Assembly (NCBI GenBank): GCA_034190305.1 | Contig: JAXHSV010000001.1 | Location: 1-56,191, forward strand | Direction: 5' to 3' | Length of the DNA stretch: 56,191 nucleotides | Source: Planctomycetota bacterium | Lineage (GTDB): Bacteria > Planctomycetota > Phycisphaerae > SM23-33 | Part shown: positions 1 to 56,191 of the stretch, piece after piece | Position numbering within the stretch: the first letter of the stretch is position 1 | Layout: the number at the start of each line of letters is the position of its first letter | The notes under the pieces: model-generated | The model's database searches: none | What the model saw: the letters and a program-made list of their open reading frames with translations, nothing else | What the model was told of the DNA's origin: nothing | Translations under genes and position numbers: made by a program

Positions 1-2
1 GG

Positions 3-1073
3 GGCTGCCGCTCCGGGGTCAGCGGACCCTCGTTGAATGAATCTCTTCGAGGGGCTCGAGCGGTGGGGGCCACATATGTGCAAGTGCAGGTAGAACCATT
101 AGGCGAGGTGCCCAATAGCGGACTGCTGCTGCCGGTCGTCTCGCCCGATGGGCAATGGATCGCGTATCTTCAGTTTCGCGGCGAACAGTCGGTTGAACTG
201 GATAGCCTGTTCACCGGCAAAGGGTTGGAGGCAGTCTCGCTGCATGTGCAGGAGGTGCGGACGAACGCCCAAGTCCGATTGCTTTGTGCGGTAGGTGCTG
301 CCTGGCCGGCCTGGTCGACCGACAGCAAGCAGTTAACATTCGTTGCCTATAATGAGGCCGGCCGATGTGACCTGATAGTTTACGACATCACTACCGGAAA
401 TACCCGCCGCGTAAGCACAGGGCTGAAGCGGATGATGATGCCGGCGATATCGCCGACTGGCAAGGAAGTAGCCATCGTCGTTCCCTCTGTCGATCCGAAA
501 CCTTCACTACTGTACGTTGTGAGCCTGGATACCGGTAAGATGAAGCCTTGCCCGGATGATGACCCCAGCGTCCGCCAGCTCTGGCCACACTGGACGGCAG
601 ATGGGCGGATCGTGTACGTTCTCGGCCAGGGCGTACGAACGTGGCTGGCACAATGGAGCCCGGGGAAATTCCCACCGGAGAAATTGTGCGAAATCAATGT
701 GCCGTCTTCACGTATCGGGATGTACCAGACTTTAGCCGGCATGGGCCGGCCGATCAGCCCTGATGATCGTCGCTTTGCATACTACGACACCGCCCGCGAC
801 CGCATCGTTCTGGTGAACCTGCTGGATGGGCAGCGGACGGAATTGAAGGCGGAAACCCGTTCCGGCTGCTGGCTTGATTCGCGACGGTTTGTCGCGGCTA
901 CCGATGAGGAATTGCTTCTTTTCGCAGGTGCAGCCGAACCGTCCCGCCTCATGCGCGGCCCCTGGCTGCCGCGCCAAAGCGCCGACAAGACCGACCAACT
1001 CATTGCCTTGACACGCGGTCAGCATCGGCGGGTGTTCAACATGGTGCGAATGAAAGTGATTTCAGCAAGGTAG
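3..1073 (+). CDS. TolB-like periplasmic beta-propeller protein (PD40/WD40-like repeats); 5' end probably outside the window
   Basis: Recurring PD40-type signatures: SPDGQWIAY, STDSKQLTFVAY, SPTGKEVAIV, WTADGRIVYV, SPDDRRFAYY. The frame stays open back to nt 3. The listed TTG at 33 is not followed by a signal peptide. Confidence 0.6.
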   Translation, partial: GCRSGVSGPSLNESLRGARAVGATYVQVQVEPLGEVPNSGLLLPVVSPDGQWIAYLQFRGEQSVELDSLFTGKGLEAVSLHVQEVRTNAQVRLLCAVGAAWPAWSTDSKQLTFVAYNEAGRCDLIVYDITTGNTRRVSTGLKRMMMPAISPTGKEVAIVVPSVDPKPSLLYVVSLDTGKMKPCPDDDPSVRQLWPHWTADGRIVYVLGQGVRTWLAQWSPGKFPPEKLCEINVPSSRIGMYQTLAGMGRPISPDDRRFAYYDTARDRIVLVNLLDGQRTELKAETRSGCWLDSRRFVAATDEELLLFAGAAEPSRLMRGPWLPRQSADKTDQLIALTRGQHRRVFNMVRMKVISAR

Positions 1074-1255
1074 TTCTGCCCACGGCAACCTTTTAGGTTG
1101 ATATCTTCTGTGCCGGCAACAGTGCATTAGCAGCCTGTGGCGATGAAAAACACAGGGAAATGACGAGGATATCCATCATCCGAAGATTCCCGGAATACCT
1201 TTCCAGGCGGCGCTTTCTGCGCCACCGCACCGGCGACAGTTAAACAGACTACCGA

Positions 1256-1576
1256 TTACTGTGCAAAGCGGACGCCCACCGGTATATGTCCGATGTCCAG
1301 CATCTTCTTGCGGTCCACGCGGACGATTGTGGCGTCCACCGGTTGTTCGCTCAAACCGGCGAACTCAGGCCTGTTGTGGCTGCCGAGGGTTACGTATATG
1401 GGCTGGCCCGGCGATACCGGCGTTCCGACGGGAACATACATCAACATTCCACCGGCTGAAACGTCAACACTCCGCGCGGGGTATTCACGCTGGGACGGTC
1501 CATGATAGAATTGCACAGTTATCGAGAGGGGATGCCGGCTGTGCTTTCGACGTTCTGTCGGCACCTTCTGAACCAT
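1256..1576 (-). CDS. PilZ domain protein (putative c-di-GMP receptor)
   Basis: Single-domain protein of about 106 aa. RRKHSRHPL (RxxxR-type) is followed by DVSAGGMLM (DxSxxG-type). Confidence 0.7.
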   Translation of the reverse strand: MVQKVPTERRKHSRHPLSITVQFYHGPSQREYPARSVDVSAGGMLMYVPVGTPVSPGQPIYVTLGSHNRPEFAGLSEQPVDATIVRVDRKKMLDIGHIPVGVRFAQ

Positions 1577-1799
1577 AGGTCATATCCTAAACGCTAACGA
1601 GTAACCCCGACAGGCGGATTCTACACAATGCTCCTTTCCTTGGCCAGTATTGTAAAGAGAATATTTTAGTTGAGTGATTCTTCTGGCGTGTGATGAATGG
1701 TAGCCTACAATCGAAATTCGTAAGTTACGTCGTTTTCCCGCCGGCAAACGTCATGGTGGAGGCAGGAGTCGGCGGCGATTGGCGATTACGGAGAAAGCA

Positions 1800-2909
1800 A
1801 TGGCAAAGAGCAAAGTAAGTCGCATAGGCGTGTTGACCGGCGGCGGGGACTGCCCGGGCCTGAATGCCGTTATCCGGGCCGTCGCAAAGACCGGGATTTT
1901 CAAGTTCGGCATGGAAATTTTCGGTATCGAGGACGGGTTTCTGGGCTTGATCGAGGGCCGCATCCGCCCGTTGGACGTTTCGGACGTTTCGGGAATTCTG
2001 ACGGTCGGCGGGACGATACTGGGCGCGTCGAACAAGGCCAATCCCTCCCGGTTCAAGGTATTGGAGAACGGAAAGTGGGTCGAGAAGGACGTAACCGACC
2101 GGGTGCTTGAGAACTTCCGGAAGCACAAACTCGACGCCCTGGTCGTAGTCGGTGGCGACGGGACAATGGCCGGCGCCGCCAAACTTGTCGATCGCGGCAT
2201 AAGGATTGTCGGCGTGCCGAAGACGATCGACAACGACCTTCCCGGTACGGAGATAACCTTCGGGCACGACACAGCGGTTGCGACCGGTACGGATGCACTG
2301 GATAAGGTTCACTCCACAGCCTCCAGTCACCACCGCGTGATGGTGGTTGAACTGATGGGGCGATACGCCGGATGGCTTGCGCTGCGGAGCGGGCTTGCCA
2401 GCGGCGCCGACGTAATCCTCATTCCCGAGATACCTTTCAGTCTGGACGTAGTGGCCGAAGCCTGCCGGCGTCGCAGCATGCACGGTAAGCGTTTTACTCT
2501 CATCGCCGCAGGCGAGGGCGCTCACGAGGCGGGAGAAGGCATGATCATCGACCACGTGGATGAGTCCAGCCCCGAGCCGATCCGCCTTGGTGGGGTGGCG
2601 AAGTACGTCGCCGACAAAATCGAAACCCTCACGGGTCTGGAAAGCCGGGCCATCGTGCTGGGGCATGTGCAGCGAGGCGGGACGCCGACCGCATTCGATC
2701 GCATCCTGGCGACCGTACTGGCCCATCACGCCACGGAACTCCTGGCGGCGGGGAGGTTCGGAGAACTTGTCGTCGTCAGGGATGGGAAGATCGATTCTGT
2801 CCCGATAGGTTCCATTGCCGGCAGGATCCGCACGGTCCGGAACGATGATCCGCTGATGCTTGCGGCCAGGGCGGTGGGAACCTGCTTCGGCGATGTTATT
2901 GAGCGTTGA
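1800..2909 (+). CDS. pfkA: ATP-dependent 6-phosphofructokinase
   Basis: IGVLTGGGDCPGLNAVIRAV, VVGGDGTMAG, GVPKTIDNDL and MGRYAGWLAL motifs. An ATG at 1800 is preceded by GGAG; the ORF-track start at 1779 is an upstream TTG. Confidence 0.9.
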   Translation: MAKSKVSRIGVLTGGGDCPGLNAVIRAVAKTGIFKFGMEIFGIEDGFLGLIEGRIRPLDVSDVSGILTVGGTILGASNKANPSRFKVLENGKWVEKDVTDRVLENFRKHKLDALVVVGGDGTMAGAAKLVDRGIRIVGVPKTIDNDLPGTEITFGHDTAVATGTDALDKVHSTASSHHRVMVVELMGRYAGWLALRSGLASGADVILIPEIPFSLDVVAEACRRRSMHGKRFTLIAAGEGAHEAGEGMIIDHVDESSPEPIRLGGVAKYVADKIETLTGLESRAIVLGHVQRGGTPTAFDRILATVLAHHATELLAAGRFGELVVVRDGKIDSVPIGSIAGRIRTVRNDDPLMLAARAVGTCFGDVIER

Positions 2910-2919
2910 TAACCGTCGG

Positions 2920-3966
2920 TTACCATTCTTCCAGCTCGCCGACTATCTCCTCGACGAGGTCCTTGACCGTTACCAGTCCGACGTACTTGCCGGTCTGCGA
3001 GACGACCAGACCCATCACCTCTCGCCGCTGCTGCATTCGCACAAGCGCCTCGATGACTGAAAGATGTTCGCCCAGCGTCAGCGGTTCGGTGATGTGTGCC
3101 GCCGGTGATGCTTCGGGACCATTATCCAGCAGGACGTCGTAAGCGTTAAGAACGCCGACGATGTTGTCCCTGCCGCCGGAATAAACGCCGAATCGAGGAT
3201 GCCCGTGCCGGCGCAGCAGTTCGCGCACTTGCTCGATCGAAGCCGATTCTTCAACGAGCACCGCCTCATCCAGCGGAACCATAACGTCCGGCATTTTGAC
3301 GCGCGAGATATTGACGATGCGTTCGGCTATTGCCGATTGCGTATGCGTCAGCGCACCACCGGCCCGACCTTCGGCGAGAATGCCCGTTACATGCCGGCTG
3401 TGAAAAAACGGCATCTCCTCCTGTGAAGAGGCTCCAAATCGCGAACTTTGCGATTTGGAGTCCTCGCCCCATCGTTGTCCGGCGAGTTTCATTACCATCC
3501 ACATCATTCCGTGAATCATGCCCGCAAGCCCCAGCGCCGAGAATACCCGACGGGAAAAATCCAGAAAAATTGAAAAGGCGTAGGTGAGCGTCTCGGCATG
3601 GCGATGAAAAAGGTTCTTGGGAAGCAGTTCGCAGAAGATGAAGATTACCGGCGTCAGGATCGCCACGGAATACCACTCGGCGTGTAACCATCCTCTGTGG
3701 GTCAATATCACCACCATCCCGGCGGAGGCGAGGTAATTGGCAAAGTTGTTCCCGACAAGCAGGACGACGATTGCTCTTCCGAGGTGGCGATGAATGTCTA
3801 ATAACCTGCGAGCCGACCGGTTTCCGGAGGCCGAGCGAAGGTCCAGGCGAATCTTGTTGACCGCGTAGCATCCCGTCTCCATCCCGCTGTAGAGGAACGA
3901 CAGGACCATTCCTGTCAGCAGCATCGCCCATCCGGCGGCTTGAACAATATATACCGAGGCAATCAT
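2920..3966 (-). CDS. CNNM/hemolysin-family membrane protein (DUF21 + CBS pair, no CorC_HlyC tail)
   Basis: Starts MIASVYIVQAAGWAMLL...GMETGCYAVNKIRL (DUF21), followed by CBS-like segments. The ATG overlaps the stop of the upstream paralog (ATGA at 3963-3966). The longer ORF-track start at 4191 lies inside the upstream gene. Confidence 0.75.
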   Translation of the reverse strand: MIASVYIVQAAGWAMLLTGMVLSFLYSGMETGCYAVNKIRLDLRSASGNRSARRLLDIHRHLGRAIVVLLVGNNFANYLASAGMVVILTHRGWLHAEWYSVAILTPVIFIFCELLPKNLFHRHAETLTYAFSIFLDFSRRVFSALGLAGMIHGMMWMVMKLAGQRWGEDSKSQSSRFGASSQEEMPFFHSRHVTGILAEGRAGGALTHTQSAIAERIVNISRVKMPDVMVPLDEAVLVEESASIEQVRELLRRHGHPRFGVYSGGRDNIVGVLNAYDVLLDNGPEASPAAHITEPLTLGEHLSVIEALVRMQQRREVMGLVVSQTGKYVGLVTVKDLVEEIVGELEEW

Positions 3967-5246
3967 TCCGGGCCCTCCAGCAATTGCACCCGCAGCAGTG
4001 CGATCCGCCTTCGCCGCATCTCCTCGACCGTAAAGGTTACGTTGCGATATTCTGCCTGTTCGCCGACGCTCGGAATGTGCCCCAGCAGAGACACTACAAA
4101 TCCACCGACGGTGTTGAAGCGAGCGCCGGCCAGGTCGGTCGGAAAAGCGTCGGTCCATTCGTGAATCGGAAGGTCGGCATCGACAAGCCACTGTCCCGGC
4201 CCCACCCGCCTGACGACCGGTACAGGCCTGTGGTCCATGCCTTCGGTAATCTCGCCGACAATTTCCTCAAGGACGTCTTCGAGGGTTACAAGCCCGGCTG
4301 TTCCGCCGTATTCATCAACCACAACGGCCAGTTGGCTACCCGTCGCCCGAAAGTGCACCAGCAGGCGTTCGAGCGGGGCCGATTCAGGGACGAATCTGAT
4401 CTCATCGGCGGCGGCGCGCAGGGTCAGTTCAGAATCGGCCAGAAGATGTTTGACGTGCACCACACCGACGATGTGGTCGAGATCACCTTCATATACCGGC
4501 GCGCGAGTAATGTGTTTTTCGCGGGCCAGTTCCAGCAATTCATCGACAGGCGAATTCACGTCGCAGGCAACGATGTCCACGCGAGGCGCCATGATGTCTC
4601 TTGCCTTTCGGTCCGTCAGTTCAAGGACTTCCTGGAGCAGTTCGCCCTCATCGGCATTGATCAGTCCCCGCTTCTGGGAAAGGGTCAGCAGGGCGCTCAT
4701 TTCTTCGGCGACAAGATTGCTCCGACTGTCTCCCGACGGCGCCATCAGGCGGGTCAGCGGATTAATCAGCCCGGTGATGAGTATGCGCCGGATCGGTTTG
4801 ATGCCTCGGTCCAGCACCGCCAGGAACGGCGCCGCCGGAGGCGCCAGACGCCAAGCCCAGATATAGGCCAGTGTTTTGGGGATAATCTCGGCTGCGATTA
4901 CCATAGCGACGAACGTTACAACCGCCATCCCAATCGCCCAGAATTCGCCGCCGCGAACCTGTGTACGAACTTTTATGATCAGTAAAGTCGAGACCACGAA
5001 GTAGAGAATGTTAACGATATCGGTCCCCAGCAAGACCGTAGTAAGCACGCTTGCCGGTCTGCGCATCAGCGATGCAGCCAGTCGGGCGCTGCGACGGGAG
5101 TCTCGCTCCAACTGGTACAACTGGCTTCGGGACAGGCTGAACAGCGCAGTTTCAGCCCCGGCGAAATAGGCAGACGCCGTCAGAAGAACCAACAGCAAGC
5201 CCACCTGCCAGACCTGCTCAACAAGAAATTCCCCGATAGTCAACAC
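3963..5246 (-). CDS. Hemolysin/CorC-family protein (DUF21 + CBS pair + CorC_HlyC domain)
   Basis: Has AGAETALFSLSRSQL (DUF21), a CBS pair (DIMAPRVDIV..., VDEYGGTAGLVTLEDVLEEIVGEI) and a C-terminal transporter-associated domain. Confidence 0.8.
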   Translation of the reverse strand: MLTIGEFLVEQVWQVGLLLVLLTASAYFAGAETALFSLSRSQLYQLERDSRRSARLAASLMRRPASVLTTVLLGTDIVNILYFVVSTLLIIKVRTQVRGGEFWAIGMAVVTFVAMVIAAEIIPKTLAYIWAWRLAPPAAPFLAVLDRGIKPIRRILITGLINPLTRLMAPSGDSRSNLVAEEMSALLTLSQKRGLINADEGELLQEVLELTDRKARDIMAPRVDIVACDVNSPVDELLELAREKHITRAPVYEGDLDHIVGVVHVKHLLADSELTLRAAADEIRFVPESAPLERLLVHFRATGSQLAVVVDEYGGTAGLVTLEDVLEEIVGEITEGMDHRPVPVVRRVGPGQWLVDADLPIHEWTDAFPTDLAGARFNTVGGFVVSLLGHIPSVGEQAEYRNVTFTVEEMRRRRIALLRVQLLEGPE

Positions 5247-5249
5247 TAT

Positions 5250-5936
5250 CTATCTCATCCAATATGATGGTGAAAGCATGTAGTTATCATGTCCACAGAC
5301 GATTACATCGGCGATTTCAATCAGGTCGGTCAGGCTTTCGGCGGCGGTTTCGGCGTCGGCGCAGCCGCTCCAGACACGCCCTGCCAGGACGTGATCGGAG
5401 GTGATTGCCGCATCGCCGGCCACTAGGACCGTCCGGACAGGACCGGCCAAAAGAAGACCGGCCGAACCGACAGAGGCGCCTCGCAGCGGATATAAATGAA
5501 CTGCGGGGGTGAACTTCTCAGGGGAAGGCTCAAACCGCTCCACTATCTTCATGTCCGCCGACAAAGCCGATTCGACAGCACTATCCAGCCGTTCGGATGA
5601 ATTGGCCATCCCCTCCAGGTGCTGCCTATATGCCGATAGTTCAGCCTCATCGCACGTCCACCGGGCGCATCCAAACGCTTCTATCCCTCGCCGGTGCGTC
5701 GGGCGCAAAGTCGTGCAGAATATGTCGGTGATGCTTTCCGCCTTTAGGCCTGTACGCTCGAACAGACGCGCCTCCAGCGCCGCTTCCGGTAAAGACGGGT
5801 CCACAAGGATTAACCGCTCGCCGTCGCGGATAAGCGTCGTTGTCGCATGAGCCGTCCTAACCCCCGGACCATCGGACCAGAACGGGTTGCTCGATAGCGT
5901 ACCTATACTTACAACTGTGAACTCAACGCTCATCAC
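5250..5936 (-). CDS. MBL-fold-like protein with a degenerate metal-binding motif
   Basis: Beta-lactamase-fold-like layout (LILVDPSLP..., LVAGDAAITSDH..., VCGHD). The position of HxHxDH reads TTLRPTHRRG. Confidence 0.5.
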   Translation of the reverse strand: MMSVEFTVVSIGTLSSNPFWSDGPGVRTAHATTTLIRDGERLILVDPSLPEAALEARLFERTGLKAESITDIFCTTLRPTHRRGIEAFGCARWTCDEAELSAYRQHLEGMANSSERLDSAVESALSADMKIVERFEPSPEKFTPAVHLYPLRGASVGSAGLLLAGPVRTVLVAGDAAITSDHVLAGRVWSGCADAETAAESLTDLIEIADVIVCGHDNYMLSPSYWMR

Positions 5937-5944
5937 TTCCTACC

Positions 5945-6874
5945 TTACACCCCTGACTCGAAATAATTAATCGCTTTTTCGGCAATATCTTCGGCAGTCG
6001 CATCTTCTGCCGCGTCAATCCATCGAACGTCTCTAAACCGCCGGAACCACGTCCGCTGACGCTTTGCGAATTGACGCGTGTTTATTTTTATCTGCTCAAC
6101 GGCTTCATCGAGGCTTAATTTGCCTTCCAGGTGTTCTATCATCTCGGCGTATCCAAGCGCCTGAGCAGCCTGGTGAGACAATCCGGCAGGTTCGTCGAGC
6201 AGCGCCGCCACTTCGTCGCGCAGGCCTTGTTCAATCATTCGCCTGACACGGGCGTTTATTCGCCAGTTCGTATCTTCCCTGCTTCGCCGCAGGCCGATGA
6301 AGAGACAGTCGTATCGCCGCGCGGGCTTATCCCACTGCCTTTGAAGTCGGCTGATAGGTTCGCCCGTCAGCAAATAGACCTCCAGGGCGCGGACGATGCG
6401 CTTCTCGTCGTTGGGATGGATTCGACCGGCGGATTCCGGGTCAATCCGGGTCAATTCATCGTGCAGGACCGCCAGACCTTCGGCGGCGGCGCGACGCTTC
6501 AGTTCGCCGCGAATCTCCGCATCCGCGCCCGGACCTTCGAAAAGACCCTCCGAAAGCGACTTGAGGTACAAGGCTGTTCCGCCGACGGCAAGGACAACGT
6601 CTCCTGCTGTGGATATATCGTCAACGGCCCGATCGGCAAATTCAACGTAACGAGCCACGCTGAAAGATTCGCTCGGTTCGACGATGTCGATGCAGTGATG
6701 CGAAATTTCCGCCCGGTCGGCAAGACTTGGCTTGCCCGTTCCGATGTCCATCCGGCGATAGACCTTCATCGAATCGACGCTGACGATCTGTCCGCCCAAC
6801 CTGCGGGCCAGAACTCGCCCGACAGCACCCTTGCCGCAGGCAGTGCAACCCAGTATGAAAAATATGCGCGCCAT
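5945..6874 (-). CDS. miaA: tRNA dimethylallyltransferase
   Basis: MARIFFILGCTACGKGAV P-loop, SVDSMKVYRRMDIGTGKP, and the C-terminal FAKRQRTWFRR motif. Start taken at the internal ATG (M35 of the ORF-track protein). Confidence 0.9.
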   Translation of the reverse strand: MARIFFILGCTACGKGAVGRVLARRLGGQIVSVDSMKVYRRMDIGTGKPSLADRAEISHHCIDIVEPSESFSVARYVEFADRAVDDISTAGDVVLAVGGTALYLKSLSEGLFEGPGADAEIRGELKRRAAAEGLAVLHDELTRIDPESAGRIHPNDEKRIVRALEVYLLTGEPISRLQRQWDKPARRYDCLFIGLRRSREDTNWRINARVRRMIEQGLRDEVAALLDEPAGLSHQAAQALGYAEMIEHLEGKLSLDEAVEQIKINTRQFAKRQRTWFRRFRDVRWIDAAEDATAEDIAEKAINYFESGV

Positions 6875-7002
6875 AAATTCCATTAATATCCGCAAACTGC
6901 ATAAACAAAAAGAAATATCAAAGGAGAAAAAGTTCGCTCCGTCTTCGGACCATACCATCCTTCCTTGACAAATCATTGTTTCAGCAATACTTTCTCGCGG
7001 AC

Positions 7003-8043
7003 ATGAATACCCAAAGCGATATTTCTGTAGAGCGGGACCAAAGCGGGCGAGTTGTCCGCGTCGTCGGTCCGGGACTGGTGGACCTTCAGATTAACGGATA
7101 CGCAGGGACGAGTTTCAACCATCCGCCGGAGGACATCAACGTCGAAACCCTCCGGCCTGCTTTTGAGAAGATGCGCCGCCGGGGTGTGGTTGCGATTCTG
7201 GCGACTGTTGGAACCGCCCCGATGGATGAAATGCTCGCCGGTATCCGGCGCATCACTTCCTTGCGGAAGCAGGATTCGCTGCTCGCTTCGATGATCGCCG
7301 GTTTCCACATCGAGGGACCCATGATCAGTTCCGAGGACGGCCCGCGCGGGGCTCACGAAGCAGAATACATTATTGCCCCAAACGACGCGCCGGGATTCCT
7401 TGACGACCTCCAGGACGCTTCCGGCGGAACGATTCGCATCTTTACGCTCGCACCGGAACTGCCCGGCGCGATGGAACTTATCGCCAGGGCCGACGCCGCC
7501 GGTATCGTCGTGGCGCTGGGACACCTGAACGCCGACGCCGGGTCAATCGACCGGGCGGTCCGGGCAGGCGCCAAAATGTGCACACACCTGGGCAACGGTT
7601 CGCACGCGATGCTGCCTCGCCTGGATAACTATGTTCAGTATCAACTTGCCGACGACCGTCTTGCAGCCAGTTTCATCGCCGACGGGCATCATGTACCCTT
7701 CCCGACGCTGAAAAACTTTATTCGCGCCAAGACTCCTCAGCGGAGCGTGCTGATAACCGATGCGATCATAGCGGCGGACATGCCGCCGGGATATACCTAC
7801 GGCCACGGCAGGCGGGTTCGCAAGGTCGATCCGGACGGAGCAGTCCGCCTTCCGGGAACGCCCTACCTGGCCGGTTCGGCTCTGACGTTGGATATGGCCG
7901 TTGTGAACACATTCCGGAACTGCGACGTACCATTCGAGACGGCATGGGCAATGGCATCGACCCAACCGGCGGAACTGGTGGGCCTGCCCGTTCCGGAAAT
8001 GGTCCAGGTGGATGTTACCGACAAGGGTTTTACCAGACATTAA
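7003..8043 (+). CDS. N-acetylglucosamine-6-phosphate deacetylase-family amidohydrolase (paralog 1)
   Basis: LVDLQINGYAG (E. coli-type QxN in place of HxH), LAPELPGAMELI, VALGHLNA, CTHLGNGS, IADGHHV and LITDAI. Confidence 0.75.
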   Translation: MNTQSDISVERDQSGRVVRVVGPGLVDLQINGYAGTSFNHPPEDINVETLRPAFEKMRRRGVVAILATVGTAPMDEMLAGIRRITSLRKQDSLLASMIAGFHIEGPMISSEDGPRGAHEAEYIIAPNDAPGFLDDLQDASGGTIRIFTLAPELPGAMELIARADAAGIVVALGHLNADAGSIDRAVRAGAKMCTHLGNGSHAMLPRLDNYVQYQLADDRLAASFIADGHHVPFPTLKNFIRAKTPQRSVLITDAIIAADMPPGYTYGHGRRVRKVDPDGAVRLPGTPYLAGSALTLDMAVVNTFRNCDVPFETAWAMASTQPAELVGLPVPEMVQVDVTDKGFTRH

Positions 8044-8186
8044 ACCATAGGCTGGAACGGAGCGAAGATATAAGGTGAAACTCTGCGGAGTTTATCCACC
8101 TTTGCCTCCAGACCGGCGGGTTCGCTCGTCGCCGTACCGGCAACGGCTAAACAAAAGGACAAAATTTTCGGAAATTCTGCTCAAAG

Positions 8187-9227
8187 ATGAATACAGATAA
8201 CGATATTTCGGTAATGCGGGACGAAAACGGACGAATTGTCGGCGCTTCGGGGTCCGGACTGGTGGACCTCCAGGTCAACGGATACGCCGGCGTGGATTTC
8301 AACGATTCGGATGTCGAACGCCTTACCCTTGATAAGGTCAGGGGCGCATTCGAGGCGATGCGGCGCTGCGGCGTGGTGAGCGTACTGGTGACAATCGTTA
8401 CCGGCCCGATAAAGGAGATGATCGCCCGGGTCGCCCGGATGGTCGAGTTGCAAAAGCAGGATGATCTGCTGAAAACAATGATTGCAGGCTTTCACATTGA
8501 AGGTCCGCTTATCAGCGGCGAGGACGGCCCGCGTGGTGCGCATCCCGCCGAAAACGTAATGACGCCGCAGGATACTCCAAACCTGCTGGACGAACTGCAA
8601 TCTGCCGCCGAAGGTGCGGTTCGCCTGCTCACCCTTGCGCCGGAACTGCCCGGCGCGATGGAACTGATCGCCAAGGCCGCTGCCGACGGTATCACCGTGG
8701 CGCTGGGCCATCATAACGCCGACGCCGAGACAATCGACCGGGCGGTCCGGGCCGGCGCTAGGATGTGCACGCATCTGGGAAACGGTTCGCACATGATGCT
8801 CCCCCGGCTGGACAATTACCTCCAGCGACAACTTGCCGACGACCGCCTGTCAGCCAGTTTCATCGCAGACGGACACCACATCCCCTTCACAACGCTGAAG
8901 AACTTCATCCGCGCCAAGACTCCTCGCCGAAGCATACTTGTAACCGATGCTATCATGGCGGCAAACATGCCGCCGGGACAGTATCAGGTCGGAGAAGTTA
9001 CCTGCCGGGTCGAACCGAACGGAATGGTCTGGAAACCGGGAGAAGCATTCCTGGTCGGTTCAGCCCTGACAATGGACCGAGCCGTACTGAACGTCGCCGG
9101 GCGCTGCGACGTATCGTTCGAGACGGCGTGGGCCATGGCATCGACCCAGCCGGCTGAACTGGTGGGCATGCCGAAACCGGCGAGAATCGAAGTGGACGTC
9201 ATCGACAACAACTTCGTCAGAAAATAA
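8187..9227 (+). CDS. N-acetylglucosamine-6-phosphate deacetylase-family amidohydrolase (paralog 2, tandem duplicate)
   Basis: Colinear with the 7003-8043 product over its full length (LVDLQVNGYAG, LAPELPGAMELI, CTHLGNGS, IADGHHIPF, LVTDAI). Confidence 0.75.
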   Translation: MNTDNDISVMRDENGRIVGASGSGLVDLQVNGYAGVDFNDSDVERLTLDKVRGAFEAMRRCGVVSVLVTIVTGPIKEMIARVARMVELQKQDDLLKTMIAGFHIEGPLISGEDGPRGAHPAENVMTPQDTPNLLDELQSAAEGAVRLLTLAPELPGAMELIAKAAADGITVALGHHNADAETIDRAVRAGARMCTHLGNGSHMMLPRLDNYLQRQLADDRLSASFIADGHHIPFTTLKNFIRAKTPRRSILVTDAIMAANMPPGQYQVGEVTCRVEPNGMVWKPGEAFLVGSALTMDRAVLNVAGRCDVSFETAWAMASTQPAELVGMPKPARIEVDVIDNNFVRK

Positions 9228-9246
9228 GGTTATTTATAAACCCGCT

Positions 9247-10498
9247 TTATAAGGGGCGTCCCGCCGACCGGCCGCAGCAATTCTTGAACTTACGTCCCGA
9301 ACCGCACGGGCAGGGTTCGTTCCTGCCGACCCTGCCGGCGGTGGTTCGTTGTCTTCCGCCCGTCTCGGGCAGGCGACCGTCTTTGACGTACGCGGCGATG
9401 CGATTCAGTTCCGGAAGCGCAGCCTTGAAAAACATCTTGTATCCTTCGCAAAAGTGATTTACCCGCTCAGGTCCGCCGCCGATTGGAACGTGGTGCTTCG
9501 GACATCCGCCCCAACAGTATCGCAGGAATTCGCAATCTTTACACGCAGCCGGTAGTTCGGTCTTCAATTCGGCGAATTTTTCCAATTTTGTGTCGAGTAA
9601 CAGTTCGGCCAGCGGGCGATCCATAATGTTTCCAATCCGCCAGTCAGCCAAGACGAAATGATCGCAAGCGTAGAGGTCGCCGTTGAATTCCAGCACGTGT
9701 GCGTTGGCGCACCGTTGCGAATTGGTGCACATCGCCGCCCGGCCGTAAATGATTGTCTGTATTACGCTGTCGATAAAGCGCTCGGAGACTTTCCCGACGT
9801 CCCTGCCGGACCACAACTCAAAGACCTCCAGATAGAACCGCCCGAACTGCTCGGCGGTGCACGAAAATTACCGCCGGTTTGCCGGTGGCGTTGCGCTCCA
9901 GAATCGGGATGAACTGAAGGTTCCGCAGGCCGCGATTGACAAAATAGCGGTAGATGTCGCCGGCGTGCGGGGCGTTGGCGCTGTTGAGCGTCGCCAGGAC
10001 GTTGAATTCCACGTTGTGCTTCCGCAGCAGTTCCAGTCCGGCCCAGGCTCGATGGAAAGTCGCCTCGCCGGCGCGGTCGCGACGGTAATGGTCGTGCCAC
10101 TGATGCGGGCCATCGATGCTGATTCCGATAAGGAACTTATTCTCGGCGAAGAACTCGCACCACGCCTCGTCCAGCAGCGTGCCGTTGGTCTGGAGTGCGT
10201 TTGTGACGGTCTGACCGGCGAGGCGATTCTCCGCCTGGAATGCTACCGCCCGGCGAAAGAAATCCATCCCCGCAAGCAAAGGCTCTCCTCCCTGCCAGTG
10301 AAATTCGCACCGCTCCGACATCGCATCCATGTATTGTTTCGTAAATGCGGCAAGGACATCGTCCGGCATTATGAAATTCTCAACCGGCGGGTAGAGTTCC
10401 TTCGGCTTGGCGGTGTAGTAGCAGTAACGGCAGGAGAGGTTACAGACGCCGCTGACCGGCTTGGCCATTATGTTGAACGGACGGATAAATTCACTCAT
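9247..10498 (-). pseudogene. Anaerobic sulfatase-maturating enzyme (radical SAM/SPASM), split by a frameshift near 9864-9870
   Basis: The N-terminal ORF (9818-10498) has CNLSCRYCYY (CX3CX2C) and GGEPLL. The C-terminal ORF (9247-9816) has SPASM-like Cys clusters (CANAHVLEFNGDLYACDH, CKDCEFLRYCWGGCPKH). The second frame resumes as FSCTAEQFGRFYLEVFELW right at an A4/T4 run. Confidence 0.8.
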
Positions 10499-10525
10499 GC
10501 GCCCTTGCCCGCACCTTTTCGACTT

Positions 10526-11177
10526 TTACGCCGGCGCGATTCGCGGCATCCTTACCGGTTCGCTCTGCAAAGTGGCCTGGAGAAACTCGTGCAGCAGTTG
10601 GGATTTCAACTCGGTGGCGGATGAGTCGTGTTTTTTCCTCATCCGGCGGCCAGGGCTCGAAATAATCGGACCAGTCGGCCAGGCCCTTCTGTTCCATCCA
10701 TATCGCGTAGTGTTGTCCGACGAGGTATTCGCTGCCGTGCATCCTTGCGGTTTCCAGGTGCTCGAAGCCGTAGAAAGGCCCGTGAAAGTTCCGCCAGAAA
10801 TCCAGGTCGCGGATGAGGGGAAGACATTCGATGGATTAGGCGCCCGGTTGCGACGCCAGAGGCTGGAAATGGGCTTTACCAATAAGCGCCGTGAAATATC
10901 CTGCCTGTTTTAACATGTCGGTGATTCTCGGAACATCCTCGAAAAGTTTCGTTCCGAGCGCCCAGGCGCCGTGCTGTGAGGGATACATTCCGGTGATTAT
11001 GCTGGCCCGCGAAGGCGTGCAGGTCGGATTGGGGCAATAGGCGCGGTCGAACCGCACGCCTTCACTGCAAAGCCGATCCAGCGCCGGTGTCTTAATCCGA
11101 TCATTTACCGACCCCAGCGTGCTGTAATGCTGCTGGTCGGAAGTAATCAGGAGTATATTGGGTCTATTCGACGGCAT
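10526..11177 (-). pseudogene. Cys-type sulfatase remnant (in-frame TAA, internal deletion, frameshift)
   Basis: The N-terminus is MPSNRPNILLITSDQQH...CTPSRASIITG (FGly motif at 11007-11021). A TAA at 10836-10838 is in frame with the continuing homology SIECLPLIRDLDFWRNFHGPFYGFEHLE. The frame changes at the T6 run (10631-10636) into a typical sulfatase C-terminus, ELKSQLLHEFLQATLQSEPVRMPRIAPA. About 217 codons remain, against 450 or more expected. Confidence 0.8.
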
Positions 11178-11226
11178 CTTTTTTTCACCTTTTCTCATCT
11201 CGCGGGCAAGGCGCATCTGCGGCGAT

Positions 11227-13260
11227 TCAGGATCGCAATTCGGCGCCGAGTTGTCCGGCCAGGGCTTCGATAACCTGTCCGACCATCTCATCGACCTGAT
11301 CCGACCGGAGCGTCCCGTCGTCCGAACGATAAGTCAGCGAGACCGTTACGGACTTCTTCCCGCTCTGTATCTGCCTGCCGTGATACGTTCCGACATATCG
11401 AAGCGATTCCCGCATAGGCTGGTCGGTCGAATCTATCGCGCCGGCCAATTCACGCCAGGTAACGGCTTCGTCCACCACGAGCGAAAGGTCGCGTACAACG
11501 GCGGGAAACTTCGGCAGAGGTCCGTAGGTCCGTTCGGCGCCGGCATAGTCCATCAGCATATCGAAATTAATCATCGCTGCGGCGTGGGGCTTCTCCAGGC
11601 CGAAGTAGTCCAGCGCTGCGTCGGCGACCATTCCGATTAATCCGATGCGACGCCCATCGAGATGGATTTCCGCTGCCTGTCCTTCGGAAAGACCAGCCAC
11701 CGGACCGGCGAGAACCTCCAATTTCGCCGCCGGCGCAGATAGGCTTATCACCGCCTCAAGTGCGCCTCGCAGGTCCGAGATATTACGTTGTGTAACCATC
11801 CCAAGGGCGGTGTATTCCTCCGGAAGGTCGCCGGAGTCAGCCGGTCGTTCATCTCGTCTCACGGCAGGCGGGAATACCGCAGCCAATTCATACAGGTTCA
11901 CATCTTCGTTTCCGACGTCCTGATTGGTCTTGCATGCCCGTAGCAACGAGCCGAGCAGCGTGGGGCGGAGCATGTTATTCGTCCGCCGGACGGCGGCATC
12001 GACGTGCAGACCCGTCTGGAAGCCGAAAAGGGCGGCGGCTTCATCGTCGGTGAAAGTGTAGGTAATAGCCTCGTCGAATCCGGCGGCGGACAGGATGTCA
12101 CGGACGCCCTGCCGTAAAGATTCGGACTCACTTGCGCCCGTCACCGGATGCGTTACTTCATTGTGGACGGGTATCTTGTCGTAACCGTGCAGACGGGCAA
12201 CTTCCTCTATAAGGTCGATCTCGCGCCGCAGGTCCGCCCGCCATGCGGGAATCCGGCAGACGATCCTGCCACTTTTGAGTTCGGCTGACAACCCTAGACG
12301 ATTGAGAATTTCAGCCTGCGCCGCATCGTTAACCTCAACGCCCAGCAGCGACCGGCAGCGATCGGTCCGCAGAGTTACTTTCGGCGGTCTGTAAGGATCG
12401 GCCCAAACGTCGATGACGCCGCAGGCAGGTTCACCCCCGGCAGTCTGGAGTAACAACTGGCAGGCGCGTAATGATGCAGTCTCAACCGCGACAGGGTCCA
12501 CACCCCGTTCGAAACGGTAGGACGATTCGCTCATCAGCGACAGGGCGCGGGCGGCTTTGCGAATGGTCAGCGGGTCGAATCGGGCGCTTTCCATGAGGAT
12601 ATCGGTCGTATCGTCGCCGACTTCGCTTTCAAGCCCGCCCATGATACCGGCCACTGCAACGGGCTTGTCGGCGTCGGCGATGACGAGCATTTCTTCGGTC
12701 AGCGTGCAGCGCGTCCCGTCGATACTGACGATCTGCTCGCCGGGCAGGCCCCGGCGAACGATGATTCGCCCGCCGGATAAACGATTCTGGTCGAATGCGT
12801 GCAGCGGCTGACCGAACTCCATCAGGACGTAGTTGGTAACATCGACGACGTTGTTAATCCCCCGCAGGCCGACGGCCTCGAGTCGCTCGACCATCCACGA
12901 CGGCGATGGGCCGACCTTCACGCCGCGGATTATACGCGCGGTGTAGCGAGGACACATGTCAGGGGCAAGCACTTCGACGCTGGTGAGTTTCTCAACGCCC
13001 GTCGATCCGACAGACACAGCCGACAGGTCCGGAAGTTTCAATTCCAGACCCAGCGCCGCAGCCGCTTCCCGCGCCACGCCGATGTGACCCAGACAGTCCG
13101 GGCGATTGGATGTAACCTCCAGGTCAAGAACTATGTCGGTGTCGGTTTCCTCGGCGGACTCGCAGCACAAGCCGATGCGCGTAAAGACATCGGCCAGTTC
13201 GCCCGCCGGCATTGCCGATACGTCAACGTAATCCGTCAGCCAGTTCAGTGATACCTTCAT
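11227..13260 (-). CDS. pheT: Phenylalanine--tRNA ligase beta subunit
   Basis: MKVSLNWLTDYVD start, B3/4, B5 and FDX-ACB-like C-terminal regions, about 677 aa. Confidence 0.9.
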   Translation of the reverse strand: MKVSLNWLTDYVDVSAMPAGELADVFTRIGLCCESAEETDTDIVLDLEVTSNRPDCLGHIGVAREAAAALGLELKLPDLSAVSVGSTGVEKLTSVEVLAPDMCPRYTARIIRGVKVGPSPSWMVERLEAVGLRGINNVVDVTNYVLMEFGQPLHAFDQNRLSGGRIIVRRGLPGEQIVSIDGTRCTLTEEMLVIADADKPVAVAGIMGGLESEVGDDTTDILMESARFDPLTIRKAARALSLMSESSYRFERGVDPVAVETASLRACQLLLQTAGGEPACGVIDVWADPYRPPKVTLRTDRCRSLLGVEVNDAAQAEILNRLGLSAELKSGRIVCRIPAWRADLRREIDLIEEVARLHGYDKIPVHNEVTHPVTGASESESLRQGVRDILSAAGFDEAITYTFTDDEAAALFGFQTGLHVDAAVRRTNNMLRPTLLGSLLRACKTNQDVGNEDVNLYELAAVFPPAVRRDERPADSGDLPEEYTALGMVTQRNISDLRGALEAVISLSAPAAKLEVLAGPVAGLSEGQAAEIHLDGRRIGLIGMVADAALDYFGLEKPHAAAMINFDMLMDYAGAERTYGPLPKFPAVVRDLSLVVDEAVTWRELAGAIDSTDQPMRESLRYVGTYHGRQIQSGKKSVTVSLTYRSDDGTLRSDQVDEMVGQVIEALAGQLGAELRS

Positions 13261-13343
13261 AGAGAATTCTCTCGCCAAAAAGTTCTATAAAAAGGACATC
13301 GTACCGAACCTTTCGGGCGAGTCAAACCCTATGTTCGAATCGG

Positions 13344-13826
13344 TTACTGTCCCGCCGCCGGCTGACCGGAGGCGAGGTCAGGATACGCCTCGGCGAATTC
13401 CTTCGAGCAGAACTTATCGGCTACGAAAAAGTACTTGAACGGCTTGCCCTGCGAGGTCTGAACGGTGGCGACAATCCCATACACAACATGGGCTAACCAA
13501 ATCAGCGAAAGAAAACAAGGGAACGTGAACGCCAGTACTCCAACCGTAATAACTGTCAGCAACAACGACAAGATTATGGCGACAATGAGCACAACCGTCG
13601 CGAAGATCCCCTGGACCATCGCTTGTTTGCCGTGGAAGGCGGCGAATTTGTCCTCATCTTTCTTCACGAGCCAAATAATCAGTGGCCCAAGCCACCACGT
13701 CAGGACCATCAGGAGGTGTGGCAGCCAGGCCATGGTCAAGTCCGGTTTGACGGGCTGTTGGACGGGTGACTGAGGCGGAGGCTGCTGGGAAGGTGGGACT
13801 TCCGGCGGTGGAGATGTGTCTGTCAT
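13344..13826 (-). CDS. DUF4870-like small membrane protein with a Pro/Gln-rich N-terminus
   Basis: LVKKDEDKFAAFHGKQAM followed by hydrophobic helices. Confidence 0.6.
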   Translation of the reverse strand: MTDTSPPPEVPPSQQPPPQSPVQQPVKPDLTMAWLPHLLMVLTWWLGPLIIWLVKKDEDKFAAFHGKQAMVQGIFATVVLIVAIILSLLLTVITVGVLAFTFPCFLSLIWLAHVVYGIVATVQTSQGKPFKYFFVADKFCSKEFAEAYPDLASGQPAAGQ

Positions 13827-13986
13827 GGCTCAATCCTTTCATGTTATAACGACACCAATCCCGAACTGAACTTGCACTGAAACTATACCGACATGCCGTA
13901 TATAAGTATCGGCTTGCCCGCCGATATATGTCAAATGCTAAATGCCAAACCGGTAATACAGGTTTGAAACATGTGTTACCGGCAAA

Positions 13987-14793
13987 TTGACAAAAACTGT
14001 TTTTGCGGGTCTATTATTGCGACGAGAAAGGAGTTTCACCATCAATCAAACAGCACCGATAGACGCTGAAAAACCGTGTCCACGATGCAAGATGTCCAAC
14101 GCTCCGGACACCGAGTTCTGCGCCCACTGCGGCCTGCGGATGGGCCGGCACAAACCGGTGGCATGGTGGCATATCCACAGGAGACTCTATGACTGGACGG
14201 TGGGTTGGACGTATCGCCCGTCGTCGTCGGTTGCGCTGTTTGCGTTGAGTTTTTCCGAGAGCATAATTTTCCCCGTCCCCCCGGACGTTCTGCTGATACC
14301 GTTAGTATTGGGCAACCGCCGCAAGTGGCTGAAATACGCCGCTCTGTGCAGCATCGCCAGCGTAGCCGGCGCAGTGGCTGCCTTTCTTATAGGCTGGCTG
14401 GCGTGGTGGGCCGTCAAGGATTTCGCCTTCGAGTATCTGGGATGGACCGGATTGGCAGAGGACAACTTCGACACCATCTCGCTGTGGTTCGAACGGTGGA
14501 ATTTCTGGATTATTTTTGCAGCCGGTTTTACACCCCTTCCCTTCAAGGTGTTCAACATCTTCGCCGGCGTATTCGGCACCGGGCCTGAGGTGTCCAGCCC
14601 GGTAATTTTCTTCGTCCTTTTCCTTACAGCCGCCACCGTCAGCCGGACCGCAAGGTTCTTTCTGGTCGCAGGCCTGATGCGGGCCTTCGGTGCGAAGATG
14701 ACGCCGTTCATCGAGAAATATTTCAACTGGCTGTCGATAGCCTTTGCAGCCCTGCTTATCGGCGGGTTTGTAGTGGCGAAATACGCCTTTTGA
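13987..14793 (+). CDS. YqaA/DedA-like (VTT/SNARE-associated domain) membrane protein with an N-terminal zinc ribbon
   Basis: CPRCKMSNAPDTEFCAHCG zinc ribbon, then FSESIIFPVPPDVLLIPL typical of YqaA-type proteins. The start codon is uncertain (TTG at 13987). Confidence 0.65.
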   Translation: MTKTVFAGLLLRRERSFTINQTAPIDAEKPCPRCKMSNAPDTEFCAHCGLRMGRHKPVAWWHIHRRLYDWTVGWTYRPSSSVALFALSFSESIIFPVPPDVLLIPLVLGNRRKWLKYAALCSIASVAGAVAAFLIGWLAWWAVKDFAFEYLGWTGLAEDNFDTISLWFERWNFWIIFAAGFTPLPFKVFNIFAGVFGTGPEVSSPVIFFVLFLTAATVSRTARFFLVAGLMRAFGAKMTPFIEKYFNWLSIAFAALLIGGFVVAKYAF

Positions 14794-14804
14794 GTAAAAT
14801 GCGG
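14771..14804 (+). repeat. Direct repeat copy 1: functional 3' end of the YqaA-like gene (VVAKYAF-stop plus 11 nt)
   Basis: TAGTGGCGAAATACGCCTTTTGAGTAAAATGCGG, repeated at 15807-15841. Confidence 0.8.
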
Positions 14805-14936
14805 ATTAGACATCGATGGCGGAGGGATTTGTTACGAAATGCCTTATGGAAAAATCTCACGGTTTGAGAGAATATTATCTTGCGTTGACGAAAAAAAGAT
14901 GTACACTAAAGATGTCCAACTTAGCGGAGGCCGGTA

Positions 14937-15173
14937 ATGAAGGCTCTTAGTGTAAAAGAAATACGAACGCGCCTGAGCAAGGTAATTCACGAGGCCGAAT
15001 GCGGCGAATCGACCACAATCACCCGCTATGGGAAACCGGTGGCTCGAATTGTCCCGGCCGATACTCATCGCCCCGCTTTTCCGGACCTGTCGGAATTCCG
15101 CGCTTCGATCAAACCTCGCGGCAAGACCCTGACCGACACGCTCCGTGAAATGCGCGAGGAGGAACGGCTTTGA
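14937..15173 (+). CDS. Phd/YefM-family antitoxin
   Basis: MKALSVKEIRTRLSKVIHEAECGESTTITRYGKPVARIVP. GGAGG RBS. 4-nt overlap with the downstream PIN gene. Confidence 0.85.
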   Translation: MKALSVKEIRTRLSKVIHEAECGESTTITRYGKPVARIVPADTHRPAFPDLSEFRASIKPRGKTLTDTLREMREEERL

Positions 15174-15589
15174 GGGCGTATGTCGACACCAGTATATTAA
15201 CCGGAGCGTACTGCGCCGAGCCGGGCAGCGCACGCTCGCAGAAAGTGTTGCAGCGTTACATGCCTGTAATCTCCCGCCTGACGTGCCTGGAGTTCAGTTC
15301 CTCGGTGGCTAGGAAACTTCGCATGAAAACCTTCTCAAAAACCGAGGCGCTCAGGGTGATTCACCAGTTTCATTCTCACCTCCAACAGGACATCTTCGAA
15401 CTCAAGCCGGTTCAGGACATGCACCTGGTATTGGCCGGCGAATGGATCGACTTGTTTGCGACCGGACTGCGCCCGTTGGATGCAATGCACCTCGCGATTG
15501 CCCATTCCAATAAACTGCTACTGGTTACAGCCGACGTATCGCTTGCCAAGTCGGCCCGGCAACTCGGCGCAGCAGTGGAACGAATCTGA
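15170..15589 (+). CDS. vapC: VapC-type PIN-domain toxin
   Basis: YVDTSIL (first acidic residue), LDAMHLAIA and LVTADVSLAKSA. TTG start overlapping the antitoxin stop. Confidence 0.8.
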   Translation: MRAYVDTSILTGAYCAEPGSARSQKVLQRYMPVISRLTCLEFSSSVARKLRMKTFSKTEALRVIHQFHSHLQQDIFELKPVQDMHLVLAGEWIDLFATGLRPLDAMHLAIAHSNKLLLVTADVSLAKSARQLGAAVERI

Positions 15590-15687
15590 TCCGTCGTAGT
15601 AAAAAAATTGAGGTCTTTCCGGTCGGTGGGTTCGTAATAGTCTGTCAATCTTAAATCTGTGAACAAAATCTTCAGACGTCGGTTTTT

Positions 15688-15769
15688 CGACACAGAGACA
15701 CAGAGGAACAGAGACATAAAAACAGATTTGTCTTTTTTCTATTCTCTGAATCTCTGCGTCTCTGTGTCG
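15688..15769. repeat. Palindromic element, CAGAGA family (copy A1)
   Basis: Arms CGACACAGAGACACAGAGGAACAGAGA and TCTCTGAATCTCTGCGTCTCTGTGTCG around an AT-rich loop. Confidence 0.85.
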
Positions 15770-15806
15770 CATAATCCTGCTGACAAATTTGAAGTTAACG
15801 GAGTAA

Positions 15807-15841
15807 TAGTAGCCAAATATGCCTTTTGAGTAAAGTGCAGG
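15807..15841 (+). repeat. Direct repeat copy 2: orphan 3' end of the YqaA-like gene (VIVAKYAF-stop)
   Basis: TAGTAGCCAAATATGCCTTTTGAGTAAAGTGCAGG. Differs from copy 1 mostly at third codon positions. Confidence 0.8.
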
Positions 15842-15867
15842 TCGAACGGCAAGCCGCTCGGTTCCGC

Positions 15868-17616
15868 TCACGACAGGCCGTTCGGCGATTTTTCTTCCTC
15901 GCCTTCGCTTTTCGGTTTTTCCTGCATGGGGTACTTCAGACGGACGTGGTACATTCCACAGAGGCTTTTGACCAGCGACGTTTCGATGGCGTGGACCTCC
16001 CGCAGCGTCAATTCGCAGTCGTCCAGTTGCCCGTCCATAAGGCGCTTGGAAATCACGAAGTGGACCTGCGTTTCGATTCGCCCGGCGGTTGGTTCCGGTG
16101 TGGCGCGGATGGATGATTCAGCCGCGTCGGCGAGCATGAGAATGGCTGCCTCTTTCATTCGCGGCTTGGGACCCGGATAGCGGAACTCGACTTCATCGGG
16201 CGCACTTTCGCCGTTATCGGCTCGCTGCTCGGCTGCGGCGTGGTAGAAATACTCCACCAGCGTCGTACCGTGGTGCGTGGCGATGAATTCCCGAAGTACC
16301 CTTGGCAGACCATACTGCCTGGCCATTTCAACGCCGTCCTTGACGTGTCCCTTGATTACCAGCAGGCTCATTGCCGGCGAAAGTTTCTCGTGGCGCGAGG
16401 CGGAACCGGCCTGGTTCTCCACGAAATAATCGGGCTTGTTGATTTTTCCGACATCGTGGTAGTAGGCGCCGACCCTCGCCAGCAGACCCCGAGCGCCAAT
16501 GGCCTCGGCGGCGGATTCGCACATCGCCCCCAGCACGAGCGAGTGATTATACGTCCCCGGCGCTTCCAGCGCCAGGCGCTTCAGCAGCGGTTTGTTGGCG
16601 TCGCACCATTCCAGCAGCGTCAGCGATGTGGCGACGGAGAATACCCGTTCAATCAGAGGCAGAATGCCCTGTGTGAGGAACCCGCCGGCGATAGCTGCCC
16701 CTGCGGCATAACAGCCGTCCACGAGAACAAATCGCCCCGGCATGCCGGCGGCGGATTCAACCAGCCAGACGGTAATGAACACCACCACCGCAACCACGCC
16801 GCCGGTCTCGATGAGTTTGCTTCGAGTCCGAACCTCGTGCAACTGGAAAACGATCGTCGCCGCGGCCGACCAGAGCACCAACAGTCCCCCCACTCCCAGA
16901 CGAACCTGCAAGGCCGTCAGGATCACCAGCGCACCGGTAACCGCGAAGGCGAAACGCTGGTCGTAGGCGATGGCGAGCATGGTGGCGGCTACGAATATCC
17001 CGAAAACCGACAGGTACGGATTCATGCTTCCTGCGCCGACGACCACCCGACTCAACAACAGCACCAGAAAGATCAGCATCACAATGGCCAGGCCCCGCCA
17101 GTGGTTCTTCACGATCCGCGGGCTGTACTTGGCGACATATAACCCCAGCATGGCAACGACGCCGGCGATAATTCCCGCCCTGCCAAGGAATATCCAGAAC
17201 CGCCTTAGGGGCGAATCGGCGTTTCGCTGTTGCAGGAATGCCACGTGTTCAGCAGACAGGATTGCCACCTGTGCCTCTTTCAGTCCACCGTCGGCGGTCC
17301 CGGTTACAAGGAGTCTTCCTTTAGGGATGCTCTGTCCGACCGGCTGGGTCGCAGGAATTGTGGTCGGTCTTTCAGCATCGGCAAAGTGGAATTCAACACG
17401 GGCGTATGCGTCACGGGGAAGGTATCCGCCGAGGCGGTAGGGCGCAGGCTCCAGCGGGCAGGCGTCCATTATCAGCGCCGCGACAAACAGACCCGTCGCC
17501 AATAAGACCGACCCGACACCGCCGGCGTCGCGGAACCGCTGCCATCGGCCGGGTCCGGCCGGGGCGATCTTGCGAATCTCCCGCCGCTGACGATTTTTCT
17601 TCTTAAAAGGCCACAT
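15868..17616 (-). CDS. pgpH: 7TM-HD membrane phosphohydrolase (PgpH/YqfF family, c-di-AMP phosphodiesterase-like)
   Basis: Multi-TM central region, then an HD domain (GAYYHDVGK, ATHHGTTL). Lies downstream of phoH, as in many bacteria. Confidence 0.8.
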   Translation of the reverse strand: MWPFKKKNRQRREIRKIAPAGPGRWQRFRDAGGVGSVLLATGLFVAALIMDACPLEPAPYRLGGYLPRDAYARVEFHFADAERPTTIPATQPVGQSIPKGRLLVTGTADGGLKEAQVAILSAEHVAFLQQRNADSPLRRFWIFLGRAGIIAGVVAMLGLYVAKYSPRIVKNHWRGLAIVMLIFLVLLLSRVVVGAGSMNPYLSVFGIFVAATMLAIAYDQRFAFAVTGALVILTALQVRLGVGGLLVLWSAAATIVFQLHEVRTRSKLIETGGVVAVVVFITVWLVESAAGMPGRFVLVDGCYAAGAAIAGGFLTQGILPLIERVFSVATSLTLLEWCDANKPLLKRLALEAPGTYNHSLVLGAMCESAAEAIGARGLLARVGAYYHDVGKINKPDYFVENQAGSASRHEKLSPAMSLLVIKGHVKDGVEMARQYGLPRVLREFIATHHGTTLVEYFYHAAAEQRADNGESAPDEVEFRYPGPKPRMKEAAILMLADAAESSIRATPEPTAGRIETQVHFVISKRLMDGQLDDCELTLREVHAIETSLVKSLCGMYHVRLKYPMQEKPKSEGEEEKSPNGLS

Positions 17617-17624
17617 ACCAAATC

Positions 17625-17706
17625 AATAGTCAGTAATCGGTGGTTAGTAGTCAGATAAAAGATATTTTCTTCACCGGCTACCGGCTACCATCTACCGATT
17701 ACTATT
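17625..17706. repeat. Palindromic element, GGTAGTC/GGTAGCC heptad family (copy C1)
   Basis: Arms AATAGTCAGTAATCGGTGGTTAGTAGTCAG and CCGGCTACCGGCTACCATCTACCGATTACTATT. The right arm encodes the last codons and the stop of phoH. Confidence 0.75.
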
Positions 17707-18630
17707 TTCTCCATATGCATCAACGATATTCTGCACCAGGCGGTGGCGAACAATGTCATGCCTGTCCAGGCGAATGAAAATTAATCCTTTGATGCCTTTT
17801 AGTCGGCGTGCCGAGTCGATCAATCCGCTGGTGGTATTTTCGGGCAAGTCGATCTGCGAATCGTCGCCTGTAATAATCATTTTCGACCCGTGTCCCATAC
17901 GGGTCAAGAACATCAACATCTGCGCCGGTGTGGTGTTCTGGGCTTCATCGAGGATGATTACCGAATCATTGAGCGTTCTGCCCCGCATAAACGCCAGCGG
18001 AATGACCTCGATAATGTCGTTTGCCATGAATCTGCGGGACTGCTCGAAGTCCATCATGTCGTGCAGGGCGTCGAAGAGCGGACGGAGATAAGGGTTGACC
18101 TTTGCCTGCATATCACCCGGAAGGAAGCCGAGTTTTTCGCCGGCTTCAACCGCCGGACGGGCCAGCACCATGCGTTTGGCGCGTTCCGCCTTGAGCATGT
18201 GAACCGCCATTGCCACGGCGAGGTATGTCTTTCCGGTCCCCGCCGGTCCGGTGCAGAATACCATATCATGCTTTCTTATCGCCTCGACGTACCGCCTCTG
18301 CCCCGGCGAGCGCGGGTGAACGGCCTGGCCGTTATATACAGTGATGCTCTCGGACGTATCGGAAGAATCTACTCCCGCAGACACCTCGGCCAGAGCGTCG
18401 GCCACTTCCCTGGCGCCTATGGGCTTATTGTGTCTCATCCGCCGCTGAAGAGCCGCCAGAACCGCCGCAGCGCCGGAGACACCCCTGGCCGCTCCGGTTA
18501 TCCGAACAACCCCGCCGCGGGCGAACATCTGAACGCCCATCACATGGCGTATCGTCTTGAGATGTTCATCAGCCGGTCCGAACAGAACCGAAGACCGCTC
18601 CGGCTGCTCCAGTGTAACAGTTAGTTCCAA
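17692..18630 (-). CDS. phoH: PhoH-family ATPase
   Basis: GPAGTGKTYLAVAMAV Walker A and ILDEAQN Walker B. Start proposed at the TTG at 18630 (GGAG 7 nt upstream), because the longer ORF-track N-terminus (MLRISDFES) is a translated repeat element. Confidence 0.85.
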   Translation of the reverse strand: MELTVTLEQPERSSVLFGPADEHLKTIRHVMGVQMFARGGVVRITGAARGVSGAAAVLAALQRRMRHNKPIGAREVADALAEVSAGVDSSDTSESITVYNGQAVHPRSPGQRRYVEAIRKHDMVFCTGPAGTGKTYLAVAMAVHMLKAERAKRMVLARPAVEAGEKLGFLPGDMQAKVNPYLRPLFDALHDMMDFEQSRRFMANDIIEVIPLAFMRGRTLNDSVIILDEAQNTTPAQMLMFLTRMGHGSKMIITGDDSQIDLPENTTSGLIDSARRLKGIKGLIFIRLDRHDIVRHRLVQNIVDAYGENSNR

Positions 18631-18650
18631 TTTGAAACTCCATCTTTGCT

Positions 18651-18816
18651 GAGATTCAAAATCCGAAATACGAAGCACGAAGGCCGAAACAATATCGAAT
18701 GACCAAAATCCGAATGTTCAAAACCCTTTCTCGGCAGGTCTTGATGAAACTTTTTTGAACATTTGAATTTCGTATTTCGAATTTGTTTCGAGTTTCGGAT
18801 TTCGATATTCGGATTT
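18651..18816. repeat. Palindromic element, AATCCGAAA heptad family (copy B1)
   Basis: The left arm contains AAATCCGAAATACGAAG...CCGAAACAATATCGAA...CCGAATGTTCAAAA. The right arm is TTTTTTGAACATTTGAATTTCGTATTTCGAATTTGTTTCGAGTTTCGGATTTCGATATTCGGATTT. Confidence 0.85.
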
Positions 18817-18827
18817 CCGCTTCATAC

Positions 18828-19691
18828 CTACAGAAGCATCGCCAGGACGACATACGCAACCGGCGCCGCCAGCAGCGGTGAATCGATCATGTCCAGGACC
18901 CCGCCGAAGGGTCCCGCCGACGTTCCGGCATCCTTGATACCCGCATCGCGTTTCATCGTCGATTCGCACATGTCGGCAATCTGACCGAACAGACCGACCA
19001 TCGCCGCAAAGCAGGCCGCTCCGAGAAATCCGACGCGCCCGGCGAGATCATCCCCGCCCGGCAGATGGTCCGCCGCCGCGACAAAGCCCACAGCCACAGC
19101 CGCCGAAAAAACAAGTCCGCCGACCAGGCCTTCCCAGGTCTTTCCGGGACTGACACTGGGCGCAATCTTATGCCGCCCGAAGGCCGAACCCGTAAAGTAA
19201 GCGCCTATGTCGGTGGCCTTGACCGCCAGAAGGAACAGCACGAACGCCTTTACGCCGAACTGCATCCTTATGTCCAGCACCACCGCCCCGCAAACGCCAA
19301 GATAACACACCGCTAAAAGCGATACGCCGACGCGCTTTATAGCGCCGGCAGTTCGATAACGGACAATCTGATCGGCGAACAGAGCCAATACCACCGCCGC
19401 CATAATCACATGAGCAAACCGGGCCCAATGCCCGCTTACCAGCGCCCGCCCCCAAAACGGCAGCGTTGCAACCATGATCGTGCAGGCCATTCCCATGAAG
19501 CGGGATATGGACACATCCGATCCTGCCGCCAGACGGGACAACTCCAGATACCCCTGTGAAACCAGCACTAGAATGACTATCGCCAACGGCAGCCCGCCAA
19601 GCCCCGCCGACTCGACACGCCAGTCAAACCAGAGCAGCACGCCCATCAGGACAATCAGAACAGCACCGACTATTGTTCGTTTGAACATCAA
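18828..19691 (-). CDS. cdsA: Phosphatidate cytidylyltransferase
   Basis: Polytopic membrane protein with SPGKTWEG and a C-terminal SxxKRDxGxKD signature (STMKRDAGIKD). Confidence 0.85.
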   Translation of the reverse strand: MMFKRTIVGAVLIVLMGVLLWFDWRVESAGLGGLPLAIVILVLVSQGYLELSRLAAGSDVSISRFMGMACTIMVATLPFWGRALVSGHWARFAHVIMAAVVLALFADQIVRYRTAGAIKRVGVSLLAVCYLGVCGAVVLDIRMQFGVKAFVLFLLAVKATDIGAYFTGSAFGRHKIAPSVSPGKTWEGLVGGLVFSAAVAVGFVAAADHLPGGDDLAGRVGFLGAACFAAMVGLFGQIADMCESTMKRDAGIKDAGTSAGPFGGVLDMIDSPLLAAPVAYVVLAMLL

Positions 19692-19750
19692 GCGTATATT
19701 ACAGACTCTTATCGATCAAATTGGAAGCGCAAGTCAAAAAGGAACAAACA

Positions 19751-19836
19751 AAATGATAAATGCCAAATGACAAATGTCTTGCGAGGCTGTTTTCGCCCGT
19801 TTGGCGTTTGGCATTTAACGTTTTTCATTTATCATT
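19751..19836. repeat. Palindromic element, AAATGCC heptad family (copy D1)
   Basis: Arms AAATGATAAATGCCAAATGACAAATG and CGTTTGGCGTTTGGCATTTAACGTTTTTCATTTATCATT. The right arm supplies the last codons (NNDK) and the stop of uppS. Confidence 0.75.
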
Positions 19837-20598
19837 GTTTTCAAGCCCGCCGAAGCGACGATGGCGATCGGCGAATGCTCGAATTGCCTCGCCGAAGTCC
19901 TTTTCGTCGAAGTCCGGCCAGAGTGTATCGGTTACGTAAAACTCGGCGTAAGAGACCTGCCAGAGAAGGAAGTTACTTACCCTCATCTCCCCGGCCGTTC
20001 GAATCAGCAGGTCCGGGTCGGGCAGCCCGGCTGTATCCAGCGCATCGGAGATGACCCGCTCATCGACCTGTTCTGGTGTGATTTTTCCCTCGGCTGCGCG
20101 TTCGGAAATAGCGCGAACGGCGGCGGTCAGTTCCGCACGCCCGCCGTAATTCAATGCGAGGTTCAGCCACATTCCCGTATTGTCGCGCGAGACGTCCACC
20201 GAGTGGTCCAGTTCGGTCAAGACGCTTACGGGCAATCCTTCGCGCCGACCCAGGTGGCGGAGGCGAATATTGTGCTCCATTACCGTTACTCGCTCGCGGA
20301 TGAGGTATTCGGCGTAGAGCCCCATCAGGGCGTTGACCTCGTCGCGCGGGCGCCGCCAGTTCTCTATGGAAAATGAATAGAGCGTCAGCGCTTCGAGCCC
20401 AAGACGGGCCGCTTCGGTTACGATTTTGCGAACGACCTTTGCCCCCTCGGCGTGACCGGCAGGCCTAGGCAGGCCTCGATGGGACGCCCAACGACCGTTA
20501 CCGTCCATTATAATCGCCACGTGTCGTGGAAATCGCTCCCCCGGTATGCCAATCCCGGCCCGGGCGGCAGCAACAGATTGCGGAGAAATATCGACCAT
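19825..20598 (-). CDS. uppS: Isoprenyl transferase (undecaprenyl diphosphate synthase)
   Basis: HVAIIMDGNGRWA, FSIENWRRP, RTAGEMRVSNFLLWQ. Confidence 0.9.
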   Translation of the reverse strand: MVDISPQSVAAARAGIGIPGERFPRHVAIIMDGNGRWASHRGLPRPAGHAEGAKVVRKIVTEAARLGLEALTLYSFSIENWRRPRDEVNALMGLYAEYLIRERVTVMEHNIRLRHLGRREGLPVSVLTELDHSVDVSRDNTGMWLNLALNYGGRAELTAAVRAISERAAEGKITPEQVDERVISDALDTAGLPDPDLLIRTAGEMRVSNFLLWQVSYAEFYVTDTLWPDFDEKDFGEAIRAFADRHRRFGGLENNDK

Positions 20599-20613
20599 AG
20601 AGAATGCTAAACG

Positions 20614-21999
<1,386 letters not shown>

Positions 22000-22079
22000 T
22001 CAAGAAATGTCTTATCCGAACGACAACGCAACCGCCTTTCTTAAATCAGTCGAGGACTTCTCGCAGGCTGATGCCCGAA

Positions 22080-22103
22080 GCCCAGCCATTGAAATGGCTG
22101 GGC
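22080..22103. repeat. GCCCAGCCATT hairpin (copy H1) in the divergent purA/phasin-like intergenic region
   Basis: GCCCAGCCATT-GA-AATGGCTGGGC. Confidence 0.7.
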
Positions 22104-22294
22104 CTGGAGCAAATAAACTTTTGGGGAATTCCCACTGACTCACACAATGTTTGACACCATAACCCTAACGGCGACGATACTATTAGTCGATTATGAGTAT
22201 TATTGTGGTACGATAGAGAGGGTTGGCGCCTGTCGTCGTACGATGACAGGTTGACGGGATGAAAGTTACTTTATCTGACTTGAAGGAGATAATT

Positions 22295-22597
22295 GTGTTC
22301 GAGGTAATCAACAAGGCGTTTCTGGTCGGTGTTGGTCTGGCGGCGATGGCGGGTGAAAAGGTTGAGGAGTTCGCCAAGGAACTGGCAGAGAAGGGAAAAC
22401 TCTCCGAAGCCGATGCCCGCAAACTGGCTGAAAACATGCTGAAGAAATCCGCCAAGGCCAGGCGCGACCTCCAGGCTCAGGTTGAGAAGTGGCTGGAGCA
22501 GTCGATTCACAAGATGCACCTTCCGACAAAAGGCGATCTGGACAGTCTCAAGTCCCGCGTCGCCAAATTGGAAAAGGCCTGCAAGAAAAAGAAATAG
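22295..22597 (+). CDS. Phasin-like (COG3937-type) coiled-coil protein
   Basis: FEVINKAFLVGVGLAAMAGEKVEEFAKELAEKGKLS. GTG start 6 nt after AAGGAG. Paired with a downstream ABC1 kinase. Confidence 0.65.
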   Translation: MFEVINKAFLVGVGLAAMAGEKVEEFAKELAEKGKLSEADARKLAENMLKKSAKARRDLQAQVEKWLEQSIHKMHLPTKGDLDSLKSRVAKLEKACKKKK

Positions 22598-22609
22598 CGG
22601 AGAGTTCAG

Positions 22610-24304
22610 ATGCCCATTCGCGGACTAGGCTTCCTGAGCCGGCAATATCGCCACATCAACCGATACCGTCAGATCGTATCTGTCCTGCTGAAGCACGGAT
22701 TCGGGGACCTGATGGGGACTCTGGGTCTGCATCGGCGCCTCGGCATGGACAAGCGCCGCGCAGACCGGCCCGAAGCGATTGTCACACAGACACTGACGCG
22801 GTGGCAGCGCGTGCGAATGGCAATGGAGGAACTCGGCCCGTCCTTCGTCAAGTTGGGGCAGATCGCTGCAACCCGTCCTGACATGATCCCGCAGGAACTG
22901 TGCAGCGAACTGGAAAAACTTCAGGATACGGTTCCACCCTTCGGCTTCAGCCAGGTCGGACAAACAGTAAAGGCCGAACTCGGCGATTCGCTCGAAGCGC
23001 TGTTCGAGCGGTTCGATCAAAAGCCCGTAGCGTCCGCATCCATCGCCCAGGTTCACCGCGCTGTCCTTCCCGGCGGCGAAGTGGTGGCTGTTAAAGTCCA
23101 GCGTCCCGAAATAGACCGGACAATTGCGGTTGACCTGGAGATTATGCTCGATCTGGCCGCTCTTATGGAAAAGCACATTCACGGACTCGATGCGGTAAAT
23201 CCGGTCGGGATAGTTCAGGAATTCGCTCGCACGATTCGCAAGGAACTGGACTTTACAATCGAGGCCGATCATATCGAGCGTTTCGCCCGGAATTTTAAAT
23301 CGAACGATAACGTGCACGTCCCGCGGGTCTTCCGTCGTTACTCGACCAGAAAAGTCCTGACGATGGAGTTTGTCGAGGGGGTTAAGGTTTCGGACCTTCC
23401 GGCTTTGCGCGAGGGCGGTTTTGACCTGGAGTTAATCGCCGGCAGAGGCGCCGATCTCGTCCTCGAACAGATATTCGTGCACGGGTTCTTTCACGCTGAT
23501 CCGCATCCGGGCAACATCCTCATCCTGCCCGACAACGTTATCTGCTTCCTCGATTACGGCATGATGGGGACCGTGAAGCCTCGCTACCGCCAAAGCCTCG
23601 CCGATCTGGTTGTAGGAATCGTCCGCCGCGACGAGAGCCAAATAACAAAGGCGGTTCTGAGTCTTTCGGAGAACGACAATCCCGAGACATACGAGAGGCT
23701 CGAAGCGGACGTGGACGATTTCATCGAGCAGCACTTTTATCGTCCGCTAAAGGACATCCACATGGGAAGCCTCATATCGCAGCTGGTTCAAATTCTGGTG
23801 CGCCACCGGTTAAGGATTATCCCGGATTTCTACCTTCTCACCAAGGCGTTGGCTATCGCCGAGGGAAACGGGCGCAAACTCTGGCCTGATTTCGATATGA
23901 TCAAAAATACCGAGCCGTTCGCCAGGAAAATCATGACTGAACGCCTCAGCCCCCGAACACTTGCGAAAGACCTTTATCGCTCCGGTATCGATATGGGAAA
24001 CCTTATGCGGGACCTGCCCGGCGACGTGAAGGAAATACTCGCCCAGATAAAGCGGGGGCGAATTCACGTCGAGTTCGAACACAGGGGTTTGGAACCGATG
24101 CTCAAGACGCACGACCAGATAAGCAACCGCATAGTATTCGCCATCGTCCTGGCGGCCATTGTTATCGCCTCGTCGGTTATTGTTCTTTCGGGTATTCCGC
24201 CGAAATGGTACGGCATTCCGGTCCTTGGAATTGTCGGATACCTCGCTGCCGGTGCGATGGGCTTCTGGCTGCTGATTTCAATCATCAGGCACGGGAAGAT
24301 GTGA
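22610..24304 (+). CDS. ABC1/UbiB-family atypical kinase
   Basis: LGPSFVKLGQIAATRPDMIP, ASIAQVHRA, VAVKVQRP, FFHADPHPGNI, and two C-terminal TM helices. Confidence 0.85.
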   Translation: MPIRGLGFLSRQYRHINRYRQIVSVLLKHGFGDLMGTLGLHRRLGMDKRRADRPEAIVTQTLTRWQRVRMAMEELGPSFVKLGQIAATRPDMIPQELCSELEKLQDTVPPFGFSQVGQTVKAELGDSLEALFERFDQKPVASASIAQVHRAVLPGGEVVAVKVQRPEIDRTIAVDLEIMLDLAALMEKHIHGLDAVNPVGIVQEFARTIRKELDFTIEADHIERFARNFKSNDNVHVPRVFRRYSTRKVLTMEFVEGVKVSDLPALREGGFDLELIAGRGADLVLEQIFVHGFFHADPHPGNILILPDNVICFLDYGMMGTVKPRYRQSLADLVVGIVRRDESQITKAVLSLSENDNPETYERLEADVDDFIEQHFYRPLKDIHMGSLISQLVQILVRHRLRIIPDFYLLTKALAIAEGNGRKLWPDFDMIKNTEPFARKIMTERLSPRTLAKDLYRSGIDMGNLMRDLPGDVKEILAQIKRGRIHVEFEHRGLEPMLKTHDQISNRIVFAIVLAAIVIASSVIVLSGIPPKWYGIPVLGIVGYLAAGAMGFWLLISIIRHGKM

Positions 24305-24307
24305 GCG
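24272..24307 (+). repeat. Direct repeat copy 1: functional 3' end of the ABC1-kinase gene (LISIIRHGKM-stop)
   Basis: CTGATTTCAATCATCAGGCACGGGAAGATGTGAGCG, repeated at 24876-24911 with one mismatch. Confidence 0.9.
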
Positions 24308-24429
24308 GGCCGACACCGGGCGCACTAGCCCTGCACAGGTCTTGTTTTACCCAATCGGTCGGTTTATCATAATAAAGAACAGTCGGTTAGCAGGGAAGCA
24401 ACAGTGGCTGTGGGGCAAGGAGTTTGGTG

Positions 24430-24642
24430 ATGGGATATCATATACCTGTATTGATTGAGCAGGATGAAGACGACGTTTTTATCGTTTCGGCGCCGACGCT
24501 TCGCGGCTGCCACAGTTACGGAGATACACTTGAAGAGGCCATGAAAAACATCGCTGAAGCGGTGATGCTTTGCCTGCAGGATGAAGTCCCTGATCAAAAC
24601 CGGCGGTTTGTCGGCGTGCGCGACCTGGAGGTAACGGTGTGA
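24430..24642 (+). CDS. hicB: HicB-family antitoxin
   Basis: YHIPVLIEQDEDDVFIVSAPTLRGCHSYGDTLEEAMKNIAEAV (UPF0150/HicB N-domain). AAGGAG RBS. Confidence 0.8.
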   Translation: MGYHIPVLIEQDEDDVFIVSAPTLRGCHSYGDTLEEAMKNIAEAVMLCLQDEVPDQNRRFVGVRDLEVTV

Positions 24643-24866
24643 CGACCGTGCCGGTCATCCCAGCACGCAGGCTTATCCGGGTCTTGGCCAAGTTGGGCTT
24701 CGAGGAAATTCGCTGTCGCGGCTCTCATCATCGGTTTGCTCATCCGGATGGTCGAAAAACTACTGTGCCGGTTCATCAGGGGCGGGAAATTCCCCGCGGG
24801 CTGCTGCGAAAAATTGTTACTGTCGATCTGGGCATGGATATGAAAGAATTTGTTTCGATGCTGTAG
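24639..24866 (+). CDS. hicA: HicA-family mRNA interferase toxin
   Basis: ARRLIRVLAKLGFEEIRCRGSHHRFAHPDGRKTTVPVHQGREIPRGLLRKI. GTGA start/stop overlap with hicB. Confidence 0.85.
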   Translation: MTTVPVIPARRLIRVLAKLGFEEIRCRGSHHRFAHPDGRKTTVPVHQGREIPRGLLRKIVTVDLGMDMKEFVSML

Positions 24867-24875
24867 GTGTTTCTT

Positions 24876-24911
24876 CTGATTTCAATTATCAGGCACGGGA
24901 AGATGTGAGCG
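24876..24911 (+). repeat. Direct repeat copy 2: orphan 3' end of the ABC1-kinase gene
   Basis: CTGATTTCAATTATCAGGCACGGGAAGATGTGAGCG. Begins 10 nt after the hicA stop and still reads LISIIRHGKM-stop. Confidence 0.9.
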
Positions 24912-24929
24912 AACCGGCTGCCGAGGCGA

Positions 24930-25649
24930 TTACATCATCGCTACGACGACATTGTAGCAGGCATGAGCGCCGACGGCGACACCGAAGCCGCGACCGATAT
25001 AGACTATCGCCAGGTAGGCCCCGGCAATTCCGCGAAACACAAACAGGCGCCAGTCGAAATCGGCTGGGCCTATGAAATGATATAAACTGAACAGCACCGA
25101 AGCGGAAACGACGGCCACCACTGCGGTGGGCTTCCTGGCTGCCTTCAGCAGGTCCACAAAAAGCAGCATAATCAGGCCGATAGCCGCCAGGCGGAAGATG
25201 AACTCCTCGTATATTCCCGCCCCTATTCCCGTGAGTATTTCAGCGGCCAGTGCCTGGTCCCCCGCCCCGGCTGCCAGAGCCTCAGGAGCAATCAGCCTGT
25301 CGGTCAGAAACGCCAGGGCGACCAGCGGCGCCATCCCGACGACGCTTTCGGCAAACATTCCCGCTACGGCGTCGGCATCGACGTGCCGCTTTTCCCGGCT
25401 GGCGATGTGCCATGCCAGAAGGACGACGACAATCAACGCCGCCGGAAGAAACCTCGCCGCGGCCCCGAGACTATTGAGCACAACAGCAAGATGCCGAGGA
25501 GCCAGCAGGCAATCGCTGTAAAAAATGGACCCGACCTCATAGGCCACAAGGAGAGGAAGAATGAACATCAGGCAGTTGAGCGGGCGATGGGTCCGCCTCA
25601 GGTATTCCGACGCGGCTTTACTGAATCGGCTTTTTTTCTTCGAAGCCAT
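24930..25649 (-). CDS. CPBP-family intramembrane metalloprotease (CAAX protease-like)
   Basis: EEFIFRLAAIG, SVLFSLYHF and HACYNVVV motifs. Start taken at MASKKK, because the longer N-terminus runs into a repeat element. Confidence 0.75.
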   Translation of the reverse strand: MASKKKSRFSKAASEYLRRTHRPLNCLMFILPLLVAYEVGSIFYSDCLLAPRHLAVVLNSLGAAARFLPAALIVVVLLAWHIASREKRHVDADAVAGMFAESVVGMAPLVALAFLTDRLIAPEALAAGAGDQALAAEILTGIGAGIYEEFIFRLAAIGLIMLLFVDLLKAARKPTAVVAVVSASVLFSLYHFIGPADFDWRLFVFRGIAGAYLAIVYIGRGFGVAVGAHACYNVVVAMM

Positions 25650-25671
25650 ACCGGCAAACTGACATACAAGA

Positions 25672-25787
25672 GGCCACAGAGACGCAGAGAGCGCAGAGAT
25701 TAACAAGACAAAAGAAACAAAATAACGCAGGGATTTTTGATTCTATCTAACTTATTTGTTCTCTGCGCTCTCTGTGCCTCTGCGGCC
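25672..25787. repeat. Palindromic element, CAGAGA family (copy A2)
   Basis: Arms GGCCACAGAGACGCAGAGAGCGCAGAGA and TCTCTGCGCTCTCTGTGCCTCTGCGGCC. Confidence 0.85.
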
Positions 25788-25800
25788 TATTTTCCCAAAC

Positions 25801-25875
25801 TGATCCCAGCGGGATTTGAACCCGCGTTGCCGGGATGAAAACCCGGTGTCCTGGACCTGGCTAGACGATGGGATC
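25801..25875 (-). tRNA. tRNA-Glu (anticodon UUC), no encoded CCA
   Basis: GATCCCATCGTCTAGCCAGGTCCAGGACACCGGGTTTTCATCCCGGCAACGCGGGTTCAAATCCCGCTGGGATCA folds as a cloverleaf. Anticodon loop TTTTCAT, T-loop GGTTCAAATCC. Confidence 0.9.
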
Positions 25876-25917
25876 GTGTACTAGCATTCAGCAATCAGCG
25901 GTCAGCAATCAAACTGC

Positions 25918-26085
25918 AAAATCCGAAATCCGAATTTCGAAATCCGAAACAATATCGAAACTCAAATGACTAAAAAATCCAAAACATAAACAAGCATAAA
26001 TACTTGCGATGTTCGATGTTTGGAACATTAGAAAATTCGAACTTCGAATTTGTTTCGTATTTCGTATTTCGATATTCGGATTTTT
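25918..26085. repeat. Palindromic element, AATCCGAAA heptad family (copy B2), between the two tRNA genes
   Basis: The left arm is AAAATCCGAAATCCGAATTTCGAAATCCGAAACAATATCGAAAC... The right arm is ...CGAATTTGTTTCGTATTTCGTATTTCGATATTCGGATTTTT. Shares CCGAAACAATATCGAA and TTCGATATTCGGATTT with B1. Confidence 0.85.
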
Positions 26086-26089
26086 CCTG

Positions 26090-26120
26090 CTACAAACTAC
26101 CGGCTGCCGGCTACCAATTC
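26090..26120. repeat. GGTAGCC heptad family arm (C2, left of tRNA-Lys)
   Basis: CTACAAACTACCGGCTGCCGGCTACCAATTC. Complementary to the arm at 26201-26243. Confidence 0.7.
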
Positions 26121-26122
26121 AA

Positions 26123-26195
26123 TGAGGGAGCTGGGACTCGAACCCAGAACCTACGCCTTAAAAGGGCGTTGCTCTGCCAGTTGAGCTACTCCCCC
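26123..26195 (-). tRNA. tRNA-Lys (anticodon UUU), no encoded CCA
   Basis: GGGGGAGTAGCTCAACTGGCAGAGCAACGCCCTTTTAAGGCGTAGGTTCTGGGTTCGAGTCCCAGCTCCCTCA. Anticodon loop CTTTTAA. 7-bp acceptor stem with one G-U pair. Confidence 0.9.
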
Positions 26196-26200
26196 AAGCC

Positions 26201-26243
26201 ACAGACAGTAATCAGTAGCCGGTGGTCAGTAGTCGGTAAAAAA
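26201..26243. repeat. GGTAGTC/GGTAGCC heptad family arm (C2, right of tRNA-Lys)
   Basis: ACAGACAGTAATCAGTAGCCGGTGGTCAGTAGTCGGTAAAAAA. Confidence 0.7.
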
Positions 26244-26290
26244 AGGAAGTAATCAGCAATCCGGTTTTTTGTCCGGTCCTTAGTTCCTGA

Positions 26291-26851
26291 CTACGATTCC
26301 ATTACCTCATGGTTTTTTTCATCGAGGATTTTGTCGATTTCTTTTACGTACTGGTCGGTCAGTCTTTGAACCTCCTCTTTACATTGTATCACGTCGTCTT
26401 CGGTAAGCAGATTTTCGTTTTCTTCCTTGTCGGCGGTTTTATTTGCTTCTCTTCTAACGTTGCGGACGGTTACGCGCGCCTGCTCGGCCATTTTCTTCAG
26501 CTGCGCCACCATGTGTTGTCGGCGTTCGCCGGACAGCGCGGGTATCGGCAAGCGGATGACCTTACCCGCCGTCGCAGGCGTGATACCCAGTTCGGAGGAC
26601 TGAATGGCCTTTTCGATCTCCTTTTTACTGGCGGGGTCGAACGGCTTGATGACGATCATATCCGGTTCGGGCACCGAAATAGACGCCAACTGCCGAAGGT
26701 CCGTCGGCGAACCGTAGTAATCGACTTTTATATGCTCGACCAGTCCCGCCGAGGCTCTGCCTGTGCGAATTACACGCAACTCGTCGCCGAAAAACTCGAC
26801 GGCCTTCTCCATCTTCTCTTCACATTCCAGCAAAATATCGTCTATCGGCAT
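26291..26851 (-). CDS. frr: Ribosome recycling factor
   Basis: LRVIRTGRASAGLVEHIKVDYYG and IRLPIPALSGERR. Confidence 0.92.
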   Translation of the reverse strand: MPIDDILLECEEKMEKAVEFFGDELRVIRTGRASAGLVEHIKVDYYGSPTDLRQLASISVPEPDMIVIKPFDPASKKEIEKAIQSSELGITPATAGKVIRLPIPALSGERRQHMVAQLKKMAEQARVTVRNVRREANKTADKEENENLLTEDDVIQCKEEVQRLTDQYVKEIDKILDEKNHEVMES

Positions 26852-26872
26852 GGCTATATCCCAGAAACAGAT

Positions 26873-26961
26873 TTAACCACAAAGGACACAAAGAACACAA
26901 AGAAAAGAAAGACTATTTTTGTTTTTTTACTCTTTGTGCCCTTTGTGTTCTTTGTGGTTAA
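26873..26961. repeat. Palindromic element, CAAAGA variant of the CAGAGA family (copy A')
   Basis: Arms TTAACCACAAAGGACACAAAGAACACAAAGA and CTCTTTGTGCCCTTTGTGTTCTTTGTGGTTAA. Lies in the pyrH-frr spacer. Confidence 0.85.
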
Positions 26962-26966
26962 TTTTT

Positions 26967-27716
26967 TCAGTTATCCGATACGATAGTTCCTGCGTTTTCA
27001 CCGGCGACGGCTGCGGCTAGGTTGCCCGGCTTGTCCATACGAAAAACGATAATCGGTATTGCCGCCTCCATGCACATCGAGACGGCAGACAGGTCCATCA
27101 CGCCCAACCGTCGGGCCAACACCTCGTCATAGGTTATGCGGTCGAACTTTTTTGCTTCCGGGTTGTCGGCTGGGTCGGAATCGAACACGCCATCGACCTT
27201 TGTAGCCTTCATCAGGACTTCAGCGCCGATTTCGCCCGCCCGCAATGCCGCACATGTATCGGTCGTGAAGAACGGGTTTCCCGTCCCGCCGGCGAGGATG
27301 ACGATCCGCCCGGCTTCCAGGTGCTCTATTGCCCGGCTGCGGGTGAACGGCTCACAGACATCGGCGGTAGGCCTGGCAGACATGACGCTCACTTTCACTC
27401 CGCGCCCGGACGGGTGGCCGTATTGCCGACCGGCCAGGGCGTCACCCAGAGCAAGGGCGTTCATTACCGTCGCCAGCATTCCCATCGCGTCGGCGGTCGG
27501 GCGGGCGATCAGGCCTGCTTCGGCGAGACTCCTGCCGCGAAAAATATTCCCGCCTCCGACGACAAGCCCAATCTGCACACCCATCTGACGGACCGGCAGC
27601 AACTCGGTAATGAAGGCCTCCAGCGCCGAAGGATCGATACCGAATCCGCCGGAGCCGCAAAACGCCTCCCCGGAAACCTTTATCAACACGCGATGATATG
27701 CCGCCTTGGGAATCAT
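26967..27716 (-). CDS. pyrH: UMP kinase
   Basis: YHRVLIKVSGEAF, VVGGGNIFRG, ILAGGTGNPFFTTDT. Confidence 0.92.
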   Translation of the reverse strand: MIPKAAYHRVLIKVSGEAFCGSGGFGIDPSALEAFITELLPVRQMGVQIGLVVGGGNIFRGRSLAEAGLIARPTADAMGMLATVMNALALGDALAGRQYGHPSGRGVKVSVMSARPTADVCEPFTRSRAIEHLEAGRIVILAGGTGNPFFTTDTCAALRAGEIGAEVLMKATKVDGVFDSDPADNPEAKKFDRITYDEVLARRLGVMDLSAVSMCMEAAIPIIVFRMDKPGNLAAAVAGENAGTIVSDN

Positions 27717-27740
27717 TGTTTTTCTAACAAAATAATTTTC

Positions 27741-27850
27741 GCCGCAGAGGCACAGAGAGCGCAGAGATGTAAAAAATTAGAGAAAAAATAAGAAACGAAA
27801 GTCTTTTTTTGATTCTATTTATTCTCTGCGTCCTCTGCGTCTCTGCGGCC
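27741..27850. repeat. Palindromic element, CAGAGA family (copy A3), in the tsf-pyrH spacer
   Basis: Arms GCCGCAGAGGCACAGAGAGCGCAGAGA and TCTCTGCGTCCTCTGCGTCTCTGCGGC. Confidence 0.85.
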
Positions 27851-27858
27851 AATTTTCT

Positions 27859-28650
27859 TTACTGCCCGACCTGGAACCTGGCGAAGGTCGTTATCTTCGC
27901 AGCCCCCAGGATGTCCTTTACCTTTTTCTTCTCATCTCGGACGAAGGGCTGTTCCAACAGCGAGTTTGCAGCGAGGAACTTGTTTATTTTTCCGCCGACC
28001 ATTTTCTCGGCGATCTCTTTCGGTTTACCGGACTCGATTGCCTGCTCGGTTGCGATTCTCTTTTCTTTTTCGACAAGATCTGCCGGGACGTCGTCTTTGG
28101 TAAGCCCCATCGGATTGGCGAATGCGATGTGCATACACAGGTCGCTGAGGGTCTGGCTGTCGATTTCGCCGTCGATCCCCACCAATACACCGACTTTTCC
28201 GTTGTGGTGGGTGTATGAGCCGACCTTCGGCGCAGAGACCTTTACGCCTCGGACATATCGCATGTTCTCGCCGATCTTGTTGAAGCAGTCCTGGACGGCG
28301 GCGGTTATTTCATCTGTGGCCTGTATCTCGCCGTCGCCTTCTGCGCCGACGGCAAGGGCGGCGACATTTCCGACCATCGCCCTGAATTCGTCGTTGCGGG
28401 CGCAGAAATCCGTCTCGCAGACAACTTCGACCATGGCGGCCGAGCCGTTGGCTTGCCGGATGGCTACGAGTCCTTCTGCCGCTGTGCGGGCCGCCTTTGT
28501 TTCGGCGGCAGCCATTCCTTTCTTACGCAGCAGTTCAACGGCGGCTTCGACGTCTCCGCCGGTTTCCGCCAGCGCCTTTTTGCAGTCCATCATGCCCTGC
28601 CCGGTTTCGTCCCGCAGAGCCTTTACCATCTTCGCAGTAATTTCAGCCAT
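27859..28650 (-). CDS. tsf: Translation elongation factor Ts
   Basis: MAEITAKMVKALRDETGQGMMDCKKALAETGGDVEAAVELLRKKG. Confidence 0.92.
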   Translation of the reverse strand: MAEITAKMVKALRDETGQGMMDCKKALAETGGDVEAAVELLRKKGMAAAETKAARTAAEGLVAIRQANGSAAMVEVVCETDFCARNDEFRAMVGNVAALAVGAEGDGEIQATDEITAAVQDCFNKIGENMRYVRGVKVSAPKVGSYTHHNGKVGVLVGIDGEIDSQTLSDLCMHIAFANPMGLTKDDVPADLVEKEKRIATEQAIESGKPKEIAEKMVGGKINKFLAANSLLEQPFVRDEKKKVKDILGAAKITTFARFQVGQ

Positions 28651-28722
28651 GATTGTTCTCGTCGTTGTACATGGTCCATCCGAAGGGGCGGACCGTTGGT
28701 TAGAGAAACGATTAATCGCCTG

Positions 28723-29553
28723 TCAGGCGGATGCACTTTCGTTATCTTCAGTAGCCTGGGTTTCCGGAACCTTTGGTTCGACGGTTTCGGCAGGCGCGGG
28801 GGGTTCCGAAGCGGCAGGTTCTGAAACGGCAGGCTCCGAAGCGGCGGGTTGAACTTCGGTCTTGTCTGTCCGCCCGGCTTTGCCTAGCTCGATTGCGTCG
28901 CAGATTTCCTTTGTTACCAGCGTAATCGCCCGCATTGCATCGTCGTTTCCGGGGATGGGAATATCAACCATATCCGGATCGCTGTCGGTGTCTATCAGAG
29001 CCACTGTCGGGATTCCCAGTTTCCGCGCCTCCCGAAGCGCAATGGCCTCCCGACTGGCATCGATGACAAATACCGCCCCAGGGAGACGATTCATGTTCCG
29101 GACGCCTTCGAGGTTCCGTTTTATCTTGCGCATTTCCCGCCGAAGGCGAGCATCTTCCTTTTTACTGCGCTGCGCCATCAGGCCTTCGGCGTCAAGTTGT
29201 TCGAGTTTCTCCAGCCTCGTAAGGCGCGAACGGATAGTCTGTAAATTCGTCAGCGTTCCGCCCAGCCACCGTTCGTTCACATAGTGCATGCCAATCCGCA
29301 GCGCGCCGGATTCGACGCTTTTTCGCGCCTGACGCTTTGTGCCGACCAGCAGCACTTCCTTTCCTTCGCCGGCAAGACGGGTTAAAAACTTCTTCGCCGC
29401 AAGCAGGCCCTTTAGCGTCTCCTTCGGGTCGATGATGTGGATGGAATTACGCTTTGTCAGGATGTAAGGCTTCATCTTCGGGTTCCATCGGCTGACACGA
29501 TGCCCGAAGTGAATTCCGGCGTCAATCAGATTACGAATTATATTTTCCGTCAA
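28723..29553 (-). CDS. rpsB: 30S ribosomal protein S2 with a Pro/Ala/Glu-rich C-terminal extension
   Basis: LIDAGIHFGHRVSRWNPKMKPYI and GTKRQA. The tail is QPAASEPAVSEPAASEPPAPAE. Confidence 0.92.
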   Translation of the reverse strand: MTENIIRNLIDAGIHFGHRVSRWNPKMKPYILTKRNSIHIIDPKETLKGLLAAKKFLTRLAGEGKEVLLVGTKRQARKSVESGALRIGMHYVNERWLGGTLTNLQTIRSRLTRLEKLEQLDAEGLMAQRSKKEDARLRREMRKIKRNLEGVRNMNRLPGAVFVIDASREAIALREARKLGIPTVALIDTDSDPDMVDIPIPGNDDAMRAITLVTKEICDAIELGKAGRTDKTEVQPAASEPAVSEPAASEPPAPAETVEPKVPETQATEDNESASA

Positions 29554-29743
29554 TATACACCTCCCCTGCGCTCCGTTATTAATTCATATCGGAAGCGGGT
29601 AGATTTTCAGGCCCCTGGCCTGTTACAAGTTAGTACGGTGCGCCACATAGACTGCACCGACATGTCTTCAAAGACAGGTAACATAGGTTTATACTTGCCC
29701 GACGTCAAGAGTTTTTATTCTTATTGAAGGTTGCCTTGTGAGA

Positions 29744-29860
29744 TCTAAGCGGTCTCATGTAAGTCTTTTGGGGTGGAACAGCCTTTCCAGGCTGTATCGT
29801 CGTGAAGAACAGGCAAGAATGCCTGTTCCACCATGCAGAACTTATGTAAGACCGCTTAGA
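29744..29860. repeat. Nested composite palindrome in the long rpsB-upstream intergenic region
   Basis: Outer stem TCTAAGCGGTCT/AGACCGCTTAGA. Inner stem GGTGGAACAG/CTGTTCCACC. Local hairpins ACAGCCT-TTCC-AGGCTGT and GAACAGGCA-AGAA-TGCCTGTTC. Confidence 0.7.
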
Positions 29861-30146
29861 GGAGCGGATGCGTTGCACCCAATCGCAAAGAAATGCTTTC
29901 CACTGTTCGCGACCCTAAGAAAAGTTGATTATGATATTTTCTCAGTCAAGACACAAAACTACGCACCTGCCACTTAAGCAGATTCCGGCAGGCCCAGCCA
30001 GCCGGTTACGACAGTTTTGACAGGCTCGCTCACCCGCGACTAGTAGCTAACATGCTGCCAGTAAAGACGTTAGCAATAGCGGCATCAGAGTTGCTAAAGT
30101 TTGAGTAGTCGGAGTGTATATCCACTGCGATTAGGCGAGCAGAATA

Positions 30147-30581
30147 ATGGTTGCTCACGCATTACATAATAATCGTAATAATCGTTCAGGCCCGTTCGGC
30201 CTGGTGGTCAGCGGCGAGGCCGGTGAGTTTGCCGACGCCTTGTCCCTGATCGTAGGTCCGCGCTGGCTGGAAACCTACAAGGTCGATTCCGACGGCGAGG
30301 TAATACACCTTGTTCAGGCGGGCCTGATCGATGCGGTCGTGCTGGATGAAGCCGTCGCGGAAATCGACGTCCTTGCGCTGTTGCGTATGATACGCTTTTT
30401 GAACGAGTCCTTACTGGTGGTGCTTCTGGCGACGCGAGTCGATCGGCGGCGCCTCGCTGAAGCGCTGAGACTGGCTGCTTTCAGCGTCATCACGAAGCCG
30501 CTTGGGCTGGAAGAATTACTGGCGCAGATTCACCGGATGATGGTTCGCTTAGAGACCACCATCCGAACAGACAGATTGTAA
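30147..30581 (+). CDS. Stand-alone receiver (REC)-like domain protein with an atypical acidic pocket
   Basis: VVLDEAV (phospho-acceptor Asp position), VVLLAT (Thr) and ITKP (Lys) are conserved. The N-terminal DD pair is replaced by SGE. Confidence 0.55.
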   Translation: MVAHALHNNRNNRSGPFGLVVSGEAGEFADALSLIVGPRWLETYKVDSDGEVIHLVQAGLIDAVVLDEAVAEIDVLALLRMIRFLNESLLVVLLATRVDRRRLAEALRLAAFSVITKPLGLEELLAQIHRMMVRLETTIRTDRL

Positions 30582-30584
30582 ATA

Positions 30585-30656
30585 GGTAGCCGGTAGTCAG
30601 TAGTCGGTAAAGGCGGGGTGTTCTTCCCGATTACTGACTAGCGACTACTAACTACC
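30585..30656. repeat. Palindromic element, GGTAGTC/GGTAGCC heptad family (copy C3), just upstream of groES
   Basis: Arms GGTAGCCGGTAGTCAGTAGTCGGTAA and CGATTACTGACTAGCGACTACTAACTACC. Confidence 0.8.
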
Positions 30657-30677
30657 AACCAAAGAAAGGAGCAAACA

Positions 30678-31004
30678 ATGGCCAAGGCCAAGAGCAGCAG
30701 GAAAAAAGCAGCAAAGACAAAGATTCGCCCGCTGGGCGAGAAGGTTCTCATCAAGCGTCTGGAAGCGGAAACCAAGACCAGCGGAGGCATCGTACTTCCT
30801 GACACAGCCAAGGAAAAACCCCAGAAGGGCAAGGTTCTCGCACTGGGAGACGGTAAACTGCTCGACGACGGCAGCCGGGCGGATTTCCAGGTAAAGGTCG
30901 GACAGACCGTACTGTTCACTTCCTACGCCGGGACCGAAATAAAGGTCGATGGCGAAGAGGTGATGCTTATGGACGAAAGCGACATACTCGCAATTTTGGA
31001 TTAA
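30678..31004 (+). CDS. groES: Co-chaperonin GroES with a Lys-rich N-terminal extension
   Basis: IRPLGEKVLIKRLEAETKTSGGIVLPDTAKEKPQKGKVLALG, preceded by MAKAKSSRKKAAKTK. Strong AAAGGAG RBS before the ATG. Confidence 0.9.
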   Translation: MAKAKSSRKKAAKTKIRPLGEKVLIKRLEAETKTSGGIVLPDTAKEKPQKGKVLALGDGKLLDDGSRADFQVKVGQTVLFTSYAGTEIKVDGEEVMLMDESDILAILD

Positions 31005-31039
31005 TATTTTGTCAACATTGAATTCGTGAGTAAAGGATT

Positions 31040-31110
31040 GCGACACAGAAACGCAGAGGGACAAAGATAAAAAGAAATAAATCTTTTCTTTTCTCTGCGT
31101 CTCTGTGTCG
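31040..31110. repeat. Palindromic element, CAGAGA family (copy A4), inside the groES-groEL spacer
   Basis: Arms GCGACACAGAAACGCAGAGGGACAAAGA and TCTCTGCGTCTCTGTGTCG. Confidence 0.8.
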
Positions 31111-31167
31111 AAAAAAAATGTCCGAAATCACTATATCGATTCTGAAGATTAGACAGGAGCAGTAAAA

Positions 31168-32799
31168 ATGGCGAAGAAAAAAATCACGTTTGACATTGAG
31201 GCCCGCGAGGCCATCCGTCAGGGCGTAAGAAAACTCGCCCAGGCGGTTAAAGTTACACTCGGACCGACGGGGCGCGTCGTGGTGCTGGAAAAATCCTTCG
31301 GCAGCCCGACCGTTACAAAGGATGGAGTTACGGTAGCCAAGGAAATCGAACTGGAAAACCCGGAAGAGAACATGGGCGCGCAAATGGTGCGCGAGGTCGC
31401 CTCCAAGACATCCAACGTCGCCGGCGACGGTACGACGACTGCGACAATCTACGCCGAAGCAATCTTCGAGGAAGGGCTCAAAAACGTAACAGCCGGCGCA
31501 AAAGCGATGCAGTTGAAACGAGGCATCGAAAAGGCGACAGACGCAATCGTGGCTGAACTTCAGCGGATGAGCAAACCGGTGAAGCGGTCCGAGGAGATTG
31601 CGCAAGTCGGAACCTGCGCAGCCAACCAGGACGCGGAAATCGGCAGGATGATAGCCGAGGCGATGGATAAGGTCGGCAAAGACGGCGTTATAACAGTCGA
31701 AGAAGGCAAAGGCCTGGAGACCAGCGTCGAACTGGTCGAGGGTATGCAGTTCGACAAGGGCTACATCTCACCGCACTTCGTTAACAAAATGGAGACGATG
31801 GAATGCGACCTGGAGAACCCGTTCATCCTGATTAACGAGAAGAAGATTTCAAACATTAAGGACCTGGTTCCGCTTCTGGAGAAGATTGCCCAGGCCGGCA
31901 GACCGCTTCTGATAGTGGCTGAAGACGTCGAGGGCGAGGCCCTGGCGACTCTGGTGGTCAACAAACTCCGAGGCACGCTCCAGTGCTGCACGGTCAAGGC
32001 CCCCGGATTCGGCGACCGCCGAAAGGAAATGCTCCGCGACATTGCCATTTTGACCGGCGGAAACGCCGTCATGGAAGACATGGGCGTGTCGCTGGAAAGC
32101 ATCCAGATGACCGATCTCGGCTCGGCCAAGCGGGTTCGAATCGACAAGGACAACACCACAATTATCGAAGGCGGCGGAAAGACCGCCGACATAAAGGGTC
32201 GAATCGAGCAGATTAGAAACGAAATCGAAGCCACAACCTCCGACTACGACCGTGAGAAACTCGAAGAGCGCCTGGCCAAACTGGCCGGCGGGGTCGCGCA
32301 GATTAACGTCGGAGCCGCCACCGAAGTGGAGATGAAAGAGAAGAAGGCCCGCGTCGAGGACGCCCTTCACGCCTGCCGAGCGGCTGTCGAAGAAGGTATC
32401 CTGCCCGGCGGCGGCGTAGCAGTGCTGCGGGCGAGAAAGACCCTTGATAAAGTCAAATGCAGCAGCGACGACGAAGCCACCGGCGTCGATATCGTCCGCC
32501 GGTCGCTGGTGATGCCGATTAAGCAGATCGCTATCAACTCAGGGCTCGATGGTTCCATCGTTGCAGCCAAGGTCGATGAATCCGACAAGGAAAACTTCGG
32601 ATACGACGCACTGGTCGGTAAATACTGTGACCTGGTCAAGGCCGGAGTCATCGTCCCGACCAAGGTCGAGCGAACCGCGCTTCAGAACGCAGCCTCGGTT
32701 GCCGGTCTGCTTCTGACGACCGACGCGATGGTCAGTGAAATCCCGGAAAAGAAGCCGCCTATGCCCCCGGGCGGCGGCGGAATGGAAGGGATGTATTAA
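31168..32799 (+). CDS. groEL: Chaperonin GroEL
   Basis: [44 protein letters not shown], and the C-terminal [11 protein letters not shown]. Confidence 0.95.
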
Positions 32800-32861
32800 C
32801 GTAGCACGGGCGTCTCGCCCGTGAATCTGCAGGGTTTAGGTAACAGGGAGTAGGGTTTAGG

Positions 32862-32895
32862 AAGCCCAGCCATTCGAATGGCTGGGCTTTTTTTT
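32862..32895 (+). terminator. Rho-independent terminator after groEL (GCCCAGCCATT hairpin copy H2 plus a T8 run)
   Basis: AAGCCCAGCCATTCGAATGGCTGGGCTTTTTTTT. Preceded by a second hairpin, CACGGGCG-TCT-CGCCCGTG, at 32805-32823. Confidence 0.8.
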
Positions 32896-32972
32896 ACATT
32901 GCACACGAGATGCTCTATACTGCGCCGATTGTTTTCCATACCTTTAAATGGTTTTAATGGTATTTTTGATTT

Positions 32973-33725
32973 ATGCTGCCGATTGTTGTTCCAGACAATT
33001 TCAGAATAATCGCTCACAGGGGCGCCTCAGCCTACGCACCCGAAAATACGTTCGCCGCCTTCGAGTTAGCCGTCAAAATGGGGGTGCACGAGGTTGAACT
33101 CGATACACAACTGTCCACCGATGGGGAAGTCGTTCTTTGCCATGACCTGACACTGGAAAGGTACGGCCACGGGCGGCGGACTGTCGAAGAGATGGCCTGC
33201 GATGATTTGCTTTCGCTCGACATGGGATCGTGGTTCTCGCCGTTTCTCTTCGCGGGCGAGAAGATGATTACGCTTGATGCACTGTTTAACCAATATAGCG
33301 ATACGCTGACATATCATGTGGAGATAAAGGGCAAAAATCCTGCTTTGCCAGAAGCGGTTACTCGGCTTATCGGCAAGCATGGTCTGGCGAAGTCCTGTAT
33401 CATCACGTCATTTTCCTACGATGCCCTGACCAGGATAAAGCGGGCCAATCCCAGGCTTCGGCTAAGCTGGCTTGTAGATGAGATTGCTGATGACGTGCTG
33501 GTTGTTGCCAATGAGTTTGGCCTGTTTCAGATATGCCCACGTGCCGGTGTCATCGTTAACGATGCGACAAGTAAGGCGCACCGGGCTGTCCCCGAAGTAC
33601 GAGCATGGGGGCTTGGCAACAGTCCCGCCGATGCCCTCGAATTAATCCCCCGCGTCCTTGAGGCGGGATGCGATGGAATGACTATCAACTGGCCGGATTG
33701 GGTAGTACACGAATCACATCTGTAG
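32973..33725 (+). CDS. Glycerophosphodiester phosphodiesterase
   Basis: IIAHRGASAYAPENTFAAFELAV and HEVELDTQLSTDGEVVLCHD. Confidence 0.8.
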   Translation: MLPIVVPDNFRIIAHRGASAYAPENTFAAFELAVKMGVHEVELDTQLSTDGEVVLCHDLTLERYGHGRRTVEEMACDDLLSLDMGSWFSPFLFAGEKMITLDALFNQYSDTLTYHVEIKGKNPALPEAVTRLIGKHGLAKSCIITSFSYDALTRIKRANPRLRLSWLVDEIADDVLVVANEFGLFQICPRAGVIVNDATSKAHRAVPEVRAWGLGNSPADALELIPRVLEAGCDGMTINWPDWVVHESHL

Positions 33726-33728
33726 TGC

Positions 33729-34400
33729 TTACGCTGCCGCGAAGAGCGAGGGGATTGCTTCGGCGAGTCCGTCGAGCATGAACTGTACCGCCAGGGCCGC
33801 CAGGATCAGGCCCATCACGCAGGAGAACGTTACCATGGCGGTTCGCCCAAAAAGGTTCATCAACGGGATTGCCGCACGGTAGAAGATGTAAGAAATCACA
33901 CAGACCAGCAGGACAGACAGCAGAACTGCTCCCAGGTCCGCCGGCCCGGAAGCCTGGGCCGATAGGGCTAAAACACTGGACATCGCTCCCGGACCGGCCA
34001 TCATGGGAATCGCCATCGGAACGATTCCGGCGCTTCGGTCGGACTGATCAGGCGAAACACGCTCGCGCCGCCAGTGGAACTGGCGTCCCGAAAGCATCTG
34101 AAGCGCGATGACCAGCAGTATGATCCCGCCGGCGATTCGAATTGCCGGCATTGACAGGTGGAACGCCCACAGCACGGCGGTTCCGCCGACGGCAAAGACA
34201 GACAGTACGCCGGTCGCTATCAGACAAACCCTCCCCGCCAGGCGGCGGCGATGCGCCGCATCCAGCGAATGCGTAACCATAACGAAGACCGGAACGTTAC
34301 CCACCGGGTCAACGATCGCAAAAAGCATCACGAATGCACGCAGTGCGAAATTCAGTAATTCATTATCCACGGGATTCCCATAAGCCTTTGGCCCGAACAT
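33729..34400 (-). CDS. MarC/UPF0056-family integral membrane protein
   Basis: FVMLFAIVDPVGNVPVF N-terminal signature, six predicted TM segments. Confidence 0.7.
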   Translation of the reverse strand: MFGPKAYGNPVDNELLNFALRAFVMLFAIVDPVGNVPVFVMVTHSLDAAHRRRLAGRVCLIATGVLSVFAVGGTAVLWAFHLSMPAIRIAGGIILLVIALQMLSGRQFHWRRERVSPDQSDRSAGIVPMAIPMMAGPGAMSSVLALSAQASGPADLGAVLLSVLLVCVISYIFYRAAIPLMNLFGRTAMVTFSCVMGLILAALAVQFMLDGLAEAIPSLFAAA

Positions 34401-34555
34401 TCCGGGCCGGTGACGATTCTATGCTTTCACCCCGCCCGCTGACAAGGTCAAAAAATGCCTATAAATCGCGTTTTTTCGACTTGACGCACACTCACCTGGC
34501 GTGCATTATACCGGCACGTTAGTATTGGAAACCTCTTTTTGAAGGAGCGATGCAC

Positions 34556-34834
34556 ATGGCAAAAGCAATGACAAAGTCGCAGATTCTCAAGACGCTCGCG
34601 GAAGCGACAGACCTGCCGAAGAAAAAAATGGCCGAAGTCCTCGAGGCGCTGACGGACCTGGCCTATAAGGAAGCCGTGAACGGCTTTACCATTCCCGGCC
34701 TGGGCAAACTCGTGTTGCGCGACCGTAAGGCCAGGATCGGGCGTAACCCCCAGACGGGCGAGGCGATCAACATACCGGCCAAGAAGGTTTTGAAATTCCG
34801 CATAGCCAAGGCTGCCAAGGACGCCGTCCTCTAA
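34556..34834 (+). CDS. HU-family DNA-binding protein
   Basis: GFTIPGLGKLVLRDRKARIGRNPQTGEAINIPAKKVLKFR. The ATG at 34556 has better GGAG spacing than the one at 34550. Confidence 0.88.
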   Translation: MAKAMTKSQILKTLAEATDLPKKKMAEVLEALTDLAYKEAVNGFTIPGLGKLVLRDRKARIGRNPQTGEAINIPAKKVLKFRIAKAAKDAVL

Positions 34835-34874
34835 GCAACAGAGTGCCTCTCCCTGAATAATTACTACGGGTCCC

Positions 34875-34931
34875 GAAGCCCAGCCATTCGAACCGATCCC
34901 GTTGGGATGGTTGGGCTTCAAACCGTTTTTT
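34875..34931 (+). terminator. Probable terminator after the HU gene (GCCCAGCCATT hairpin copy H3 with an enlarged loop, then a T6 run)
   Basis: GAAGCCCAGCCAT...ATGGTTGGGCTTC followed by AAACCGTTTTTT. Confidence 0.55.
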
Positions 34932-34969
34932 GTGCGCCGATTCTTCCTTCCGCACATACGCCGGAGGTT

Positions 34970-35221
34970 TCATTTCGTAACGGGCTTTTTCTCTGCGGCG
35001 GGTTTGCTTTCGGGCGCCCGTTTTGTCGTGGGGATGGGTTTCCGAAACGGCAGCGCCAGTTTTTCCCGGGCGACGATTTTGCCGTCAATGCTGCGGACTA
35101 CAAGATCATACGTCAATCCGCCGGCAACCGACAGTTGCCATCGCCCGGCGAACAAACATTGTTTTCTCCACAAAAAAACAGGCGGCTGTATTCGGTTGAC
35201 CGCCTTGAGTTTAACCGTCAC
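34970..35221 (-). CDS. Small hypothetical protein with a Lys/Pro-rich tail
   Basis: 83-codon ORF with a GTG start, directly downstream of the M55 peptidase gene. No recognisable motif. Confidence 0.3.
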   Translation of the reverse strand: MTVKLKAVNRIQPPVFLWRKQCLFAGRWQLSVAGGLTYDLVVRSIDGKIVAREKLALPFRKPIPTTKRAPESKPAAEKKPVTK

Positions 35222-35244
35222 AAAAATTATTTGGGATGATGGAT

Positions 35245-36036
35245 CTAGTATATTATTTCCCGAATGTCATCGCTGCGGAAGATAACGGTCTGGCTGTCGA
35301 TTCGCTCTGCCCCGGGTGTTGCAGCGGCTCTGTCGGCGTCATCGTTGTGAAAGAATCGTTTTTCCAGAAAATACGGACTTTCCCACTTCAAAGGAGGCAC
35401 GGGGGTTTCCTTATGTTTTTTAATGGCATTGCGCACTCCTTTGCGGATTCGTCTGTGCGATTCTTCAGCCGACAGTGAAACAGCGCAATTTCGACTTAGT
35501 CCCTGCTTGACGGCGACGGTGGTGATTTCGGGGATGAGTTCCTCTGCCTCGCGGCATGCGGCTTCGTCGCCGCTGAGGAAAATCAAAGGCATGCCCGTCG
35601 CGCCCTGATACAGGGCAAACTGGGCGATTTCTCCGATCATCCTGCCATTAAGTTTGTAGTAATCGACGGTTTTGCTGTTCTGCGTATGATTCAAATTACC
35701 GTCGGCGGTCCCAGCCATGGCGTGCTGGCCTATCATCATGCACACGTCGAAGGTATCCACAACTTTGTCACGAATTTCTCTCGGGGCAAGCGGACGACCG
35801 TGCAAAAGTCTGGCAGGCGGGTGCAGGTCCTCAAATACGACTGCTCCGGGTCCATGTCCGTCGAGGATCAAAACGTCCTCGACTTCCATCTCAACCATGC
35901 CCGCAACGGCGGCGTTTATCTCGGCCGTCAGAAGTTTTCGCGCATCTTCGAAGTATTTCCCCTCAGGTGAGGTCTGGACGTAAAAAGTGCAGACTCCGGA
36001 AACGCCTTCAATATCCGTACACACATAAACTTTCAT
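35245..36036 (-). CDS. M55-family D-aminopeptidase (DppA-like)
   Basis: MKVYVCTDIEGVSGV start, LILDGHGPG, MIGQHAMAG. Confidence 0.75.
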   Translation of the reverse strand: MKVYVCTDIEGVSGVCTFYVQTSPEGKYFEDARKLLTAEINAAVAGMVEMEVEDVLILDGHGPGAVVFEDLHPPARLLHGRPLAPREIRDKVVDTFDVCMMIGQHAMAGTADGNLNHTQNSKTVDYYKLNGRMIGEIAQFALYQGATGMPLIFLSGDEAACREAEELIPEITTVAVKQGLSRNCAVSLSAEESHRRIRKGVRNAIKKHKETPVPPLKWESPYFLEKRFFHNDDADRAAATPGAERIDSQTVIFRSDDIREIIY

Positions 36037-36258
36037 AGTCCGCCCTTCCTTTGTTGAGACTCATTATCCCGTCGTATTTACCGCCAGGAAACTCAAAACT
36101 CGACAACAACTTCATAAAAATTGAATTCGTGGAAACTTCATTTTCAACGAAGAACCGTCCTGCGAAAGTTCCAGTCGTCGGGCGGGCCGGACCGACCCGC
36201 GATTCGTATGTCCTTGCATACAGTGAGCATTTTGCGGGCTGATTGGTCCGGATTACGA

Positions 36259-39207
36259 CTACTGGTTACCAAGTTCGTCGATCATTTGCAGGACTTCCCC
36301 CGCCTGGCTTTGGGGGTCAAGTTCAAGGGCTTTTTGAGCGGCTGTGCGTGCTTCGGAAAGTTCTTCGGAATTTTTCGATGCTCGTGCGGCGCGATAGTAC
36401 ACCATGGCCAGTTGAGTCCATAAATCTGCGTTTTTCGGTTCGATCAGACACGCGTTTCGCATCGACCGGACAGCCAGGTCGTAGTTGTCCCCTGCGACGT
36501 ACAGGCCTGTCATCGCCTTATGGACGCCGGCGTCGTAGGGATTGATGTTGAGGACCTGTTTGTAATAGTGCAGCGCCTGGTCGGCCTTTCCGGTGGTGCG
36601 ATAGATGTCGGCAATCTGTCGTGCGTATTTGGGGTCCGTCATTGTCCGCCGGTGCAGTTCGATTAGGTTCGGCAGGGCCTTATCAGCCCGCCCCATCTGC
36701 ATGTAGAGTTTGGCGAGTTTCTCATAGCCGTAGGGGTCGAACCGAAGACGCAATTTGTACGCCTCCAGGGCGGCGATGGCTTCGGGCCAGCGATGCTTGC
36801 ACAGGTAGCAGTCAGCCAATATCCTGGCGGAGGTGGCAGAGCGGGGCTTGACCTTCTGAAGCCTTTGGGCGATTGCGATTGCTTCGTCATAGTTCTTCCG
36901 CCCGACCAGCACGCTTCCCAGAACCGCCAGCGCCCTTGGATGATCGGGGTCGATTTTCAGCGCCCTTCGTGCGGGCGCTTCAGCCTGACCGGCCCGGCGC
37001 GCCATCAGCATCGCATAAGCGAGGTCCGCCTGAGCGTCGGCGGATTCTGGTTTTTCCTTAGCCGCTTTTTCCGCCTGGGCAATGCCGGGAATTGGTTCCG
37101 GGTCGAAACCCCACGATGTAACCTGTTTAATCGCCCAGGTGCGGAAATCCTTGTCGAATTGCTCCTCGGTAACGCCGAGTATTTCCCTGAAAACCTTCGT
37201 CTGGGTCCACCCGTTGCCGAAGCCATTAAGCATTTTGATAATGGCGTCGTATCCTTTTTTCTCGACGACATATTCGAATATCCATTCGGACTGTGCATAG
37301 GCGAGGGTGCGGGCGCCGCGCCCGCGACGCCTGGGATCCGGGCGGATGAAGCCCCAGATGAGCGATTTTATCGGATACAATCCATTGTTTCTTACGGCAT
37401 TGACCAGGAGCCCGACTGCCTGGAAGTTTCGACGGTCAGGCTGCTCCCAGACTGCGCATGACTCGGTGAACCAATGCGGGATGCGGTTATTCGTTGCAGA
37501 GAGCGTTACGGCGTGAGTGAATTCATGCCTCAGCACCACCGCCCAGTTGAACATACCCAGCCCGCTGCGCAGCGGGTCCGGAGCCGGCATGCCGATTACC
37601 CGCCCGGTGCAGGCCCCGACGGTTCCGACCCATCCTCTGCCGCTGATACGCACGGAAAAATCGCCGTGCTGGGAGAACATCTCCACGATGGTTCTTTCTT
37701 CCGGTTCGTGGTCGAAATCCCGACATATTTCCGGATAGATTCTCTCCGCCTCTTCGACCAGCATCTCCAGCAGCACCGCGTCGTGCTCACCGTCAACCTT
37801 AATGATGAAGTGTTCGGTTTCCTTGACCTGGTATTTTTTCAGTCTCCGCAGCAGGTTGACGTAGTTGATAACGTCCTGGCGGTAATCATCCAGACCGGCG
37901 GCTTTGTTGAGCGTTTCTTCGGCGAGTTTTTCCCGACCGGTCTGCATGTAGAGCAGCCCCAGACCGGTTACGGGACCGGCCGATTCGGGCGCCATTTTCA
38001 TTGCCTTCTTAAAGTATGTCTCCGCCTCATCGAACTGTCGGGCGGCGGAAAGCCACTGGGCAATGGTGTTGTACAGTTCACTACAGTTCGGATTGACCTT
38101 CTTGACGCGATCTATAAAAGGCCTGGCCTGGTCCGGATTAAATGACCGGATGTGAAGCGCCGCCATCAGCGACAGAGCCTCGATGTGGCGGGGGTTGACC
38201 TTTAAAATCTTCTCAATAACCGGCGTTGCCTGTTCAAACTTGCGCCAACGCATAAGCGTAGCAGCCTTGAGCAAATGCGCATCGGCGCAGTTGGGATTAA
38301 TCTGGAGGGCTTTTTCAGCCTCGGAAATGGCCTGCTCGAAACGCCACGTTTGCAGCAATACTATCCCTCGCCCGACAAATACGGCGGGGATGCGCTTATT
38401 AATTTTATGAGCGAGTTTGAACTCCTCATTTGCCTCATTAGGCTTGTGCTTGCTGAGCAGGAACATCCCAGCCGCTACGTTGGCGGGCCAGTATTTCTTG
38501 TCAACATCCAGATAGGCCTTCTGGAGGTAGTTGTGCAGTATGTTCCGCGCCTGTTCGGACGCTTTCTGCCCGGTAAGTACACCGTATCGGTCAATGATTT
38601 TACCGGCAGCGACCAGGCTTCTCGCATCGGTGATGAAATCGTCTTTGATTAAGGCCTTCTCCAAAGACCTATACACTGTTATCGCCTCAGCCTTCCTGCC
38701 GAGGATTTCGAGAACTTCTCCAAGCCGCAAAATGATCGGTGTCCAGTCGTCGCGGAGTTCGAATCCTTTTCGGGCGACCGACAGCGCCTCATCGTATTTA
38801 CCCGTCTCGATCAGCAGGTCCGACATCTGCACGAACCAATCGGCGTTGTTGGCCGCACGGGCGCCGACGGCATTGAGTGCTGCCGACGCCTCATCGTATT
38901 TGCCGACAGCAGCATATGCCTCCGCCAGACCCAAACCTGAGGATACCGCTTCGGCGGGGTTGGTCTGCAACTTTTTGTACATCTCGGCGGCCTGGGCGTA
39001 CCGGCCCGTCCAGTATAATTTTTTCGCCTCCTCGAGAGTCGGTTTGACATCGGTCGGACGTGTCGCGGCGGTTTTTGTAGTCGGCTTCGACGCCGCCTGC
39101 TCGCCGGTCAAGTTGACGTATCTCGGTACGCCGGCGTTCAGGCCGGAATATAAGGCTGCAATCAGAACGATTGTTATTGCGGATTTACGCATGAATGTTG
39201 CTCTCAT
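36259..39207 (-). CDS. Large secreted TPR-repeat protein with an embedded HExxH (peptidase MA-like) segment
   Basis: Signal-peptide-like N-terminus (MRKSAITIVLIAALYSG), many TPR-like repeats on both sides, and VLRHEFTHAV in the centre. The start could be 39207 or 39192. Confidence 0.7.
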   Translation of the reverse strand: MRATFMRKSAITIVLIAALYSGLNAGVPRYVNLTGEQAASKPTTKTAATRPTDVKPTLEEAKKLYWTGRYAQAAEMYKKLQTNPAEAVSSGLGLAEAYAAVGKYDEASAALNAVGARAANNADWFVQMSDLLIETGKYDEALSVARKGFELRDDWTPIILRLGEVLEILGRKAEAITVYRSLEKALIKDDFITDARSLVAAGKIIDRYGVLTGQKASEQARNILHNYLQKAYLDVDKKYWPANVAAGMFLLSKHKPNEANEEFKLAHKINKRIPAVFVGRGIVLLQTWRFEQAISEAEKALQINPNCADAHLLKAATLMRWRKFEQATPVIEKILKVNPRHIEALSLMAALHIRSFNPDQARPFIDRVKKVNPNCSELYNTIAQWLSAARQFDEAETYFKKAMKMAPESAGPVTGLGLLYMQTGREKLAEETLNKAAGLDDYRQDVINYVNLLRRLKKYQVKETEHFIIKVDGEHDAVLLEMLVEEAERIYPEICRDFDHEPEERTIVEMFSQHGDFSVRISGRGWVGTVGACTGRVIGMPAPDPLRSGLGMFNWAVVLRHEFTHAVTLSATNNRIPHWFTESCAVWEQPDRRNFQAVGLLVNAVRNNGLYPIKSLIWGFIRPDPRRRGRGARTLAYAQSEWIFEYVVEKKGYDAIIKMLNGFGNGWTQTKVFREILGVTEEQFDKDFRTWAIKQVTSWGFDPEPIPGIAQAEKAAKEKPESADAQADLAYAMLMARRAGQAEAPARRALKIDPDHPRALAVLGSVLVGRKNYDEAIAIAQRLQKVKPRSATSARILADCYLCKHRWPEAIAALEAYKLRLRFDPYGYEKLAKLYMQMGRADKALPNLIELHRRTMTDPKYARQIADIYRTTGKADQALHYYKQVLNINPYDAGVHKAMTGLYVAGDNYDLAVRSMRNACLIEPKNADLWTQLAMVYYRAARASKNSEELSEARTAAQKALELDPQSQAGEVLQMIDELGNQ

Positions 39208-39347
39208 AAAGGATGTCAATTTTGCGAGCGAACTGACTACCACTTCGCCATTAGCGCACGAATCACGCTTCCTTTCATAGTATTCGACGATATTTGGTCG
39301 TAAAAAGTTCCCAAATTCGAAAAATTTATCGGACTTGCGCGTAATTA

Positions 39348-40538
39348 CTACAGCCTCGGCACATCTGTGTCTTTTCCGCCATTTTCTGCAGAGAGATATG
39401 CGGCGTAGATAGTCGCTATCGTATCCAGCGCCAATTCAAGCCCTGCCTGTGGGGCTGAACCTGTGGCTGCACATGAAATGAAATCCTGCATCTCGGCGTG
39501 GTACCCGAGTGTGAAATTCTCATCAGGCACAGCCGGGGACCAGCCTTCCTTGGTGCTTATCTTCTCGATGGTGTAGATGTCCTCGTACTGGTCGCCTCGC
39601 GGGTTGAACGTATCGACCAGGTTTGTCGGGCTGATCCGGCAGAGCGTTCGGTGATTGTTGGCGAAGACCTCGACGTAATCGGTCAGCCCGCCGAGGGACA
39701 GTTCGCTGGCGATAACGTCGGCTATCGTGCCGTCATCAAAGACCACGTGCATTATGCCGTAGTCCTCGATGTCGTGATAATCGGTGCGGATAAATCCGGC
39801 GTCGCGATATCCGGGCAATCGTGTTATTTCGTGGACGCGGGCGCTGACACTCGCCGGCCTGATGGGTTTGCCGTTTCGCGCCAAGCCTTCGGCTTCTTTC
39901 AGATACAGCACGCCGCCGAGCGGGTGACAGGCCTTGCCCATCAGCGCCCCGCCGCCGGCGAACCGCCAGATACCATATACCGGCGAACCGGAACCGTTGT
40001 GCGACTCCTCCCCGACCATCCGAAGTATCTGCGCACCGGTCTTTTCGACGATCTCGCGCTCCTTCTGAATGCTGGGGGCATAGACGTAATTCTCGGCATA
40101 CCCAAGAACGACGTTATTATCCCGCACAGCCTCTGCGATGCGCTTAAGACGCTCGATAATCTCATTGAGCATCTTTTTCTTGTCAGCCTTGTTGCCAAAG
40201 AATTCATCCCCCGCGCCCGCCGGCCCGAAGCAACCCGTCAGCGGCTTTTCACAAATAATCCCGACACCTGCCGAGGCGGCTGCGAGGATTCCCTCTTCGT
40301 GAACGTATGGCGGCGAACAGATGTCCAAAACATCGATTTGCTCGAGCATCGCGTTGATGTTTTCATAGACAGGAATATCGTGCTCAGCACCGAACGCCTG
40401 CCGGCTCTCTGCCCGAAGTGACGTAACACCCGCCAATTCGACGTCGAACCCATAAACCCGCCGCAATGATTCGACATGAAAACTCGCAGCAAAGCCCGCA
40501 CCGACTATACCGACTCGCACCTTTTTAACTGTAGTCAT
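39348..40538 (-). CDS. Gfo/Idh/MocA-family oxidoreductase
   Basis: VRVGIVGAGFAASFH Rossmann N-terminus, ICEKPL motif. Confidence 0.8.
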   Translation of the reverse strand: MTTVKKVRVGIVGAGFAASFHVESLRRVYGFDVELAGVTSLRAESRQAFGAEHDIPVYENINAMLEQIDVLDICSPPYVHEEGILAAASAGVGIICEKPLTGCFGPAGAGDEFFGNKADKKKMLNEIIERLKRIAEAVRDNNVVLGYAENYVYAPSIQKEREIVEKTGAQILRMVGEESHNGSGSPVYGIWRFAGGGALMGKACHPLGGVLYLKEAEGLARNGKPIRPASVSARVHEITRLPGYRDAGFIRTDYHDIEDYGIMHVVFDDGTIADVIASELSLGGLTDYVEVFANNHRTLCRISPTNLVDTFNPRGDQYEDIYTIEKISTKEGWSPAVPDENFTLGYHAEMQDFISCAATGSAPQAGLELALDTIATIYAAYLSAENGGKDTDVPRL

Positions 40539-40668
40539 TGTTTGTTGTGCTCCTATAGAAACTAATGATAAATTAAATGAAAAATGTTAATAGATGCAAT
40601 ATAAGACACAACAAGCATCCGGTAATTAGCACTTAGCATTTTACGTTCAGCATTTTACGTTCGGTATT

Positions 40669-40756
40669 TTACTCTTCCTGAATATGTTTTCACGACATAA
40701 GGAATGTGATATTCCAGAGGATATCGGCTGGGGGGGGGCTTTTTGATGTTATTTGC
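40669..40756 (-). repeat. Orphan, decayed copy of the 3' end of the MBL/RNase Z-like gene (direct repeat of 44983-45066)
   Basis: Reads PADILWNITFLMS-stop-KHIQEE-stop, against PADIRQRVTFLMSWKHIQDE-stop in the intact gene. Contains a G9 run at 40730-40738. Confidence 0.8.
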
Positions 40757-40861
40757 TTGCCGCAAACTGATCGCCGAACAGGATCGCCCTTGACCTCCGA
40801 TTGATAAACCCATAGCGTTAATGTGCCGTATCCTTGTAACGTTTGTGCGAAAGAACGGACT

Positions 40862-42118
40862 ATGACTCCAAACCAGTCCATGTTGTGGACCGACCGGCTG
40901 CGGAACATAATGCCATGGGGGTCCAGCACGATTTCAAAGGCTCCGAAATTTGCGCCCGACGAGCCGGGCGCAATCGTTCGCGGTAAGGGTTGTCGGGTCT
41001 GGGACGCCGACGGGCGGGAGTACATCGATTTCCGCAACGCCCTGGGTCCTGTAACATTGGGATATTGCTTCGACGCCGTTAACGAAGCGATCCGTGAGCA
41101 GATGGTCAACGGGATTGTCTTCGGCCAGCCGCACCCCATCGAGTGCCTGGTGGCGGAGATGCTGTGTGAGGTGATTCCGTGCGCGGAGCAGGCAAGATTC
41201 CTCAAGACCGGCGGCGAGGCGCTCGCCGCTTGCATCCGCCTGGCGCGACACCACACGGGACGCGAGCATGTGATACAGATCGGATACAACGGCTGGCTGA
41301 ACAGCCTGTCCGCTGCAGGGGCGGTGCTCCCCGGCCGCATTGGGCCAGCAGCGCCGGCAGGTGTGCCCGAATCGCTCTGTATGCTTCACCATGCCTGCCG
41401 GTGGAACGACCTCTCGCAGATGCAGGCGATTTTCGACAGGTACGACGACCAGATCGCCGCCGTGGTCATTGCGGCGGACTACTCCAAAATGGAAGATGGG
41501 CGGACGTTCTATCCGGCTGTGCGCGAGTTAACGCGGCGGAACGGAACCGTGTTGATCTTCGACGAGATCGTAACGGGATTTCGGATCGCCATTGGGGGAG
41601 TTCAGGAGTACTTCGGCGTCAGCCCGGACATGGCGGTCTTTGCCAAGGGCATGGCCAACGGAATGCCGATATCTGTCTATGTCGGCAGGCGGGAATTAAT
41701 GCAGGATTTCGGAGATGTAATAGTATCTTCGACGTATGGTGGCGAAACGTTGTCGCTAGCCGCCGCCGAGGCTGCAATCCGGACTTATAGAGATCAGGAT
41801 GTGGTGGGACACCTTTGGCGGCAGGGCAGAAGGCTGGTTACAGAGGCGAACAGCCTGTTTGAACAATATGCCTTGGGCATCCGCCTGGAAGGCATGGCCC
41901 CTTGCCCGATTTTCGTCTTTGAAGCAGAAACCGGCAAAACTGATACCGACCGGCTGCAAGATGTTTTCTTTCGCGCCTCGTATCGGCACGGCCTGAGTTT
42001 CTACAACGTCTCCTATGTTAACTTCAGCCACCGTGATGAGGACATCACAGAGGCGATGGATCGGCTTGACGCCGCCTGTGGAGAAATTGCTTCGGAGGGG
42101 GCCGACGGATGCGGGTGA
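40862..42118 (+). CDS. Class-III (GSA-aminomutase-like) PLP aminotransferase
   Basis: GKGCRVWDADGREYIDF, LIFDEIVTGFR, FAKGMANG (PLP-Lys). Start at MTPNQ. Confidence 0.8.
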   Translation: MTPNQSMLWTDRLRNIMPWGSSTISKAPKFAPDEPGAIVRGKGCRVWDADGREYIDFRNALGPVTLGYCFDAVNEAIREQMVNGIVFGQPHPIECLVAEMLCEVIPCAEQARFLKTGGEALAACIRLARHHTGREHVIQIGYNGWLNSLSAAGAVLPGRIGPAAPAGVPESLCMLHHACRWNDLSQMQAIFDRYDDQIAAVVIAADYSKMEDGRTFYPAVRELTRRNGTVLIFDEIVTGFRIAIGGVQEYFGVSPDMAVFAKGMANGMPISVYVGRRELMQDFGDVIVSSTYGGETLSLAAAEAAIRTYRDQDVVGHLWRQGRRLVTEANSLFEQYALGIRLEGMAPCPIFVFEAETGKTDTDRLQDVFFRASYRHGLSFYNVSYVNFSHRDEDITEAMDRLDAACGEIASEGADGCG

Positions 42119-42146
42119 AAAGAGCGTTAATCTTTTCCAATAGCGA

Positions 42147-42911
42147 ATGAGAATTCCTAAAGACATTATCGACGTGCATACTCATATCTGGAGCGATGCC
42201 ACAGGAATGCACGTACGTCCGGGCGAGGAAGAAGCGATCATCGCCATGTCCGATTGTTACGGCATCAATGCTATGGTGGTAATGCCTTTGTGCGGGTCGC
42301 ATCGGCCGACGGCAGAGCAAGTCCGAGCGAGCAACGATGCGGTTGCATCCTTTGCCGAAAAGGACAGGCGGGTCCGACCATTTGGCCAGATCGATCCTCG
42401 GCACGGATCTGTAGCCCTCCAGGAAATTCGTCGCTGCGTGGAAGAGTTGGGCCTGGTCGGATTCAAGGTGTGGGTTGCATTGGCGGACGCACCCGATATG
42501 TACCCGCTCATTGAGCGGATGATCCACTATGACAGGCCCGTCCTGATACACGCGATGCACAAGACTGTGGGGCAGTATCCGTCCGAGAGCGACCCTGTAA
42601 ACGTGGCAAATCTTGCCGGACGATATCCTGAAGCCACCATTATCATGGCGCATATGGGCGGTGATTTCATCTATGGTTGTAACGCCATCGCCGACCTGCC
42701 CAATATCCTGACCGACCCCAGCGGCACTTACTGTGAGACGGGGATGTTGGAATGGGCGGTGGGTGTGCTGGGTGCGGATCGAATCCTCTTCGGCAGCGAT
42801 GCGCCGGGCGCCGACTTCGTGAACAATCTAGCCAAGGTAATGGCGGCGGACATTACCGATCAGGATAAGCGCAAGATCATGTACACCAATGCCAAGAGGC
42901 TTCTGGGATGA
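42147..42911 (+). CDS. Amidohydrolase_2 (PF04909-like) TIM-barrel metal hydrolase
   Basis: IIDVHTHIW HxH motif, IMAHMGG, FGSDAP. Confidence 0.75.
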   Translation: MRIPKDIIDVHTHIWSDATGMHVRPGEEEAIIAMSDCYGINAMVVMPLCGSHRPTAEQVRASNDAVASFAEKDRRVRPFGQIDPRHGSVALQEIRRCVEELGLVGFKVWVALADAPDMYPLIERMIHYDRPVLIHAMHKTVGQYPSESDPVNVANLAGRYPEATIIMAHMGGDFIYGCNAIADLPNILTDPSGTYCETGMLEWAVGVLGADRILFGSDAPGADFVNNLAKVMAADITDQDKRKIMYTNAKRLLG

Positions 42912-43687
42912 ACGAAGCGATGTCTATCACGGACGTATCTGCCTGGGTCGGCGCGTATCCGTTCCGCGGAATCCATCGCAGTTCGTTCGACGACCTGGAG
43001 GCAAAAGCCGAGGAACTGGGTATAGGCCGAATCGTAGTAAGTTCGTTTGAAAACCTGTTTTGGGAAAATAATCTCGACGGATTTAACCTGTGGTGGCAGA
43101 GGCTCACGGGCCGGAACCGATTCGAGCACTGGCCGGTTATCAACCCGGCAATGCCCGGGCAGATTAAGCGTTTGAAAGAACTAATCGAGGAGGCGCAACC
43201 TCGCGGCCTGCGACTCCTGCCGAATTACCACGGATATCAGCTTTCCGACCCGTGTCTCGAAAACCTGATGGGTTTGGTAAAGGACCACGGCCTCGTCGTA
43301 CAGGTGTTTCAACGCATCGCCGATGAGCGATGGCATTGGATGCTGCATACGCCGGCGGTCGAGGACTCTGATATTGTCTCTTTCGTCAGGAATTATCCCG
43401 AGCATCACATCTTGATCAGCGCGATGAACCAACCGAATATCCTGGTGGAGTACCTAGCTGATTGCCCGCACCTGTACGTTGATGTTTCGCGGGTACGTGG
43501 GCCGGTCTTTGCCGTCGAACAGATGCTTGGGAACCTTCCGGCAAACAAGGTTGTTTTCGGCTCGCTCTGGCCGGTACAGATAATCGAAGCGACCCTCTGG
43601 CAGGTTCAGGAAGCACGCATATCCGAGAAGACCCGAAAGGCCGTGCTGCACGAGAACTTTGAGGCGCTTGTGGGATCAGAGGCGTGA
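42908..43687 (+). CDS. Amidohydrolase_2-like protein lacking the N-terminal HxH
   Basis: ITDVSAWVGAYPFRG in place of HxH, C-terminal VFGSLWP. ATGA overlap with the upstream gene. Confidence 0.6.
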   Translation: MNEAMSITDVSAWVGAYPFRGIHRSSFDDLEAKAEELGIGRIVVSSFENLFWENNLDGFNLWWQRLTGRNRFEHWPVINPAMPGQIKRLKELIEEAQPRGLRLLPNYHGYQLSDPCLENLMGLVKDHGLVVQVFQRIADERWHWMLHTPAVEDSDIVSFVRNYPEHHILISAMNQPNILVEYLADCPHLYVDVSRVRGPVFAVEQMLGNLPANKVVFGSLWPVQIIEATLWQVQEARISEKTRKAVLHENFEALVGSEA

Positions 43688-44961
43688 GCAAGTCGGGCGT
43701 AATGCAAACTGATATTCTGGACGCGAAAGTAAGGTTCGTCAGTCAACATTTCGTCAATCCGCTGGTACTCAGTACCGGCTCGATTTCGGAACTTACCGAG
43801 GCCCGTGTTGAAGTGACTGTTCGCGCAGGTGGGCGCGAGGCGACCGGTCGCGGCTCAATATATCTTTCTGACCTATGGGCGTGGCCGGATGCGGCGCTCT
43901 CGCATGAGCATCGCGATGCGGCGCTCAGGCGGTTATGCAAGCGGATTGCCGGCGATCTGCCTGCGCTTTGCGGAGGTCAAGCGGCTCATCCGACGGAATT
44001 GGGCCTGAGGCTGCATGAAAACGTCTGCGACGAGCCTGCACCACCCGCCCTGGCCAGGGCAATGTGCGCCAGCCCGTTCGACGCGGCAATTCATGATGCG
44101 GTCGGCATCGCCTTGAATAAGTCGGCATTCGAGTTTTACAAAGACTCGACCCCACTTCCCAGCGCCGACCGATATTTCGCCCATAGGGATGCCTGTGATG
44201 CAATTGCTCGAACTATTCGCTCGCCCAGACGCACGCTACGAGCGTGGTATATTGTGGGCAAGAATGACTCAATGGAAAAGGACGTCGCTCCGTGGGTCCG
44301 CAACCGTGGCTACCGCTGTTTCAAGATCAAGGTTCTCGGCAGGGATAACGCCTTCGACGTTGCCAGGACGGTGGAGGTCTTTCGGACGGTCAAGGACCTT
44401 GGGGCCAGGAATCCCTGGCTGTCCGTGGATGCCAATGAGGCAAACCCCGACGCGGACAGCGTGCTTGATTACCTGAAGCGGCTGAAGGCCACTGATGCTG
44501 AGGCTTTTGCGGCGCTGCAAAATCTTGAGCAGCCGACCGGCCGGGACATAGCGGTGCACCGATTTGATTGGCGCGAGGTTACCAAACTCAAGCCGGTAAT
44601 GCTGGACGAAGGCCTGACCGGCTTGGACCTGATGGAAGAGGCGGCTGGACAGGGTTGGAGCGGCTTTGCGCTCAAGACGTGCAAAGGTCACAGCGTCGCA
44701 CTCGTCGCAGCCGCATGGGCCAAAGAGCGAGGGCTGCTCGTCTCATTGCAGGACCTGACCAACCCGGGTCTGTCGCTGATTCACGCGGCATTGTTCGCGG
44801 CATACGTACCCATGATTAATGACGTTGAACTGAACTCGCCGCAGTTCACGCCGGCGGCCAACGCAGATTGGCTCCCCAGGCTCAGCGGTCTGTTTGAGCC
44901 GACCGGTGGAGTGCATCGCCTGCCGGAGAAGGTCCCGCCTGGTCTCGGATCGATACTGTAA
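43684..44961 (+). CDS. Enolase-superfamily (mandelate racemase / muconate lactonizing enzyme-like) protein
   Basis: FKIKV (KxK), VDANE, LEQP, MLDE and ALKTCK spacing typical of the MR/MLE metal ligands and general-base Lys. GTGA overlap with the upstream gene. Confidence 0.7.
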   Translation: MSKSGVMQTDILDAKVRFVSQHFVNPLVLSTGSISELTEARVEVTVRAGGREATGRGSIYLSDLWAWPDAALSHEHRDAALRRLCKRIAGDLPALCGGQAAHPTELGLRLHENVCDEPAPPALARAMCASPFDAAIHDAVGIALNKSAFEFYKDSTPLPSADRYFAHRDACDAIARTIRSPRRTLRAWYIVGKNDSMEKDVAPWVRNRGYRCFKIKVLGRDNAFDVARTVEVFRTVKDLGARNPWLSVDANEANPDADSVLDYLKRLKATDAEAFAALQNLEQPTGRDIAVHRFDWREVTKLKPVMLDEGLTGLDLMEEAAGQGWSGFALKTCKGHSVALVAAAWAKERGLLVSLQDLTNPGLSLIHAALFAAYVPMINDVELNSPQFTPAANADWLPRLSGLFEPTGGVHRLPEKVPPGLGSIL

Positions 44962-44982
44962 GCGCAGTCGGCAATTGCAGAC

Positions 44983-45846
44983 TCACTCATCCTGAATATG
45001 TTTCCACGACATGAGGAATGTAACTCTCTGGCGGATGTCGGCTGGCAGTGTCTTTTTGAGGATTTTTCGGGCCTCGGCCAGGTTTGTCCGGCGGGTTACG
45101 TGGGTCAGGACGATCCGCTCGTTATTCATCCCTTCGAGGACTTCTGCCAGGTCGTTTATGTGCAGGTGTCTGCCCGCGCGAGCCCGGCTGATGTGGTCGT
45201 CGTCAAAGAAGGTGCACTCAATAAGCAGCACCCTTGCGTCGCGGACGTGTGGGATGGCGGAGTAATTGGCCCTGGCTGTATCGCCCAGATAAGTTACCAG
45301 CGGAATCTCGACGCTGCGGGTGATCTCGACGCCTTTTTTCTTCAGTTCCACCAGTTCAGGCCCGTCCAGGCCGATGAATTCATCCTTGAGTTTATGGCGG
45401 ACGTCGATAAGCGCAAAACCAAGCGAGTTTCCGATATGCCGCGTTGCGAAGGCCCGCGCGATCAGGCCGCGACGGATTTCATAATCGTCGCCGTCCCCCA
45501 TTCCTACGAACTTGTGCGGCGAGGGATGTCCTTCGACCCGCGCGACCGCGTCCATCAGGTTCTCCAGCGGTCCGACGATGGAATGGGCTACAAGCGCGAC
45601 CCCGCCGGTGATGCCCTGAAAATCCCGCTGGCTGAAGTAATAAGCGATACCGGCTGCATGGTCCATGTGCCCGTGGCTAAGCAGGACGTGGTTGACTCGC
45701 AGCGCCTCGCGCGGGCATCGGCCGATGTCGAAAACCACGTCCAGTTCGGGAACCACGATGACTGACTCCTCCCCGGCGACGCTGTAACCGGCAAGAGTGA
45801 AGTCGTCGAATTCCATGCAACTGAGTTTGAATGCTTGCCTTTTCAT
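44983..45846 (-). CDS. MBL-fold metallo-hydrolase, RNase Z/BN-like
   Basis: VLLSHGHMDHAAG (HxHxDH), THVTRR C-terminal motif. Confidence 0.75.
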   Translation of the reverse strand: MKRQAFKLSCMEFDDFTLAGYSVAGEESVIVVPELDVVFDIGRCPREALRVNHVLLSHGHMDHAAGIAYYFSQRDFQGITGGVALVAHSIVGPLENLMDAVARVEGHPSPHKFVGMGDGDDYEIRRGLIARAFATRHIGNSLGFALIDVRHKLKDEFIGLDGPELVELKKKGVEITRSVEIPLVTYLGDTARANYSAIPHVRDARVLLIECTFFDDDHISRARAGRHLHINDLAEVLEGMNNERIVLTHVTRRTNLAEARKILKKTLPADIRQRVTFLMSWKHIQDE

Positions 45847-45892
45847 GGGACGGCTATCGTAAGGAACGCCACCAGGCGGGTCAAGCAGATGA

Positions 45893-45945
45893 AATTAATG
45901 GGGTGCATAAAGGTTCCGCCAAGACCTTTATGCACCCAAATTAAT
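45893..45945. promoter_or_regulatory. 22-bp-arm palindrome in a divergent promoter region (candidate operator)
   Basis: AATTAATGGGGTGCATAAAGGT-N9-ACCTTTATGCACCCAAATTAAT, between divergently oriented genes. Confidence 0.35.
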
Positions 45946-46013
45946 GTAATGCTTCGCGCAAGAAAGCGTTTAAAATAGTAGAATTATTATAGCCGCTGAA
46001 AGGAAGGGTATGC

Positions 46014-47813
46014 ATGCGAAAAATACCGGTACTGGTCGTTCTGGCCGGGTTGATATTCGCAGCCGTTGCCGCCGGCGACACTGTTTATAAGCGCAATGGG
46101 CATAAACTTGTCGGGAACGTTACCGATAAGGGTGATAAATACATCATCAGAATGCCTAACGGAACCTTTTCGATCGATAAGTCCGACGTCAGCTACGTCG
46201 CCTATGGTGCAGGTGCGACAGCGCCGGCTTCGGCGCCTGCTACGCTTCCGAGTGATTACAAACCGATTAATCCCGGCGTTTCCCGCGCCGGATATTGGGA
46301 CATCAACGACGCAACGCTGCCCGACCCCATTGTCTTCATGCTTTCCCGCCGGATAGAGCTGCTCGGACAAGTCGCTACCGACACGATGCGAACGCAACTT
46401 CGACAATGGAAAATCGCAGCCCATGACGGTAAACGCAAACTCGGTAAAAAATGGCTTACGCGCGACCAGCAGCGCCGATACCGCGCATATTTCGAGGAAC
46501 ATATCCGTCAGGGCGATAAATTTGCACGCCAGGCAGATGGTGTTTCCATGCAAACAGGGTCCGACCGCGCCAAAAAGAAGAAACTCTTTGCAAGCGCAGA
46601 GCGGGAATATGCCACAGCCGTTCGGTCCTGGCCTGATGCAGACATGCGTGAATTTTTCACAGCTATTCTTAACCTGCGCAACAGGAAGTATGAAGAGGCC
46701 CAGAACGACTTCGCGCGGTGCATCCTGAAAAAGCCGCTTGTGGCGGCCTTCAGGCAGGGACGTGGAATCGCGCTGTCGAAACTCAAACAACCGCTGGCGG
46801 CGTTAACGGAATTCACCTTCTGCCTGCAACTGCGGGACGATGATTACGAAACGATCCGGTTGGTAGAGGCTGCGATGAAGGACGTACCGGGTTCCAAACT
46901 GGCGGATCCGGCATATTTGAAAGCCCGGGACCTGCTGGATCGATATGAAAAACCGCAGCGCAACAATCATGGGCGAAATACCGGCGTGGTCTGGCTGATG
47001 CCCGGGTCGTCCTGGCGACAGCAGTGGCACAGGCAATCGAGAGGGACAGGAGACAACCACAAAAACGAGCAATTGCCTGATACGCGATTTGCCCTGCCTC
47101 TGGCTCCATACGACCGGATCATCAATAAGCAGGCCCTTGCGATACCCGTTTCGGAAACGGCGCTTCTGGTCGATAAAAATGCGATTGCCGGTGCGGAAAT
47201 ATTATACGTTCAGGTCGCCCCGGACGTACTCATCAGGGCATGGGCGAACCGGAGCATAAGGCGCTCAGGTCGGCGCAAAACGCCCGACCTGCCGCTGGCG
47301 ATAATTCACACCGAAGGCGTAATTTTCTCGCCGGTGAACGTCGAAAAGACAGCCGACCTGAAAGCCGGTCAGGCCCTGACCGTTCGCGGAGTCAACCTGT
47401 ACAGGCAGATGGGAACGAAAATACGAAACGGTATAGCCACCGTAACTCCCACGGGAACCACCACAACTCAATCAGGCTCGCAAAAGGACGGCATAACACT
47501 CAGTGCAGGCCTGCTTCCGGGGGAGACCGTCGGAGCAGCAATGGCGGGCGATACCTTCGCAGGTCTGCTGACCGCACGCACCAGTCCACAGGAAGAAGGA
47601 TGCGGAAAGAGCACATTTATAACACCGGCGGAAATCGCAGCCTGGATTAAACCGATTAAGCGTTCGCTTGACCGAAAAACTTCCGGAAAATCCTCCCGCG
47701 GGCGCGGGCCTGTTAAAAAAGACACCCCCGAACTAACGGTAACGGGAAAAGTTTTCCTTGTTCACATCCTCTTCTGCGAAAAGCCCCCCTCCAGCGAGGT
47801 AATTAAAAAATAA
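46014..47813 (+). CDS. Secreted hypothetical protein (signal peptide, TPR-like middle, degenerate trypsin-like C-terminal region)
   Basis: MRKIPVLVVLAGLIFAAVAAG signal. TPR-like ILNLRNRKYEEAQNDFARCI. The C-terminal region has GETVGAAM where a GDSGGP-type serine motif would sit. Confidence 0.6.
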   Translation: MRKIPVLVVLAGLIFAAVAAGDTVYKRNGHKLVGNVTDKGDKYIIRMPNGTFSIDKSDVSYVAYGAGATAPASAPATLPSDYKPINPGVSRAGYWDINDATLPDPIVFMLSRRIELLGQVATDTMRTQLRQWKIAAHDGKRKLGKKWLTRDQQRRYRAYFEEHIRQGDKFARQADGVSMQTGSDRAKKKKLFASAEREYATAVRSWPDADMREFFTAILNLRNRKYEEAQNDFARCILKKPLVAAFRQGRGIALSKLKQPLAALTEFTFCLQLRDDDYETIRLVEAAMKDVPGSKLADPAYLKARDLLDRYEKPQRNNHGRNTGVVWLMPGSSWRQQWHRQSRGTGDNHKNEQLPDTRFALPLAPYDRIINKQALAIPVSETALLVDKNAIAGAEILYVQVAPDVLIRAWANRSIRRSGRRKTPDLPLAIIHTEGVIFSPVNVEKTADLKAGQALTVRGVNLYRQMGTKIRNGIATVTPTGTTTTQSGSQKDGITLSAGLLPGETVGAAMAGDTFAGLLTARTSPQEEGCGKSTFITPAEIAAWIKPIKRSLDRKTSGKSSRGRGPVKKDTPELTVTGKVFLVHILFCEKPPSSEVIKK

Positions 47814-47814
47814 C

Positions 47815-47843
47815 TTGACACTCAACATATAGTTACATATCTT
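47815..47843 (+). promoter_or_regulatory. Putative sigma-70-type promoter of nrdR
   Basis: TTGACA, 17 nt, TATCTT, about 60 nt upstream of the nrdR ATG. Confidence 0.35.
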
Positions 47844-47901
47844 TCCCCCAAGCCCCTATATACGCGAAATCCGTTTTTGAATCCTGTTTGAGAGCGTAAT
47901 T

Positions 47902-48429
47902 ATGCAATGCCCCTTCTGTGGCGGCGATGACGATAAGGTTATTGATTCTCGCAGCAGCGACGGTGGACGGGCTGTTCGACGGCGCCGACGATGCCTCTGT
48001 TGCAACCGGCGGTTCACCACATACGAACGCTTCGAGGAGGCAGCCCGCATCACCATAGTCAAAAAGGACGGTTCGCGAGTTCCCTATGATCGCCAGCGCC
48101 TCTTATCCGGTCTGCAAAAGGCCTGCTACAAACGCCCTGTAAGCGACAGGCAACTCCTGCAAATTGTCGAGACCATCGAGGAAAACATATTCCGCAATTA
48201 TGAGAAGGACGTACCGTCCTCATACATCGGCGATGCTGCAAGCGACTGCCTGCGCAATCTGGACAAGGTCGCCTACATCCGCTTTGCGAGTGTTTATCGC
48301 GAATTCCAGGATGTCGGGGAATTGATACAGGAGGCTTCCGCCATCCGCGACATTCCCGAAGAGGCGCCGGGACAGAAAGAACTTTTCAACGCGAATAATA
48401 AAAATTCTCAACAGAAGGCAGGGAAATGA
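47902..48429 (+). CDS. nrdR: Transcriptional repressor NrdR
   Basis: MQCPFCGGDDDKVIDSR...RRRRRCLCCNRRFTTYE zinc ribbon plus an ATP-cone. Confidence 0.92.
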   Translation: MQCPFCGGDDDKVIDSRSSDGGRAVRRRRRCLCCNRRFTTYERFEEAARITIVKKDGSRVPYDRQRLLSGLQKACYKRPVSDRQLLQIVETIEENIFRNYEKDVPSSYIGDAASDCLRNLDKVAYIRFASVYREFQDVGELIQEASAIRDIPEEAPGQKELFNANNKNSQQKAGK

Positions 48430-50150
48430 GTCAGGAAATTATCGATGCGATTTTCAATATAATTTTCCCACTGCTGGGCGGTCTGGCGTTATTTTTGTTC
48501 GGAATGAGCATGCTTTCGGACGGTCTGAAAAAGGTCGCCGGCAACCGCCTTCGACAACTACTTGAAAAGGTAACGAAACGTCCGATAACCGCCCTGATAG
48601 TCGGCGCAGGGATAACCGCCCTCATTCAATCAAGTTCAGGCACTACGGTAATCGTCGTCGGGCTGGTCAACGCCGGGCTGCTCGCCCTCCGCCAGGCCAT
48701 CTGCGTCGTAATGGGCGCCAATATCGGAACGACAATGACGGCGTGGCTGGTAGGCCTGGCCATGTTGAAGATATCGCTCTACGCCATGCCTATAATCGTG
48801 CTTGGCATAATATTTCAGTTTGCCGGCAAGAGGCAGCGGACGAAAAATATCGGGCAGATATTGCTGGGTTTCGGAATCCTGTTCGTGGGAATCGGTTTTA
48901 TGAAGGGCGCCTTTGCCCCGTTGCGGAACGACGAGGGCGTCAAACAGTTTCTTGCCTCATTCTCCGACAATCCAATACTGGCGGTCTTTATCGGGGCGGG
49001 TATCACCGTCCTGATCCAGAGCAGTTCCGCCTCGATTGCGATCATCCAGGCGATCGCCGTCGGCGGGCTTTTCGGGTCGGACCCGGAAGTCGCATTTCGC
49101 GTCGCTATCCCGTTTGTCCTCGGCGACAACATCGGCACGACCATAACCGCTCAACTCGCCGCTCTGCAGTCAAACGTCCACGCGCGCCGCGCCGCCATGG
49201 CGCATACTCTGTTCAACGTCTTCGGTACATGCTGGGTCCTTCCGCTTGTGCTCCTCGGTTTTTTCCCCGACATCGTCAGTCGCATCACGCCGTGGACGCT
49301 TAGTTTCAACAACATAGCCCTGGAAATCGCCGCCGCCCACAGCGTCTTCAACGTCATAAACGCCCTGGTTTTTCTTCCTCTGGTTGGCGTGCTGGAAAGG
49401 ATGGTCGTGCGATTTGTCCCTGCGAGAAAGGGCGACATCCAGTTGCAGCCTGTAACACTTGACCGGAACCTGCTGGCGACACCCCCCGTGGCGATGGACC
49501 AGGCAAGGCGGGAACTTGTCCGTATGACCAATGCCGCCCGCGATGCGCTTAACGACGCTATCGAATCTATTCTCCACGACGACCGCGCAGCACTGAAGCG
49601 AGTCGCCTTCAAGGAAGACGCCGTGGATGAATTCCAGACCGAGATTACCCGATACCTGGTGGAACTGTCACAGAGGACGCTCTCGGCGGAGGCAGCCAGC
49701 GAAGTGCCCGTGCTTCTCCACACGGTCAACGACGTCGAGCGCATCGGCGACCATGCAGTGAACATCACCGAAATCGCCACGCGCAAACTGGACCAGCGAT
49801 ACGCTTTCAGTCAATCGGCTGCGGCGGACATGGAACGTATGCGAAACGAGATTACCCTGATGTTCGAAGACGTACTCGAAGCAATAGCCGACAACGATAC
49901 ATCGTCAGCCGAAAACGCCCTGAAACATGAACATGCTATCAACATGATGCAGATGGAGTTTCGCCGAAGCCACGTCCGGCGTCTGGGCGAAGGGACCTGC
50001 TCGGCAATGGCAGGACTGCTGTTCGTCGATTTTGTCGACAACATGGAAAAGATCGGCGACCACCTGACCAACATCGCTCAGGCAGTCATCGGCGGATTGC
50101 AGTGGGACAAAAAAACCGTACCGGAACCGGTCAAAATGAACATTGAATAG
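48426..50150 (+). CDS. Na/Pi cotransporter family protein with C-terminal PhoU-like repeats
   Basis: Duplicated QSSSGTTV / QSSSASIAI motifs and a C-terminal ERIGDHAVNI / EKIGDHLTNI pair. ATGA overlap with nrdR. Confidence 0.85.
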   Translation: MSQEIIDAIFNIIFPLLGGLALFLFGMSMLSDGLKKVAGNRLRQLLEKVTKRPITALIVGAGITALIQSSSGTTVIVVGLVNAGLLALRQAICVVMGANIGTTMTAWLVGLAMLKISLYAMPIIVLGIIFQFAGKRQRTKNIGQILLGFGILFVGIGFMKGAFAPLRNDEGVKQFLASFSDNPILAVFIGAGITVLIQSSSASIAIIQAIAVGGLFGSDPEVAFRVAIPFVLGDNIGTTITAQLAALQSNVHARRAAMAHTLFNVFGTCWVLPLVLLGFFPDIVSRITPWTLSFNNIALEIAAAHSVFNVINALVFLPLVGVLERMVVRFVPARKGDIQLQPVTLDRNLLATPPVAMDQARRELVRMTNAARDALNDAIESILHDDRAALKRVAFKEDAVDEFQTEITRYLVELSQRTLSAEAASEVPVLLHTVNDVERIGDHAVNITEIATRKLDQRYAFSQSAAADMERMRNEITLMFEDVLEAIADNDTSSAENALKHEHAINMMQMEFRRSHVRRLGEGTCSAMAGLLFVDFVDNMEKIGDHLTNIAQAVIGGLQWDKKTVPEPVKMNIE

Positions 50151-50322
50151 TGAACAGGGAACCTGCCCGCGGCAAGCGGGAAGGGGAGTTCTGTGTTCGA
50201 AATTCAATATTCTTTTTTCTATTGACTGTGTCCTGCCTGTTCGGTTAGTCTTTATCGGCAACCTATGGTCATCAATTCGACCTCGATAATTCGGTTGCTC
50301 ATTTCCAGCAGGGAGGTTCGCT

Positions 50323-51783
50323 ATGGATAAAATCGTAGCCGACGGTATAACTTTTGACGATGTTCTGCTGATTCCCGCCAGGTCCGATGTCATTCCCCGC
50401 GACGTGGACACGTCCACAAACCTGACGCGGCAGATCAGGTTGAATATTCCTCTCATCTCGGCCCCGATGGACACTGTTACCGAGGCGGTGCTGGCTATCG
50501 CCCTTGCCCAGGCAGGGGGTATTGGGATCATTCACAAGAATCTTTCGCCCAAAGCCCAGGCAAGAGAAGTCGAGAAGGTCAAACGCAGTGAGAACGGCGT
50601 AATCGTCGATCCGGTAACGCTCGGGCCTGAGGAATCCACTGCGACGGCCAGGCAGAAGATGGCCGATCACAACGTTTCCGGCTTCCCTATCGTCGGAGCG
50701 GACGGAAAACTCGTCGGCATCCTGACCCGGCGCGACATGAAGTTCCTCTCCGACGACCGCCCCATCAGCGAGGTGATGACCGCCGAGAATCTCGTAACCG
50801 CCAAGCCGGACACAACGCTCGATGAGGCGGAAAAAATCCTCAATCGCCACAAGGTTGAAAAACTCCTGCTGGTCGATGGGACCGGCAAACTAGCCGGTCT
50901 GATTACGATGCGGGACATCGAGAAACTGCGGCAGTTTCCGCGAAGTTGCAAGGATGCCCGCGGGCGCCTGCGAGTCGGAGCGGCCGTGGGGGTCCGCGAC
51001 GATGAGCGGGCCGAGATGCTCATCGAGGCGGGCGCAGACGTAATCGTGGTCGATACGGCACACGGACACAGCAGCAATGTCATCGGCGCGGTTGAGCGGA
51101 TCAAGTCCGCCCATGACATAGACGTCATCGCCGGAAATGTCGCCACAGCCAAAGGCGCCGCCGACCTTATCGCCGCCGGCGCCGACGCCGTCAAGGTCGG
51201 CATCGGTCCGGGGGCTATCTGCACAACGCGTATTGTCTCCGGCGTGGGGGTTCCGCAGGTATCAGCCATATACGAATGTGCCCGCGCCGCCGACGCCAAA
51301 GGCATCCCCGTCATCGCCGACGGCGGAATTCGCCACAGCGGCGACATTACCAAGGCAATCGCCGCCGGGGCGTCGGCCGTTATGATGGGAAGTCTCATGG
51401 CCGGGCTGGACGAATCGCCCGGGCAACTGGTGATCTTCAAGGGCAGGCGGTTTAAAACCTATCGAGGAATGGGTTCGATCGGCGCGATGGTCGCCGGATC
51501 AGCCGACCGTTACGGTCAATCCGAAAAGGAAAAACTCGTCCCCGAAGGCGTCGAGGGGCGGGTTCCCTACCGAGGCCCGCTGGGCGAGTTCGTCTATCAA
51601 CTTGTCGGCGGGCTTAGAGGCGGAATGGGATACTGCGGCGCCGGGACTATCGAAGACCTGCGAACAAAGGCGCAATTCATACGCATCAGTACAGCCTCGC
51701 TCATCGAAGGCCATCCACACGACATTACAATAACACACGAAGCACCAAACTACTCCGCCGGACAGAAAAACAACCTGGAATGA
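50323..51783 (+). CDS. guaB: IMP dehydrogenase
   Basis: [13 protein letters not shown] pair, [11 protein letters not shown] catalytic loop, YRGMGS. Confidence 0.95.
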
Positions 51784-51789
51784 GACGAC

Positions 51790-52766
51790 ATGCGAACCCG
51801 CACCTTTCGCTATAAGAATCTATAAGAATCTATAAGAATCTATAAGAATCCTATCTACAGCCTCGCAATCGACGCCATCCGAGACTGCCAGATTACCGAA
51901 GTTGACGGCGTGTACTACCTGACAGGAACCAGCCCGCCCGTCTGGGGGGAAGGGCCGAACCCGGGAGTCAAATTGTACTCCTCGCCGGACCTGCTGAACT
52001 GGAAGTTTGAGACGTTCCTTACAGACCGGGCCGGACTGGACCCGGGCGTGTGGTATTACGACCGGTTCTGGGCGCCGGAAATCCACCGCAAGGATGGGCG
52101 GTTCTGGCTGACGTTCAACTGCCGCAACGAAACCGCCGAAATACCATACCCTCATTCGTCCGGCCTGGCGGTGGCAGATAGCATCACCGGTCCTTACGAA
52201 ATACTCACGCACGACAAGCCCCTGATTGACCGAACGAACGATGCAACCCTGTTCGCGGACGATGACGGAAGGACATACATCTACGTTACCGGCATCATAG
52301 GCTGGGAGATGAACCTGGAGGCGTGCAGGCTGATTGACGGGCCTTTTTAAAGTCGCCGGGGCGCTGGGACGGCATCGGCATAGAAGGCCCGTTTGTAATC
52401 AAGCGGGACGGCATGTATTACATGTTCTATTCCTCGTGGACGCGGGGATATGAAGTCGGCTATGCGACCGCGTCTCACCCCAAAGGCCCCTGGAAAAAGT
52501 ACGAAGGAAACCCGATATTCGGGGCGCAGAACAGAAAAACCTGTGCAGGATACGGCGGACGGTTCACGGGGAACCCCCCCGGCTGCCCGTACGCCGCAGC
52601 CGGGCACAACGCAATATTCACCGGTCCGGACGGACGAGGCTGGATCGTCTGCCACTACCAGGAAACAGACAAGCCCGATTCCCTCGGCTTCGACCCGATA
52701 TGGATCGAAGACGGCGTCATCAAAACCAACGGCCCGACCTGGACCGAACAGACAATCGAAATTTGA
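51790..52766 (+). pseudogene. GH43-family glycoside hydrolase, disrupted by a 10-bp x4 tandem repeat (in-frame TAA) and a frameshift near 52344-52351
   Basis: ATG at 51790 (MRTRTFRYKN) is in the same frame as NPIYSLAIDAIRDCQITEVDGVYYLTG, but TAA at 51823-51825 lies inside the repeat. The second half (FLKSPGRWDGIGIEGPFVIKRDGMYYMFYSSW...) resumes in the -1 frame at a T5A3 run. Confidence 0.8.
51810..51849 (+). repeat. Perfect tandem repeat (CTATAAGAAT) x4
   Basis: Read directly from the sequence. The unit equals codons 8-10 of the GH43 ORF. Confidence 0.95.
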
Positions 52767-52806
52767 TTTTCCGGTCAGGTAATGCCGAAAAGCAAGGGGA
52801 GAAAAG

Positions 52807-53413
52807 ATGAACCGATGGACAATTATGCTATTCGTAACGGCTGCTGTAATCGTCGGATGCAGGGAAAAGTTTCAAGACAATGCAACATCCCGTATTTACA
52901 ACGAACTTGAGCATAGGAAGCAGGAAGTTATCGACCTTCGAGCAGCCAGTCCGATCAGGGAGGACAATCCGCTTTTCGACAGTTACGAGGTGGAGGCTGC
53001 CAATTCACTTGCCCGGCTGGCCAAGGGGGTGGATCTTGCCGGGGCAAACGACTACTTCGGGAAGTGGGGTCCCGCCCGCGACCGGAGCCAGAACCACGAC
53101 AACTTCACCTACACATTCTGGATATGGGGACTACAGGCTTGCTTTCCGTCTTACCGGTCCGGAAAGTAGAAAAACGTTTTTCATCGAGACCAAAACTTCG
53201 ATTAAAGGCTGGTTGCCCGATAGCAAGATCGAGTTTACCGAGTTACTCAAAATACCGGACGATCTCAAGCCGGGCCGATACAAACTCGCACTCGCTGTTG
53301 TTGAGTCGGAAACGGAAAATCCCGCCGTCCGTTTGGCAATAACCGGCCGAGCAAGGGATGGCTGGTATCATATCAGCGAGTTTGACGTGACGGCGCTCGG
53401 CGCGAAAAGATAG
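52807..53413 (+). pseudogene. DUF4832-like lipoprotein, frameshifted at a G4 run (53126-53129)
   Basis: Lipobox-like MLFVTAAVIVGC at the N-terminus. FTYTFWIWG continues in the +1 frame as DYRLAFRLTGPE...LKPGRYKLALAVVE...GWYHISEFDV. Confidence 0.65.
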
Positions 53414-53583
53414 CGTAAGGTATTTTGTGTAAGTTTGCGGCGGCATCAGAAATGACGAACAAGTTATAACGCCAGACCCAGCCCAGCCATAGCCATGGCT
53501 GGGCTGTAATGTCCGCTCTTCGACCGATTTTGCGAAAACCTGCGGTTGTCCGCTTTCGGAACTTACACAAAATACTTGACGCT
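53412..53583. repeat. MITE-like unit: 24-bp terminal inverted repeats enclosing a GCCCAGCCAT hairpin (H4)
   Basis: AGCGTAAGGTATTTTGTGTAAGTT (53412-53435) versus AACTTACACAAAATACTTGACGCT (53560-53583), 22/24 complementary. Internal CAGCCCAGCCAT-AGCC-ATGGCTGGGCTG at 53479-53506. Confidence 0.6.
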
Positions 53584-53810
53584 ATCGAGTGTTTCAGCCA
53601 TTTGTGATGTCCTTTCGCAACGAATATAATCTCGACATGAATCTTGCGCCCGGGCCTGTCCCGCCGGCAGCATAAATATGCAGGAACAACCTCCGCCGGG
53701 GCAAGAAAAAGATGTGGATTAATCATTACTGGTTGCAAAAATGACGGCTTCGGGGCATGATATAGTTACAGTTTGCTACCCGATCAAAACAGGTGAAAGG
53801 ATTCCGATAA

Positions 53811-56191
53811 ATGAGTCCCGGTTCGCGACTGACTAGGTGGTCCGCTCGTCATTACAAGACGGTAACAGCGATCGTCTCTACGGTAACGATCCTGACGGCT
53901 CTTGTGTCGGTATTACCGTCGCTGTTGCCAGATTCCCTGCCTTTCATGCACGCTGTCCGCGTCGATACCGATCCGGAGAATATGCTGTCGGCTGACGAAC
54001 CGGTGCGCATCTTCCACGACGAGATGAAAAAGACTCTCTCGCTGCACGATATTGTCGTAGTGGGCGTGGTTAACGAGCAGCATCCCGACGGCGTATTCAA
54101 CCCGGAATCTCTGCGAAAGGTCCACGAACTTACCGAATTCGCAAAAAAACTCACGGGTTATTCGGACGAGGGTAGAAAGGCGGGTCTTAAACCGGGCGAG
54201 GGAGTCATCGCCGCCGACATTATCGCGCCATCTACGGTCGATAACATCATTCCCATTGCCGGCGGGGTAAAATTTGAATGGCTGATGCCTGAACCGCCGA
54301 AGACCGCACAGGCCGCTCGAGAGGTTCTTGCAAATGCACAGCGAATTCCGTTTTTTCGAGGAACTATGGTCCCGCCGAAAGACGGCGATGCCCAGGCAGT
54401 CTGCATTTACCTGCCTATTACCTCCAAGAACATCAGTTATAAGATTTACCGCGCCGTCAACGGCGAGATCGCAAAACTCGGCGGCCCCGAGAAATTTCAC
54501 GTTACGGGCCTGCCGGTCGCCGAGGACACCTTCGGCGTGGAGATGTTTATTCAGATGGGCATCTCCGCACCGGCAGCGATGTTTATCATCTTCGTCCTGA
54601 TGCTGGCGTTCTTCCGAAAACTTCTGCTGGTTATCTCGCCGATGATCGTTGCGCTGGTCTCGGTGATTATTACTATGGGATCGCTGATAATCGCGGGCTT
54701 TCCCGTTCATATAATGAGCAGCATGATCCCTATCTTCATCATGCCCATTGCCGTACTGGACAGCATCCACATTATCAGCGAGTTCTTCGAGAAGTATCAG
54801 GCTACCAGGGACCGCAGAAGGACGATCATGGCGGTAATGGACGATTTGTTCATGCCGATGCTGTACACTTCGCTGACATCGGCGGCGGGTTTCGCCTCCC
54901 TCGCACTTACACCGATCCCGCCGGTGCAGGTATTCGGCATATTCGTAGCGGCCGGTATAATGGTCGCCTGGCTGCTTACGGTAACGTTTATCCCCGCTTA
55001 CGTTATGTTCATTTCGCCAAAGACGCTTGAGAACTTCGGCGCGAAATACCACAGACCCAAAGGCAAAACCGCAAGAGGGACGCGGGGTGGTTCGCTGATG
55101 TCGAAGTTCCTCGACTGGATGGGCGGGGCGACCTGGCGGCGGGCAAAACCGATTCTTGCGTTTTCGTTGGTGTTGCTGGTCGTCGCAGGATGGGGCATCA
55201 GCCGGATAAACATCAACGATAACCCCATCAAATGGTTTACGCCGACTCATCCCATCCGCGAGGCTGATCGCGTCCTGAACAACCATTTCGGCGGGACATA
55301 CATGGCCTATCTTGCGATGGAATATACCGAGCCGCCGTTTGACGCGGCTCAATACGCCGCCGATCTGGCCAAACGGGCGGACAAAAGATCAGGCGATATC
55401 GCTGCGCTGGTGGAAAAAATAGCGCCGAACGCCAAGGCCTCTGCCGCTGAAAGCGACTCGTTCGAGACCTTTTTCAGCAAGTTGAAAGACAGGCTTCGAC
55501 CGAATCCCGATACCGCCGGCGATGGGGACCTGTCGGCCTGGACGGCAGTGGAGGGATTTTTGGACAGAGAACTGGACCGCCTGGAATTTGCCGAACCTCA
55601 TGCCGATTTCGACAAGAATAAAACACCCCTTGCCTTGGGTGAAATGGCCAAAGCATTCAGCGAAACATTCAAGGCCCTGGTCGTAAGGATGAAAAGTAAG
55701 GCAGAGTCGATTGCTTCAAAACCACCAGCGTCGCGTGCTGTTTTTCTGGATGGACTTGAAGACCTTGACGGGCTTCTGCTTGTTTCCGGACCGGACGCAA
55801 CTATGACAAGGGAAGGACGCCTGACTATTGACGCTGCTAAGGCCGCCGCAAGGTTCCTTATTGGCGAAGAACGGCAATTGCATGAAGTTTTCAAGCGGCC
55901 TGAGGTCTTGGCGCACATGAAGGGACTTTCCGGGGCAATGGCGGGGACAGGCATCGTCGGAAAGAGCAATTCTCTGGTGGAGATTGTCGAGACGGTCAAC
56001 CGCGATCTGCACGCCGGCCGGAGCGAGTACGAACGGATTCCCGGCAACCGTAAGGCCGTCGGTTCATGCATCACGCAGTTCACCTCCAGCCACCGCCCTC
56101 AGGACCTCTCGCACTTCGTTACCACGGACGATTACCAGACGGCGAGCATGTGGGTTCAACTCAAAAGCGGCGACAATAAGGACATGTCCGC
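53811..56191 (+). CDS. MMPL/RND-superfamily (HpnN-like) membrane transporter, 3' end outside the window; absent from the supplied ORF track
   Basis: I translated it by hand from the ATG at 53811 with no stop up to 56191. The protein has VRVDTDPENML, a TM bundle (GISAPAAMFIIFVLMLAFFRKLLLVISPMIVALVSVIITMGSLIIAGFPVHIMSSMIPIFIMPIAVLDSIHIISEF) and TSLTSAAGFASLALTPIPPVQVFG. Confidence 0.8.
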   Translation, partial: MSPGSRLTRWSARHYKTVTAIVSTVTILTALVSVLPSLLPDSLPFMHAVRVDTDPENMLSADEPVRIFHDEMKKTLSLHDIVVVGVVNEQHPDGVFNPESLRKVHELTEFAKKLTGYSDEGRKAGLKPGEGVIAADIIAPSTVDNIIPIAGGVKFEWLMPEPPKTAQAAREVLANAQRIPFFRGTMVPPKDGDAQAVCIYLPITSKNISYKIYRAVNGEIAKLGGPEKFHVTGLPVAEDTFGVEMFIQMGISAPAAMFIIFVLMLAFFRKLLLVISPMIVALVSVIITMGSLIIAGFPVHIMSSMIPIFIMPIAVLDSIHIISEFFEKYQATRDRRRTIMAVMDDLFMPMLYTSLTSAAGFASLALTPIPPVQVFGIFVAAGIMVAWLLTVTFIPAYVMFISPKTLENFGAKYHRPKGKTARGTRGGSLMSKFLDWMGGATWRRAKPILAFSLVLLVVAGWGISRININDNPIKWFTPTHPIREADRVLNNHFGGTYMAYLAMEYTEPPFDAAQYAADLAKRADKRSGDIAALVEKIAPNAKASAAESDSFETFFSKLKDRLRPNPDTAGDGDLSAWTAVEGFLDRELDRLEFAEPHADFDKNKTPLALGEMAKAFSETFKALVVRMKSKAESIASKPPASRAVFLDGLEDLDGLLLVSGPDATMTREGRLTIDAAKAAARFLIGEERQLHEVFKRPEVLAHMKGLSGAMAGTGIVGKSNSLVEIVETVNRDLHAGRSEYERIPGNRKAVGSCITQFTSSHRPQDLSHFVTTDDYQTASMWVQLKSGDNKDMS

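Follow-up and report, generated by a model that had tools for sequence, protein, structure and literature searches.

In the stretch of DNA analysed here (56,191 nt, hereafter the window), a predicted phd-vapC toxin-antitoxin (TA) cassette lies between the 3' end of a YqaA-like membrane-protein gene and a second, orphan copy of that same gene end. The best reading, to which we give a probability of roughly 0.6, is that ~1.5 kb of DNA was imported in a single event by homology-facilitated illegitimate recombination (HFIR), and that the end of the resident gene was displaced in the process. The two copies would then be the 3' ends of two alleles of one gene set side by side, and not the product of an in-place duplication. 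As a footprint of imported DNA the locus is of an ordinary sort, though exceptionally well documented, and it does not represent a novel type of mobile element. Metagenome assemblies are the source of the window and of all the relatives compared with it (loci designated by L numbers). The features of the locus are as follows.

13987-14793, forward strand: YqaA/DedA-type (VTT-domain) membrane-protein gene with an N-terminal zinc ribbon; chimeric, resident-type until ~14133 and an apparently foreign allele over 14134-14793.
14758-14812, forward strand: left copy of the gene end, IGGFVVAKYAF*, with its stop at 14791-14793 and ~19 nt of post-stop spacer; homology to the orphan and to the spacers of L092 and L091 until ~14812.
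14813-15614, forward strand: phd-vapC cassette, comprising an upstream region (~14870-14936), phd, vapC and a 25-nt tail ending in ...TTGAGG.
14937-15173, forward strand: phd (PF02604, E 7e-9, 35.8 bits, cut-off 29.8; TIGR01552).
15170-15589, forward strand: vapC, PIN domain (PF01850, E 5e-12, 47 bits, cut-off 23.6).
15615-15641, forward strand: left part of the orphan, TCTTTCCGGTCGGTGGGTTCGTAATAGT, corresponding to codons -15 to -8 of the displaced resident-type YqaA allele.
15642-15802, unstranded: 161-nt insert with a REP/MITE-like 'CAGAGA' palindrome (core 15683-15778), inside the orphan.
15811-15867, forward strand: right part of the orphan (AGCC AAA TAT GCC TTT TGA GTAAAGTGCAGG, until 15841), followed by the YqaA-PgpH spacer (15842-15867).
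15868-17616, reverse strand: PgpH-like 7TM-HD gene, convergent with YqaA and its conserved right-hand neighbour (Pfam PF07698 and PF01966; 87.7% nt identity to L092, 84% to L091).

The duplicated gene end and the cassette between its copies

A repeat search of the window returned a direct repeat of 32 nt at 14771-14802 and 15807-15838, matching at 28 of 32 positions (88%) with a spacing of 1036 nt. When a 27-nt pattern was searched with up to three mismatches, these two sites were the only ones in the 56 kb, against none expected from 100 shuffles. A preliminary description had reported that the gene-end block recurs about 1 kb on, and this is borne out, the pair being unique in the window. 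The YqaA gene has its stop at 14791-14793 and the orphan at 15827-15829. The third-position differences listed in that description (GTG/GTA, GCG/GCC, TAC/TAT) are confirmed from the sequence; as for the starts of the two blocks, the letters given there hold while the coordinates shift, GTA beginning at 14770 (1 nt off) and GTAATAGTA at 15803 (4 nt off). All differences in the last six codons are synonymous, and coding differences between the copies are mostly so throughout, as expected for two alleles that have both evolved under selection.

The orphan proved longer than first described, with ~58 nt made up of 15615-15641 and 15811-15841 and interrupted by the 161-nt insert. This insert is bracketed by an 8-nt direct repeat, GTAATAGT, at 15634-15641 and 15803-15810, and is counted as interrupting the orphan because its excision restores colinearity with the gene end. 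When positions 15642-15810, that is, the insert and one copy of the 8-nt repeat, were taken out in silico, the rejoined orphan read (V)FPVGGFVIVAKYAF* followed by GTAAAGTGCAGG, colinear with the end of the YqaA gene. Its local alignment to that end scored 49-58, compared with a mean of 14.6 and a maximum of 27 for shuffled sequences. At their full extent of 47-58 nt the two copies are 85-88% identical, and the longest identical run that they share is 14 nt. The orphan, 58 nt left over from a housekeeping membrane-protein gene, has no function, and for annotation this means that the 56-aa open reading frame (ORF) at 15659-15829, like similar ORFs running across such relics, is not a gene.

The core of the insert consists of two palindrome arms of 44 nt each (15683-15726 and 15731-15774), predicted to fold into a long hairpin (z = -3.0). 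Its family has four copies in the 56 kb, the others being at 25673-25790, 27743-27847 and 31038-31110, and the arm motif is present 10 times where 1.2 would be expected; the outer terminal inverted repeats of the insert are weak (score 12) and are not claimed. With dispersed intergenic copies, a palindrome and a target duplication, the insert is a REP/MITE-like element, and it was inserted later, into an already dead relic. The palindrome was also considered as an integron attC site or cassette end, and this was rejected, since members of this family are also found in the groES-groEL spacer and at two further intergenic sites, and the presence of the palindrome in the orphan stems from a later insertion.

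The genes phd and vapC overlap by 4 nt (15170-15173) and form a predicted type II TA pair of the Phd/YefM-VapC type, and the conserved region upstream of phd (~14870-14936) is probably its promoter/operator. In keeping with the earlier statement that the inserted DNA carries no recombinase, phd and vapC are the only family-matched ORFs in 14794-15867; no recombinase stands beside the cassette in any other locus that bears it (L001, L087-L091). At the nucleotide level, the cassette is 83-93% identical to those of L087, L088, L089, L090 and L091. Its ends are ragged and nested between copies, on the left at ~14800-14806 (L089), 14826 (L090), 14869 (L087) and 14875 (L091), and on the right at 15596 (L087), 15601 (L089) and 15614 (L088, L001, L091). 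It occurs in at least five contexts, namely after YqaA, after an unrelated Sm_multidrug_ex membrane-protein gene (L090), beside a different repeat (L089), in a siphovirus-like tail module (L087), and in decayed forms. On the sides that are readable, which are both in L087 and the left in L089 and L090 (their right sides being short or unreadable), the gene-end block is absent around the cassette. Direct repeats flanking the phage-like L087 cassette amounted to chance-level matches, with none at the junctions. A scan of viral contigs yielded no VapC relatives, and metagenome contigs scanned with the pattern AAATAYGCCTTTTGAN{1,2}AAARTGC gave seven matches, all in unrelated AT-rich contigs. Window positions 15615-15876 have no homology to the 54 nt just downstream of the cassette in L088 and L001, the alignment score lying within the shuffle range.

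The layout recurs elsewhere in the window. A hicBA cassette is situated between two copies of the end of a UbiB-like gene that spans 22610-24304 (copies at 24269-24307 and 24873-24911, 95% identical; a CPBP gene lies at 24930-25706), and an operon of 4.2 kb between two copies of the end of an MBL-fold gene, so that both recognisable TA cassettes of the 56 kb and one operon are bracketed by a duplicated upstream gene end. These two cases have the same layout as the phd-vapC locus with unrelated sequences. Ten other small ORFs of the window, scanned against Pfam, included no further TA pair, and the compared loci yielded no useful relatives of the hicBA/UbiB locus.

The empty site and the two types of YqaA allele

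Judged by its flanking genes, the closest relative of the window is L092 (PgpH 91% aa and 87.7% nt, PhoH 89.5% nt, same DUF4870 neighbour), and its site is empty: PgpH comes straight after YqaA, there is a single gene end, and the spacer and the tail of PgpH are homologous to the orphan side of the window. PgpH also follows YqaA directly in the more distant cassette-free loci L014 and L015. The preliminary description had proposed a search of relatives for such an allele and had placed the insertion at the 3' end of the YqaA-like gene; both points stand, as the orphan occupies the place that the gene end has in the empty site. The right part of the orphan and the spacer are homologous to the native junction of L092 (...TGA AAATGCAAATCGAACGGCA ... 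TCACGACAGGCCGTTCGG), PgpH tail included, and the left part of the orphan aligns further to the left with the gene end of L091 (GTCCTTCTGGTCGGCGGGTTTG...) than with that of the window itself. Taken whole, the orphan matches the L091 gene end at 51 of 62 positions, a longer span than the alignment to the window's gene (38 of 44), and its leftmost ~12 nt agree with the resident-type allele at 10 of 12 positions, compared with 6 of 12 for the adjacent gene. The orphan thus matches best the end of a resident-type YqaA allele.

The adjacent gene, by comparison, is a mosaic. Its longest ORF starts at TTG 13987 and the NCBI start is ATG 14093 (P0001, 233 aa, 100% identical); the longer form is favoured because of a zinc-ribbon Pfam match at residues 28-52. 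Identity to L092 is 90.4% over 13800-14133 and 66.6% over 14134-14793, and the maximum chi-square method places the breakpoint at 14134, with none of 500 permutations reaching the observed value. Identity to the YqaA gene of L001 is 81-85% throughout, with no drop. Compared with L091, the product of the gene is 64% aa identical (P0119) and the flanks are more similar (PgpH 88% aa and 84% nt, PheT 80% nt, PhoH 84% nt), which makes YqaA the outlier among otherwise closer genes. The order YqaA-PgpH-PhoH is found in L006, L014 and L015 as well. On the upstream side, MnmA<-->YqaA is the widespread ancestral arrangement (L001-L005, L007, L009, L012-L015), and the window and L092 have the DUF4870 gene there. 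Homology between the window and L001 ends at 13983, and a mobile unit made of YqaA plus the cassette was considered on this ground and rejected, the break being an upstream rearrangement.

Two further cassette-bearing loci, L088 and L091, are without the orphan, and in both of them the cassette adjoins PgpH. The window and L001 share the junction after the left block, and the cargo after the block differs in L091. The latter locus has a gene body of type R (resident-type), yet its last ~47 nt are the window's left block bar one indel. In these three loci (window, L001, L091), the left block moves together with the cassette.

Probable import by homology-facilitated illegitimate recombination

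As summarised in PMC3240628, HFIR gives rise to insertions and deletions of ~1 kb with junction microhomologies of 3-10 bp. The preliminary description had left two options for the synonymous differences, and the one in which a diverged allele came in with the cassette is favoured: the gene appears foreign from ~14134 onwards, and the orphan resident-like. The recipient had the arrangement that is seen in L092, DUF4870 <- -> YqaA -> <- PgpH, with a short spacer. The donor would have been a related lineage of the Phycisphaerae with a 'type D' YqaA allele, which is also seen in L001, and with the promoter-phd-vapC cassette already in place ~20 nt past the YqaA stop. A donor fragment of ~1.48 kb (~14134-15614) would have recombined homologously at its left end within the 5' part of YqaA, and its right end, just past vapC, would have been joined illegitimately, at a microhomology of 3-4 nt (G[A/T]GG), to the resident YqaA at a point ~15 codons short of the stop. 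In this way ~600 nt of the resident gene would have been replaced by the foreign allele, and the last ~58 nt of the resident, the spacer and PgpH would have been left in place, leaving the orphan. Under HFIR, linear donor DNA taken up by transformation or conjugation would have been recombined in a RecA-dependent manner. The relic may be short for the reason that a join further downstream would have damaged the tightly convergent PgpH. The palindromic repeat element entered the dead relic later, and the TA module was probably kept since addiction modules resist loss.

Both sides of the import bear on this reading. On the crossover side, as in HFIR, donor-type replaces recipient sequence, the identity to L092 falling at 14134 from 90.4% to 66.6%. 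Relative to L092, ~1.48 kb has been gained (14134-15614) and the stretch of the resident gene between the crossover and codon -15, ~600 nt, is absent, which is the insertion-deletion structure of HFIR. The right junction reads GAGG^TCTTTCC at 15614/15615 (^ marks the join), and resident-type alleles have G(T/A)(G/A)G^TCC there, so that 3-4 nt would be shared with the putative donor side; L088, L091 and L001 all part from the window right after the (G/A)AGG of the cassette. We infer the donor structure and the junction microhomology, as no exact donor was found and the nearest type-D gene, that of L001, is 81% identical. The import may have happened in another genome and then have reached the window by ordinary homologous recombination. 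If HFIR is the true route, a donor should carry the gene end, the cassette and then the GGATGCAAACG... segment, without a second gene end.

The reading shares several traits with the HFIR known from experiment (de Vries & Wackernagel 2002; Prudhomme et al. 2002; Meier & Wackernagel 2003; summarised in PMC3240628): one end is set by homology, here in YqaA, and the other would be joined at a short microhomology, a gain of ~1 kb goes with a loss of recipient DNA of similar length, and genes of mobile elements are unnecessary. It differs in that HFIR, in the account of PMC3240628, is known from laboratory transformation and conjugation, while here it is deduced from natural genomes of uncultured Phycisphaerae. 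The putative microhomology of 3-4 nt is at the low end of the range published there, and the anchor here continues as a homeologous allele (~66%), giving allele replacement with a displaced gene end instead of a simple insertion-deletion. A related outcome is known from the C-terminal displacement of Rhs/CDI systems and from the type VI secretion (T6SS) effector-immunity modules of Vibrio cholerae (Jackson et al. 2009; Kirchberger et al. 2017, PMC5361080), where the 3' part of the resident gene gives way to an incoming module anchored by its conserved 5' portion, the former 3' end comes to lie downstream as an orphan, and an HFIR-like process has been proposed too. Their orphans, however, are toxin tips and immunity genes of selective value, held in arrays (PMC5361080), whereas here the orphan is a dead remnant of 58 nt and the cargo is a TA cassette.

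The locus is a natural case in which the empty site, the donor-type allele and the recombinant are all visible. Read as HFIR, it suggests that a TA cassette can spread by hitch-hiking on a neighbouring gene, anchored by homology at one flank and joined illegitimately at the other, and it supplies a concrete mechanism for a pattern of addiction modules long noted without explanation, 'insertion with long target duplication'. On this reading, short orphan gene ends can likewise point to earlier gene imports in uncultured lineages, the Phycisphaerae among them.

Other possible routes to the duplicated gene end

The preliminary description had seen in the two copies an att-type or target-duplication footprint. 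This is unsupported, since the two other gene-end duplications of the window involve unrelated sequences; moreover, there is no recombinase and there are no inverted ends, the block is missing around the cassette on the readable sides in L087, L089 and L090, and L088 and L091 have no orphan. Two explanations related to it have to be weighed.

According to one, which we consider unlikely, integration was site-specific: an attP site would mimic the last ~15 codons of YqaA, attL being the functional end and attR the orphan, and the integrase would later have been deleted while the TA pair stayed as addictive. The integrating element could be a prophage, an island, or an integrase-less cassette mobilised in trans (CIME-like). 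Elements that integrate at the 3' end of a protein-coding gene and supply a replacement end are well known, as with e14 and phage 21 in icd of E. coli. In these, and in the ICEs and CIMEs of streptococci, a functional end stands beside the insert and an orphan end at its far side, with largely synonymous differences, and the same is seen here. To our knowledge, all these elements encode a recombinase or derive from elements that do, and they always use the same att; here no recombinase is present, the block is missing in other contexts, and the gene body has been replaced as well. Two observations speak for such integration: the left block accompanies the cassette in three loci (window, L001 and L091), in L091 joined to another gene body with the switch near the left edge of the repeat, and the same TA cassette is found in the phage-like contig L087. 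Yet a recombinase is absent here and next to every copy of the cassette, the scan of viral contigs with VapC was empty, the block is missing in L087, L089 and L090 on the readable sides, and L088 and L091 are without attR. The identical run between the copies is 14 nt at most, the gene body is foreign from 14134, which integration would not cause, and the hicBA and operon cases, differing in sequence, would each need a recombinase of their own.

According to the other, which is likewise improbable, the cassette alone was inserted past the stop, ~50-60 nt of target being duplicated in place (e.g. through staggered breaks and fill-in), and the YqaA mosaic arose separately. Such an event would fit a pattern known from restriction-modification units (Nobusato et al. 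2000; Furuta et al. 2010, PMC2853133), in which inserts are below 20 kb and lack other mobile genes, and repeats exceed 30 bp, some of them lying over the 3' end of a gene. The locus has this pattern, with an insert of ~0.8 kb, a repeat of at least 47 nt, and both copies aligning to the single gene end of the empty site L092, but it is a likeness of pattern only, the cargo being TA and not restriction-modification. Those units, too, are small and of the addiction type, without transposase or integrase; their direct repeats of >30 bp correspond to one copy in the empty genome and may overlap the 3' end of the flanking gene, as do the 46-bp repeats in H. influenzae (PMC2853133). Here, in contrast, the cargo is a type II TA pair (hicBA and a metabolic operon at the other two sites of the window), the copies are 85-88% identical where theirs are nearly identical (PMC2853133), and the left copy appears to derive from a foreign allele, so that for this case at least a mechanism can be offered. 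The orphan agrees with the L001 gene end against that of the window at four sites, which is compatible with an older shared sequence. In-place duplication is at odds, however, with an orphan nearer to the L091 end than to the window's own (10/12 against 6/12 in the leftmost ~12 nt), with an adjacent gene that is foreign from 14134 to its stop, for which a single import requires fewer events, and with the cassette-bearing L088 and L091 that lack a second copy. The all-synonymous last six codons are also unlike the neutral decay of one copy.

It is rather doubtful that the recurrence of the layout within the window reflects a dedicated route, in which small addiction cassettes bring a substitute 3' end for their target gene and rely for insertion on a recombinase supplied in trans by host or phage, or in which post-segregational killing by the TA pair enforces a long target duplication, instead of selection on random HFIR events. 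If such a route were real, gene-end mimicry would be a general strategy of integrase-less cassettes in the Planctomycetota.

An assembly artefact, that is, a contig chimera of two co-occurring strains, one with and one without the cassette, with an orphan that exists in no real genome, is very improbable. The window is a contig of a metagenome-assembled genome, and the breakpoint at 14134, located in a stretch conserved between the alleles, could in principle be an assembly switch between such strains. The right junction is not explicable in this manner, since its partners share 3-4 nt, far below assembler k-mers; moreover, the orphan has an insertion of its own with an 8-nt duplication, the same contig has two further gene-end duplications, and independent assemblies repeat the left junction (L001, L091), the adjacency of cassette and PgpH (L088, L091) and the native spacer (L092). 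A target duplication of the transposon type was rejected, there being no transposase and no inverted ends, with ragged cassette ends and a repeat far too long and diverged (2-14 bp are usual).

One detail of L091 goes against HFIR: its switch from the resident-type body to the cassette-linked end falls at most ~14 nt from the left edge of the repeat. Such closeness could be a sign of a preferred site; another explanation is the GGTCGGCGG stretch (LxGGF codons), the longest conserved run near the gene end.

The displaced gene end and its native position

In the window, a 56,191-bp contig of a Planctomycetota MAG at NCBI, the YqaA/DedA-type membrane-protein gene (13987-14793, plus strand) and its convergent neighbour PgpH (15868-17616, minus strand) enclose the following features:

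14937-15173: phd (PF02604)
15170-15589: vapC (PF01850, PIN)
15683-15774: palindrome with 44-nt arms, between the two gene-end copies

The functional YqaA gene closes with ...GTA GTG GCG AAA TAC GCC TTT TGA (stop codon 14791-14793) followed by GTAAAATGCGG, and the second copy that the preliminary description had read about 1 kb further on is indeed present at 15803-15841 as GTA ATA GTA GCC AAA TAT GCC TTT TGA GTAAAGTGCAGG. A repeat search of the window paired 14771-14802 with 15807-15838 (32 nt, 88% identity), and a 27-nt pattern with up to three mismatches occurs in the window only at these two gene ends, where shuffles expect none. The displaced copy (hereafter the orphan) is interrupted: the 8-mer GTAATAGT at 15634-15641 is repeated at 15803-15810, and when 15642-15810 is removed in silico, ...TCGGTGGGTTCGTAATAGT meets AGCCAAATATGCC... 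and the rejoined orphan translates as VGGFVIVAKYAF-stop, colinear with IGGFVVAKYAF-stop of the functional gene. Its alignment to the gene end scores 49-58, as against a mean of 14.6 and a maximum of 27 in shuffles. Compared with the YqaA allele of L091, a related locus, colinearity reaches left to 15613-15615 (orphan GTC TTT CCG GTC, L091 GTC CTT CTG GTC) and right into the spacer. By this join and extension, the orphan comprises about 58 nt (15615-15641 plus 15811-15841), longer than first reported, beginning directly after the last shared bases of the cassette, ...TTGAGG. It matches the resident-type (type R) end of L091 at 51 of 62 positions and the adjacent functional gene at 38 of 44, and it is the type R gene end that it most resembles. 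A 56-aa ORF (15659-15829), which spans the palindrome, has its stop within the orphan (...VIVAKYAF-stop) and lacks a family match, is an artefact of the relic and should be left out of gene annotation.

Distant relatives (59-69% aa identity) have the order MnmA<- ->YqaA-> <-PgpH-PhoH, TA genes being absent, and the YqaA-PgpH spacer of the relative L014 is about 40 nt. The closest relative by flanking genes (L092, GCA_021106805.1; PgpH 91% aa and 87.7% nt, PhoH 89.5% nt identity, a DUF4870 gene beside YqaA in common) provides the anticipated empty site, namely YqaA followed by PgpH, with one gene end and no cassette. Its YqaA ends in ...GGFVVFKYVL-stop, then AAATGCAAATCGAACGGCA...TGCCGTTCGA... 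and the PgpH stop TCACGACAGGCCGTTCGG; right of the orphan, the window reads TCGAACGGCA..., then a PgpH tail identical to that of L092. Since spacer and tail match, the orphan lies exactly at the native gene-end position, in agreement with the earlier proposal of an insertion at a gene's 3' end.

Most relatives, L001 and L091 included, carry mnmA upstream of YqaA, and the DUF4870/MamF_MmsF-type gene occupies this place in the window (13279-13986) and L092 (3229-3872), so that mnmA was lost or moved in their lineage. Immediately before the promoter region of YqaA is a palindrome with 16-nt arms (13950-13982). The PgpH C-terminal tails are of two types, ...PNGLS-stop (window, L092) and ...PNGAKPKKE-stop or ...PNGSKHQKE-stop (L088, L091), as compared at window 15868-15885, L088 703-730 and L091 9779-9750; window-L088 homology breaks inside this tail, at 15876/15877.

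The mosaic YqaA gene and the mobile cassette

From 13800 to ~14120 (promoter region, 5' UTR, zinc-ribbon codons) the window is 90-98% identical to L092, and from there to the stop codon identity is about 65%; the maximum chi-square test places the breakpoint at 14134 (90.4% vs 66.6%), the observed value being reached in 0 of 500 permutations. Identity to L001, which carries the foreign allele (type D; window 14134-14793), is 81-85% throughout, and L091 and L092 have in common a different body, type R, with 80-98% mutual identity in the 3' two-thirds. Among distant relatives, YqaA (62-69% aa identity) and PgpH (59-69%) evolve at similar rates; between window and L091, YqaA is 64% and PgpH 88% identical (aa), and the 3' part of the window gene is therefore foreign and the gene a mosaic. 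The suggestion that a diverged allele came in with the cassette gains support from both the foreign sequence from 14134 and the type R-like orphan.

The phd-vapC unit recurs at 83-93% nt identity in six other contexts:

L001, 1560-1815: after YqaA, junction same as window; phd pseudogene (start codon lost, stop gained), vapC deleted between TGAGG and CGAGG repeats
L087, 1-5848 (JGI contig 3300033153): between the gene for the major tail protein and the next one in a siphovirus-like structural module, without flanking direct repeats
L088: adjoining PgpH, without orphan or palindrome
L089: adjacent to a further repeat of the CAGAGA type
L090: after an unrelated Sm_multidrug_ex gene
L091, 9790-10290: between YqaA and PgpH; vapC internally deleted (~230 nt), phd intact

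The cassette ends are nested (left ~14805, 14826 and 14869-14875; right 15596, 15601 and 15614), and no recombinase adjoins any cassette copy found. By these comparisons the cassette is mobile, and it decays in L001 and L091. Its position in L087 resembles that of a moron (an additional small gene unit within a phage genome) and suggests phage carriage. In L091, ~640 nt of extra cargo (10290-10930, minus strand) between YqaA and phd replaces window 14813-14874 and contains two small uncalled ORFs, predicted at about 80 and 110 aa.

Possible routes of import

The att-type or target-duplication footprint initially put forward is not supported. Site-specific integration of att type at the YqaA 3' end has L091 in its favour, in that the change there from the type R body to the end linked with the cassette comes no more than about 14 nt from where the repeat begins on the left, a switch that we attribute to the conserved GGTCGGCGG run as the nearest usable homology. 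It is weakened by the missing recombinase (none among ORFs between the gene-end copies by ORF and family search, as previously noted, and none beside any cassette copy), by the lack of the flanking block on the readable sides of the cassette in L087, L089 and L090, by L088 and L091 having no attR, and by the foreign gene body. In-place duplication of the gene end would leave the orphan's likeness to another allele unexplained. Misassembly of the contig can produce neither the right junction nor the insertion inside the orphan.

We favour, at a probability of roughly 0.6, a single import by homology-facilitated illegitimate recombination (HFIR). One import of about 14134-15614 would be the simplest history, with a homologous left crossover and, on the right, a presumably illegitimate join at G[A/T]GG, some 15 codons short of the stop of the resident gene. 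The donor structure and the microhomology at this join are presumed, and so is a course of a single event within this lineage; short relics may be what selection allows beside a tightly convergent neighbour. The locus belongs to known kinds. It would fit the published HFIR outcome, in which about 1 kb is gained and about 1 kb lost, with 3-10-bp microhomology at the junction (PMC3240628); it shares the displacement logic of T6SS effectors and Rhs tips, for which an HFIR-like route was proposed (PMC5361080); and its product structure fits the 'insertion with long target duplication' of RM units, among which are 46-bp repeats that extend over the 3' ends of genes (PMC2853133). Its documentation is unusually complete for an uncultured lineage.

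Similar layouts and repeat families in the window

A second bracketed pair occurs at 24269-24915:

22610-24304: ABC1/UbiB-like gene, end ...LLISIIRHGKM-stop (24269-24307)
24424-24642: hicB-like (PF15919, PF07927 for the hicB/hicA pair)
24639-24866: hicA-like
24873-24911: orphan of the UbiB-like end (39 nt, 95% identical), reading VFLLISIIRHGKM-stop

Coding differences between these two ends are synonymous, the orphan lies 16 nt ahead of the stop codon of a convergently oriented CPBP/Rce1-like gene, and no recombinase was found at the hicB/hicA locus. Possibly a third case is the MBL-fold gene (44983-45846, minus strand), whose last ~84 nt including the stop (44985-45067) recur 4.3 kb away at 40671-40754 (77% identical, last 45 nt about 90%), bracketing four plus-strand metabolic genes (aminotransferase III, two Amidohydro_2 and an MR_MLE-type enolase). 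The ORF holding this copy (40690-41340) is probably spurious, since it lacks a Pfam match and overlaps with the aminotransferase gene. The sequences duplicated at the three loci are mutually unrelated, a point in favour of a general route of recombination and against a single site-specific system.

The orphan of YqaA is interrupted by a repeat-bearing insert of 161 nt, which folds as a long hairpin with weak outer inverted repeats and arrived after the orphan had formed. Its palindrome belongs to a dispersed intergenic family ('CAGAGA', REP/MITE-like) with copies at 15683-15778, 25673-25790, 27743-27847 and 31038-31110, with CACAGAG / GCAGAGA heptamers as their repeated building blocks; the window contains 10 occurrences of the arm motif, where 1.2 are expected. 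The last copy lies between GroES-like (30678-31004) and GroEL-like (31168-32799) ORFs, so named from sequence reading rather than family search, and a related arm stands at the start of contig L089. An unrelated second family of about 165 nt (18657-18816 and 25917-26083, about 70% identical) matches in both orientations, and the one at 18659-18816 has a further match in L091, close to the PhoH gene.

What the first reader, a model, noticed from the sequence alone, without database searches (positions are those of the whole stretch)
14771..45066. Recurrent recombinase-less insertion mode: cargo placed exactly behind a stop codon with duplication of the host gene end
Three independent loci (14771/15807, 24272/24876, 40669/44983) share one layout. 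It runs: intact gene end, then cargo, then an orphan copy of the same gene end (34-88 nt, always including the stop codon), then the next host gene. None of the cargoes encodes an integrase, transposase or relaxase, and no tRNA is used as a target. Classical islands duplicate tRNA 3' ends through a tyrosine integrase carried on the island. Here the targets are protein-gene 3' ends and the machinery is not within this window. Possible explanations are a trans-acting recombinase elsewhere in the genome, cassette exchange by homologous recombination using the gene end as an anchor, or an undescribed mechanism.
Basis: partly seen in the sequence, partly recalled or inferred. Interest (0 to 1): 0.8.

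Follow-up and report, generated by a model that had tools for sequence, protein, structure and literature searches.

The report
Orphaned gene ends flanking swapped-in cargo
At three places in this Planctomycetota chromosome piece, foreign genes (two toxin-antitoxin pairs and a four-gene metabolic operon) sit just behind a host gene's stop codon, followed by a leftover copy of that gene's end; this most likely marks cargo exchanged between related genomes by recombination inside the gene end, a pattern already described in other bacteria.

Summary
Three direct-repeat pairs (32, about 44 and 61-84 nt; 82-91% identical) each consist of an intact gene end, cargo, and an orphan copy that includes the stop codon. 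No shuffle of the window produced such repeats.

Related Planctomycetota genomes have an empty site at all three loci. In each case the orphan is collinear with the ancestral downstream spacer, so these are real insertions. The same spots carry different cargo in other relatives, so they are hot spots. No integrase, transposase or relaxase is encoded anywhere in the window. The cargo ends have no terminal inverted repeats, and the three repeats share no motif.

The Phd-VapC cassette is 90-91% identical between lineages whose housekeeping genes are only 75-86% identical. In relative L086, the flanking gene has a sister-like body but a window-type last ~48 nt. This shows that gene end plus cargo segments move between lineages and are joined inside the 3' end of the coding sequence.

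Best explanation (about 0.5): flank-anchored import with one illegitimate joint, which displaces the resident gene end. The layout matches 'insertion with long target duplication' (Kobayashi group, restriction-modification systems) and 3'-end displacement in Rhs/T6SS loci. It is a new member of a known kind, and the mechanism is still unproven.

The parts
13987..14793 (+). Host gene 1: membrane protein with an N-terminal zinc ribbon; ortholog of the DedA/VTT-domain gene in relatives
   Evidence: Pfam Zn_ribbon_3. Aligns at 60-70% nt with the VTT_dom genes of L086 and L089.
14771..14802 (+). Locus 1, intact copy of the gene end (last 23 nt of CDS + 9 nt). Diverged spacer homology continues to about 14825.
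   Evidence: 48/49 identical to the gene end of L086.
14826..15604 (+). Cargo 1 core: Phd/YefM antitoxin (14937-15173) and PIN/VapC toxin (15170-15589) with its own upstream region. A discrete cassette with the same ends in three genomes.
   Evidence: Pfam. 90-91% nt identical to L086, L087 and L088. 83% identical to L106, where it sits in a phage tail module.
15605..15806 (+). Filler between cassette and orphan. Contains a CACAGAGA-unit hairpin (15683-15774).
   Evidence: Absent from L086 and L087.
15807..15838 (+). Locus 1, orphan copy of the gene end. Collinear with the ancestral spacer that leads to the HD-7TM stop codon.
   Evidence: alignment with empty site L089.
15868..17616 (-). Next host gene at locus 1: 7TM receptor with HD hydrolase domain (PgpH-like). 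Convergent with host gene 1.
   Evidence: Pfam. Orthologs.
22610..24304 (+). Host gene 2: UbiB/ABC1 atypical kinase
   Evidence: Pfam. Orthologs L001-L008.
24269..24312 (+). Locus 2, intact copy (last 36 nt of ubiB + 8 nt)
   Evidence: Aligns to the single copy at L002 2129-2174.
24313..24872 (+). Cargo 2: HicB-like antitoxin (24424-24642) and HicA toxin (24639-24866)
   Evidence: Pfam. 24341-24585 is 85% nt identical to L003 2492-2736, at the same hot spot.
24873..24916 (+). Locus 2, orphan copy. Continuous with the ancestral spacer and the stop codon of the CAAX protease gene.
   Evidence: Window 24873-25100 aligns without a break to L002 2129-2356.
24930..25706 (-). Next host gene at locus 2: Rce1-like CAAX protease. 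Convergent with ubiB.
   Evidence: Pfam.
44983..45846 (-). Host gene 3: MBL-fold hydrolase
   Evidence: Pfam. Orthologs up to 92% identical.
44985..45067 (-). Locus 3, intact copy of the gene end (ends at the stop codon)
40755..44982 (+). Cargo 3: four-gene operon on the opposite strand. Class-III aminotransferase 40823-42118, amidohydrolase_2 42147-42911 and 42908-43687, enolase-superfamily protein 43684-44961.
   Evidence: Pfam. Absent from L082-L085.
40671..40754 (-). Locus 3, orphan copy. Decayed: in-frame premature stop, TAA terminal stop. Collinear with the ancestral MBL-GFO spacer.
   Evidence: Window 40754-40401 aligns to L082 10750-11089.
39348..40538 (-). Next host gene at locus 3: GFO/IDH/MocA oxidoreductase
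   Evidence: Pfam. Directly follows MBL in L082-L084.

Best explanation
These are scars of recombination-driven cargo exchange at intergenic hot spots, not the work of an element-encoded recombinase.

Proposed sequence of events:
1. DNA arrives from a diverged relative, or from a phage. It carries the 3' part of a conserved host gene followed by different downstream cargo.
2. It pairs with the resident gene, which acts as the homologous anchor.
3. Its other end is joined illegitimately, at microhomology.
4. When that second joint falls a few tens of nt upstream of the resident stop codon, the resident's last 25-85 nt are pushed downstream as an orphan. The incoming copy completes the gene.
5. 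Only events that leave the host gene intact survive selection. Homology between diverged genomes also stops at the end of the coding sequence. Together these explain why cargo always appears 'exactly behind the stop codon' and why the orphan always includes it.
6. Toxin-antitoxin cargo then resists loss by addiction.

A linear fragment (homology-facilitated illegitimate recombination) and a circularised fragment integrating by a single crossover (Campbell type) would give the same product. I cannot tell them apart here.

Shown: the insertions relative to empty sites; the hot spots; horizontal exchange of the cassette; a mosaic gene end in relative L086.

Inferred: that the window's own intact copies were imported, and which enzymes were involved.
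For: (1) Empty sites exist for all three loci. In each, the orphan (not the intact copy) continues into the ancestral downstream DNA: L002 for locus 2, L082/L083/L084 for locus 3, L089 for locus 1.

(2) The same spots hold other cargo in relatives.
- ubiB|caax spot: a hicB-like unit in L001; three hicAB units plus a type IIG restriction-modification gene in L003; a PEP-CTERM protein in L005.
- MBL|GFO spot: a SLFN/AlbA_2 gene in L085.
- HD-7TM spot: extra units in L086 and L087.

(3) The outcome at the far joint varies, as expected for an illegitimate join. There are duplications of 32-84 nt in the window and 25 nt of the other convergent gene's end in L001. L005 has no duplication. In L086 and L085 spacer DNA is deleted or replaced.

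(4) The Phd-VapC cassette is 90-91% nt identical between the window and L086/L087. Six flanking housekeeping genes are only 75-86% identical. The cassette was therefore exchanged horizontally, yet it landed at the same spot.

(5) Mosaic gene: the L086 DedA/VTT gene is mostly 80-98% identical to L089 over its body. Its last ~35 nt of CDS plus 13 nt after the stop are 48/49 identical to the window's intact copy. The window's gene body is only 60-70% identical to L086. The switch lies in a 6-nt stretch shared by all three (window 14760-14765), which is 6-11 nt from the 5' edge of the window's repeat.

(6) There is no recombinase gene in the cargo or the window. The cargo ends have no terminal inverted repeats, and the three repeats share no motif.

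(7) Published precedents describe the same geometry and propose the same mechanism (PMC5361080; PMC2853133).
Against: No donor was identified.

ubiB and the MBL gene show no detectable mosaic near their 3' ends, because those ends are conserved in all relatives.

In the window itself, both copies at locus 1 are of the same 'window type' allele. Import of the intact copy is therefore inferred, not shown.

Anchors that are only 75-88% identical are poor substrates for RecA.

The L086 switch sits at a 6-nt microhomology rather than inside long homology.

Nothing is known here about natural transformation or other DNA uptake in this lineage.

The four-gene cargo of locus 3 was not found as a unit, or next to an MBL gene, in any other sequence.
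Confidence: 0.5

Rival explanations
1. True insertion with a long target-site duplication. A staggered double-strand break leaves overhangs of 25-85 nt near the gene end. Foreign DNA is captured and both overhangs are filled in. The two copies start out identical and the orphan then decays. This is the reading the Kobayashi group gave for restriction-modification genes.
For: Both copies align to a single copy in the empty-site relatives. This is the published operational criterion (PMC2853133). The lengths are variable and above 30 bp. No mobility genes are present. The locus 3 orphan carries a premature stop and looks like a decaying pseudo-end. Divergence between copies (9-18%) is in the range expected for old events.
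Against: It does not predict the L086 mosaic gene end. It does not predict re-use of the same spots by different cargo, or the same cassette recurring at the same spot in lineages that diverged earlier than the cassette did. Outcomes at the same spots without any duplication (L005, L085, L086) need a second mechanism. The cargo here encodes no nuclease that could make the break; the published proposal relied on restriction enzymes.
Confidence: 0.2
2. Site-specific integration by a recombinase acting in trans. The cargo units would be integrase-less satellites (like cis-mobilisable elements), or remnants of islands that lost their integrase. Their attachment site would mimic a host gene's 3' end, as tRNA-targeting islands do.
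For: The layout is that of attL-cargo-attR with a gene-restoring repeat. The Phd-VapC cassette has the same sharp ends in three genomes. The L086 switch point lies within 6-11 nt of the 5' edge of the window's repeat, as a fixed crossover site would. A copy of the cassette sits in a phage tail module.
Against: The three repeats and their edges share no sequence motif, so three different specificities would be needed. Repeat lengths differ, as do the outcomes at one and the same spot. No integrase is present in 56 kb of the window or in the relatives' cargo. Exact-match scans for the three gene-end sequences found nothing in the viral contig collection. L087 and L106 carry the cassette without any gene-end repeat.
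Confidence: 0.12
3. No insertion mechanism at all: chance similarity, local tandem duplication, or a chimeric metagenome assembly.
For: The contig comes from a metagenome-assembled genome. The locus 1 repeat is short (28/32).
Against: 0 of 20 shuffles gave such repeats. The cargo is unrelated to the neighbouring DNA and is absent from the empty-site relatives. Independent Logan assemblies reproduce locus 2 and orphan 1 exactly. The two copies differ from each other, so they are not collapsed or duplicated reads.
Confidence: 0.03

Closest known systems
'Insertion with long target duplication' of restriction-modification genes (Nobusato et al. 2000, Gene 259:99; Furuta, Abe & Kobayashi 2010, NAR, PMC2853133)
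   Same: Cargo under 20 kb with no mobility genes. It is flanked by direct repeats longer than 30 bp and of variable length. Both repeats align to one copy in a related genome that lacks the insert. The published H. influenzae cases have 46-bp repeats overlapping the 3' end of a gene. The mechanism is unproven there too.
   Different: The cargo here is toxin-antitoxin pairs and a metabolic operon, not restriction-modification genes, so the proposed break by the cargo's own nuclease does not apply. The repeats here are more diverged (82-91%, against about 95-100% in most published cases). The host is a Planctomycetota MAG. The comparative data here point to allelic exchange rather than transposition-like insertion.
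3'-end (C-terminal) displacement with orphan arrays in Rhs, CDI and T6SS effector-immunity loci, proposed to arise by homology-facilitated illegitimate recombination (Kirchberger et al. 2017, PMC5361080; Jackson et al. 2009 as cited there)
   Same: An incoming module is anchored by homology in a conserved upstream gene. The resident 3' end and what follows it are shifted downstream as orphans. Repeated events stack cargo. No recombinase is involved.
   Different: In those loci the displaced 3' ends encode variable toxin domains and the orphans are long and often functional. Here the gene ends are conserved housekeeping sequence, the orphans are 25-85 nt scars, and the cargo is unrelated to the anchor gene.
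Genomic islands and prophages that integrate into the 3' end of a tRNA or protein gene via a tyrosine integrase and carry a replacement gene end
   Same: Intact gene end, cargo, then a direct-repeat copy of the gene end. The gene is kept intact.
   Different: There is no integrase, no conserved attachment core and no tRNA target. Cargo is as small as 0.56 kb.
Integron gene cassettes, which often carry toxin-antitoxin genes in chromosomal arrays
   Same: Small promoter-bearing or promoterless units, often TA pairs, stacked at one place (for example L003).
   Different: No intI gene and no shared attC-like imperfect palindrome at cassette ends. Integron insertion does not duplicate host gene ends.

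Membership tests
Insertion with long target duplication (Furuta et al. 2010 criteria) | Direct repeats longer than 30 bp flanking the insert | tested here: met
   32, about 44 and 61-84 nt.
Insertion with long target duplication (Furuta et al. 2010 criteria) | Both repeats align to a single copy in a related genome that lacks the insert | tested here: met
   L089 (locus 1), L002 (locus 2), L082-L084 (locus 3). The relatives are different species (75-88% nt identity), not strains of one species as in the original screen.
Insertion with long target duplication (Furuta et al. 2010 criteria) | Insert under 20 kb with no linked mobility genes | tested here: met
   Inserts of 0.56, 1.0 and 4.2 kb. 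Pfam finds no integrase or transposase in the cargo or the window.
Insertion with long target duplication (Furuta et al. 2010 criteria) | Insert contains restriction and modification genes | tested here: not met
   Cargo is Phd-VapC, HicBA and a metabolic operon. A type IIG RM gene does sit at the ubiB hot spot in relative L003.
Homology-facilitated illegitimate recombination / 3'-end displacement | Displaced resident 3' end lies downstream of the new cargo and is collinear with the old downstream DNA | tested here: met
   True at all three loci.
Homology-facilitated illegitimate recombination / 3'-end displacement | The gene end next to the cargo has a different history from the gene body (mosaic gene) | tested here: inconclusive
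   Met in relative L086 at the locus 1 site: 48/49 identity to the window type against 60-70% for the body. Not detectable in the window's own three genes.
Homology-facilitated illegitimate recombination / 3'-end displacement | Microhomology at the illegitimate joint | tested here: inconclusive
   The L086 switch lies in a 6-nt stretch shared by all three sequences. The donor sequence beyond the window's cargo|orphan joints is unknown.
Homology-facilitated illegitimate recombination / 3'-end displacement | DNA uptake and RecA-dependent strand invasion in this organism | not testable with these tools
   Needs the whole genome and experiments.
Integrase-mediated island / integrase-less cis-mobilisable element | Tyrosine or serine recombinase gene on or next to the element | tested here: not met
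   None in the cargo or in the 56-kb window. The rest of the genome was not available.
Integrase-mediated island / integrase-less cis-mobilisable element | Conserved attachment core shared by sites used by one recombinase | tested here: not met
   No motif is shared by the three repeats or their edges.
DNA transposon / MITE | Terminal inverted repeats and a short fixed-length target duplication | tested here: not met
   Best inverted match between cargo ends is within the shuffled range. Duplications are long and variable.
Integron cassette | attC site at the cassette end and an intI/attI platform | tested here: inconclusive
   No intI in the window. No palindrome shared by the cassette ends. 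No dedicated attC model was available.

The most novel reading that the evidence does not exclude
A dedicated machinery encoded elsewhere in these Planctomycetota genomes inserts small defence or addiction cassettes just behind stop codons. It would make long, variable staggered cuts, comparable in outcome to Cas1-type integration that duplicates a about 30-bp repeat. That would give true 25-85-bp target duplications and defined cassette ends.
Probability: 0.1. Interest if true: 0.8.

Novelty: new member of a known kind. Interest (0 to 1): 0.4.

Why it matters
The finding shows, in a little-studied phylum and at three loci on one contig, how addiction and defence cassettes and even a metabolic operon can enter core chromosomal regions without any mobile-element machinery. 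It also shows that short orphan gene ends can serve as markers of such events.

The L086 mosaic, together with a cassette that is more conserved than the core genes, gives sequence-level support for a recombinational origin of 'insertion with long target duplication'. The mechanism of that phenomenon has been left open since 2000.

Practically, orphan 3' ends could be used to map hot spots of gene flux in metagenome-assembled genomes.

Tried and rejected
- Sliding-window identity along ubiB, to look for a recombination breakpoint near its 3' end. No clear shift: the end is conserved in all relatives.
- Search for the locus 3 cargo as a unit elsewhere. Enolase-like homologs in JGI metagenomes (77% identity at most) are not linked to the other cargo genes or to an MBL gene.
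- Search for strain-level presence/absence polymorphism by exact-protein look-up. Only Logan contigs identical to the window were found. One of them breaks inside a repeated hairpin, which is not evidence of polymorphism.
- Phage attachment-site idea. The three gene-end sequences and close relatives of VapC and HicA were not found in IMG/VR viral contigs.
- Terminal inverted repeats at cargo ends: none above the shuffled background.
- A ~70-nt element at cargo edges in L001 and L005 was tested as a shared boundary motif. It is absent from the window, so I treat it as an unrelated dispersed repeat.
- The third 61% 'copy' of the locus 2 repeat, inside hicA (24760-24803), was judged to be chance.
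- A crude scan of about 1 Mb of unrelated taxa gave orphan-like hits at about 1% of gene ends and gene starts alike, mostly dispersed repeats. The gene caller was too rough for a rate comparison.
- Rfam: only the two tRNAs matched.

Full report
**1. The observation**

The window is a whole 56,191-nt contig of a Planctomycetota metagenome-assembled genome. The VapC protein is recorded on a contig of exactly this length, and the closest relatives are cold-seep Planctomycetales MAGs.

Local alignment fixes their extent:
- Locus 1: 14771-14802 / 15807-15838, 28/32 identical.
- Locus 2: 24269-24312 / 24873-24916, 91% over 44 nt.
- Locus 3: 40671-40754 / 44985-45067, 82% over the ungapped 61 nt and weaker out to 84 nt.

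Each pair contains the stop codon of a flanking gene. Twenty shuffles of the window gave no repeat of this kind. Among 53 crudely called genes, the only non-paralogous copies of gene segments were 3' ends, plus one dispersed hairpin element.

Two independent Logan assemblies are identical to the window across locus 2 and across the locus 1 orphan. The layout is therefore real.

**2. The parts**

Locus 1:
- Host gene: a zinc-ribbon/DedA-VTT-like membrane protein (+).
- Cargo: a Phd/YefM-VapC pair.
- Next host gene: a convergent HD-7TM (PgpH-like) gene.

Locus 2:
- Host gene: UbiB (+).
- Cargo: HicB-HicA.
- Next host gene: a convergent CAAX protease gene.

Locus 3:
- Host gene: an MBL-fold hydrolase (-).
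- Cargo: a four-gene operon on the other strand (aminotransferase III, two amidohydrolase_2, one enolase-superfamily protein).
- Next host gene: a GFO/IDH/MocA oxidoreductase (-).

The rest of the window is housekeeping: PheT, PhoH, CdsA, UppS, PurA, Frr, PyrH, RpsB, GroEL, NrdR and IMPDH. There is no integrase, transposase or relaxase. The two tRNA genes are not at any junction. The cargo ends have no terminal inverted repeats, and the three repeats share no motif.

**3. The cargo units are insertions and the sites are hot spots**

Related genomes provide an empty site for every locus.

- Locus 2: in L002, the ubiB stop is followed after 27 nt by the CAAX gene stop. Window 24873-25100 (orphan plus downstream) aligns to this region without a break. 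The intact copy aligns to the same L002 bases.
- Locus 3: in L082, L083 and L084, MBL is followed after 75-117 nt by the oxidoreductase gene. Window 40754-40401 (orphan plus spacer) is collinear with that.
- Locus 1: in L089, the HD-7TM stop is followed after 57 nt by the stop of the membrane-protein gene. The window's orphan and spacer again line up with it.

So in all three cases the orphan is the copy attached to the old downstream DNA, and the intact copy abuts the cargo.

The same spots hold other cargo in other relatives:
- Behind ubiB: a hicB-like unit in L001; three hicAB units and a type IIG restriction-modification gene in L003; a PEP-CTERM protein in L005.
- Behind MBL: a Schlafen/AlbA_2 gene in L085.
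- At the HD-7TM spot: extra small genes in L086 and L087.

L001 gives a fourth example of the layout. This time the last 25 nt of the other convergent gene (the CAAX protease) are duplicated around the cargo. L005, L085 and L086 show insertions at the same spots with no duplication, or with loss of spacer.

**4. Evidence on mechanism**

(a) The 779-nt Phd-VapC cassette (window 14826-15604) has the same sharp ends in the window, L086 and L087/L088, but different DNA abuts it in each. It is 90-91% identical between these genomes. Six neighbouring housekeeping genes are only 75-86% identical. The cassette has therefore moved between lineages after they diverged, and it landed at the same spot each time. 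A copy that is 83% identical sits beside a phage major-tail gene in L106, with no flanking repeat. Phages are thus one possible vehicle.

(b) The membrane-protein gene of L086 is mostly 80-98% identical to that of its sister L089. Its last ~35 coding nt plus 13 nt after the stop are 48/49 identical to the window's intact copy. The window's gene body is only 60-70% identical to either, and L086 against L089 falls to 65% over that stretch. The switch lies within six bases shared by all three sequences (window 14760-14765). That is 6-11 nt from the 5' edge of the window's repeat. This is direct evidence that a gene-end segment is transferred between lineages at this site and joined inside the 3' end of the coding sequence at a microhomology.

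(c) The outcome at the distal joint varies: duplication, nothing, or deletion. That is what an illegitimate join predicts.

(d) 'Exactly behind the stop codon' needs no special targeting. Between genomes this diverged, homology ends where the coding sequence ends, and selection removes any event that truncates the host gene.

**5. Best explanation and rivals**

Best explanation (about 0.5): cargo is swapped in by recombination anchored in a conserved flanking gene, with an illegitimate second joint. The resident gene end is displaced as an orphan whenever that joint falls upstream of the stop codon. A circularised fragment integrating by one crossover would give the same product.

Weak points:
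- No donor is known.
- ubiB and MBL show no mosaic, because their ends are conserved everywhere.
- The two locus 1 copies in the window are the same allele type.
- Anchors of 75-88% identity are poor RecA substrates.
- Nothing is known about DNA uptake in this lineage.

Rival A (0.2): a true long target duplication from a staggered break and fill-in. It fits the alignment criterion and the decayed locus 3 orphan. It does not predict the mosaic, the hot spots or the horizontally exchanged cassette.

Rival B (0.12): a recombinase acting in trans on gene-end mimicking sites. It fits the sharp cassette ends and the near-coincidence of the L086 switch with the repeat edge. However, there is no shared core, no recombinase in sight, variable repeat lengths and outcomes, and no match of the gene ends in viral contigs.

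Rival C (0.03): chance or artefact. It is excluded by the shuffles, the empty sites and the independent assemblies.

**6. Comparison with what is known**

The structure meets the published operational definition of 'insertion with long target duplication', apart from the nature of the cargo. That definition requires repeats over 30 bp, variable length, no mobility genes, and both repeats aligning to one copy in a genome without the insert. It includes cases that overlap gene 3' ends (PMC2853133). The authors left the mechanism open and suggested double-strand breakage.

The geometry and the proposed mechanism also match 3'-end displacement with orphan arrays in T6SS/Rhs loci, which is attributed to homology-facilitated illegitimate recombination (PMC5361080).

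It is not a member of the integrase-island, transposon or integron families, because their defining features were looked for and not found.

**7. Verdict**

Novelty: a new member of a known kind, with toxin-antitoxin and metabolic cargo, in Planctomycetota. The added value is sequence-level support for a recombinational origin.

Interest: 0.4. The most novel reading still open is a dedicated long-stagger integration machinery, at about 0.1 probability.

Noticed in passing
window 15683-15774, 25668-25791, 27730-27860, 31038-31113 (CACAGAGA units); 26873-26961 (CACAAAGA); 18656-18816 and 25918-26084 (CGAAATY); 19747-19841 and 40620-40670 (AAATGNY); 30586-30648, 17628-17658, 26210-26240 (GTAGTCRGTA): Nearly every intergenic spacer holds a long imperfect hairpin (40-160 nt) built from a periodic 7-8-nt unit, with several different unit types. 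None matches Rfam. Relatives have their own unit types (for example CGCGAAT in L084). They could be terminators or a dispersed repeat class. One of them lies between the locus 1 cassette and its orphan.
   Followed up: partly
L074 15495-15557 / 16461-16523 and 18135-18218 / 16385-16468: In an unrelated Bacteroidota MAG, two convergent genes X and Y each have an orphan 3'-segment copy between them, in the order X | cargo1 | Y' X' | cargo2 | Y. The X' copy stops 12 nt short of X's present stop codon and has its own alternative ending. This order is what joining two alleles with different cargo by one homologous and one illegitimate event would produce.
   Followed up: partly
L106 2012-2738: A Phd-VapC cassette 83% nt identical to the window's sits as a moron next to a phage major-tail and tail-completion gene block in a JGI metagenome contig. 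It has no flanking duplication.
   Followed up: partly
L003 1969-6750: Behind the ubiB stop codon, this relative stacks three HicA/HicB units (one truncated and 85% nt identical to the window's hicB) and an 1133-aa Eco57I/MmeI-like type IIG restriction-modification gene.
   Followed up: partly
L001 3208-3279, L005 1606-1675, L003 7494-7549: A ~70-nt partly palindromic element (GTAACCGCTCCTTTGCAATCGCGGCTCGTAGGGCACAT...) lies at cargo edges in three relatives. It is absent from the window.
   Followed up: partly
window 6976-8043 and 8187-9227: Tandem paralogous genes (355 and 346 aa, 70-75% nt identical over most of their length) with no Pfam match.
   Followed up: no
window 10836-11291 (-) and 51910-52350 (+): Short ORFs that match only the N-terminal third of a sulfatase and part of a GH43 glycosidase. 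These are probably gene remnants.
   Followed up: no
window 22077-22103, 32861-32887, 53478-53504: The same GC-rich hairpin (GCCCAGCCATT..AATGGCTGGGC) occurs three times downstream of genes. It looks like a terminator.
   Followed up: no
L084 5840-5900: The MBL ortholog has lost the usual stop codon and reads six more codons into a CGCGAAT-unit repeat.
   Followed up: no
L086 10300-10965: Two adjacent 108-aa genes with no Pfam match are inserted between the Phd cassette and the membrane-protein gene end. The PIN gene of that cassette carries a 230-nt deletion.
   Followed up: partly

Follow-up and report, generated by a model that had tools for sequence, protein, structure and literature searches.

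Genomic context and structure of B1 and B2

The window, that is, the whole stretch of 56,191 nucleotides analysed here, contains two hairpin elements, named B1 and B2. B1 fills the spacer between cdsA (CTP_transf_1) and phoH, leaving 11 nt to the stop codon of cdsA on one side and 28 nt to the start of phoH on the other; this start is a TTG at 18630, consistent with the gene model on record. B2 is located between tRNA-Lys (26122-26196) and tRNA-Glu (25801-25875). cdsA, phoH and the two tRNA genes are all on the minus strand, and the gene order is pyrH-frr-tRNALys-B2-tRNAGlu-CAAX protease ... uppS-cdsA-B1-phoH-HD. The elements and their parts are as follows.

18659..18816 (158 nt), no strand assigned: B1, an ORF-less, complete hairpin element with CGAA heptads
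18659..18692, plus strand: B1 outer arm, AAATCCGAA ATA CGAA GCA CGAA GGC CGAAACAA, with 0 mismatches to the family pattern
18693..18782, no strand assigned: B1 inner arms and loop, with AATGACCAAAAT / GTTCAAAAC-type motifs in the inner arms
18783..18816, minus strand: B1 outer arm in minus-strand reading, AAATCCGAA TAT CGAA ATC CGAA ACT CGAAACAA
25876..25918, minus strand: the half of an older heptad hairpin that is 3' on the transcribed minus strand; the hairpin has GATTGCT/GACCGCT units, and B2 is nested in its loop
25919..26083 (165 nt), no strand assigned: B2, an ORF-less, complete hairpin element with CGAA heptads
25919..25952, plus strand: B2 outer arm, AAATCCGAA ATC CGAA TTT CGAA ATC CGAAACAA
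26050..26083, minus strand: B2 outer arm in minus-strand reading, AAATCCGAA TAT CGAA ATA CGAA ATA CGAAACAA
26084..26121, minus strand: segment between B2 and tRNA-Lys, whose counterpart in the related locus L231 is a GGTAGTC/GACTACC hairpin without B2

All four arms of B1 and B2 fit the pattern AAATCCGAA-N3-CGAA-N3-CGAA-N3-CGAAACAA with 0 mismatches, and the same pattern, written out as AAATCCGAANNNCGAANNNCGAANNNCGAAACAA, has 0 matches in 100 shuffles of the window. The CGAA blocks in the arms are spaced by 7 nt, and the lag-7 self-identity in the arms is 0.57. The motif CGAANNNCGAANNNCGAA (CGAA-N3-CGAA-N3-CGAA) matches 12 times in the window, as against 0.98 expected, and all 12 matches are inside B1 or B2. 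When both strands of B1 and B2 were aligned, conservation was seen in the columns of the CGAA/TTCG blocks, at the termini and in a block of 8 bases, CGAAACAA/TTGTTTCG. The first-pass annotation had described B1 and B2 as palindromes of about 165 bp built from 7-nt units, and this was confirmed to within a few bases (18659-18816 in place of 18651-18816, and 25919-26083 in place of 25918-26085). The sequence blocks that it took to be shared are also borne out, as the 16-mers CCGAAACAATATCGAA and TTCGATATTCGGATTT are found exactly in both elements. Its count of two copies holds for the window because a profile built from copies outside it detects exactly the four arms of B1 and B2 (E 1e-14 to 1e-16) and nothing else. 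The fold prediction that it had proposed gave one long imperfect hairpin for each element, with -57.9 kcal/mol for B1 (z = -5.0 versus dinucleotide shuffles) and -61.0 kcal/mol for B2 (z = -6.7, likewise). The loop of B1 is variable.

Searches for known features of other kinds were negative. In the Rfam search of the window, tRNAs alone reached the gathering threshold, and the best matches of B1 were chance-level miRNA models. Scans for sigma-70 promoter and intrinsic terminator consensus sequences gave no match above chance.

Other heptad hairpins lie close to the two elements. When B2 is removed, the remaining tRNA spacer folds with -24.8 kcal/mol on the minus (transcribed) strand and with -13.9 kcal/mol on the plus strand. 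This host hairpin resembles the hairpin of L231, and B2 occupies its loop. The phoH-HD spacer of the window contains a GGTAGCC heptad hairpin at 17617-17691.

Presence and absence in related Phycisphaerae

Protein matches assign the window to Phycisphaerae. The orthologous spacers of related Phycisphaerae were compared with those of the window, with the identity of PhoH or RRF to the window protein as a measure of relatedness.

L138 and L139 (PhoH 88%), cdsA-phoH spacer: empty, 31 nt
L136 (PhoH 91%), cdsA-phoH spacer: B1 orthologue at the same point and with the same flanks (gtatgaagcgg on one side, tgaat on the other)
L140 (PhoH 83%), cdsA-phoH spacer: a different, non-periodic palindrome
L231 (RRF 88%), tRNA-Lys/tRNA-Glu spacer: B2 absent, a GGTAGTC/GACTACC heptad hairpin in its place
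L233 (RRF 84%), tRNA-Lys/tRNA-Glu spacer: B2 absent, another hairpin in its place

This distribution indicates that B1 and B2 are lineage-specific insertions, and the filled and empty cdsA-phoH spacers are too diverged to fix the exact point of insertion. Between the B1 of the window and its orthologue in L136, the outer arms are nearly identical and the loop has diverged. The phoH-HD spacer varies as well: in L138 it contains GGTAATT heptads, and in L136 and L140 it contains a classic four-helix-bundle (4HB) gene (PF05635 and PF22296 bAvd) between GGGACTA heptad inverted arms. Orthologous spacers of related genomes thus have differing heptad hairpins, with the gene present or absent.

A CGAA-arm family across bacteria

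The 25-base arm pattern was found in at least 120 contigs, which represent 10 or more bacterial phyla, by an exact scan with one genome per species. By our own estimate, chance alone would give about 0.001 matches (1.2e12 positions, i.e., both strands of 596 Gb, divided by 4^25). The matched contigs are labelled as Planctomycetota (Gemmataceae, Pirellulales, Phycisphaerae, Sedimentisphaerales), Desulfobacterota, Patescibacteria/CPR, Aminicenantes, Omnitrophota, Verrucomicrobiota, Kiritimatiellia, Nitrospirota, Calditrichota, Binatia and others; these host labels are taken from MAG taxonomy, in which binning errors are possible. The hosts are genuinely different because the GC content of the flanks varies from 0.34 to 0.73 while that of the outer arms stays constant at 0.36 +/- 0.03. 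Nine predicted viral contigs also carry the arm pattern, in copies without an ORF. Eleven arm matches are located at contig ends, as expected if the repeat breaks assemblies.

Ninety-five complete palindromic elements were recovered, of which 90 are short (97-269 nt) and five are long (467-615 nt). The 90 short elements have a median folding z of -5.0. Their termini pair in 79 cases, and the inner arms pair well. The ends of the elements are sharp, AAAT(C/T)CGAA...TTCG(G/A)ATTT, and the flanking DNA is unrelated between copies. No target-site duplication was detected, as the best flanking direct repeat has a mean of 2.2 nt versus 1.9 nt in shuffled flanks and no such repeat exceeds 5 nt. As a general rule, insertion into the loops of existing hairpins was ruled out, since the complementarity of the flanks is not above that of shuffled pairs (p = 0.13). 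Single cases of loop insertion were observed for B2, L036 and L039, and nested hairpins were observed in L233 and L089.

The setting of 62 copies was determined. Forty-three are between co-directional genes, 13 between convergent and 6 between divergent genes, often only 1-80 nt from ORFs. No orientation bias relative to the flanking genes was found (13 versus 13), and the folding energies of the sense and antisense strands are not significantly different (-51.3 versus -49.0 kcal/mol, p = 0.07). A strand-specific RNA role is therefore unsupported.

The outer arms are a series of 4-6-bp helices split by 3x3 mismatches, which would make them a poor classical RNase III substrate. The CGAA blocks are invariant, and the heptads inside one arm are heterogeneous. 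The mirrored 3-nt spacers have 276 Watson-Crick positions versus 329 +/- 15 in shuffled arm pairs (z = -3.6), that is, fewer than by chance. These mismatches hint at a constraint on the sequence of the CGAA blocks rather than on pairing. The first-pass annotation had made its proposal depend on further copies and on conserved pairing between the arms. At least 120 copies exist elsewhere and the termini do pair in most of the short elements, so that the proposal is not refuted, yet the pairing does not extend to the 3-nt spacers, which are mismatched above chance.

Long copies encode a four-helix-bundle protein

All five long elements, and no others of the 95, bear an ORF of 121 aa between the arms. 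The ATG of this ORF is inside the inner-arm motif (CGAATGAC...AAATTCAAAAC), and the family consensus of the AATGACCAAAAT/GTTCAAAAC-type motif includes this ATG, the ORF start in full-length copies. The 121-aa protein matches PF05635 "23S rRNA-intervening sequence protein" and TIGR02436 "four helix bundle protein" (S23p/Avd-like), and no other family was matched. Among solved structures, 2RLD is nearest to it in sequence. The protein has matches at E <= 1e-10 in at least 8000 protein clusters, many of them from very short contigs. No catalytic protein was found in the elements, in which the 121-aa 4HB protein is the sole ORF type seen, and PADLOC gave no match to a defence system. Two further loci, L121 and L129, which were picked by protein similarity alone, contain 4HB genes flanked by the same CGAA heptad arms. 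These genes sit between co-directional genes of polysaccharide-export operons.

B1 and B2 retain the outer arms and the inner-arm motifs and lack the ORF, and a PF05635/4HB gene is absent from the whole window. B1 and B2 may be gene-less derivatives of ORF-bearing copies, a reading suggested by the inner-arm motifs that the two forms share. The reverse direction, in which a hairpin captured the gene, is the alternative.

Heptad arms around other 4HB genes

The 4HB protein of the classic subfamily is 26% identical to that of the CGAA family and matches PF22296 bAvd and the PHROG 'Avd protein of DGR'. We fetched 80 metagenome loci of this subfamily by protein and analysed the 65 that have both flanks. 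The lag-7 self-identity was 0.355 upstream and 0.362 downstream of the gene, versus 0.244 in DNA 450-600 nt away and 0.261 within the ORF. Lag 7 scored best of all lags in 32 upstream flanks and in 43 downstream flanks of the 65 loci, but in only 3 of 101 controls. The arm units include GGGACTA, GGGGAGT, GGTCGTC, TAGCGTA, GGCTCTC, GGTAAGT, AGCCACT and others, and are unrelated to the CGAAATC type. In the classic cassettes, G·U and C·A were counted 221 and 286 times, respectively, which, if anything, is opposite to what strand-specific RNA selection would give. Inverted arms of 7-nt periodicity thus border the genes of both 4HB subfamilies. Identity between 4HB proteins is 75% where the heptad type is shared and 53% where it differs (permutation p < 0.0005). 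Because 4HB clades follow the heptad type, the arms and the gene are inherited as one cassette.

The first-pass annotation had suggested a superfamily defined by structure rather than by sequence, which would also include the CAGAGA family. The idea stands for the 7-nt families, in which 4HB genes are combined with unrelated inverted heptad arms, but not for the link with CAGAGA. The period of CAGAGA/CACAGAG is 8-9 nt, and the 1.0 Mb of DNA that surrounds 118 of its copies from viral contigs contains no 4HB gene, so that its membership in the same gene-linked superfamily is unsupported.

Copies in 23S rRNA and near tRNAs

The 23S rRNA gene (Rfam) of a Saccharibacteria contig, CAZUCU010000009.1 (L039), contains four CGAA-family elements. 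Their insertion sites correspond to about E. coli positions 131-174, 280, 549-558 and 1872-1888, and each element replaces the tip of a helix. We take the sites at 131-174 and 549-558 to be in the regions of helix 9 and of helix 25, where 23S intervening sequences (IVSs) are known to occur. A fifth CGAA-family copy is directly upstream of the 23S gene, and two more insertions have GCGAGAA heptad arms. Since these four copies lie within the 23S rRNA gene, the CGAA family includes true IVSs. Of the 11 tRNA genes in the loci and the window combined, 6 are at most 300 nt away from an element. For CPR (Candidate Phyla Radiation) bacteria, a preprint on insertions in rRNA describes 23S_rRNA_IVP ORFs within insertions of both 16S and 23S, for the most part at either the top or the base of a stem-loop; by text search, repeats are not mentioned in it.

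Comparison with known systems

IVSs with an S23p ORF occur in the 23S rRNA of Leptospira, Coxiella and others; they have inverted-repeat borders, are cut by RNase III, and are described as selfish and horizontally acquired (PMC4990558). The present family resembles them in several respects. Terminal inverted repeats form a long stem in B1, B2 and 79 of the 90 short elements; an ORF of about 120 aa of PF05635 is optional in the loop, being present in the five long copies as well as in L121 and L129 and absent from B1 and B2; and the distribution is sporadic and indicative of horizontal acquisition, with many phyla and presence or absence in close relatives. Furthermore, CGAA-family copies are found in the apical loops of Saccharibacteria 23S helices. 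B1 and B2 differ from IVSs in that they are outside rRNA, one in the spacer of an mRNA operon and the other between tRNA genes. In addition, the arms of the family are heptad-periodic with regular mismatches, whereas the stem of the Coxiella IVS is a near-perfect 28-bp duplex.

STRR repeats of heterocyst-forming cyanobacteria have the units CCCCAGT, TTGGTCA and CAACAGT, and are reported to form hairpins and to be present also inside the RNase P RNA gene. B1 and B2 differ from STRR in their host, a member of the Phycisphaerae (Planctomycetota), and in their units, yet TTGGTCA is found within the inner arm (TTTTGGTCATT). Heptamer repeats have been described in several bacteria: STRR hairpins in cyanobacterial intergenic regions (PMC2670836), GGGGA(C/T)T in Nostoc and 186 GGGAATC arrays, 70 of them in convergent pairs, in Xanthomonas (PMC4692102), TAACTGA in Beggiatoaceae (PMC4679880), and heptanucleotide elements in Geobacter (PMC2700814). 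Like these, the elements of the present family consist of 7-nt units, are intergenic and often form convergent inverted pairs that can fold into stem-loops; length and sequence differ between close relatives, and the same heptamer is found in distant phyla. The published arrays consist of one tandem unit, whereas the heptads of the B1/B2 family consist of CGAA and a variable triplet and are followed by a conserved non-periodic inner arm, and the family is tied to a gene. The authors of PMC4692102 noted that detailed literature on heptameric repeats was unavailable. The terms 'S23' and 'four helix' are absent from the text of PMC4692102, and 'four helix' is absent from that of PMC4679880. In a limited literature search, no publication was found that links heptamer arrays to PF05635 genes or IVSs, and an earlier description is possible.

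MITEs share with the family a length of 100-270 nt, terminal inverted repeats, many intergenic copies, polymorphism of presence and absence, and an excess of short forms over gene-carrying ones, which is 90 to 5 in our sample. The family differs from MITEs by the absence of a target-site duplication and of a transposase (the gene of the long form is PF05635), by its cross-phylum distribution and by its periodic arms. REP/BIME (REPIN) elements are species-specific palindromes of 20-40 nt with a RAYT transposase, whereas this family is 97-269 nt in length and found across phyla. The cassette protein is in the same fold family as Avd, an accessory protein of DGRs. Avd is described as resembling S23 proteins and binding RNA stem-loops (10.1101/2023.10.23.563531), and as a pentameric barrel of positive charge that works together with structured RNA in DGRs (10.1101/2023.10.23.563531; PMC10053308). 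Unlike in DGRs, no reverse transcriptase, template repeat or variable repeat was found beside the elements examined.

Proposed mechanism and alternative explanations

From these comparisons, B1 and B2 are extra-ribosomal, gene-less new members of the family of IVS-type heptad hairpin cassettes. We consider it likely that they are non-coding, ORF-less copies of a horizontally spread IVS-type hairpin element that behaves as a selfish cassette. The full-length element consists of inverted CGAA-heptad arms that enclose the 4HB gene, and short copies retain the arms and the inner-arm motifs. By analogy with 23S IVSs, the element would be co-transcribed with the host operon and fold into a long imperfect hairpin, which would probably be cut out or cut internally by RNase III. 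The predicted cut would separate the flanking RNAs (cdsA from phoH and tRNA-Lys from tRNA-Glu) at little cost. We propose that the insertions are tolerated because such processing would make them cheap. The 4HB protein would probably bind the periodic hairpin, and binding to its own arms is plausible because its homologue Avd acts with structured RNA in DGRs. Mobility as well as RNA processing of B1 and B2 are inferred.

The features of the outer arms also allow a reading at the level of DNA, in which the double-stranded DNA of the arms presents a row of sites for a protein (CGAA every 7 bp, inverted), the hairpin is a by-product, and the reader is a recombinase or transposase acting in trans, as for MITEs, the 4HB protein, or a nucleoid protein. 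The invariant CGAA with intervening spacers that are anti-correlated for complementarity is consistent with this, as are the lack of an orientation or strand preference with respect to host transcription and the correspondence between 4HB clade and heptad type; sharp conserved termini, many copies and presence/absence polymorphism are MITE-like. We nevertheless regard this reading as unlikely. There is no target-site duplication, the sole internal ORF encodes a helical bundle of 121 aa, and PF05635/TIGR02436 are not known enzymes. Moreover, pairing within the inner arms is good, 79 of 90 elements have paired termini, and for the copies within 23S rRNA helices an RNA-level fate is unavoidable. 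It is still less probable that the hairpins are RNA elements of benefit to the host, which stabilise polycistronic transcripts or punctuate them by serving as sites of processing, as barriers to exonucleases or as couplers of translation. For STRR hairpins, greater transcript stability or a coupling of translation has been proposed (PMC2670836), and the position of the elements in tight operon and tRNA spacers, with 43 of 62 between co-directional genes and often 1-80 nt from ORFs, would fit such a role, as would the outer arms of B1 that are nearly unchanged between orthologues while the loop has diverged. However, close relatives lack the elements at the same sites, the same sequence is found in unrelated genes, phyla and viral contigs, no orientation preference exists, and no promoter or terminator consensus is found beyond chance.

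Heptamers are reported to be the most abundant class of long simple-sequence repeats in many bacteria, and polymerase slippage has been proposed as their source (PMC4679880, PMC4692102). B1 and B2 could in principle be independent products of replication slippage, palindromic by coincidence and without common descent. This is extremely improbable and is already contradicted by the observations: the shared pattern has the non-periodic parts CGAAACAA, AATGACCAAAA and GTTCAAAAC, it recurs exactly in at least 120 contigs versus about 0.001 expected, the heptads in one arm are heterogeneous and are imperfect repeats, and the pattern is tied to one gene family. The selfish IVS-type cassette is the best explanation among these.

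Implications

The family of B1 and B2 links three observations that have long been separate: IVSs of 23S rRNA with an S23p ORF, the excess of intergenic heptamers, and the large 4HB family without a function, which includes Avd. The link is based on 4HB genes of two subfamilies with 7-nt inverted arms, of which gene-less copies are common, and on the presence of the same element in mRNA spacers, beside tRNAs and in rRNA helices, as one sequence family in at least 10 phyla. The view that a single phenomenon underlies heptamer repeats, IVSs and the 4HB/Avd-like family is supported, not proven. It is conceivable, although doubtful, that all belong to one widespread selfish class made of 7-nt inverted arms and a PF05635 gene, in which heptamer repeats are gene-less derivatives, classical 23S IVSs are the rRNA members, and the pentameric protein reads its own arms and aids copying and inserting. 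If this is true, STRR, GGGAATC of Xanthomonas, TAACTGA of Beggiatoaceae and the Geobacter elements would be gene-less derivatives of such cassettes, and the role of the protein in copying or inserting might involve a reverse transcriptase, like that of Avd in DGRs.

The elements also have practical effects, since they break metagenome assemblies, and they lengthen the rRNA genes of CPR bacteria. The B1/B2 family may help to explain bacterial 7-base repeats of unexplained origin. It offers a testable origin for heptamer repeats and a candidate nucleic-acid partner for an orphan protein family.

Hairpins with periodic arms in the window

The part of the window from 15 to 31 kb holds about ten hairpins with periodic arms. 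The features discussed here are the following:

15683-15774, 25668-25791 and 27730-27860: CAGAGA/CACAGAG palindromes
17617-17691: short hairpin with GGTAGCC-type heptad arms, phoH-HD spacer
26091-26119 and 26210-26238: complementary heptad arms (CTACCGGCTGCCGGCTACC and GTAGCCGGTGGTCAGTAG), either side of tRNA-Lys
26873-26961: CACAAAG-unit hairpin (9-nt unit), pyrH-frr spacer

Two further hairpins with periodic arms, at 19747-19841 and 30586-30648, carry AAATGNC heptads and GTAGCCGGTAGTCAGTAGTCGG units. Other repeats were also noted: a long palindrome without periodicity at 29744-29860 (TCTAAGCGGTCTCATGTAAGTC...; 52-nt arms, 73% complementarity, 13-nt loop), a perfect tandem repeat of CTATAAGAAT at 51810-51850 (4.1 copies), and an inverted-repeat set at 53243-53586 that contains a 27-nt pair, GATAGCGTAAGGTATTTTGTGTAAGTT, with 93% complementarity and a spacing of 124 nt.

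Comparison with related loci

Related Phycisphaerae with the orthologous cdsA-phoH operon carry different elements in its spacers. At the site of the GGTAGCC-type hairpin, L138 has GGTAATT heptads, and the phoH-HD spacer of both L136 and L140 holds a PF05635/bAvd gene (123-126 aa) flanked by GGGACTA heptad arms. In L140, the heptad hairpin element B1 is absent from the cdsA-phoH spacer, which is occupied by a GC-rich non-periodic palindrome (1840-1990; GGTGGCACGGTCAAG...CTTGACCGTGCCACC). The CACAAAG-unit hairpin is kept at the same site in the two relatives L231 and L233, and in L233 its loop holds a nested GATTTTT heptad hairpin. The arms around tRNA-Lys resemble a processing stem with the tRNA inside.

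The CAGAGA/CACAGAG palindromes have a period of 8-9 nt and an A-rich/T-rich loop. This family is very abundant, with more than 120 loci in IMG/VR and up to 9 copies per contig. The DNA surrounding 118 of these copies, 1.0 Mb in total, contained no four-helix-bundle gene. Two four-helix-bundle genes of the CGAA family (L121 and L129), retrieved via protein similarity, lie within polysaccharide-export operons (Wzz/Poly_export), and the neighbours on both sides are co-directional with them.

Heptad hairpins in a 23S rRNA gene

The 23S rRNA gene of a Saccharibacteria MAG (CAZUCU010000009.1; L039 3425-6545) is interrupted by six hairpins. Four of these insertions have CGAA heptads and the other two GCGAGAA heptads, and every one is flanked by small CATCACAC..GTGTGATG and CATCG..CGATG hairpins. 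Its alignment with E. coli 23S rRNA ends at about position 1931 and is followed by an ORF; thus, the gene likely carries an additional large insertion.

Follow-up and report, generated by a model that had tools for sequence, protein, structure and literature searches.

How did a two-gene toxin-antitoxin operon come to lie between two copies of the end of a kinase gene? Chromosomal toxin-antitoxin modules are plainly mobile yet usually lack transposition machinery, and their means of movement have long been unclear. [quoted passage not shown] The locus studied here lies in a stretch of 56,191 nucleotides (the window) and carries hicB and hicA behind an ABC1/UbiB-type kinase gene. Its features are listed in Table 1 together with those of a second toxin-antitoxin locus of the window, phd/vapC.

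Table 1. Features of the hicBA and phd/vapC loci (window coordinates).
Feature	Position	Strand	Remarks
ABC1/UbiB-type atypical kinase gene, 564 aa	22610..24304	+	Pfam PF03109 (ABC1) 1.9e-82; end LISIIRHGKM-stop
Repeat copy 1	24269..24314	+	functional kinase gene end and ~10 nt of putative ancestral spacer; core 24272-24307; 24200-24314 aligns with L004 2060-2174
Left junction filler, 26 nt	24315..24340	+	no homology to empty site or other cassette copies
Putative promoter of the cassette and 5′ leader	24341..24429	+	promoter-like site; homology to L101 and L005 cassettes begins at 24341
hicB antitoxin, 70 aa	24430..24642	+	PF15919 7e-12, 46 bits (cut-off 27); solved HicB structures 6G1C/6G1N
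hicA toxin, 75 aa	24639..24866	+	PF07927 7e-20, 71.4 bits (cut-off 27); solved structures 1WHZ, 6G26, 4C26
Right junction, 6 nt GTGTTT	24867..24872	+	between hicA stop and repeat copy 2
Repeat copy 2	24873..24918	+	putative displaced ancestral kinase end (...LLISIIRHGKM-stop) and first 10 nt of spacer; core 24876-24911
Putative ancestral intergenic spacer	24909..24929		between convergent kinase and Rce1-like genes; 21/27 nt identical to L004 spacer
Rce1-like CAAX protease-family gene	24930..25706	-	PF02517 3e-11; next to kinase in L004, syntenic in L003 and L007
DedA/YqaA-family membrane protein gene with duplicated end	13987..14793	+	source annotation "DedA family protein"
phd/vapC repeat copy 1	14771..14802	+	functional DedA gene end and 9 nt; weaker similarity to about 14765-14822
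phd and vapC toxin-antitoxin operon	14937..15589	+	phd 14937-15173, PF02604 7e-9; vapC 15170-15589, PF01850 5e-12
phd/vapC repeat copy 2	15807..15838	+	putative displaced end of the DedA gene; matches copy 1 at 28/32 nt

The hicBA cassette and the repeated kinase gene end

The products of hicB and hicA are predicted to form a pair of the HicAB type II toxin-antitoxin family, an assignment based on the adjacent overlapping genes and on both domains scoring above their gathering cut-offs. HicB is of the short form, with the N-terminal domain only and without the C-terminal DNA-binding domain. The gene called for hicB on an independently assembled contig (see below) likewise has 70 codons. The initiation codon of hicA is GTG and the gene overlaps the hicB stop by 4 nt; HicA carries a GSHH motif, read from the sequence, that includes the position of the conserved catalytic His. 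Candidate promoter boxes are TTGTTT-17-TATCAT (24342-24370) or TTTACC-16-CATAAT (24346-24373), and a ribosome-binding site, AAGGAG, precedes hicB at 24417-24422. In the insert as a whole (24315-24872, ~558 bp; a ~560-bp operon from promoter to stop) hicB and hicA are the only genes, in agreement with a previous sequence-only reading of this DNA and now supported by the open reading frames, the two Pfam domains and the structure matches. [quoted passage not shown]

The 36-nt repeat CTGATTTCAATCATCAGGCACGGGAAGATGTGAGCG is found at 24272-24307 and again at 24876-24911, the two copies being identical at 35 of 36 positions. Their sole mismatch is ATC/ATT, coding Ile in both copies, and the codon preceding the core also differs synonymously (CTG vs CTT). 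All this had been noted in the sequence-only reading and was reproduced, as were the identity of copy 1 with the functional end of the kinase gene, now backed by the Pfam match of its 564-codon ORF, and the start of the second core at the 10th nucleotide past the hicA stop. The last 12 codons of the kinase gene and its stop form part of copy 1, and the reading frame of copy 2 is in frame with hicA. A repeat scan of the window extended the similarity to 44 nt at 91% identity (24269-24312 and 24873-24916). The 36-nt sequence has two matches with at most 3 mismatches in the 56-kb window vs none in 100 shuffled sequences, which makes chance unlikely and shows that it is no dispersed element within the window, the possibility that the sequence-only reading had named as a refutation. 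Among relatives it is found at kinase gene ends only.

No integrase or transposase was found among the ~40 ORFs screened over the 56-kb window, as the sequence-only reading had it for an integrase. No inverted repeats are present at the ends of 24315-24872 and no attC sites at the cassette, whose repeats are copies of a local gene end and number two only. The repeat sequences at the kinase, DedA and rce1 gene ends (see below) have no common core. On the sequence and the repeat scans, readings of the repeats as attC, dif-like sites or transposon ends were rejected. An insertion sequence, transposon or MITE was rejected because terminal inverted repeats are lacking and a duplication of ~46 bp was found where at most ~10 bp is expected. 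When cassettes of this family are aligned, homology reaches back to the −35 box for the window, L101 and L005 but no further than the ribosome-binding site for L108, L096 and L098; its end is the hicA stop codon in all loci compared. The cassette thus has no fixed ends.

The empty site and related loci

A locus without the cassette, predicted by the sequence-only reading, was found in a related Planctomycetaceae metagenome-assembled genome (MAG; locus L004), where the stop codons of the kinase and Rce1-like genes are ~24 nt apart. Both window copies map to one and the same stretch of L004, 2129-2174: window segment 24200-24314 aligns with 2060-2174 and segment 24873-24998 with 2129-2254, the latter being collinear with L004 over the kinase end, the spacer and the end of rce1. 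By this mapping the duplicated segment measures ~46 nt: the final 12 codons of the kinase gene with their stop, then 10 nt of the spacer. Before insertion the kinase and Rce1-like genes thus had only a ~20-nt spacer between them, the Rce1-like gene being the neighbour that originally followed the kinase gene. The second copy is the gene end of the old site, now displaced but as before in contact with the ancestral spacer and the Rce1-like gene. We conclude that the ~560-bp hicBA operon was very probably inserted with a target duplication of ~46 bp and without a dedicated recombinase. L004 thus upholds the sequence-only reading, in which a cassette had been inserted between duplicates of a gene end, except that the duplicated segment is ~46 nt and not 36 nt long.

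A Logan contig (run SRR24907504) produced by a different assembler spans both repeat copies and is 100% identical to the window over 7,097 bp, so that an assembly artefact, another possible refutation named at the outset, is unlikely. Exact-protein look-ups for the kinase, HicA and the Rce1-like protein each returned only this Logan contig, and no empty or excised allele was seen.

By outgroup comparison, most differences between the copies are changes in the non-functional copy 2. An Ile codon (ATC) found in both window copies is derived, as Leu is encoded in L003, L004, L005, L006, L007 and L101 (CTC; CTT in L010); sharing of this derived codon indicates that the duplication of the kinase end is younger than the split between the window lineage and its closest relative, L003. 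The ATT of copy 2 is the same as in L003, which fits copy 2 being the resident allele. Over three loci taken together, 7 of 8 mismatches between copies are at third codon positions. This excess was rejected as proof of coding evolution in both copies because a decaying remnant beside a constrained functional copy predicts the same; synonymous-only mismatches are too few to prove it.

Orthologues of the kinase have 76-85% amino acid identity in cold-seep Planctomycetales MAGs. The locus is a hotspot, at which L003, L005 and L007 carry different cargo. Another sublineage (L101/L100) also has a cassette of the same hicBA family (88% nucleotide identity) immediately after the kinase gene, and L005 has a partial cassette copy there. 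Between the window and L101 the cassette has diverged about as much as the flanking kinase end has (83% identity). The left junctions differ: a 26-nt filler in the window, for which no match was found in any retrieved locus, vs about 105 nt in L101. L003 lacks the hicBA cassette and L004 has an intact spacer. No gene-end repeat was detected at the related cassettes L096, L098, L101, L102 and L108, and repeats around hicBA in L083, L084, L085, L088, L094, L096, L098 and L102 were none above the shuffled background. In the surroundings of hicBA in L089 there is an 18-nt perfect repeat (score 18 vs a shuffle maximum of 12).

The phd/vapC locus, ~9 kb from hicBA, has the same architecture, as was also seen in the sequence-only reading, so that 2 of 2 toxin-antitoxin loci in the 56-kb window show a gene-end repeat. 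Its copy 2 lies 30 nt before the stop of a convergent 7TM-HD gene (15868-17616, minus strand) and equals the functional end of L103, the closest relative at that locus, at two sites (GGA, TAT) where the functional copy of the window has changed synonymously; this is expected if both copies began identical. The insertion is shared with L103 and is thus demonstrably old. An empty site was not found for this locus, L103 being occupied and the more distant L104-L106 differing in synteny. A third case of a gene-end repeat is the Rce1-gene end in L003. An ANME-1 archaeon locus (L070) probably has the same architecture; no empty site was found for it, as the orthologous locus L011 ends before the site. 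The repeat lengths differ among cases (26, ~46, ~49, 57 and ~200 nt). In a pilot on 823 gene ends, toxin-antitoxin loci accounted for 4 of the cases found and a lipoprotein for 1, and 1 was a tandem duplication. The duplicated end is from the co-oriented upstream gene in 4 of 4 toxin-antitoxin cases, a signal that is suggestive only, the chance being 1/16 under random orientation.

Possible routes of insertion

The lack of a recombinase, of terminal repeats and of fixed ends leads us to infer that host recombination built the structure. We tentatively rank first a one-ended combination of homologous and illegitimate recombination with a related chromosome, nearly tied with de novo staggered duplication of the site. 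In the one-ended route, DNA would enter from a closely related chromosome already carrying hicBA behind its kinase gene. Homologous recombination within the kinase gene would make the left joint, and an illegitimate join 36 nt upstream of the resident stop would make the right one (homology-facilitated illegitimate recombination); a circle integrating through short homology would give the same product. At the right joint (GTGTTT/CTTCTG) there is only ambiguous microhomology. The resident gene end would thereby be displaced, not replaced. The presence of the same cassette family behind the same kinase gene in L101/L100, with differing junctions, supports homology-guided entry, as does the hotspot character of the locus. 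A precedent comes from the loci of T6SS effector-immunity pairs and of Rhs, whose displaced 3′ ends have been ascribed to one-ended recombination (PMC5361080). The recurrence of the architecture at phd/vapC, at the rce1 end of L003 and at the ANME-1 locus also counts in favour. Several results count against it. No donor allele was identified among the compared loci, and the sliding nucleotide identity of the kinase gene vs L003-L006 revealed neither a mosaic tract nor a 3′ shift toward another lineage. The related cassettes that have no gene-end repeat weigh in the same direction, as does the 35/36 identity of the copies, which is explained equally well by simple duplication of one resident sequence. 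Homology-facilitated illegitimate recombination is reported (de Vries and Wackernagel in 2002; Prudhomme in 2002) to occur mainly with deletion, not duplication, of recipient DNA, and this lineage is not known to be naturally competent; both points also speak against the route. Once in place, an insert between direct repeats of 36-46 nt would be prone to deletion. Such cargo would survive repeat-mediated deletion because the toxin-antitoxin pair would penalise its own loss, addiction by HicA/HicB being assumed from family membership.

De novo duplication of one resident sequence, with the few differences between copies arising later, is a serious though somewhat less favoured candidate. The structure has the operational features of the long-target-duplication class, namely a single-copy empty site, a repeat above 30 bp, a small insert and no mobility genes, and the variable repeat lengths are as in the published class. 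The near identity of the 36-nt copies, the lineage-specific Ile codon common to both, the polarisation of most differences to copy 2 and the match of phd/vapC copy 2 with the L103 functional end all favour it. It requires two illegitimate joins, however, and leaves the same cassette family behind the same kinase gene in another sublineage unexplained unless the site is intrinsically break-prone; the co-orientation in the four toxin-antitoxin cases also speaks against it, at the suggestive level given above. An old insertion, predating the split between the window lineage and L101 and later lost or rearranged elsewhere, would account for the common position of the cassettes of the window, L101 and L005 and for their divergence being near that of the kinase end, and the phd/vapC insertion is itself old. 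We consider it improbable because the left junctions differ, L003 lacks the cassette while L004 has its spacer intact, and repeats kept similar by gene conversion or selection would need conversion between 36-nt tracts to explain both the 35/36 identity and the shared derived Ile codon.

Still less probable is site-specific integration, in which the repeats would be attL and attR of a miniature element resembling cis-mobilisable ones, bringing a replacement gene end and served by an integrase elsewhere in the genome. Tyrosine-recombinase elements typically integrate in gene 3′ ends and restore the reading frame, and the window covers only 56 kb of the genome. That stretch has no integrase, however, and the three repeat pairs without a common core would need one recombinase each. 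The limits of cassette homology vary with context, the similarity of copy 1 to the target ends 10 nt past the stop and is followed by unrelated filler before the promoter, and the flanking repeat is absent at most related cassettes. A chimera assembled from cassette-bearing and cassette-free strains is the least probable of these explanations and hardly credible. The sequence is from a MAG and related strains do coexist in such samples, but two assemblers gave the identical 7.1-kb sequence over both copies. For a de Bruijn graph to join the end of hicA to kinase codon −12, the two would have to share a k-mer, and nothing but a real repeat supplies one. Moreover, the architecture recurs at the second locus and in other MAGs.

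A broader reading, which we regard as unlikely though less so than an old insertion, is that minimal toxin-antitoxin operons of sediment Planctomycetota, and perhaps of ANME-1, are autonomous integrase-free mobile units that insert at gene 3′ ends with a long target duplication, loop out through recombination of the repeats as a circle with one repeat and re-enter at the same gene end of other cells in Campbell fashion. This would be the "virus-like life cycle" proposed by Kobayashi's group for restriction-modification genes, except that the cargo considered here cannot cut DNA. The shared driver would in that case be addiction rather than breakage of DNA.

Relation to known systems

The closest parallel is offered by restriction-modification gene complexes, for which insertion with long target duplication has been described (Nobusato et al. 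2000, Gene 259:99; Furuta, Abe & Kobayashi 2010, PMC2853133). The repeats there often overlap the 3′ end of the neighbouring gene (e.g., 46-bp repeats in Haemophilus influenzae), and the authors suggest that DNA breakage by the cargo drives insertion. Furuta et al. (2010) defined the class by alignment of both repeats to a single-copy empty site, a duplication above 30 bp, an insert below 20 kb, no mobility genes and no dispersed repeat. At the hicBA locus both repeats align to such an empty site, the duplication is 36, 44 or 46 nt depending on the measure and the insert is below 20 kb, without mobility genes in the 56-kb window. The cargo is HicB/HicA and not a restriction-modification system, a departure that stems from what the published screen covered and not from any criterion of mechanism. 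The two classes have in common a small addiction-type unit without mobility gene between direct repeats above 30 bp and of variable length. They differ in host, here an uncultured Planctomycetota lineage, and in cargo, which is here of type II toxin-antitoxin kind with toxins of RNase families (HicA; VapC at the second locus) in place of DNA endonucleases. Breakage of DNA by the cargo thus cannot apply here.

The hicBA case widens the cargo of such insertions beyond restriction-modification genes to toxin-antitoxin pairs of RNase type, and argues for host recombination and repair systems as the mechanism, not DNA cleavage by the cargo. The association between repeats and addiction modules could be one of survivorship, only cargo that punishes its own loss resisting repeat-mediated deletion. 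For the movement of chromosomal toxin-antitoxin modules the locus offers an unusually clean before-and-after pair, with an empty and an occupied site and both junctions at base resolution. Displaced gene-end remnants are, moreover, a sequence signature by which the recent insertion of a cassette can be recognised cheaply in metagenomes.

Kirchberger et al. (2017, PMC5361080) explained the displaced ("orphan") 3′ ends of T6SS effector-immunity, Rhs and CDI loci by homology-facilitated illegitimate recombination. As at the hicBA locus, DNA enters after a conserved homologous anchor and pushes the old 3′ end downstream as a remnant, with no integrase. Those displaced ends encode different toxin tips with immunity genes and diversify the gene itself, whereas at the hicBA locus the displaced end has 12 codons only, encodes the same peptide and belongs to an unrelated housekeeping gene. 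The hicBA locus also resembles attL/attR islands and cis-mobilisable elements at gene or tRNA 3′ ends, in that the insert lies between direct repeats of a gene end and leaves the gene intact, but its insert is only 0.56 kb long and has no integrase (56-kb window), shared core or fixed ends. With toxin-antitoxin cassettes of integrons it shares a promoter-proximal minimal unit between direct repeats; its repeats are, however, in two copies and derived from a local gene, and do not form a family separating successive cassettes. In L091/L092, from distant relatives, small cassettes are separated by a ~80-nt repeat present in five copies, an array that probably consists of integron-like toxin-antitoxin cassettes and represents a different phenomenon.

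The duplicated kinase gene end and its unoccupied counterpart

The hicBA operon is bracketed by two copies of the end of the ABC1/UbiB-type kinase gene, as the sequence-only reading had proposed. The 36-mer CTGATTTCAATCATCAGGCACGGGAAGATGTGAGCG at 24272-24307 recurs at 24876-24911 with one mismatch, and without gaps the match extends to 44 nt (91% identical; 24269-24312 and 24873-24916; repeat family D5). The 564-aa kinase ORF truly ends in the upstream copy (copy 1). No further copy with up to 3 mismatches was found elsewhere in the window, nor any in 100 shuffles, a result that speaks against a dispersed element within the window.

A scan of the kinase protein against one genome per species identified its close relatives in cold-seep Planctomycetales/Planctomycetaceae MAGs (76-85% aa identity). 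Among them L004, a Planctomycetaceae MAG, supplies the cassette-free allele that comparative genomics had been expected to reveal: ~24 nt separate the kinase stop from the stop of the convergent rce1, with nothing inserted. Window positions 24200-24314 align to L004 2060-2174 and positions 24873-24998 to L004 2129-2254. Both segments cover L004 2129-2174, and the two copies therefore correspond to one single 46-nt stretch, which comprises the last 12 kinase codons, the stop and ~10 nt of spacer. In a three-way alignment (A1) copy 1 matches L004 leftward and loses the match 10 nt past the stop; the downstream copy (copy 2) has hicA to its left and matches L004 rightward across the spacer into rce1. 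On these alignments the pattern is that of a textbook target duplication, in which the insert proper spans ~24315-24872 (558 bp) and copy 2 is the original kinase gene end, displaced downstream. Copy 2 also shares the hicA reading frame (24864-24908); read-through of the hicA TAG would append VFLLISIIRHGKM, the hydrophobic C-terminal peptide of the kinase, before a TGA. This frame agreement, a 1 in 3 chance, is probably a coincidence.

Positions and contexts of the genes and sites discussed (window coordinates, or loci in other genomes)
Feature	Position or locus	Strand	Remarks
DedA/YqaA-family gene	13987-14793		last codons duplicated
ABC1 atypical-kinase gene	22610-24304	+	full-length domain PF03109, 1.9e-82
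Promoter-like site	24346-24373		5′ of hicB
hicB	24430-24642	+	PF15919, 7e-12
hicA	24639-24866	+	PF07927, 7e-20
rce1 (Rce1-like, convergent)	24930-25706	-	stop reached 21 nt after copy 2
HicA relatives, context 1	L101/L100		directly after kinase gene
HicA relatives, context 2	L096, L098		PPIase gene on one side, frr on the other
HicA relatives, context 3	L102
HicA relatives, context 4	L108		ahead of deaminase gene

A cassette of two genes

ORF and Pfam analysis bore out that only hicB and hicA lie between the copies. There is a 4-nt overlap between the genes, hicB is preceded by a ribosome-binding site, and each protein matches solved structures of its family. HicA relatives with 80-92% aa identity were found in at least four contexts (see table). 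In L101 and L005 the homology to the window cassette reaches back to the −35 box; in L108, L096 and L098 it goes back no further than the ribosome-binding site. In every case it ends at the hicA stop codon. No gene-end repeat was seen around the related cassettes of L101/L100, L096, L098, L102 and L108. Judged from these boundaries, the cassette has no fixed ends.

The absence of an integrase, claimed earlier, held for the whole 56-kb window: none of the ~40 ORFs screened across it, all housekeeping, carries an integrase or transposase domain, which rules out an integrase-borne element. A transposon or MITE is ruled out by the lack of terminal inverted repeats on the cassette and by a duplication far longer than those that transposons typically leave. 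An integron cassette is ruled out because the repeats copy a local gene and are just two, in contrast to the small cassettes divided by five ~80-nt repeat copies (TGTCGCCGTACC...AAGTCAACAA) in two JGI metagenome contigs, L091 (715-3349) and L092 (646-1481). These contigs carry distant hicBA relatives (49% aa identity) and a PIN-domain fragment, and their organization resembles that of a chromosomal integron-type cassette array.

Related insertions and locus history

The phd/vapC locus had been described as sharing this layout, and it does: the DedA/YqaA gene end (14771-14802) is repeated at 15807-15838 (28/32 identical), 30 nt ahead of the stop of a convergent 7TM-HD gene, with phd (PF02604) and vapC (PF01850) between the copies. 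Both toxin-antitoxin loci of the window (2/2) thus have the gene-end architecture. In L003, the closest relative found, the kinase gene and rce1 are separated by a ~940-bp insert, in which a HicB-like gene on the minus strand accompanies a decayed hicA. There the duplicated piece is the rce1 end (functional 3279-3304, remnant 2312-2337, 22/26), whose remnant adjoins the kinase stop. When 823 gene ends from every fetched locus were searched for a repeat of the end further downstream, with reversed sequence as null (score never above 15), these three cases and three more were recovered. In L070, a Methanophagales/ANME-1 MAG, the 3′ end of a glyoxalase/Zn-ribbon gene is present twice, as a direct repeat of ~200 nt (11134-11334 and 11952-12151, 88% identical). 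The ~620-nt insert between the copies holds an ORF of 52 aa and the gene for a CopG-type (BrnA-like) antitoxin, whose frame continues into the remnant copy to give a fusion protein; by its sequence the locus is probably an archaeal instance of the architecture. In L076, a Bacteroidota MAG, the direct repeat is 57 nt long (56/57; 11503-11558 and 12470-12523) and lies entirely inside the coding part of a cation/H+ exchanger gene, at its 3′ end. Its cargo is not a toxin-antitoxin pair but a 219-aa lipoprotein-like gene, and the functional exchanger gene ends with the insert-encoded SNQ* versus the ancestral MSEIKL*. In the last case, L005, the duplication is a tandem one and lies behind a restriction-modification gene. 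The duplicated end came from the co-oriented upstream gene in 4/4 toxin-antitoxin cases.

At a codon that reads CTC in L003, L004, L005, L006, L007 and L101 and CTT in L010 (Leu in both forms), both window copies have ATC (Ile), and the duplication is therefore younger than the window-L003 split. At the nucleotide level the window cassette shares 88% identity with the cassette that follows the L101 kinase gene; the kinase end of L101 is closest to that of L007 (93%) and just 83% identical to the window. One cassette family is thus present at this locus in both sublineages, with junctions that differ. The kinase-rce1 gap holds a legume-lectin/PEP-CTERM gene in L007 (1745-2623), and in L005 (1979-6750) two hic pairs (hicAB on the minus strand, and hicBA), a hicB of the window type that is truncated, and a restriction-modification gene of Eco57I/MmeI type. 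In L003 (2338-3278) the hicA of the decaying hicAB is broken by a hairpin with a 22-bp stem. The gap is thus a hypervariable hotspot in this clade.

The phd/vapC insertion is old: L103 (DedA 86% aa) shares its left junction. At 1576-1812 of L103 the phd start has changed from ATG to ATA, an in-frame stop is present and unrelated DNA replaces vapC, an example of toxin-antitoxin decay at this insertion. In the phd/vapC repeat, the downstream copy of the window and the L103 functional end share GGA and TAT, while the window functional copy has GGG and TAC; some differences are therefore synonymous substitutions that the functional copy acquired once the duplication had taken place. Mismatches across the three loci fall mainly at third codon positions, an excess that carries no strong conclusion since a pair of constrained and decaying copies predicts much of it. 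The phd/vapC insert also contains, 3′ of vapC, one element of an intergenic palindromic family (15683-15774, 25673-25790, 27741-27850, 31039-31115) with CAGAGA/CTCTGCGTCTCTGTG motifs (10 hits versus 1.2 expected) and arms of up to 44 nt. A similar motif is present in L007; the elements look like REP-like sequences or bidirectional terminators.

Class and possible origin

What the alignments establish is an insertion that duplicated ~46 bp of its target, with no dedicated recombinase in view. The class "insertion with long target duplication" was described for restriction-modification genes (PMC2853133, PMC3874152), with Haemophilus influenzae examples whose 46-bp repeats overlap gene 3′ ends and which lack mobility genes (PMC2853133). 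By its structure the hicBA locus is an operational member of this class: both repeats align to one stretch of an unoccupied site, the duplication exceeds 30 bp and the small insert holds no mobility gene. What differs is the cargo. HicA and VapC belong to RNase families, and the proposal that DNA breakage by the cargo promotes insertion (PMC2853133, Discussion) therefore cannot apply to hicBA and phd/vapC. No description of the architecture with toxin-antitoxin cargo was found in the literature searched, whose coverage is incomplete. The case is of moderate interest: the states before and after insertion are legible to the base, and the two loci of the window are alike.

We infer that host recombination made the hicBA structure. 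Our tentative first choice, held at less than even confidence, is one-ended recombination: DNA from a related chromosome already bearing hicBA behind the kinase gene would pair homologously inside that gene, and an illegitimate join 36 nt upstream of the resident stop would displace the resident end. A circle integrating through short homology would give the identical product. This scheme accounts for the shared position of the cassette in different lineages and for duplicated pieces always coming from the co-oriented upstream gene, and it has a parallel in the 3′ ends displaced at T6SS and Rhs loci (PMC5361080). Against it, no mosaic tract was found in the kinase gene and no donor is known. 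A de novo insertion with long target duplication, which ranks close behind, agrees with the near-identity of the copies but leaves the same-locus coincidence without explanation. Both rank above an old insertion homogenised later, which is unlikely, and above an integrase acting in trans, which is more doubtful still; the kinase, DedA and rce1 repeats have no common att core. An artefact is the least credible, both copies being covered by a Logan contig (run SRR24907504) 100% identical over 7,097 bp of the window, itself an entire NCBI contig of a Planctomycetota MAG.

Whether it arose by one-ended recombination or de novo, an insert between 36-46-nt direct repeats can be deleted by recombination between them. 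Addictive cargo, as this putative toxin and its antitoxin may be, would presumably resist such deletion, which could explain the repeats seen around restriction-modification and toxin-antitoxin genes.

Elsewhere in the window, tandem paralogous ORFs (6976-8043, 355 aa; 8187-9227, 346 aa) are 70-75% identical in nucleotides over most of their length and have no Pfam match. Two ORFs with partial Pfam matches, one of 151 aa to the N-terminal third of a sulfatase domain (10836-11291) and one of 146 aa to part of glycoside hydrolase family 43 (51910-52350), are possibly gene fragments or pseudogenes. Four perfect 10-nt tandem units (CTATAAGAAT) lie at 51810-51849, directly 3′ of the IMP dehydrogenase gene.
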